DNA from: a virus
DNA length: 12,661 bases
Direction: 5' to 3' (one strand)
Virus record (IMG/VR): IMGVR_UViG_3300035698_001938
Location: 1 to 12,661 of that record
Part shown: positions 1-12,661 of the stretch, one piece after another
Layout: every line of letters starts with the position of its first letter
How positions within the stretch are numbered: the first letter of the stretch is position 1
The notes under the pieces: model-generated
Told to the model about the DNA's origin: nothing
The model's database searches: none
What the model saw: the letters and a program-made list of their open reading frames with translations, nothing else
Made by a program: the position numbers and the translations under genes

Positions 1-101
1 AACCCCACCAACACACCCCACACCCTTCGGACCCCCCGCCACCCCACCCCACTATGATATGTATTAACGAATCTTGATTGGATTGATGTGTGTGTGTGTG
101 T
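1..101. repeat. Terminal direct repeat, copy 1. It is identical to 12561..12661, indicating a circular or terminally redundant genome with a unique length of 12,560 bp.
   Basis: Base-by-base comparison of 1..101 with 12561..12661 gives 101/101 identity. The repeat starts at the window edge and ends at the last base of the window. Confidence 0.97.
87..101. repeat. (TG)7T dinucleotide microsatellite (second copy at 12647..12661)
   Basis: tgtgtgtgtgtgtgt was read directly. It forms the 3' edge of the terminal repeat and is followed by AGGCCTCCA. Confidence 0.95.
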
Positions 102-132
102 AGGCCTCCATAAATTTATCTCACAAAATAAC

Positions 133-151
133 AAATTATATAATTTATAAT
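133..151 (+). promoter_or_regulatory. Perfect 14-bp AT palindrome AAATTATATAATTT plus two TATAAT hexamers (139..144, 146..151). This is a candidate late promoter (-10 or TATA element) or protein-binding site upstream of terL.
   Basis: The palindrome was read directly. TTATCT lies 17 nt upstream of the first TATAAT and is a weak -35. No transcript data are available. Confidence 0.3.
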
Positions 152-167
152 TTCGCCTGATGGCGAA
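152..167 (+). other. Hairpin TTCGCC-TGAT-GGCGAA (6-bp stem, 4-nt loop) just downstream of the TATAAT boxes
   Basis: The arms are perfectly complementary. Function is unknown; it could be a 5' leader structure or a binding site. Confidence 0.5.
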
Positions 168-269
168 CCTCGTGAAGTAATATAAAATATAAGGAGTGGG
201 CGATTAGACCCTATTATCAAATGAATGAAGCAGACCTATACTATTGGCTATCTTGCAGCATGAGCGACT

Positions 270-1535
270 ATGTTTAAGTGGGACAAATGGCAGAAGGAAG
301 TACTAGAAACAAAGGGAAACGTCACCCTACGGAGTGGCCGCCAAGTAGGAAAGAGCGAAGTGATATCTGCAAAAGCTGCGGCCTTTGCCCAGGAAAATCC
401 TGGGACGACAACCCTAATCATTGCAGCATCGCAACGTCAATCCTCACTACTTTTCGAAAAGGTGAGAGGGAACTTAGACCTAATAAACGAAAAAGAAAAG
501 ATATATGCAGAACCCCCAACCCTGACCAGGATAAGATTAAAGAACAAATCCCAAATATACGCATTACCCGCAGGAAGGACAGGCTATTTTATCAGAGGTT
601 TCACAATAGATATGCTTATAGCTGATGAAGCAGCATATATCAGCGAAAATGTTTGGCTGGCCTGTACGCCGATGATTGCTGTCTCGAGAAAACTCAGAGG
701 GATGGGATATATAATTCTCCTATCCACGCCATTCGGAAAAGGTGGCTATTTCTTCAACTCATTTACAGATGATGATTTCCGCAGCTTTCATGTGAGCAGC
801 GAAGATTGCCCCAGGATTCCTAAAGATTTCCTAAGAAAAGAAAAGCTAAGAATGACTAAAGCGCAGTACCGCCAGGAGTACTTAGGGGAATTTTGCGACG
901 AATGGAACCAATTCTTTCCTACAAATTTGATTAAGAAGTGTATGAATTTTATTGAGTGGAATAAAGCAGCGGATTACAAACCACAATACCGCTACTACTT
1001 AGGAGTGGACATAGCACGTTATGGAGGTGACGAAAATGCTTTTGTCGTATGCGAATTACATAAAGATAGTCTCAGAATTGTCAGATGTTTTACAACGGAC
1101 AGAGTGTCTACAACTGACACTATTGGAAGAATCGAAGCTATCGATAGGGAATTCAAGTTTAACAAAATATTTATTGATGATGGGGGAGTCGGTGGAGCAG
1201 TTACGGACATACTTCTTGATAGATTGGGAAGAAAGGTTGTGGGTCTTAATAACGCCAGCAAGAGACTACAAATCCAGGGCGAAGAAAAAAAACGCGGCAT
1301 TTTGAAGGAAGATTTATATAGCAATTCCTTAATGTTAATGGAAACGGGCAAGCTGGAACTTATATCTAACTTAATGTTGCTCCGCTCCCTCAAGAGCATA
1401 ACGTTTGAATATGGAGAGAAGGATAAGGCCAACCGCAACGTGAAGATTTACGGAGATTACGCACATTTAGCCGAGGCTATGGTAAGGGCCTGCTGGTGTA
1501 CGAAGGAAAGGGGCTTAGATATTTATGTATATTGA
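270..1535 (+). CDS. terL: Terminase large subunit (packaging ATPase plus nuclease)
   Basis: 421 aa. Walker A-like RSGRQVGKSE (aa 21-30) and Walker B-like DMLIADEAAY are present. The C-terminal half carries RNaseH-like nuclease signatures GVDIARYGGDENAF and IFIDDGGVGG. The start is the first ATG after an in-frame TGA at 261. Confidence 0.9.
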   Translation: MFKWDKWQKEVLETKGNVTLRSGRQVGKSEVISAKAAAFAQENPGTTTLIIAASQRQSSLLFEKVRGNLDLINEKEKIYAEPPTLTRIRLKNKSQIYALPAGRTGYFIRGFTIDMLIADEAAYISENVWLACTPMIAVSRKLRGMGYIILLSTPFGKGGYFFNSFTDDDFRSFHVSSEDCPRIPKDFLRKEKLRMTKAQYRQEYLGEFCDEWNQFFPTNLIKKCMNFIEWNKAADYKPQYRYYLGVDIARYGGDENAFVVCELHKDSLRIVRCFTTDRVSTTDTIGRIEAIDREFKFNKIFIDDGGVGGAVTDILLDRLGRKVVGLNNASKRLQIQGEEKKRGILKEDLYSNSLMLMETGKLELISNLMLLRSLKSITFEYGEKDKANRNVKIYGDYAHLAEAMVRACWCTKERGLDIYVY

Positions 1536-1592
1536 AGAAACAAGCCAAAATAACCAATAAACTTAAATAATTCAAAGATTTTAAGCCTTTTT

Positions 1593-1724
1593 ATGGAAAT
1601 AATCGCCAGAATGAAGCAATCCGAGCAGAATATCAAGAAATTAGACAAAAAACTTAATACTAAAGTCGATAAAGAAAAAGAAAAAGAAGAAGACCCAGAA
1701 GAAGCAGAGGAGGAAGAGGTATAA
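1593..1724 (+). CDS. 43-aa charged mini-protein (MEIIARMKQSEQNIKKLDKKLNTKVDKEKEKEEDPEEAEEEEV), not in the supplied track
   Basis: Hand-translated ORF. Its TAA (1722..1724) shares one base with the ATG of the next gene (TAATG coupling). There is no clear RBS and the sequence is low complexity. Confidence 0.35.
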   Translation: MEIIARMKQSEQNIKKLDKKLNTKVDKEKEKEEDPEEAEEEEV

Positions 1725-2107
1725 TGGCTTTCACAGGAATATACGTCCCAACAATCGCCGAATTTGAATATAAGTGTGGTGCTGGTGTTTCTTCAACATC
1801 TATAACCGAGGCTTTTGCCAATTCATATATAGGACAGGCCGAAGCCCTAATTAATAATCTCTGTAGGAAAGTGTTTGCGATAGATACTGCTGCGTTTACT
1901 GCTCTCCCAGCAAAAACAAGAGGAACACTCACCGAAGTCGCGAGCAACTTAGCCGCGATTTATGCCATTCAATACGATATGAGCGGCTTCTCCTCAAGAA
2001 TAGAAGCCGAGGACATGATTAATATTTTAAGAGATTCGGCACTAAGAGGTATGAGTTTGTTAAAAGATAAGAAATGGACTGACTTTTTATCCAAAGGCAC
2101 AATATAA
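1724..2107 (+). CDS. Hypothetical 127-aa protein, possibly a head-tail adaptor/connector
   Basis: A strong GAGGAGG lies upstream. The gene is coupled to both neighbours by TAATG. Its size, helical character and position in the morphogenesis block resemble gp6/gp15-type adaptors. No diagnostic motif was seen. Confidence 0.35.
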   Translation: MAFTGIYVPTIAEFEYKCGAGVSSTSITEAFANSYIGQAEALINNLCRKVFAIDTAAFTALPAKTRGTLTEVASNLAAIYAIQYDMSGFSSRIEAEDMINILRDSALRGMSLLKDKKWTDFLSKGTI

Positions 2108-2562
2108 TGTTATTCGACCATGACTATAAGAATTACCCCGAACTCACAAATACTCAGATTAATGAATTCGGCCTATCATCACCACATCAGCAAATAACCG
2201 AAGATTTTTACGCCACAGTCACCAAAGTACACGACGGCGACACCATCACATTAAAAACGGGCTTTAGGGATTTTGAATTTCCCCTAAGATTCCTTAATAT
2301 TGATTCTAAGGAACTCAATGAAGGAGGAGAAGCGGCCCGAGAGTTTGTCAAAGGTAGGATAGAAGGGAAGGAAGTTCAAATAAAGATTGACCCCAACCAA
2401 AGAGTAGGCAAATACGGCCGACTATTAGGTAATGTATTTTTTGGCGGGATGGATGTCGGTGAAGAAGAATTAAGAATAGGTCTCGCCCAACCCTTCGAGA
2501 AAAGAAGCGAGGGCAAACTCCCCAATTTAGATAAAGAATTATCGATAAAAAAATGGCTGTAG
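2107..2562 (+). CDS. Staphylococcal (micrococcal) nuclease-like thermonuclease, SNase fold
   Basis: 151 aa. It aligns by eye with S. aureus nuclease at VHDGDT, LRFLNIDSKE (equivalent to RLLLVDTPE, with the Arg, Asp and Glu catalytic positions kept), GGEAAREF, DKYGR-like GKYGRLLG and GLA. Confidence 0.85.
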   Translation: MLFDHDYKNYPELTNTQINEFGLSSPHQQITEDFYATVTKVHDGDTITLKTGFRDFEFPLRFLNIDSKELNEGGEAAREFVKGRIEGKEVQIKIDPNQRVGKYGRLLGNVFFGGMDVGEEELRIGLAQPFEKRSEGKLPNLDKELSIKKWL

Positions 2563-3386
2563 ATGTAGCAGGAGGAATCCTCAAGCAATCAGACGTAAGA
2601 GAAACAATTACCAATACAGAGGAAACTAACGTGAACTGGGAATTAGACTATGCCAGATTTGAGCAGCTAATAGATACTGGCTTCGCAATAGAAGGGATAT
2701 TTGTAAGCCCCGACGGATTACACGCTTATATCACATACGACACGGGCGGCGCTTCTACAATAGGGGAATATGTTTTTGGTACTAGGTGGGACATCTCCAC
2801 AATAACAGTAGTCAGAACCTTAGACGTAGACGCAAGAGACACCGCTATAAGAGGAATATTCTTTAAGGCAGATGGGACAAAAATGTATTTCTCAGGAAAT
2901 GCAAACGTAAGCGTTTACGAGTACGATTTAGCTACACCCTGGGATATTTCAACAGAGACCTACGTCCGCACTTATGCCGCGGGCGCTGGGGAAGTACCTT
3001 GTATATTTTTTAGAGATGATGGGAAAGAGATGTTTCTTGCTCGTCCTACTTCCAATTCAATAAAAACATTTAGATTGTCTACTGCATGGGATATTTCAAC
3101 AGGCACTTTAGTAGAAGATACTGGCGTCGCCCATCCTGTAGAAGCTTTCTTTTTTAGCAAAAACGGCCTTAAATTATATGTAGCATACGAAAGCGCAATT
3201 ATCAGCGAGTATGTATTGACTAAGCCTTTTGTAGTATCATCTAAGGGCGCAGAGAGCCTATTCACAATAACCCCCGACGGCAATGTCGCGGGACTATATT
3301 TTAAACCCAATGGGTCTAAGATGTATGTAGCAACATTCGACACTCACGACATTCAGGAATATTCAATAAAACGAGGGTGGAGATAA
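2553..3386 (+). CDS. Repeat protein, probably beta-propeller-like, with about five ~50-aa units; likely a virion or tail-associated protein
   Basis: 277 aa. The unit [IL]FF..DG.K[ML][YF]...(I/V).E[YF].L.T.WDIST recurs, with WDIST at aa 79, 130 and 179 and degenerate units before and after. The gene overlaps the nuclease gene by 10 nt. Confidence 0.6.
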   Translation: MAVDVAGGILKQSDVRETITNTEETNVNWELDYARFEQLIDTGFAIEGIFVSPDGLHAYITYDTGGASTIGEYVFGTRWDISTITVVRTLDVDARDTAIRGIFFKADGTKMYFSGNANVSVYEYDLATPWDISTETYVRTYAAGAGEVPCIFFRDDGKEMFLARPTSNSIKTFRLSTAWDISTGTLVEDTGVAHPVEAFFFSKNGLKLYVAYESAIISEYVLTKPFVVSSKGAESLFTITPDGNVAGLYFKPNGSKMYVATFDTHDIQEYSIKRGWR

Positions 3387-4498
3387 TGCCAGATACAGAC
3401 ATAGGAAGCGCAGACGCAAGCGAGTTAAGCACAGCCATGACTGATTATAGTGTCCCAACCGCAACAACAGACGCAGCAGGAAACAGCAACGAAACTCGAC
3501 ACCAATCTACAACATGGAGCCAAAACCTGGGATATTATAAGACTATTCCAGAACTAAAGACCGCAATCAACACGAAGGCCACATGGACGATAGGTGCGGG
3601 ATTTACAGCAGACCCAACCACTACCTTACTACTAGGCACAATAAAAGGAAATGGTATGGATACATTTAACTCAATTATCAAGAATCAAATTAAAGTCAAA
3701 GTTATCGACGGCGATTCGTATGCAGAAATAATCAGAGACAAACTCGATAATATCATTAATTTAAAGCCCATTGCCCCCGATTCTATGGTTTCAGTATGGG
3801 ACAAAAAAGGAAGAATCAAAAGATATGAACAGATAAACAAAGGCTCACCAAACAAGAGATTTAAACCAAATCAAATATTCCACTTAATGAGAGATAGGCT
3901 AGCAGACGAAATCCACGGGACGAGTGTAATTCCTTCTGTAGAATGGATAATTTTGGCTCGTAATGAAGCAATGGACGACTGGAAAGCAGTTCTCCACCAA
4001 AACATAAAACCAAGATGGAAAATATCTTTAGATACAGACGACACCGCACAAATCGCAGCGTTTAAGACAAAATACGACAAAGCAAACGCAGGCGGGGAAA
4101 ATATGTATATCCCTAAAGGAACTGTCGAAGTAGAAGTTTTAGGAGTTTCACCAAATGCAACCCTAAACCCCCTTGCATGGATTGACAAACTTAATGATTA
4201 TTTCTTCCAAGCTGTTAATACTCCTCAAATCATAGTAGGTAACGCAAAGGAATTCACAGACGCAAGCGGAAAAATAGTCTATCTTTCGTATGAGCAAAGC
4301 GTTAAAGCTGAACAGCTTTCAATAGAGGAGCAAGTATTAAGCCAGCTAAACCTAGAAATTAAATTAACATTCCCAGCAAGTCTACAAAATGAAGCAGTAA
4401 GCGACACACCATCAGAAACCGACACAATAGAAGAAGAACCACAAGAAGGGGCAGTACAACCCAATGATACTAAAACGGAGATGGAAGGGAAAAAATGA
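3386..4498 (+). CDS. Portal protein candidate
   Basis: About 370 aa from the ATG at 3386, which forms a TAATG overlap with the upstream stop and is preceded by GAGGGTGGAG. The track's GTG at 3377 is an alternative start. Size, acidic C-terminal tail and position between terL and the scaffold/capsid genes fit a portal. No profile search was run. Confidence 0.6.
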   Translation: MPDTDIGSADASELSTAMTDYSVPTATTDAAGNSNETRHQSTTWSQNLGYYKTIPELKTAINTKATWTIGAGFTADPTTTLLLGTIKGNGMDTFNSIIKNQIKVKVIDGDSYAEIIRDKLDNIINLKPIAPDSMVSVWDKKGRIKRYEQINKGSPNKRFKPNQIFHLMRDRLADEIHGTSVIPSVEWIILARNEAMDDWKAVLHQNIKPRWKISLDTDDTAQIAAFKTKYDKANAGGENMYIPKGTVEVEVLGVSPNATLNPLAWIDKLNDYFFQAVNTPQIIVGNAKEFTDASGKIVYLSYEQSVKAEQLSIEEQVLSQLNLEIKLTFPASLQNEAVSDTPSETDTIEEEPQEGAVQPNDTKTEMEGKK

Positions 4499-4632
4499 TA
4501 GAATCCGCACAATTAATTAGCACAGTCGGATTTCCGATTTTTGCTTTTTTGTTGATGTTTTATCAAAGCACAAAAACAATAAAAGACAATACTAAGGCAA
4601 TACGAGACTTAACAATTATGCTCAGGCGATAA
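4495..4632 (+). CDS. 45-aa single-pass membrane protein (MIESAQLISTVGFPIFAFLLMFYQSTKTIKDNTKAIRDLTIMLRR), possibly YvrJ-like
   Basis: Hand-translated and absent from the track. Its start overlaps the portal stop (ATGA). It has one hydrophobic helix followed by an amphipathic tail. The VGFPI...L motif resembles YvrJ-type small proteins as I recall them, unverified. Confidence 0.55.
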   Translation: MIESAQLISTVGFPIFAFLLMFYQSTKTIKDNTKAIRDLTIMLRR

Positions 4633-4633
4633 G

Positions 4634-5866
4634 ATGGGACAAACAATAAAAGAAAAGTATGATAGTATCAAAAAGAAAAGAACAGCGCCAGCGACGGAGC
4701 CAAAAGAAGAAGTAACCAAAGGCCCAACAGTAAGCAGCGCCCCAAGTAAAGATAATAGAAAACCCGATTCTTTTGTCCCTTTAAGTTCTGTCCCTGTTGA
4801 AGAAGATAGGGGAGGGAAAGCAGCTAGAGCAGGCACAGTCACAGAGGCCACAGGAAAACAGAAATTTTTCAGTAGTAAACCTGGGCAATTTGTAAGCGGT
4901 ATGTTAAGGGGAACACTCGCAGGCGACCCAATGGGACGAGACCCCAAAACAATGGGAGATATAGAAACAGCTGGACTTATGACCGGAGCAATAGCAAACC
5001 TGGCAAGTTTAAGCGCTATGGGTGGGGCAATATCAAGCCTAACAACTACGGCAAAAGCAACAACTAACACATTCGCAGGATGGACTATTGGCGGCCCCAC
5101 AGCAGAAGGATTCACAGGCGTAGCGACAAACACTTACACCGCCGGAGTAATAGGGGCAGCAGCAGCCAAAACAGGCAACTTAATTGCATGGGAAATTGCT
5201 GGGGCTTTAGGCTTCTCAGTTTATCTAACCAAATCTATTCTAGAATTAACACTAGGGGGAAAAATTTTCGGCGAATTTGTAGGCGTAGAAGAAGCGACCC
5301 AAACTGTGAGCATTATTGGACGAGACGCACTCGCAGCAGGAGACTTTGAAGGCTATGACATTATATCTAAAGCAAGAATGGAAGTTTTACAAAACGCGGA
5401 ATATTGGGACAGCAACGAGGCGCTTATACCTTATGCCAATTCAATCCAGGGATTAAAAGATTATAGACACTTAGCCATGACAGCGGCCGCAGTTCAAGAT
5501 AAATTAGCTATGGATATGAAGATAGCAGCAGAAATCGGCGAGAGCGAAAATGAAAAATATGCCAGGATAAAACAGGAAGAAATCGACCAACAAATCACAA
5601 TCACACAGAACAGTATAGCCTTAAATAAGCAATACCAGGAATGGAAAATGCAGGCTAGTTTAGACGCTCAAATAGATACTAGGGGCAGAGAAAAAAAAGC
5701 CATGATTGAAAACGCTGCTTTTTGGGCCGCAGAAGCAGCAAAAGAAAGACAAAGAGAAGCAGAGGACAGAATCGCAGTCGCTAAATTTTGGATGGCCTAC
5801 AAAAAGGAAGCTAACCAAATAGCACAAGATAGTAGACCAAGTAATCTAAAGTTTGGTCTAATCTAG
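4634..5866 (+). CDS. 410-aa Gly/Ala-rich hydrophobic plus coiled-coil protein (internal/ejection, tape-measure-like or scaffold-associated)
   Basis: It has a charged N-terminus, central segments such as GLMTGAIANLASLSAMGGAISSL and GVIGAAAAKTGNLIAWEIAGALGFSVYL, and a long Q/E/K/A-rich helical C-terminus. No enzymatic motif was seen. Confidence 0.5.
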   Translation: MGQTIKEKYDSIKKKRTAPATEPKEEVTKGPTVSSAPSKDNRKPDSFVPLSSVPVEEDRGGKAARAGTVTEATGKQKFFSSKPGQFVSGMLRGTLAGDPMGRDPKTMGDIETAGLMTGAIANLASLSAMGGAISSLTTTAKATTNTFAGWTIGGPTAEGFTGVATNTYTAGVIGAAAAKTGNLIAWEIAGALGFSVYLTKSILELTLGGKIFGEFVGVEEATQTVSIIGRDALAAGDFEGYDIISKARMEVLQNAEYWDSNEALIPYANSIQGLKDYRHLAMTAAAVQDKLAMDMKIAAEIGESENEKYARIKQEEIDQQITITQNSIALNKQYQEWKMQASLDAQIDTRGREKKAMIENAAFWAAEAAKERQREAEDRIAVAKFWMAYKKEANQIAQDSRPSNLKFGLI

Positions 5867-5877
5867 GAGGAAATAAT

Positions 5878-6180
5878 ATGACAGAAAAAAACCCCGCTGA
5901 GACAGGAGAAGATGAAAAGAATTCTAAGATTGCATCTAAAAATTCGCCCCCTACTTCTCCCTCAAATGAGGCCGAACAATCAGACGACATGATAACAAAG
6001 GCAACAGCCGCGGCAATCAGATTAGAAGAAGCAAACAAGACACAATCTGAACTATTAGACCGCCAAGAACGTATGATGGTAGAACAGAAACTAGGTGGAG
6101 AGACAGAAGCAGGCAAACCCCAAAAGCTAGACGAATCCCCCGAAGAATACAAAGAAAGGATAATGAAGGGTGAAAACTGA
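5878..6180 (+). CDS. Acidic 100-aa helical protein, scaffold-like
   Basis: AGGAGG lies 7 nt upstream of the ATG. The protein is E/K-rich and sits upstream of the decoration and capsid genes. Confidence 0.45.
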   Translation: MTEKNPAETGEDEKNSKIASKNSPPTSPSNEAEQSDDMITKATAAAIRLEEANKTQSELLDRQERMMVEQKLGGETEAGKPQKLDESPEEYKERIMKGEN

Positions 6181-6386
6181 TGGCAAGATTGAAGAATTTC
6201 CCTGAAATCGAAGAAAAGAAAGACGATTTGGAAATCAAAATGGGTACAAAAGAAAGAATAGTATGGGAAAAAGTAGCTAAAGAAGCAATGATACTCATTG
6301 AACAATCAGAAGAAAACCTCTTAATTCAAAGGGCCATGCTAAAGCTAGCCGATAAGAGAATAGAAGAAGAAAAACACAAAATTTAA
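6180..6386 (+). CDS. 68-aa coiled-coil protein, hypothetical
   Basis: TGATG overlap with the upstream stop, AAGGGTGA RBS, and heptad-like charged sequence. Confidence 0.45.
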   Translation: MARLKNFPEIEEKKDDLEIKMGTKERIVWEKVAKEAMILIEQSEENLLIQRAMLKLADKRIEEEKHKI

Positions 6387-6422
6387 ATATCTAATCCATT
6401 ATAAGCCTTATTAGGTGATAAT

Positions 6423-6845
6423 ATGGCAGATGAAGCAGTCCTTATGTATGAGACAGGCCTTCCTATTCCCATGACGTGCGCTGATTGCGCAGGAATCGAA
6501 AAAGGAGCCTGGTTAATTCTAGCAAATCCAATGACAGTCACAACCCACGCAGCTAATGACGAGGCTATCTGTGCAGGAGTAGCAGCAGCAGAGAAAATCG
6601 CAAATGACGGACAAACAACAATACCGGTTTATAGACAGGGAATATTCAAAGCTGCAGGAAGCGCGGCAAGTTCAACAGGCGCAGTCTTAGCATTATCAGG
6701 AACAGCACAAAGGCTAAAAACATCAGACACGTCGTGTTTACAATCAAAAGGCGCAGCAATCTCTTTAGAGGATTGCGGCGGAGCAGGAGAAACATTCCTA
6801 GTCGAATTAAAGCCTGGGATTGGCGGAGCAGGAGGTTTAAGTTAA
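6423..6845 (+). CDS. DUF2190-like head decoration/cement protein candidate
   Basis: 140 aa with a GGTGAT-N3-ATG RBS. The pattern KGAWLIL...AGVAAAEKIANDGQTTIPVYRQGIFK...GETFLVEL resembles DUF2190 proteins, which typically sit directly upstream of capsid genes. This is from recall and is not a search result. Confidence 0.5.
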   Translation: MADEAVLMYETGLPIPMTCADCAGIEKGAWLILANPMTVTTHAANDEAICAGVAAAEKIANDGQTTIPVYRQGIFKAAGSAASSTGAVLALSGTAQRLKTSDTSCLQSKGAAISLEDCGGAGETFLVELKPGIGGAGGLS

Positions 6846-6846
6846 A

Positions 6847-7758
6847 ATGGCAGACACAGCAGCACAAGCAGAGATTAGAGGCATAAATATTGATAAGCTG
6901 GCTAAAGGTTTTGCCGACGAGCAGAACATTCTTAAAAGGTTTGTTGTAAACTCCAAAACCAAAGCAAGAGAAATCCGATGGTATCAAAAAACCTCAGGAT
7001 TTTTAGATAGTTCCGACACAACAGACATAACAAAGTCACATATTGCCAACACTTCGAGCAAATCACTACCCGTTGTAGTAGAGCAATCATGGACTAGGCA
7101 GACATCTTATGTTAAGAAGTATTTCGTAGAATCACCACTATTTACTTTAGAAGATATTAAGGATTCTGACGTAGACATAATGGCTACTCATGTTAGAGAT
7201 TTAGTCAGGGCAGTAGAACGTAAAGTTGATTTGCAAATCTTCGCAATATTGACAGACGCACTAGCAGCCACACCAACACAACCACTCACAAATGGCGAGG
7301 TAACTGTTCAAAATACAGCAGCCACCGACGAATGGGACGTTGCAGCAACCGCAGACCCAATCGCAGATATACTTAACGGCAAGCAACTCATAAGAGCTGC
7401 GGGATATAATCCAGAAGGAAGCATGATTGGCATGAATAGCATTGAGCATAAGGAATTAATCCAATATCTCATTAATGTCAAAGGCTCAAGTATTCCACAA
7501 TTCGCAAGCGATAAAGTAAAGAGTGGAATAGTCATGGAGATACTAGGCTGCAATGTCGTAGTAAGTGAGGCATTTACTACAGATTGGGTAGTCCAATGGG
7601 TGCCAAGTAGAGCCCTAACATGGAAAGCGTTCACTCCAATAACCACCGCTATCATGGACGAACCAGGAATCGGCAAGAAAATAAGAGTATGGGAAGAAGG
7701 AGAGGCACTATTAACAGACCCAAAAGCAGTTCACGTTATTTCAAATACCAATACTTAA
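6847..7758 (+). CDS. Major capsid protein candidate (HK97-fold type)
   Basis: 303 aa. The size and the position after the scaffold-like and DUF2190-like genes fit a capsid protein. AGGAGG lies upstream and the junction is TAAAATG. No diagnostic motif could be verified by eye. Confidence 0.6.
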   Translation: MADTAAQAEIRGINIDKLAKGFADEQNILKRFVVNSKTKAREIRWYQKTSGFLDSSDTTDITKSHIANTSSKSLPVVVEQSWTRQTSYVKKYFVESPLFTLEDIKDSDVDIMATHVRDLVRAVERKVDLQIFAILTDALAATPTQPLTNGEVTVQNTAATDEWDVAATADPIADILNGKQLIRAAGYNPEGSMIGMNSIEHKELIQYLINVKGSSIPQFASDKVKSGIVMEILGCNVVVSEAFTTDWVVQWVPSRALTWKAFTPITTAIMDEPGIGKKIRVWEEGEALLTDPKAVHVISNTNT

Positions 7759-7759
7759 A

Positions 7760-7927
7760 ATGACGAAAGAAAACACTATCAGATTATATAAGGCTCTCAA
7801 AGCGCAGGGACACCCAGGCGCAGAAAAGATGTTAAATCAAAAACATTACGAATATCTCAAAGAGATAGCAGAGCCAAAGCAGGAGGTTAAAGAAGATGTC
7901 AAGAAGTCAAAGGGACGAACCAAGTGA
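7760..7927 (+). CDS. 55-aa basic mini-protein (MTKENTIRLYKALKAQGHPGAEKMLNQKHYEYLKEIAEPKQEVKEDVKKSKGRTK)
   Basis: Hand-translated. A TAAAATG junction links it to the capsid gene. Absent from the track. Confidence 0.4.
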   Translation: MTKENTIRLYKALKAQGHPGAEKMLNQKHYEYLKEIAEPKQEVKEDVKKSKGRTK

Positions 7928-8033
7928 GCCAGCTATCGTAGATAGCACAGCCACCAATTCAAGCGACCAAAAAGCACCCGTTAATCATCTGATTGACACA
8001 ATGGAAGAAGCAGGAATCATAGTTAAATCATAA
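7896..8033 (+). CDS. 45-aa acidic mini-protein (MSRSQRDEPSEPAIVDSTATNSSDQKAPVNHLIDTMEEAGIIVKS)
   Basis: Hand-translated. AGGAGG lies 9 nt upstream. It overlaps the previous mini-ORF by 32 nt in another frame and its stop forms a TAAAATG junction with the LamG gene. Confidence 0.45.
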   Translation: MSRSQRDEPSEPAIVDSTATNSSDQKAPVNHLIDTMEEAGIIVKS

Positions 8034-8034
8034 A

Positions 8035-8874
8035 ATGGCAGCAGGCGATATTTTACACGTAGCAGGAAACCTTCATCCATCTAGGCACGCCGCCAAATTC
8101 ATAGCTACAGAAGACCAAGCCGTAGTGATTGACGCTTTCGCAGTCGCGAGAGTAGCTGCAGGAGACACAGAAGGCACATTTTCGGCATGGGTCAATATCC
8201 CCGACATTACGGGAGACTATGGAATTATTTCATGTGGAAACACGGCCACTATAGAATTTGTCACTTTAAGAGTAACAGCAGGAAAGCTAGTCGTAGAACT
8301 TAACGACGCAACAGCCGATAGATTTGAGCATACTTCTACCAATGTTGTGATTATACCACATAGATGGCACCATGTCGCAGTGGCACAAAATGGATATTCA
8401 AGCGCACCTAAATTATATGTAGATGGTGAAGCAGTCGCACAAACTGTAACACTAGCAACCAATAATACTTTATGGTTTGGAACCCTATCACTTATGACTG
8501 ACGACGCAAGCATAGGAGCAGCAGAAGAAGCAGGAGCCGCAGCCCAAATTAGAGAATTCAAAGGGGGCATTTCTGACGTTAAATATTGGAGTGCAGAACT
8601 CACAGCAGAACAAGTTAAGAGCGATTATTTAGGACAATCCCCCTCACTTATTACAGGAACAGTAGCAGACCTAATCTCATGGTGGGATATGAAAGACGAT
8701 TATATAGATTCTGTCGCAGGACATGACGGAGCAGCAGGCGCCTCTATTCATTTATGCAGTCAATATTCTGAATTTACCTCAAGAATGGTAGAATTAGGCC
8801 AAGTCGTGGCAGATGATATATGTATCTCTGTGAATGATAAAGAGGGTCATTGTATAATTGTTAAGGCGGCGTAA
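8035..8874 (+). CDS. LamG / concanavalin-A-like jelly-roll domain protein (probable adhesin or decoration protein)
   Basis: 279 aa. It shows the LamG_3-type pattern FSAWVNIPD ... HRWHHVAVAQNG ... LYVDGEAV ... FKGGISDVKYWSAELTAEQV. Confidence 0.7.
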   Translation: MAAGDILHVAGNLHPSRHAAKFIATEDQAVVIDAFAVARVAAGDTEGTFSAWVNIPDITGDYGIISCGNTATIEFVTLRVTAGKLVVELNDATADRFEHTSTNVVIIPHRWHHVAVAQNGYSSAPKLYVDGEAVAQTVTLATNNTLWFGTLSLMTDDASIGAAEEAGAAAQIREFKGGISDVKYWSAELTAEQVKSDYLGQSPSLITGTVADLISWWDMKDDYIDSVAGHDGAAGASIHLCSQYSEFTSRMVELGQVVADDICISVNDKEGHCIIVKAA

Positions 8875-8875
8875 A

Positions 8876-9025
8876 ATGTCTAATACTTCTGGAGAGAAAG
8901 AACTAAAAAGAGCCTGGCCTCACACTACAGGATTAACCGCCGAGACAACCAAGCAAGAAGGGAGAGAATCGGCTCTAATACCTCAAAATTCCCTAGTGCC
9001 TAACAGGAAAAAAGTAGGATTATGA
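8876..9025 (+). CDS. 49-aa mini-protein (MSNTSGEKELKRAWPHTTGLTAETTKQEGRESALIPQNSLVPNRKKVGL)
   Basis: Hand-translated. It has a TAAAATG junction upstream and an ATGA overlap with the fibre gene downstream. Confidence 0.4.
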   Translation: MSNTSGEKELKRAWPHTTGLTAETTKQEGRESALIPQNSLVPNRKKVGL

Positions 9026-10578
9026 CCCGAACCAAAACAGACAGAATCTTAGGCCAACTAAGAGGCAGGCCAAGACCAAAGGCACCAATAGCCGCCAATC
9101 TAATTCTCCCAAATAACTCAGGCGACCACCAAAAATCTATCAAAAGAAATGCTCCTATCAATAATATAGATTTAGTCAATAAAGAATACGTTGATACATT
9201 AACCACAAACCATCCACACCAAAACGTAAATACAACAGCAAGCCCAACTTTTAAAATCCTAAACATAGGAAATTCTAATGCTTATCACAGAATCAATTTT
9301 TATGCTGGTGGAAGTCCGACGGGTGCGTCCATTGTATATGATAATGCCTATAACTGGATTGGTGTTAATGCTGATTTAGCTGTAAGCGGAAGAATATTTT
9401 CAACGAGTACTATTTCTACAACTGGTGCAGGGGATGATTTTTGGTTAGGCAATACAACACAGGCAAGCGCTTCTTTTCAGGCTTATGCCAATGGCAACTT
9501 AACAGCGAAAGGGATAACTACTCTTGGATCCACAGGACAAATGAGTATCGACGCTAGTGGCAATTTAGAAACTACAGGAACAGGAGAATTCAGCGGATTA
9601 GATATAGTTACAGGCGGGACAGCTGTAATATATTACGGTGATGGCGGGCCAGCTGATTCTTTAAGATTTCAGGGAAGGGGATTTATAGTAAATGACGTAG
9701 CTTACGGAAGCACAGGATTCGCTAACACTATTACCGCGGGTCTAAATTCTACCCTTGCGTCATGGACTATTAATGAAAATTTCATAGTTATTTCAAATAA
9801 TGAAAATATAGAATTGAAAACCAATACCGCAGCAAAAAAGATAACTTTTACCACAGCAACAATTGATGTTAATGGAGCAGATGTTAATTTAGATGATAAT
9901 AAATTACTAACTTTTGGGGGTACAATAACCGATATGCAACTCTCTAGTGATGGCACAAACGGCCTAATAACCGCCGCTACATCAATAAGACTAGGCACAG
10001 CAACAACTAACTACACCAAAGTGGAAGCAGACGGAACACTAGAATTTAACGGAAACGCTACAGTATGGGACGATTTAAGAACCCCTATCAATGCAGTCAA
10101 AGTGCCAACAACAAAAGCCCCAACATGGACGGCTTACTCCGCTGGTTTATTATTAGGTTTCACAGACCAAGCAGTCGAAGGAAATGAAGAAGAAGTTTAT
10201 TTTACTGTTCAATTACCTCACAGCTATAAAGAAGGGACAGATATAACCCCTCACATACATTGGTTAGTAGATTCTGGAACAATAGACCAAGACTGCAGAT
10301 GGGGCCTAGAATATGAATGGGTCAATATAGACGCTTCCTTTTCCGGAACAACTACTATTCATATTGACGCAAACCTAGACGCAAATGATAGACACTTAGT
10401 GAATGACTTTGCAGCGATATCAGGAGCCGCTAAAACAATCAGTTCTATGCTAGTATGCAGATTATTTAGAAATTCTAGTCACGAAAACGATACTTTAACA
10501 ACAACGGCCTTACTATTGGAAATTGATTTTCACTTTGAAAAGGACATGATAGGCTCAAGACAAATAACTACAAAATAG
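9022..10578 (+). CDS. Tail fibre / receptor-binding protein
   Basis: 518 aa and the largest gene. The N-terminal IDLVNKEYVD motif is typical of phage fibre N-termini. A T/G/N/S-rich beta-type middle region is followed by a distinct C-terminal domain (FTVQLPHSYKEGTDITPHIHW...WGLEYEW). Confidence 0.6.
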   Translation: MTRTKTDRILGQLRGRPRPKAPIAANLILPNNSGDHQKSIKRNAPINNIDLVNKEYVDTLTTNHPHQNVNTTASPTFKILNIGNSNAYHRINFYAGGSPTGASIVYDNAYNWIGVNADLAVSGRIFSTSTISTTGAGDDFWLGNTTQASASFQAYANGNLTAKGITTLGSTGQMSIDASGNLETTGTGEFSGLDIVTGGTAVIYYGDGGPADSLRFQGRGFIVNDVAYGSTGFANTITAGLNSTLASWTINENFIVISNNENIELKTNTAAKKITFTTATIDVNGADVNLDDNKLLTFGGTITDMQLSSDGTNGLITAATSIRLGTATTNYTKVEADGTLEFNGNATVWDDLRTPINAVKVPTTKAPTWTAYSAGLLLGFTDQAVEGNEEEVYFTVQLPHSYKEGTDITPHIHWLVDSGTIDQDCRWGLEYEWVNIDASFSGTTTIHIDANLDANDRHLVNDFAAISGAAKTISSMLVCRLFRNSSHENDTLTTTALLLEIDFHFEKDMIGSRQITTK

Positions 10579-10586
10579 GTGATACT

Positions 10587-10730
10587 ATGGCAACATATGA
10601 AGTTACAAAAAATGAAAAAGAAGAGTTTGTGATTGAAACAAAAACAGAAGAAAGAGACAGAACATATCATAAGCAATGGCTAATAGACGAAATTGCAAGA
10701 CTTAATAATCTATTAGAACAATTAAAATAA
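10587..10730 (+). CDS. 47-aa mini-protein (MATYEVTKNEKEEFVIETKTEERDRTYHKQWLIDEIARLNNLLEQLK)
   Basis: Hand-translated with a GGTGAT-N3-ATG RBS. It is the last gene of the late block. Confidence 0.5.
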   Translation: MATYEVTKNEKEEFVIETKTEERDRTYHKQWLIDEIARLNNLLEQLK

Positions 10731-10874
10731 CTATTACTCTACCTACAACCCCCTACACCACTCTATGCCTTCTCTTATAATAAATTAAAGGGAAAGAAAT
10801 AGCAAGTTGTCTACTTAAATGGATTTCTAGCGCCGCTAATATATAAATCTTTCTATTATACAGATATATTAGCA

Positions 10875-10884
10875 TATGATAGTA
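10875..10884 (+). repeat. TATGATAGTA motif copy (other exact copies at 10926..10935 and 4658..4667; 9/10 match at 12335..12344)
   Basis: Exact 10-mers were found by reading the sequence. The two intergenic copies are 51 bp apart. Confidence 0.8.
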
Positions 10885-10925
10885 CCTATATTCTATACAA
10901 CATATAACTATATAAATAAGTACTC

Positions 10926-10935
10926 TATGATAGTA
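10926..10935 (+). repeat. TATGATAGTA motif copy
   Basis: Exact 10-mer. It also shares an 11th base (T) with the copy at 4658. Confidence 0.8.
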
Positions 10936-10967
10936 TATATTTTTCCCCAAAAAACAAGAAACATAAA

Positions 10968-10993
10968 CTAGGCTGGTCTGCAAATCAGCCTAG
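10968..10993. promoter_or_regulatory. Inverted repeat CTAGGCTG-N10-CAGCCTAG, operator-like or a hairpin
   Basis: The 8-bp arms are perfect. The repeat ends 3 nt before TATAAT (10997..11002) and about 15 nt before the first early gene. Confidence 0.5.
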
Positions 10994-11008
10994 CTTTATA
11001 ATCAAAAG

Positions 11009-11302
11009 GTGATAAAAATAGCAAGCAAACAAGAACTAAAAGGGAGTGAGGCAAGAATTATAGTATATCTGGAAAATAGCGATAAGCCGATACATTATGT
11101 CAGAAAGATTGCAAGTAAGTTAGACATGGACTATGGATATTGCATTAAAATATTAATTGCTATGTTAGAAAAGGGATGGCTGAGTACTGAAAAGACATTT
11201 GCCAATCCTTCAAGAACCTATTATCACTTAACTCAAGAAGGTAAGTGGAAAATAGCTGTAGCAAACAACATAGCTTCAAAAAATATCGAGGTGATAGCAT
11301 GA
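11009..11302 (+). CDS. Winged-helix (MarR/ArsR/TrmB-like) DNA-binding protein; start codon uncertain
   Basis: 97 aa from the GTG at 11009. The pattern ARIIVYLENSDKPIHYVRKIASKLDMDYGYCIKILIAMLEKGWLS...YYHLTQEG is typical of a wHTH. No ATG lies near the 5' end. The GGTGAT at 11008..11013 would instead suggest initiation at the in-frame ATA at 11018. Confidence 0.65.
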   Translation: MIKIASKQELKGSEARIIVYLENSDKPIHYVRKIASKLDMDYGYCIKILIAMLEKGWLSTEKTFANPSRTYYHLTQEGKWKIAVANNIASKNIEVIA

Positions 11303-11631
11303 ACAGAGAAATACAAAAACAAATGACTATAGAAGATGGTAAGCATATAGGTGTAGTAATAGCAATCGAAGAAAGGACAAAGCCATATAAATATTTAGAC
11401 GTGGTGATAGAATTTGAAGAAGGAAAGAAAATTAAAGCTGGATATCCTGACTTCCTTAGTAGTGAATCTAAGCTGGGACAGTTACTCGCTAGATTTAAAG
11501 CCGACGTATCTACTCCTGGAAGCATCGTAGACCCTGAGAAGGTATTGATAGGCAAGAAGTGTCAGTTTATGACATTGAAGGAAGGAAAGTATAGCAATGT
11601 CATACCCGAGAGTGTTAAGCTAGTGGAATAA
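11299..11631 (+). CDS. 110-aa beta-rich protein, possibly an OB-fold/DUF669-like ssDNA-binding protein
   Basis: The ATG at 11299 has a GGTGAT-N3 RBS and an ATGA overlap with the upstream stop, so I prefer it to the track's 11245 start. The pattern DGKHIGVVIAIEER..YKYLDVVIEFEEGKKIKAGYP...LGQLL...DPEKVLIGKKCQF resembles DUF669 from recall, unverified. Confidence 0.6.
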   Translation: MNREIQKQMTIEDGKHIGVVIAIEERTKPYKYLDVVIEFEEGKKIKAGYPDFLSSESKLGQLLARFKADVSTPGSIVDPEKVLIGKKCQFMTLKEGKYSNVIPESVKLVE

Positions 11632-11633
11632 AA

Positions 11634-11843
11634 TTGACAACAGGACTAAATAAATGCTTCTTAAGAAGGCTAACATTCCACAGAGCAAACGAAAATAGCA
11701 CAAGAAGGAATATATATAAACTATTAAGGATATTTAGGTACCCATCATATCAGGCACGTATAATGAGGGACTGGAAACCTAATTACATATATCGTTTCCT
11801 AGAAGCAAGAGGCCAGGCTTATGTCACAGATAGACTTGATTGA
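11634..11843 (+). CDS. Doubtful 69-aa basic ORF with a TTG start
   Basis: There is no ATG near the 5' end and no RBS. It is R/K/Y-rich and fills an otherwise empty gap. It overlaps the next ORF by 23 nt. Confidence 0.25.
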   Translation: MTTGLNKCFLRRLTFHRANENSTRRNIYKLLRIFRYPSYQARIMRDWKPNYIYRFLEARGQAYVTDRLD

Positions 11844-11997
11844 AAGAAAGAAAGAATGTCCTTACTATGATGGTGAACTCTGCTACTTCCATAAGAAGAA
11901 TGAAGACCCAAATAGTAAATACCCCAAACAAGCACGCTTATTCAAATGTCCTGAGAAGAATAGATATGCTAGGTCTAAGTGTAGATTAAAAGAATAA
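11821..11997 (+). CDS. 58-aa Cys4 mini-protein, possibly zinc-binding (MSQIDLIERKKECPYYDGELCYFHKKNEDPNSKYPKQARLFKCPEKNRYARSKCRLKE)
   Basis: Hand-translated and absent from the track. It has four Cys in two pairs and is basic. Mini-proteins of this kind are common in early viral regions. Confidence 0.45.
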   Translation: MSQIDLIERKKECPYYDGELCYFHKKNEDPNSKYPKQARLFKCPEKNRYARSKCRLKE

Positions 11998-12074
11998 AAG
12001 GCCCTTGCAAGCAACGGCCTCCCACTTAGCCACCCCACCATTTAAACACCGAAAGAATGAACATCATAATGCAC
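11990..12074 (-). ncRNA. Candidate ~80-nt antisense sRNA
   Basis: On the minus strand, TTGACA (12108..12103), a 16-nt spacer and TATTGT (12086..12081) lie upstream, and the terminator above lies downstream. The body contains GGUGGGGUGGC. This is inferred from signals only. Confidence 0.3.
11999..12020 (-). terminator. Intrinsic-terminator-like hairpin oriented for minus-strand transcription
   Basis: The minus-strand RNA reads AGGCC-G-UUG-CUUG-CAA-G-GGCCU (5 bp, a G.G mismatch, 3 bp, CUUG loop) followed by UUUUAUUCUUUU. In the + orientation the stem is followed by CCCACUUAGCC with no U tract. Confidence 0.45.
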
Positions 12075-12101
12075 AACAAAACAATAAAATAGGTCATTGC
12101 A

Positions 12102-12326
12102 ATGTCAATAGAGAAACTAGAGCGTGTCATGTGGAGATTAAGAAAGAGAAACCCCAATAATGATAGGCCAACATGGGCAGAGCTAAGAAGGGCTATAATG
12201 TATGAATGTGGCACAGACATATCAACATTCTATAAGAATAAACAAGCTCTTGTCACTTTAGGATGGATTAAGACACGAAACGGCTTAAGGCTATCAATCA
12301 CTAATAAAGATATAACGGGAGAATGA
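12102..12326 (+). CDS. 74-aa winged-helix-like DNA-binding protein (regulator, or possibly a small-terminase-like pac-binding protein)
   Basis: The pattern PTWAELRRAIMYECGTDISTFYKNKQALVTLGWIKTRNG looks like an HTH plus wing. It is the last gene before the non-coding island and terL. Confidence 0.5.
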   Translation: MSIEKLERVMWRLRKRNPNNDRPTWAELRRAIMYECGTDISTFYKNKQALVTLGWIKTRNGLRLSITNKDITGE

Positions 12327-12340
12327 GGATAATGTATGAT

Positions 12341-12420
12341 AGTCCAAGCCTCGCTACGGCTATAGAACCTGTCTGCCTTCGGCACTCGACAGAACCTTAC
12401 GCCTTCGCTACGTTTGGACT
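12341..12420 (+). other. Nested stem structure with embedded direct repeats (candidate structured RNA or protein-binding array)
   Basis: The outer stem pairs 12341..12349 with 12412..12420 (9 bp including one G.U). The inner hairpin is 12369..12392 (CTGTC/GACAG plus TGCC/GGCA around a TTC(G) loop, with a 3-nt bulge). Direct repeats are TCGCTACG (12351..12358 and 12405..12412) and AGAACCT (12364..12370 and 12391..12397). Confidence 0.45.
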
Positions 12421-12536
12421 ACAGTCGCTCAGTCGTTACACTCCAGATGCTCAACGCCTAGTTCCCTCACCGTCTGATGGTCACTATGGCTCAGGCGCCA
12501 AAAGACAACCTCACGCAGTTCGGCATTTATATCTAT

Positions 12537-12553
12537 GCGGCCAATCAGGCCGC
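12537..12553 (+). other. GC hairpin GCGGCC-AATCA-GGCCGC
   Basis: The 6-bp stem is perfect and all G/C. The loop plus closing bases CCAATCA are complementary to TGATTGG at 12635..12641. Confidence 0.6.
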
Positions 12554-12612
12554 CAACCCCAACCCCACCAACACACCCCACACCCTTCGGACCCCCCGCC
12601 ACCCCACCCCAC
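12551..12612 (+). repeat. C-rich, G-poor tract with ACCCC-type repeats; the minus strand carries multiple GGGG runs
   Basis: A hand count of 12551..12610 gives 40 C, 14 A, 4 G and 2 T. It reads ...CAACCCCAACCCCACCAACACACCCCACACCCTTCGGACCCCCCGCCACCCCACCCC. The complement has at least 6 runs of G3 or longer. Confidence 0.9.
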
Positions 12613-12661
12613 TATGATATGTATTAACGAATCTTGATTGGATTGATGTGTGTGTGTGTGT
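12561..12661. repeat. Terminal direct repeat, copy 2 (identical to 1..101)
   Basis: See copy 1. It contains the distal part of the C-rich tract, a TATGATA motif, GATTG GATTG and (TG)7. Confidence 0.97.

Follow-up and report, generated by a model that had tools for sequence, protein, structure and literature searches.

A very small capsid-portal-terminase virus with a putatively complete 12.56-kb genome and archaeal-type promoters

The smallest tailed phages that have been isolated are Mycoplasma virus P1 (11.7 kb), Salmonella phage astrithr (11.6 kb) and the phi29-like Salasmaviridae (16-20 kb). Both phi29 and P1 encode a protein-primed family-B polymerase and a terminal protein and have linear genomes with inverted terminal repeats, and packaging in phi29 is driven by a pRNA-dependent ATPase. 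Archaeal tailed viruses of the HGTV-1 and HFTV1 kind have genomes of 30-144 kb and complete tails, and they usually encode replication proteins of their own. Capsid-forming satellites (PICI/P4) carry an integrase and their own replication initiator or primase, are chromosomal and lack receptor-binding fibres. At the small end of the metagenomic record, 2,728 contigs of 11.6-20 kb were counted by Aguilar et al. 2026 (PMC13669383). The group highlighted in that study comes from the gut and has genomes of ~8.75 kb, which encode encapsulin-like capsid proteins together with an integrase and RepA, but no terminase, portal or tail proteins.

The window, by which we mean the whole stretch of 12,661 nt analysed here, is classed in IMG/VR as a record with direct terminal repeats (DTR). 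Positions 1-101 and 12561-12661 are exactly identical over 101 nt, which gives a unit of 12,560 bp, and all credible genes lie on the + strand (Table 1). The repeat most likely reflects overlapping ends in the assembly of a circular or circularly permuted genome, with a short physical repeat as the other candidate; since two relatives have theirs inside terL, it does not mark one fixed physical terminus for the whole family. We found about 80 syntenic relatives (74 in IMG/VR and six binned in MAGs), each of at most 13 kb, in which gene order is kept and the break points are rotated, and a single outlier contig of 15,966 nt that has 5 kb of genes without known function. Five relatives are closed on themselves by terminal repeats, on contigs of 11,075-12,430 nt, and the closed relatives lie on both sides of the 11.6-kb threshold. 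In permuted relatives (e.g. L010 and L007) the window's last genes stand directly before terL, and the junction is therefore spanned. The size of the genome agrees with that predicted by scaling for a T=3 capsid, 11.78 kb (95% interval 8.1-17.1 kb; PMC7762592). The original prediction had taken the genome to be complete and to rank among the very smallest of portal-terminase viruses; the latter holds, and the former is borne out by the relatives' sizes, the five further closed contigs and the permuted relatives. We thus regard the window, judging from sequence comparisons, as the putatively complete 12.56-kb genome of a very small capsid-portal-terminase virus.

A profile of the capsid protein matched 266 clusters at E≤1e-3 among 1.84 billion representatives. 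The longest contigs of ten capsid clusters were all ≤12,964 nt, and a member matched at an E value of only 1.4e-18 lies on an 11-kb contig with a gene set similar to the window's. Six matches in a genome collection were all free-standing contigs of ≤12 kb, and no chromosomal copy was present in that collection (one genome per species, 185,579 species). The MAG bins with relatives are taxonomically scattered (Thaumarchaeota, Pacearchaeota, Patescibacteria, Anaerolineales, Bacteroides and Richelia). Neither capsid nor portal showed similarity to any of 50,697 GenBank phage records. The family is widespread and uncultured, with genomes of ~11.0-12.6 kb, and is apparently undescribed so far.

Table 1. 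Features of the window, with the evidence for each
Feature	Position	Strand	Evidence or remark
Terminal repeat, left copy	1..101		C-rich tract and (TG)7 run
TerL, ATPase and RNaseH-like nuclease	270..1535	+	PHROG_2 5e-42, Terminase_6N 5e-9
43-aa acidic protein, first gene of late operon	1593..1724	+	leaderless archaeal layout
Predicted head-to-tail adaptor, 127 aa, after terL	1724..2107	+	HK97 gp6 / Mu / T7 gp11-like fold
Staphylococcal-nuclease-like endonuclease (SNase)	2107..2562	+	profiles; kept in ~30 relatives
Beta-propeller (PD40/WD40-like) protein	2553..3386	+	profile
Portal protein	3377..4498	+	Phage_portal 1e-10, PHROG 1e-16
45-aa single-pass membrane protein	4495..4632	+	
410-aa protein	4634..5866	+	alignment, profile, Atlas model
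Two small acidic proteins, 100 aa and 68 aa	5878..6386	+	scaffold position
Capsid cement/decoration protein (DUF2190, Phage_cement_2)	6423..6845	+	homologue profile matches
HK97-fold major capsid protein	6847..7758	+	Phage_capsid_4 4e-5, PHROG major head 7.5e-9
Two overlapping small ORFs, 55 aa and 45 aa	7760..8033	+	second conserved in 5-17 relatives
LamG / concanavalin-like lectin-fold protein	8035..8874	+	LamG 2e-15; PHROG virion structural protein
49-aa conserved protein, always just before fibre gene	8876..9025	+	tblastn matches in 40 relatives
Fibre	9022..10578	+	ESM Atlas resemblance to tail fibres
AT-rich control region between late and early genes	10731..11008		
Winged-helix DNA-binding protein, PadR-like	11009..11302	+	profile
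OB-fold, SSB-like DNA-binding protein, 110 aa	11299..11631	+	AF2 and Foldseek
Two small basic ORFs, 69 aa and 58 aa	11634..11997	+	no conserved copies in relatives
74-aa winged-helix protein	12102..12326	+	last gene before terL in 7-8 relatives
G+C-rich non-coding island	12327..12661, running on as 102-269		upstream of terL

Profile searches upheld the original calls of terL, portal, capsid, a DUF2190-like protein and a LamG protein, and that of the fibre stood on its Atlas resemblance. PDB matches to TerL cover both the ATPase and the nuclease domains of Thermus-phage TerL, and its best phage match, from Halogranum tailed virus 1, spans 94% of the protein at 31% identity. For the DUF2190-like protein the call was correct, as 22 of 30 homologues matched PF09956 (Phage_cement_2). 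The two acidic proteins that precede it, found in 48 and 23 relatives respectively, may be coiled-coil, scaffold-like proteins, to judge from position and composition. The 410-aa protein begins with a basic low-complexity stretch, continues with a hydrophobic centre rich in Gly and Ala, and has a helical C-terminal half with a repeated FW..Y. Its family shares a conserved C-terminal end of the type S.LNFGLL (NLKFGLI in the window), and the alignment contains only three near-invariant residues and no catalytic motifs. A PDB profile search with this protein gave no match and the ESM Atlas model is disordered or helical (pLDDT 0.44); it is no enzyme but a candidate virion protein, either internal (ejection) or scaffold-like. 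The non-coding island, which has counterparts of similar composition upstream of terL in ten relatives and contains no Rfam family or tRNA, is a candidate packaging-recognition region.

The original prediction also held that there was no adaptor-sized protein, which was wrong, as the 127-aa product is predicted to fold as a head-to-tail adaptor. The AF2 model has a pLDDT of 82, and in a wide search with VIA-align the first 31 matches (Z 9.2-6.0) were phage, archaeal-virus or GTA neck or portal-tail entries or adaptor-family proteins, except for rank 11, an NMR structure known by its title only as B. subtilis YqbG. Rank 29 was 8qqn_PX, the HFTV1 portal-entry chain. The adaptor was found in 45-49 relatives. 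No nozzle or tail-tip protein was identified in the window, and the particle model is incomplete for that reason. The beta-propeller gene occupies a variable slot, filled in most relatives by an unrelated protein of ~210 aa, and its product is a candidate tail hub or adhesin. The 45-aa membrane protein, which had no match in Pfam, is a candidate membrane-active or exit protein; a 51-aa protein of relative L082 that looks similar by eye has a precomputed Pfam match to YvrJ. The LamG protein probably functions in receptor binding, and the fibres, whose lengths spread from 59 to 604 aa in the family, would combine a conserved N-terminal anchor with a variable C-terminal part.

Gene starts in the family follow archaeal rules, with a BRE/TATA element ~30 nt before the start codon and leaderless first genes. 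Of 247 first genes, 44 have a TTTAWATA-like box that starts between -32 and -27, against about one per position elsewhere. Among the relatives, 49 of the 71 cement genes and 20 of the 44 adaptor genes have a TATA box ~30 nt ahead of the start. Within the window, a CTTAAATA box at 1562 lies 31 nt before the ATG of the 43-aa protein gene, and the beta-propeller gene has its own TATA box at 2526, 27 nt before its ATG. About a quarter of the internal genes have Shine-Dalgarno-like motifs (GGAGG/GGTGA) in front of them. A 22-nt BRE/TATA element is present as a perfect copy on the minus strand of the control region (10858-10837), directed away from any obvious gene. Allowing at most one mismatch, this 22-mer was found in 55 of the 401 genomes of the Pacearchaeota MAG's phylum (reversed control, 0), where it lies 13-39 nt upstream of the first ATG of unrelated genes (18-22 nt in 5 of 8), and in none of 121 genomes of the Thaumarchaeota MAG's phylum or 101 of the Patescibacteria MAG's phylum. 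Within the family it is exact in the window only, two of the ~80 relatives having copies with ≤3 mismatches. CRISPR spacers, proviruses and tRNAs yielded no link to a host. The promoter signals suggest that the host is an archaeon, probably a member of DPANN (ultra-small archaea).

The control region carries two exact copies of TATGATAGTA, 51 bp apart; TATGATAGTA is over-represented, and the region is a candidate promoter and origin region. Downstream, the PadR-like protein has as its best solved match the archaeal plasmid centromere binder AspA (a weak hit, E 4.6e-4). The OB-fold protein (AF2 pLDDT 91.5) matched PrgE of pCF10 first in Foldseek (E 1.6e-4, TM 0.65), followed by other OB folds. 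It has 17 homologues apart from itself, on contigs no longer than 16 kb, and an NCBI record of a homologue is labelled Bacteroidota. The 58-aa product has four Cys and is possibly a zinc ribbon. The 74-aa winged-helix protein, without a match in a PDB search, is a candidate regulator or minimal small-terminase-like DNA recogniser. The early trio of winged-helix, OB-fold and winged-helix proteins is conserved within the window's sub-clade and not family-wide; other clades have different early genes, on the minus strand.

No polymerase, primase, helicase, Rep, integrase, tube/sheath or endolysin was detected by Pfam and PHROG in any window protein, or by Pfam in the relatives' 138 accessory proteins of ≥95 aa. 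There is no tape measure in the window and no endolysin or holin family in the ~80 genomes. The claim that the genome lacks a recognisable replicase, integrase, tail tube and endolysin thus stands, including for the two places where a polymerase, primase or Rep might have been hidden: the 410-aa protein, with its three near-invariant residues and disordered or helical model, and the 11009-12326 block, which encodes two winged-helix proteins, an OB-fold binder and proteins of 58-69 aa. Neither the early proteins nor the 410-aa protein matched a nucleotidyl-transferase or HUH fold. As a claim of no recognisable replication genes it was too broad, because the OB-fold protein is recognisable by structure as an SSB-like accessory-type protein. 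The bacterial yardstick applied earlier (phi29/P1, endolysin, TerS) is ill-suited, since the promoter grammar points to an archaeal host. Missing endolysins and missing replicases are common among archaeal viruses, and an archaeal host alters the meaning of both absences here.

We favor, with a probability of about 0.6, an autonomous, very small dsDNA capsid-portal-terminase virus (Duplodnaviria) with a complete genome and an archaeal host on whose replisome it depends; such a mini-virus, not a satellite, is the most likely reading. Its particle would have a small isometric head and a stub tail of adaptor and fibres. Replication would be carried out wholly by the host replisome, which the viral winged-helix proteins may recruit to the AT-rich repeat region, while the OB-fold protein would coat single strands. 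TerL would cut and package concatemeric or circular DNA starting near the G+C-rich island, which could produce circularly permuted or circular assemblies. Release would need no endolysin because the proposed host has no murein.

The virus might instead encode an initiator of its own that is not recognisable as such, among the early proteins (winged-helix, OB-fold or Cys-rich 58-aa) or as the 410-aa protein. Many archaeal viruses have initiators of unknown fold, the early trio is kept in the sub-clade, its members resemble plasmid proteins (AspA and PrgE) and the TATGATAGTA repeats lie in an AT-rich region. However, the early proteins are of only 58-110 aa, the early module is not kept across the family, the 410-aa family has no conserved catalytic residues and no nucleotidyl-transferase or HUH fold was matched, and we hold this to be possible but doubtful. 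A satellite that builds small heads of its own and takes replication functions, tail parts or both from a helper virus, like capsid-forming PICIs or P4, seems unlikely to us. The very small genome and the lack of a replicase, tail tube, identified nozzle or lysis gene would suit it, and the staphylococcal-type nuclease could act in interference. Unlike known capsid-forming satellites, though, the ~80 relatives lack integrase and Rep; no chromosomal copy was seen in single genomes of 185,579 species, the virus has its own adaptor, fibre and LamG proteins, and small size is kept across deep divergence.

A small podovirus-like phage of reduced-genome bacteria (CPR/Patescibacteria or others) is very unlikely. 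It could draw on the relatives binned in Patescibacteria, Anaerolineales, Bacteroides and Richelia, the Bacteroidota label and the Shine-Dalgarno-like motifs, but bins of free contigs of 5-12 kb are unreliable, the TATA-box peak ~30 nt before start codons misfits sigma-70 geometry, the 22-mer is absent from all 101 Patescibacteria-phylum genomes, no endolysin or holin family occurs in the ~80 genomes and the nearest TerL is archaeal-viral. A larger genome of which the contig is just a part, or from which it was wrongly closed, is hardly credible: the 15,966-nt relative speaks for it, against six independent closed genomes of 11.0-12.6 kb, the ≤13 kb of all other relatives, the capsid clusters' longest contigs (also <13 kb) and the spanned junction. 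Taken as a whole, the original interpretation holds for completeness and the missing genes, and fails for the bacterial yardstick, the lack of an adaptor and the satellite-like reading, for which an element with no integrase, no chromosomal copy in the genome collection and its own adaptor, fibres and receptor-type domains offers no positive support.

With the smallest tailed phages the window shares its size class, a short-tailed layout without tube, sheath or tape measure, and an HK97-fold capsid with a portal, whereas its promoters are archaeal; it differs from phi29 and P1 in having no polymerase and a direct rather than inverted terminal repeat, and from phi29 in a classical TerL with a nuclease domain. 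Archaeal tailed viruses resemble it in promoter grammar and the lack of endolysin; HGTV-1 has the nearest TerL (31% identity) and HFTV1 the portal-entry chain among the adaptor model's structural matches, but at 12.6 kb the window has neither a full tail nor replication genes. Satellites of the cf-PICI/P4 type are also 10-15 kb, with terminase, portal, capsid and head-tail connector and without tail tube genes, yet they are integrated, have an integrase and a primase or initiator and lack fibres, and the window's family is the opposite on each point. Like the 'twilight/fringe-zone' HK97 genomes (PMC13669383), the family is represented by DTR contigs from metagenomes that carry Duplodnaviria genes and are smaller than, or close to, the 11.6 kb of the smallest isolate; in contrast to the highlighted group it lacks integrase and Rep and has a terminase, portal, adaptor and fibres.

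The first 101 nt of the window are identical to its last 101 nt, which leaves a unit of 12,560 bp, and the IMG/VR record is classed as having direct terminal repeats. No inverted terminal repeats are present; the sole inverted repeat detected is an internal 20-nt palindrome. The plus strand holds all credible genes, most of them abutting or overlapping. Completeness and the nature of the termini were judged by comparison with relatives. With the capsid protein as query, IMG/VR gave 74 loci, all on contigs of at most 12.9 kb and five of them self-closing (repeats of 55-170 nt; lengths of 11,075-12,430 nt), and a genome collection with one genome per species (185,579 bacterial and archaeal species) yielded six further relatives, all free-standing contigs of at most 12 kb binned into unrelated MAGs. 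In an exhaustive profile search, 266 capsid clusters (E value ≤1e-3) emerged from 1.84 billion representative proteins, and a member with an E value of only 1.4e-18 lies on an 11-kb contig with a similar gene set. The relatives keep the gene order terL, adaptor, nuclease, variable slot, portal, a protein of about 400 aa, two small acidic proteins, cement, capsid, (LamG), 49-aa protein, fibre and small early genes. Their contigs are mutually rotated; the window's last genes stand directly before terL in L010 and L007, for example, so these relatives span the window's junction. In two closed relatives the terminal repeat falls inside terL, which indicates that the family's repeat reflects a circular or permuted molecule and not a fixed end. 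The only relative longer than 13 kb (L082/L086, ENA contig k141_899099; 15,966 nt) was examined in full and has no terminal repeat; Pfam found no replication gene and nothing informative in its approximately 5 kb of extra genes, among which is a weak C2H2 zinc-finger match. The terminal repeat, the five self-closing relatives, the rotated contigs and the size of the relatives, almost all at or below 12.9 kb, bear out the claim that the genome is complete. The window is thus a real, complete and unusual genome, and it is very unlikely to be a fragment of a larger one.

Nine of 27 long contigs (the window and L024, L028, L038, L042, L043, L044, L051 and L052) start 0.2-0.6 kb upstream of terL, far above chance. 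The sites are not homologous, and for that reason this clustering was dismissed as proof of physical ends; it could mark a packaging start or a feature that breaks assembly.

Features of the window, with the matches on which each assignment is based
Feature	Position	Strand	Basis or remark
Large terminase (TerL)	270-1535	+	PHROG_2 5e-42; Terminase_6N
127-aa protein, predicted adaptor	1724-2107	+	structure model
Staphylococcal-type nuclease	2107-2562	+	profile search
Beta-propeller	2553-3386	+	profile search; own TATA box
Portal	3377-4498	+	Phage_portal 1.3e-10 (above Pfam cut-off); PHROG portal 1e-16
45-aa membrane protein	4495-4632	+	
410-aa protein	4634-5866	+	
DUF2190/Phage_cement_2 protein	6423-6845	+	just upstream of capsid gene; homologue matches
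HK97-type major capsid protein	6847-7758	+	Phage_capsid_4 3.8e-5 (24.5 bits, under Pfam's 27-bit cut-off); PHROG major head protein 7.5e-9
LamG-fold protein	8035-8874	+	profile search
49-aa protein	8876-9025	+	
518-aa fibre-like protein	9022-10578	+	ESM Atlas
AT-rich region	10731-11008		
22-mer (BRE/TATA element)	10837-10858	-	
97-aa protein	11009-11302	+	PadR-type winged helix
110-aa protein	11299-11631	+	OB-fold model
74-aa wHTH protein	12102-12326	+	
G+C-rich island	12327-12661 and 102-269		non-coding; before terL

Profile searches confirmed TerL, portal, capsid, LamG and DUF2190 proteins from the gene list of the original prediction, and the fibre was borne out by the likeness of the 518-aa protein to trimeric tail fibres in the ESM Atlas. 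In a PDB profile search TerL matches solved Thermus-phage terminases, one half the ATPase domain and the other half the nuclease domain, and the nearest TerL among GenBank phages is from an archaeal virus; a tblastn search of GenBank phages gave no match to the capsid protein or the portal. Judged by sequence, the capsid protein probably has the HK97 fold expected of Duplodnaviria/Caudoviricetes, and the window has the portal and two-domain TerL of that group. The cement assignment is carried by homologues, 22 of 30 of which match the family (best E value 9e-10).

The slot between nuclease and portal (e.g. L004:1534-2172) is a swap site; the window has the beta-propeller there, and about 30 relatives carry in it an unrelated protein of about 210 aa that has no Pfam match. 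Forty relatives keep the 49-aa protein, whose gene invariably sits immediately ahead of the fibre gene and is translationally coupled to it. On the Pacearchaeota MAG contig (G001:C42:4655-5388, the L080 region) the capsid match is in two pieces with one in-frame TGA, for which a broken copy, an error in sequencing and recoding are possible explanations.

The protein encoded directly after terL gave a structure model with a pLDDT of 82. Foldseek found no match to it at E≤0.001, and the fold was resolved only by an exhaustive VIA-align structural search, whose top entries are head-to-tail adaptor or neck proteins of phages and archaeal viruses (Z 9.2 to 6.0). These include P74-26, phage 812, Mu, HK97 gp6 and T7-like gp11, together with a gene-transfer-agent virion entry and a Haloferax tailed virus 1 portal entry. 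Among the first 31 entries, the one at rank 11 (an NMR structure) bears no title beyond B. subtilis YqbG; clearly unrelated structures begin at rank 32. Single Z values are modest for a helical protein, and the identity follows from the uniformity of the match list: on the modelled structure, the 127-aa protein is predicted to be the head-to-tail adaptor, contradicting the earlier statement that no adaptor-sized protein is present. Of the tail that characterizes Caudoviricetes, the adaptor fold and a fibre-like protein were seen, and no nozzle, tube, sheath or tape measure was recognised.

Searched with Pfam and PHROG, none of the window's proteins matched a polymerase, primase, helicase, Rep or integrase, nor a tube, sheath, tape measure or endolysin, and Pfam equally found none of these functions in 138 accessory proteins, each 95 aa or longer, taken from all relatives, so that the predicted lack of replication, integration, tail-tube and lysis genes holds. 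The enzymes that Pfam did recognise among these accessory proteins are C5 and DOT1-like methyltransferases and ERCC4 and RusA nucleases; further matches were to a CcdA-like protein and to carbohydrate-binding or beta-helix domains. Scans of the whole window for tRNAs and Rfam families returned nothing.

The 410-aa protein and the early block (11009-12326) had been named as the places where a polymerase, primase or Rep might lie, and none was found in either. Aligned with 34 homologues, the 410-aa protein has a basic, low-complexity N-terminus, a hydrophobic, Gly/Ala-rich centre and a helical C-terminal half with repeated FW..Y, and keeps a C-terminal end of the S.LNFGLL type (NLKFGLI in the window); just three positions are near-invariant. 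Its ESM Atlas model is poor (pLDDT 0.44) and look-up returned only low-score helical-repeat look-alikes. PDB sequence-profile searches gave no usable match for its family, for the cement, adaptor or capsid proteins or for the 74-aa wHTH protein. The traits of the 410-aa protein are those of a virion protein of an internal or scaffold-like kind and not those of an enzyme.

For the 110-aa early protein the model (pLDDT 91.5) shows a barrel of five strands plus helices. The solved structure that matches it best is PrgE, an OB-fold DNA-binding protein of plasmid pCF10 (E value 1.6e-4, TM 0.65), and further structural matches are to other OB folds, SSB among them. The best solved match of the 97-aa protein, a weak one (E value 4.6e-4), is AspA, an archaeal-plasmid centromere binder. 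These structure and profile matches suggest that the early block encodes DNA binders, not enzymes. One clade (closed relatives L004, L034 and L051) has its early module on the opposite strand, with no genes in common with the window's early block and including an ERCC4-type nuclease (L051:8899-9357).

The AT-rich region before the early block contains two exact TATGATAGTA repeats, 51 bp apart. Exact plus-strand copies of this 10-mer lie at 4658, 10875 and 10926 and copies with one mismatch at 6072, 10446 and 12335; these six copies compare with 1.1 expected, and none of 200 shuffles reached six. The 22-mer in the same region points leftwards, opposite to all genes, and no start codon stands at its customary distance of 18-22 nt; its product may be an antisense or non-coding RNA that crosses the end of the late operon. 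Non-coding islands of 59-70% G+C per 150-nt segment lie at most 600 nt upstream of terL in ten relatives (L042, L038, L008, L005, L007, L010, L024, L026, L002 and L052), where overall G+C is 36-48%. The window's island resembles theirs in composition alone, with no nucleotide similarity.

The promoters point to an archaeal host. Among 247 genes that follow a gap of at least 60 nt, 44 have a TTTAWATA-like box (up to one mismatch) that begins between -32 and -27 relative to the start codon, against about one per position elsewhere. Of the cement genes, 49 of 71 carry such a box, as do 20 of 44 adaptor genes. Examples in the window are CTTAAATA, 31 nt ahead of the ATG at 1593, and TTTAGATA, 27 nt ahead of the beta-propeller gene. 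This geometry fits archaeal TBP/TFB promoters and leaderless mRNAs, not sigma-70, and BRE/TATA elements at archaeal spacing with leaderless first genes are what is expected of an archaeal virus; a bacterial host is unlikely.

The 22-mer may narrow the host further. With at most one mismatch it occurs at 65 places in 55 of 401 genomes of the phylum of the Pacearchaeota MAG (one of the 55, G363, is unpublished, and the claim holds without it), as against no occurrence of the reversed control; it is found in none of 121 genomes of the Thaumarchaeota MAG's phylum and none of 101 of the Patescibacteria MAG's phylum, and a hypergeometric estimate puts the probability of this split at about 1e-10. 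Its reverse complement consists of a purine-rich BRE and TTTATATA. Eight genomes were inspected, in which it lies 13-39 nt upstream of the first ATG (18-22 nt in five) and the downstream genes are mutually unrelated, suggesting a lineage-typical promoter and not a mobile repeat. The 22-mer is rare in the relatives, being exact in the window only and near-exact in one of them; a tie to that DPANN phylum would hold for the virus of the window more than for its family at large. A search of the 401 genomes for spacer-like matches to the 12.5-kb DNA gave only short ones, from Glu/Lys-codon low complexity and the promoter 22-mer.

The window encodes a head (capsid, cement and portal), a packaging motor with its nuclease, an adaptor and proteins of fibre and lectin type, besides a conserved nuclease and the DNA binders of the early block. 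The virion would have a small isometric head and a stub tail. Published scaling (PMC7762592) predicts a genome of 11.78 kb for a T=3 head (95% interval 8.1-17.1 kb) and one of 17.98 kb for T=4, and the 11.0-12.6 kb of the family coincides with the T=3 value. Replication would be carried out by the host replisome, with the AT-rich region and the winged-helix proteins as candidates for origin recognition and the OB-fold protein covering single strands. TerL would cut and package concatemeric or circular DNA, the G+C-rich island before its gene being a candidate recognition region. Exit from an archaeal host would require no murein hydrolase, and the 45-aa membrane protein encoded after the portal may take part; a protein in a relative, similar to it as judged by eye, carries a precomputed Pfam YvrJ match.

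We give a probability of roughly 0.4 to the joint reading that the family is the smallest autonomous portal-terminase lineage known, a deep uncultured archaeal 'tailed' branch specialised on ultra-small DPANN archaea, with a probable T=3 head, a tail of adaptor and fibres only and no replicase of its own, and that it hijacks the host's replisome, the host being a genome-reduced symbiont in its own right. The original prediction had offered two explanations for the missing genes: satellite-like dependence on host or helper, or functions encoded by unrecognisable small proteins. Its premise, the absence of replication genes, stands, and dependence on a helper virus seems improbable, since the hallmarks of known capsid-forming satellites did not appear. 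The capsid-forming satellites (cf-PICI and P4-like) have an integrase, their own initiator and chromosomal residence; here the same Pfam and PHROG searches gave no integrase, initiator or primase, every genome-collection match is a free contig, and the window has fibres, which known capsid-forming satellites lack. It is possible that a novel replication initiator is hidden among the small early proteins.

The usual view is that portal-terminase viruses require fairly large genomes, the isolate minimum being 11.6 kb, and the small isolates compared here, phi29-like phages and Mycoplasma P1, encode a protein-primed polymerase of their own. That a family of 11-12.6 kb has spread globally without a replicase shows how far this virion type strips down. 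The isometric T=3 HK97 capsid has long been sought, and members of this family are natural candidates for it. Should the link to a DPANN host prove right, a major group is added to a very thin catalogue of DPANN viruses. The case also shows that first-pass lists of 'missing genes' framed by expectations from bacterial phages mislead for archaeal viruses.

The literature searched contained no description of the family; the likeliest place for one is the study of 22 DPANN viruses by Wu et al. 2024 (doi 10.1038/s41564-024-01839-y). Aguilar et al. 2026 (PMC13669383) count metagenomic DTR contigs with Duplodnaviria genes by the thousand in the range 11.6-20 kb, so small genomes of the window's size class are known in bulk. 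The encapsulin-like mini HK97 elements of the same study have an integrase and RepA and lack terminase and portal; the window, with terminase and portal and without integrase and Rep, is not one of them. The trait of the phi29/P1 group is a protein-primed family-B polymerase with a terminal protein, and no polymerase family was found in the window or in the 138 proteins of relatives. The window works like a minimal short-tailed virus. Its lack of a protein-primed polymerase, its direct and not inverted repeats and its classical TerL place it outside the phi29/P1 group.

Follow-up and report, generated by a model that had tools for sequence, protein, structure and literature searches.

The question raised by this locus is what a compact virus does with a long piece of DNA that encodes nothing. 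In the window, the whole stretch of 12,661 nt analysed here (IMG/VR record IMGVR_UViG_3300035698_001938), the early genes are separated from terL by a G+C-rich segment which a sequence-only reading had taken to be about 500 nt of non-coding DNA (12327..12661 plus 102..269). This is confirmed as one 503-nt stretch. Bases 1-101 of the contig are identical to bases 12561-12661, which closes the genome as a circle of 12,560 bp; three independent assemblies (L070, L071 and L072) are identical, and L070 and L071 read continuously from 12661 to 102 into terL. Samples containing exactly this genome are Logan SRR7528379, ENA ERZ27315763 and JGI 3300023257. Given this self-closure and read-through, the stretch is 12327..12560 plus 1..269. 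The sequence-only reading had set it in a genome whose genes otherwise overlap or lie 1-40 nt apart; the gap is real but not the sole sizeable one, as 10731-11008 is likewise non-coding and most of 11998-12101 is devoid of ORFs. The second region, 10731-11008, has 28-30% G+C and is bracketed in relatives by inverted (TAC)n/(GTA)n repeats.

The G+C-rich island of the window

One open reading frame, 12323..12637, does span the island, and its coding status had been named as decisive. It is present as a potential gene for a 104-aa protein and was called by the gene caller in L070, but it is almost certainly not a gene: its product is proline/histidine-rich, of low complexity and without match to any family, similarity to it is absent from every relative, and it suffers 1- and 4-nt indels when compared with the nearest relatives (over the whole region of the ORF, the closest relatives differ from the window by indels of 1, 4, 6 and 15 nt). 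Long ORFs are, moreover, expected by chance in G+C-rich DNA.

Base composition sets the island apart, in agreement with its earlier description as compositionally foreign. The hand count of G+C in 12341..12610 was exact (157/270, 58.1%; A61 C109 G48 T52), and this segment is the maximum over all 270-nt windows of the genome (mean 40.5%, sd 4.4; +4.0 sd; next best 52.2%), with flanks that are indeed G+C-poor (36.7% and 35-40%; 35% in 102-269). It also has the lowest GC skew of the genome, -0.40. As an origin marker, skew is uninformative because all genes lie on one strand.

The island proper comprises the 301 nt from the p74 stop codon to a conserved box (12327..12627) and is G+C-rich, C-skewed and hairpin-rich. 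The hairpins, direct repeats, C-tract, TG run, AT palindrome and further hairpin listed from the letters alone were all found in place. At the 5' border, the + strand motif TATGATAGT (12335..12343) pairs at 8 of 9 positions with ACTATGATA at 12611-12619. This is a weak version of the arrangement in L057, L027, L026, L029, L064, L019 and L079, where the island is framed by perfect long-range inverted repeats of 12-20 bp. Two further copies of TATGATAGT lie in the AT-rich early region, at 10875 and 10926; its interpretation as a family-wide operator was dropped, as it is not general. Next comes domain 1, a long irregular hairpin predicted by folding on the + strand (12340..12421) and closed by TAGTCCAA/TTGGACTA, which includes two + strand copies of the direct repeat or half-motif TCGCTACG (12351 and 12405). 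Its apex, TGCC-TTC-GGCA (12374-12384, + strand), lies inside CTGTC..GACAG (12369-12392), is flanked by GAACC repeats and reads CCGAAGG on the minus strand. Domain 1 is common only to the window and its nearest relatives, L075 and L076, in which CTGTC/GACAG has become CTGCC/GGCAG, a compensatory change; when IMG/VR was scanned for the exact pattern of this hairpin as it stands in the window, there was no match.

Three smaller + strand hairpins follow: CCCTCA-CCGTC-TGATGG (12464..12480, 5/6 pairs) with a CCGTC loop; the weak TATAT-loop hairpin GCAT-TTATATCT-ATGC (12523..12538), positional counterpart of TATMT-loop hairpins of relatives; and GCGGCC-AATCA-GGCCGC (12537..12553), whose AATCA loop recurs in relatives. 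The C-tract (12553..12612, + strand; 40 C and 3 G of 60) consists of CCCCAC-type repeats plus a second CCTTCGG, so that CCGAAGG occurs twice on the minus strand (12376-12382 and 12584-12590). The minus strand of the tract is G4-prone, its repeat number differs in the independent assembly L072, and the window contig's own ends fall within it.

On its own, the island of the window is only weakly structured and represents its family in degenerate form. It had been called hairpin-rich, and the hairpins are there, but its folding z-score is only -0.2 for the 280 nt before the box and -2.06 and -2.07 for 12335-12556 and 12327-12661 (-2.07 on the + strand versus -0.57 on the minus strand for the window fold), and its direct repeats alone are not significant (p=0.13). 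The exact form of TCGCTNCGCTC, the commonest motif of the family, is absent from the window's island, which carries degenerate copies in addition to the two CCGAAGG.

Downstream, the + strand box CGAATCTTGA (12628..12637, also 68-77) is conserved family-wide: its block is the sole part of the region with DNA similarity to relatives, and it occurs in more than 30 loci and in a gap-free alignment of 36 sequences. It is followed on the + strand by a C-free, G/T-rich spacer (12638..12661, also 78-101) that includes (TG)7.5 at 12647-12661 and corresponds to a C-poor, GT-rich spacer of ~25 nt in all aligned relatives. At a fixed spacing from the box lies a promoter-like + strand block, TAGGCCTCC then ATAAATTTAT (101..119), represented in relatives by a CCAGGC/CCACCCC box and a GAAAGATTTTTAT box; relatives also have a T-run at +47/48 from CGAATCTTGA. 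As read from the letters, the CCAATCA loop of the window could pair with the complementary TGATTGG in the box; this pseudoknot was rejected, no matching TGATT being seen near the box in L042, L064 or L073. An AT-rich palindrome (126-153) and the hairpin TTCGCC-TGAT-GGCGAA (152-167) would together make an easily melted segment beside the island. The right-hand boundary is terL (270..1535, + strand), the first gene of the late block, whose 421-aa product matches Pfam Terminase_6N and PHROG 2 (E 5e-42; the phrog_2 match spans residues 2-409).

Conserved loops, covarying stems and linkage to the early module

About 45 relatives carry an island at the same place, G+C-rich and with C in excess of G on the + strand. 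The p74-to-box interval is 258-404 nt long in 18 measured relatives, mostly 270-320 nt, and contains no T5 run. Island G+C varies from 0.42 to 0.70 (>=0.50 in 24/31 loci) and exceeds that of the locus (0.36-0.55) in 31/31, with C>G in 27/31. Mean MFE z-scores in 23 loci are -3.9 for the + strand and -4.2 for the minus strand, against -0.41 +/- 0.9 in terL controls, and are symmetric between strands across the family. The sequence-only reading had staked its case on conservation or covariation among relatives: the architecture and the loops are conserved and the stems covary, while the sequence itself is not conserved. Alignment of whole islands fails because few pairs are alignable; motifs and sub-clades were therefore analysed, and no covariance model was built.

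Three loops, CCGTC, AATCA and TATMT, keep the same 5'-to-3' order on stems that are unrelated. CCGTC is confined to the island and to its + strand; in L002, L019, L027, L029 and L064 it tops perfect stems of 6-7 bp whose sequences are unrelated. AATCA has different stems in L001, L042, L064 and L073, 49-122 nt 5' of the box; and GCC-TATMT-GG(T)C hairpins occur in L001, L076 and, as two copies, L075. The flanks of TCGCTNCGCTC, a motif confined to the + strand, covary strongly. All 35 occurrences of TCGCT-N-CGCTC (N = 1-3 nt) are on that strand; those that can be placed against the box are all upstream of it, and none was seen in the coding parts of the loci. The flanks of 26 exact motif copies pair in 64.7% of cells compared with 42.7 +/- 3.1% upon shuffling (0/500 shuffles), and their covariation score is 0.536 versus 0.169 (slid controls, 0.09-0.20). 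L019 and L027 differ by 7 compensatory pairs. The consensus unit of the motif on its stem reads GGC-TCGCTTCGCTC-GCC.

This architecture is accompanied by a rapid turnover. Lineage-specific short tandem repeats are significant in the last 130 nt before the box in 21/34 loci, and their copy number differs between near-identical strains. L042 and L064 have identical p74 3' ends and an island middle replaced cassette-like, and what distinguishes L079 from L081 is a hairpin indel with a 9-nt direct repeat on its flanks. Outside the family, the 17-nt core GGCTCGCTNCGCTCGCC occurs in at least 120 IMG/VR contigs, of which, among those listed, 50 have G+C <0.45 and 9 are family members; in contigs of G+C <0.45 chance matches are negligible. 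Among the matches listed, the core is often multi-copy and intergenic, in inverted pairs 60-370 nt apart; in unrelated viruses it has no fixed orientation to genes, and one copy adjoins a same-strand GAA hairpin. Our literature search found no description of this virus family or of the 15-nt core motif, and BLASTN of the window against GenBank phages gave no match.

Cassette replacement, the indel between direct repeats, the spread of the core and the fact that the region is a hot spot of assembly breaks would all suit selfish or neutral G+C-rich palindromic mini-elements, REP/BIME- or MITE-like, gathered in one tolerant intergenic space and acting at most as an insulator between early and late genes. 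REP/BIME arrays and mitochondrial G+C clusters are similarly clustered G+C-rich palindromes in spacers of A+T-richer genomes, hypervariable and with a core motif common to many unrelated genomes. Unlike them, the island has a conserved length, a fixed hairpin order and a strict orientation (35 to 0), with a single cluster per family genome, despite TerL proteins that are only 50-77% identical, and no transposase or RAYT gene was found. With constant loops on differing stems, the hairpins are not copies of a single element. We consider this explanation unlikely.

The island is always found next to p74 (12102..12326, + strand), a 74-aa winged-helix DNA-binding protein directly upstream that is the syntenic anchor in all relatives (tblastn matches in 25+ loci; 37 homologues found). 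Its AlphaFold model (pLDDT 90) has as nearest folds the IclR N-terminal domain, SSV1 F-93, MarR and the MCM8 winged helix. The early module also encodes a 97-aa PadR-like winged-helix protein and an OB-fold protein (11299..11628, + strand) modelled with pLDDT 92, whose top PDB folds are PrgE (the pCF10 ssDNA-binding protein), Teb1, SsbB and RPA; judging from this model, it is a candidate single-strand binding partner of the island. Searches of the window against Pfam, PHROGs and NCBIfam turned up neither a polymerase nor a primase, helicase, Rep or integrase; nor was a TerS recognised (p74 being a plain winged helix), and a tRNA/tmRNA scan was negative. Type-B relatives have an early protein of ~270 aa that might have concealed a Rep; this idea was discarded, as that protein has no Pfam, NCBIfam or PDB-sequence match, and so was that of an attP site or host fragment: searches of the window gave no integrase, and those relatives whose contigs are complete have the same size as its genome and are collinear with it.

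Packaging and RNA explanations

Its position immediately upstream of terL had suggested a pac or cos site. In such an explanation, the region, or a terminal-repeat boundary within it, would be read by terminase, with repeats as binding sites and cleavage near the box. Lambda cosQ-cosN-cosB and lactococcal cos also lie directly before terL as a few hundred nt of non-coding DNA with direct and inverted repeats, G+C-rich relative to the genome. The box is as conserved as TerL and adjoins short tandem repeats, 14/21 incomplete contigs of >=4 kb start <700 nt upstream of terL (binomial p 8e-10), and the window contig ends in the C-tract. Contig starts are, however, scattered from -190 to +40 around the box with no single position, and other family contigs circularize through 113-127 nt overlaps inside coding regions. 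No TerS was recognised, and a site recognised in double-stranded form would not be expected to have covarying stems. The comparison of L019 with L023 weakens the proposal: from 27 nt upstream of the box up to and including terL they are 99.3% identical, their p74 genes are 70% identical, and their islands are unrelated. Proteins on the terminase side therefore cannot read the island sequence, which, from this comparison, appears to travel with the early module and not with terL. Packaging recognition by the island is distinctly unlikely, although the box itself could be the pac site.

A packaging RNA comparable to phi29 pRNA had been suggested as well, and the island resembles one in being non-coding, hairpin-rich, divergent in sequence with a conserved architecture, and adjacent to a packaging gene. 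The phi29 gp16-type packaging ATPase, however, serves a protein-primed genome and is not known as a classical terminase; here TerL matches large-terminase profiles over nearly its full length, no protein-primed polymerase was found, and the loops bear a DNA-type signature. Rfam, whose models cover phi29 pRNA and known phage cis-regulatory RNAs, returned no match at E<=1 in the window and none above gathering score in 17 relatives, in agreement with the earlier impression that no known RNA family was recognisable; in permissive mode, the 17 relatives gave five weak matches, all far below gathering score, two of them in or near an island. Molecules of phi29 pRNA assemble into rings through two mutually complementary loops; in the window, the CCAATCA loop has its complement in the box, as described above. 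This candidate is very improbable. Support is equally missing for one modelled on HK022 put RNA, which consists of two stem-loops just downstream of an early promoter that act in cis on the polymerase, as the island is at the 3' end of the early genes. In general, phi29 pRNA and put RNAs are, like the island, non-coding structured elements of small phages, but they differ from it by genomic context and loop type, and neither model matches it.

A more general RNA role deserves greater attention. The island could be the untranslated, multi-hairpin 3' tail of the p74/early transcript, protecting it against 3'-exonucleases or controlling read-through or timing into the late operon in a put- or attenuator-like manner. 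The earlier suggestion of an early-operon 3' UTR or terminator survives in its first half: a scan for intrinsic terminators (G+C-rich hairpin plus T-run) found none in 12327-12661, and it is because no T-run terminator lies between the upstream gene and the island that the 3' UTR stays a live rival. Islands have almost no T4 run and no T5 between p74 and their end, the first T5, a possible archaeal-type terminator, being at +47 from the box. Their orientation is that of all genes, their length, hairpin order and conserved loops on covarying stems are reminiscent of an RNA family, and the + strand of the window folds slightly better than the minus strand.

The details of the hairpins nevertheless point to DNA, quite apart from the lack of any Rfam match. 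The loops had been described as UUCG-like; the hairpins stand, but their loops are better read as TNC triloops, which on the opposite strand are DNA mini-hairpins of the GNA type. Loops of 3 nt make up about 40% of the total, and among some 33 triloops of the + strand 17 are TNC, that is, GNA on the minus strand, and none is GNA; a tally of the listed loops gives the favourable C-G closing pair in 14/17 TNC triloops. The recurrent C-TNC-G has no special stability as RNA. The complement of TCGCTNCGCTC is GA-GCGNAGC-GA, whose lone variable base is the N of the GCGNAGC mini-hairpin, a DNA structure with a Tm of 70-76 C that requires its GNA loop (PMC13037366). Mini-hairpins of this type occur at the primase sites of G4, St-1 and alpha3, in RSF1010 ssiA (CCGAAGG) and in the N4 hairpin promoters (PMC13037366). 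Read base by base on the + strand, the main motif would instead carry tandem pyrimidine mismatches. Island stems are almost purely Watson-Crick, G.T being no commoner than A.C (a wobble-pair test with small numbers and no bias) and thus without the G.U enrichment of an RNA; family z-scores are equal on both strands, and the unpaired segments have much C and little G, an uncommon composition for a structured RNA. An RNA function for the island seems rather unlikely. Matches of short motifs to C/D boxes, K-turns, CArG boxes and Chi-like sites were judged by eye to be over-interpretation.

A possible host-dependent origin or priming region

Overall, the island looks more like a replication or priming control region than a known RNA or packaging site. 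The earlier interpretation as a whole is supported in part, and among the roles that it listed a host-dependent origin fits best; we tentatively favour the island as such an origin or as a single-strand-initiation region, with a probability somewhat short of even. The early (replication/regulation) module would have a cis-acting control region that is conserved across the family, with the island as its variable half: ordered strand-specific hairpins with lineage-specific tandem repeats, followed by the box, the C-free GT-rich segment and the AT-rich stretch. It would act as DNA and not as a classical structured RNA. Upon duplex opening, the minus strand may fold into mini-hairpins of the GNA type, very stable structures in which GCGNAGC and C-GNA-G cores cap Watson-Crick stems of varying sequence; these would stay free of single-strand binding protein and mark the start for the host priming or replication machinery, perhaps helped by the winged-helix proteins (p74 and the 97-aa PadR-like protein) and the OB-fold protein of the virus.

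Known initiation sites offer partial parallels. Like the island, single-strand-initiation (ssi) signals and complementary-strand origins (G4/St-1/alpha3 oric, RSF1010 ssiA/ssiB, ssoA of rolling-circle plasmids) are non-coding and strand-specific, with conserved loops or cores on hairpins with variable stems; their cores are GNA/GNNA mini-hairpins, and the RSF1010 ssiA heptamer is the one found on the window's minus strand. By contrast, they have a proven single-stranded stage and a dedicated primase or Rep, whereas this is a double-stranded tailed virus for which no such gene was found, and the island array, whose function is putative, is much longer (~300 nt, >=5 hairpin types). With no virus initiator, primase or HUH nickase found, the rolling-circle/ssi analogy lacks its enzyme. 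IncQ oriV combines iterons, G+C-rich and A+T-rich segments and ssi hairpins, and the island likewise has short tandem repeats (lineage-specific here), a G+C-rich block, hairpins and, in 102-269, an adjacent A+T-rich element, with the AT-rich palindrome directly after it. As in iteron-type origins, genes for small DNA-binding proteins lie beside it and appear to be co-inherited with it. However, its repeats, 8-18 nt long, are mostly present as two copies and fall short of significance in the window, versus at least three copies of about 20 bp in IncQ; RepC-, RepA- or RepB-like proteins are missing, and the island sequence turns over even where the neighbouring winged-helix gene is identical. 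Cos and pac regions differ in that the island segregates with the early module, its stems covary, and its genomes have neither a TerS nor a fixed contig end.

Several observations speak against an origin or priming region. The other non-coding region, 10731-11008, looks more like a textbook origin; island turnover despite identical p74 in L042 and L064 is awkward for a sequence-specific initiator; and the window's island exemplifies the family poorly, with z of about -0.2 to -2, no exact copy of TCGCTNCGCTC and repeats at p=0.13. In DNA quasi-palindromes, template switching can by itself produce compensatory changes and perfect stems, with no need for selection. Transcription of the + strand is almost certain, making an RNA role possible, and the core motif has no fixed orientation in unrelated viruses among the matches listed.

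Alternatively, and more speculatively, the island might be the type example of an unrecognised class of viral origins, in which a minus-strand array of GCGNAGC / C-GNA-G hairpins, and not a conserved sequence, would recruit host priming and allow a 12.6-kb tailed virus to dispense with all replication enzymes; GGCTCGCTNCGCTCGCC would then be a structural DNA signal shared widely among unrelated environmental viruses of high A+T content, with contigs binned as giant viruses among them. We regard this extension as rather unlikely. Should the island be the replication or priming signal, this would imply a broad natural role for GNA mini-hairpins, which to our knowledge have so far been known from a handful of coliphage and plasmid sites. 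At a practical level, the island explains why assemblies of the family break at one place, and the conserved box beside TCGCTNCGCTC hairpins provides a marker for finding such regions. The family contigs, at about 11.5-12.5 kb, are among the smallest tailed-virus genomes and have no recognisable replication, integration or small-terminase gene; their cis-acting DNA must therefore do unusually much. If the island is a replication or priming signal, a minimal tailed virus would borrow the whole host replisome via the shape of its DNA and not via its sequence.

A structured island in a complete virus genome

The exact repeat of window positions 1-101 at 12561-12661 implies that the contig is a circularly closed unit of 12,560 bp, and the window is a complete tailed-virus genome. 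The + strand carries all its genes: terL (270-1535), a staphylococcal-type nuclease, a beta-propeller protein, portal, major capsid protein, a lectin-fold protein and several unknowns and, after the structural genes, a short early block (11009-12326). The staphylococcal-nuclease-like and WD40/PD40-like beta-propeller genes (2107-3386), placed between terL and portal, are unusual for so small a structural module. Searches of Pfam, PHROGs and NCBIfam recognised no polymerase, primase, helicase, Rep, integrase or small terminase. The ENA, Logan and JGI assemblies, made independently, agree in the island region except for one substitution in 102-269 and, in one of them (L072), a different repeat number in the C-tract; two of the three run continuously from the upstream gene across the island into terL.

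The 157 G+C counted by hand in the 270 nt of 12341-12610 by the sequence-only reading proved exact, and all the small features that it listed are present. This stretch has the highest G+C (+4.0 sd) and the lowest GC skew (-0.40) genome-wide. Its non-coding status also holds: ORF 12323-12637 matches no family, has similarity in no relative and differs from its closest relatives by indels of 1, 4, 6 and 15 nt, so that the chance of this open frame being a gene is practically negligible.

Relatives were retrieved via TerL and via the 74-aa protein encoded upstream of the island. Near-complete family contigs measure ~11.3 to 12.3 kb, and four of them are circular, with overlaps of 113-127 nt at arbitrary coding positions. 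Each relative has its own island upstream of the conserved part, starting at the stop codon of the 74-aa gene and 258-404 nt long (18 measured cases). Island G+C (0.42-0.70 in 31 loci, at least 0.50 in 24) exceeds that of the locus (0.36-0.55) in all 31, and 27 of them have more C than G on the + strand. Alignment between islands fails save within a few close pairs. Their mean fold z is -3.9 (+) and -4.2 (-) in 23 loci, against -0.41 +/- 0.9 for 280-nt terL controls; in the window, foldability relative to shuffles is marginal (z ~-2 for 12335-12556 and 12327-12661, -0.2 for the last 280 nt). Many islands lie between the arms of a perfect long-range inverted repeat, 12-24 bp long (L057, L027, L026, L029, L064, L019, L079), with a different sequence in every genome; its window counterpart is A+T-rich and pairs at only 8/9 positions (12335-12343 with 12611-12619). 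The window's island is real and non-coding, and represents, in a rather degenerate form, a structured element found throughout the family.

By BLASTN against all loci fetched by then, matches to the 503-nt region are confined to 12617-12661 and 102-141. This conserved part, gap-free across 36 aligned sequences, consists in order of CGAATCTTGA, a C-free G/T-rich spacer of ~25 nt, a CCAGGC/CCACCCC/TAGGCC box and GAAAGATTTTTAT. The late control block (12628-12661 and 101-119) keeps a rigid spacing in 36 genomes, and the + strand is nearly devoid of C over ~60 nt around the box. The first late ATG of several relatives (7 checked) comes 25-32 nt past the start of the T-run with GGAGG in between, which fits leaderless and Shine-Dalgarno-led readings alike. 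Most relatives have an ORF of 46-84 aa between the promoter-like block and terL (compared in L001, 2874-3051, and L002, 9775-9999); window 102-269 is without it and holds only an 18-codon ORF (221-277) overlapping the terL start. MAG labels of relatives conflict (Pacearchaeota, 'uncultured archaeon', Bacteroidota); an archaeal host, towards which the small winged-helix proteins and a TATA-like box point, is tentative.

Recurrent hairpins and covariation

Hairpin types reappear among islands with constant loops, unrelated stems and a constant order towards the conserved box at 12628-12637. They include a CCGTC-loop hairpin, found on the + strand only and in islands only, with five perfect 6-7 bp stems (5/6 pairs in the window version, 12464-12480); a GCC-TATMT-GG(T)C hairpin (L001, L076 and two copies in L075); an AATCA loop (window 12537-12553; L001, L042, L064, L073); and C-run/G-run hairpins. 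Lineage-specific tandem repeats are significant in 21/34 loci. The most widespread unit, TCGCT-N-CGCTC (N = 1-3 nt), has 35 matches on the + strand and 0 on the minus, those copies that were placed against the box lying upstream of it, and is surrounded by complementary flanks of at least 3 bp in 18 loci. In all 26 exact copies, taken unselected, 64.7% of flank cells are paired, where shuffles give 42.7 +/- 3.1% (0/500); covariation scores 0.536, compared with 0.169 (0/500), and slid controls give 0.09-0.20. Seven compensatory pairs separate L019 from L027 in a sub-clade comparison, and the domain-1 hairpin that the window shares with its nearest relatives, L075 and L076, changes from CTGTC/GACAG to CTGCC/GGCAG. 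The window has no exact 11-mer of the motif; its copies are degenerate (TCGCTACG at 12351 and 12405). The sequence-only reading counted a lack of conservation or covariation in relatives as a refutation; the recurrent hairpin types and covarying flanks provide both, at the level of structure. As a caveat on covariation, template switching can yield perfect palindromes and double changes without selection.

An exact scan found the 17-nt unit GGCTCGCTNCGCTCGCC in at least 120 IMG/VR contigs (L084-L203). Among the matches listed, 50 contigs have G+C below 0.45, where our own chance estimate is less than one, and only 9 are family members; all four bases occur at N. Also among the matches listed, the unit occurs widely among unrelated viral contigs that are A+T-rich, giant-virus bins included. 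There it is often intergenic and multi-copy, and often forms inverted pairs at a distance of 60-370 nt (L088, L118, L167, L113, L152, L177). It is embedded in longer genome-specific repeats, for example followed by GGGCC-GAA-GGCCC (L113) or ...GGGGGTATGGGGG (L088, L167). A literature search found no paper with the 15-nt core GCTCGCTTCGCTCGC or its complement. Clustered selfish palindromes, which such dispersal might recall, seem a doubtful account of islands that keep their hairpin order.

Transcript or DNA hairpins

The absence of a T-run between the upstream gene and the island makes transcription of the island's + strand very likely, as judged from sequence. At 12028-12050, upstream of the 74-aa gene, CCACCCCACC and then ATTTAAAC resemble the CCACCCC and TATA-like late block of relatives, a likeness suggesting that the 74-aa gene and the island may form a separate transcription unit. 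A structure at the 3' end of an early transcript is conceivable, if unlikely, and a pRNA-like molecule very improbable; several independent features point instead to DNA, on the minus strand, as the putative acting form of the hairpins. The reverse complement of TCGCT-N-CGCTC is GA-GCGNAGC-GA, whose invariant bases exactly match the GCGNAGC DNA mini-hairpin and whose single free position is its N. According to a 2026 review from its discoverers (PMC13037366), this structure is formed by GNA loops only, has a Tm of 70-76 C, resists nucleases and binds SSB poorly. Read base by base, the two bases flanking the core on each side would pair as tandem G.A on the minus strand, and would be pyrimidine mismatches on the +. 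By our own tally, the recurrent + strand triloops TTC (9), TCC (4), TGC (3) and TAC (1) make up 17 of ~33; all 17 are GNA on the minus strand, 14 with the favourable C-G closing pair, and none of the ~33 is a GNA loop on the + strand. Stems are nearly all Watson-Crick, with G.T not in excess over A.C; loops of 3 nt account for ~40%, and foldability is the same for both strands. The window's minus strand carries CCGAAGG at 12376-12382 and 12584-12590.

Linkage to the early module and candidate roles

Two relatives, L019 and L023, share 99.3% identity over the stretch that starts 27 nt ahead of the box and extends through terL, whereas their islands are unrelated and their upstream genes just 70% identical. 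It follows that the island is inherited together with the early genes and that late-module proteins cannot be reading its sequence. Of the pac/cos site proposed from sequence, the part concerning the island is weakened by this shared late module and now looks improbable, slightly more so than selfish palindromes; the box as a candidate is not weakened. Among incomplete contigs of at least 4 kb, 14 of 21 start less than 700 nt ahead of terL (p 8e-10), a concentration probably due to island heterogeneity and C/G runs; the starts themselves are scattered, with no fixed position. Between L042 and L064, flanks are 98% identical while ~180 nt of island are replaced and repeat copy number differs. 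Otherwise identical strains show micro-heterogeneity in the island: a single hairpin indel separates L079 from L081, a ~24-nt insertion flanked by the direct repeat CAGAACCTG, and C-tract repeat number changes in L072 against window 12553-12612.

The 74-aa neighbour is predicted to be a plain winged helix (pLDDT 90; IclR-N, F-93, MarR, MCM8-WH), and a PadR-like winged helix is also encoded in the early block. The early protein at 11299-11628 has a predicted OB fold (pLDDT 92), with ssDNA-binding PrgE (plasmid), Teb1, SsbB and RPA as best structural matches. The C-tract reads GGGGTTGGGGTTGG on the minus strand, comparable to the TTGGGG repeats that Teb1 binds, probably by coincidence. Each relative uses one of two interchangeable early modules: the OB-fold protein together with a 97-aa winged helix, the arrangement of window 11009-11631, or a single ~270-aa protein that has a winged helix at its N terminus and the conserved motifs WNFHN and EHKTK (L002, L073, L077, L079, L082) and that has no database match.

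A second non-coding region, 10731-11008, precedes the early genes. It has ~28-30% G+C, TATGATAGT at 10875 and 10926 and a hairpin at 10968-10993, and its equivalent in relatives is bracketed by inverted (TAC)3-4 / (GTA)3-4 runs. An A+T-rich region bracketed by inverted repeats is a more conventional origin signature, and 10731-11008 is a candidate alternative origin, or early promoter/operator region. It is chiefly this A+T-rich, repeat-bracketed region that opposes an origin at the island. Going by the anatomy of the sequence, its linkage and what has been published on GNA mini-hairpin properties, we nevertheless rank first, tentatively, the reading that the island would be a host-dependent origin or single-strand-initiation region.
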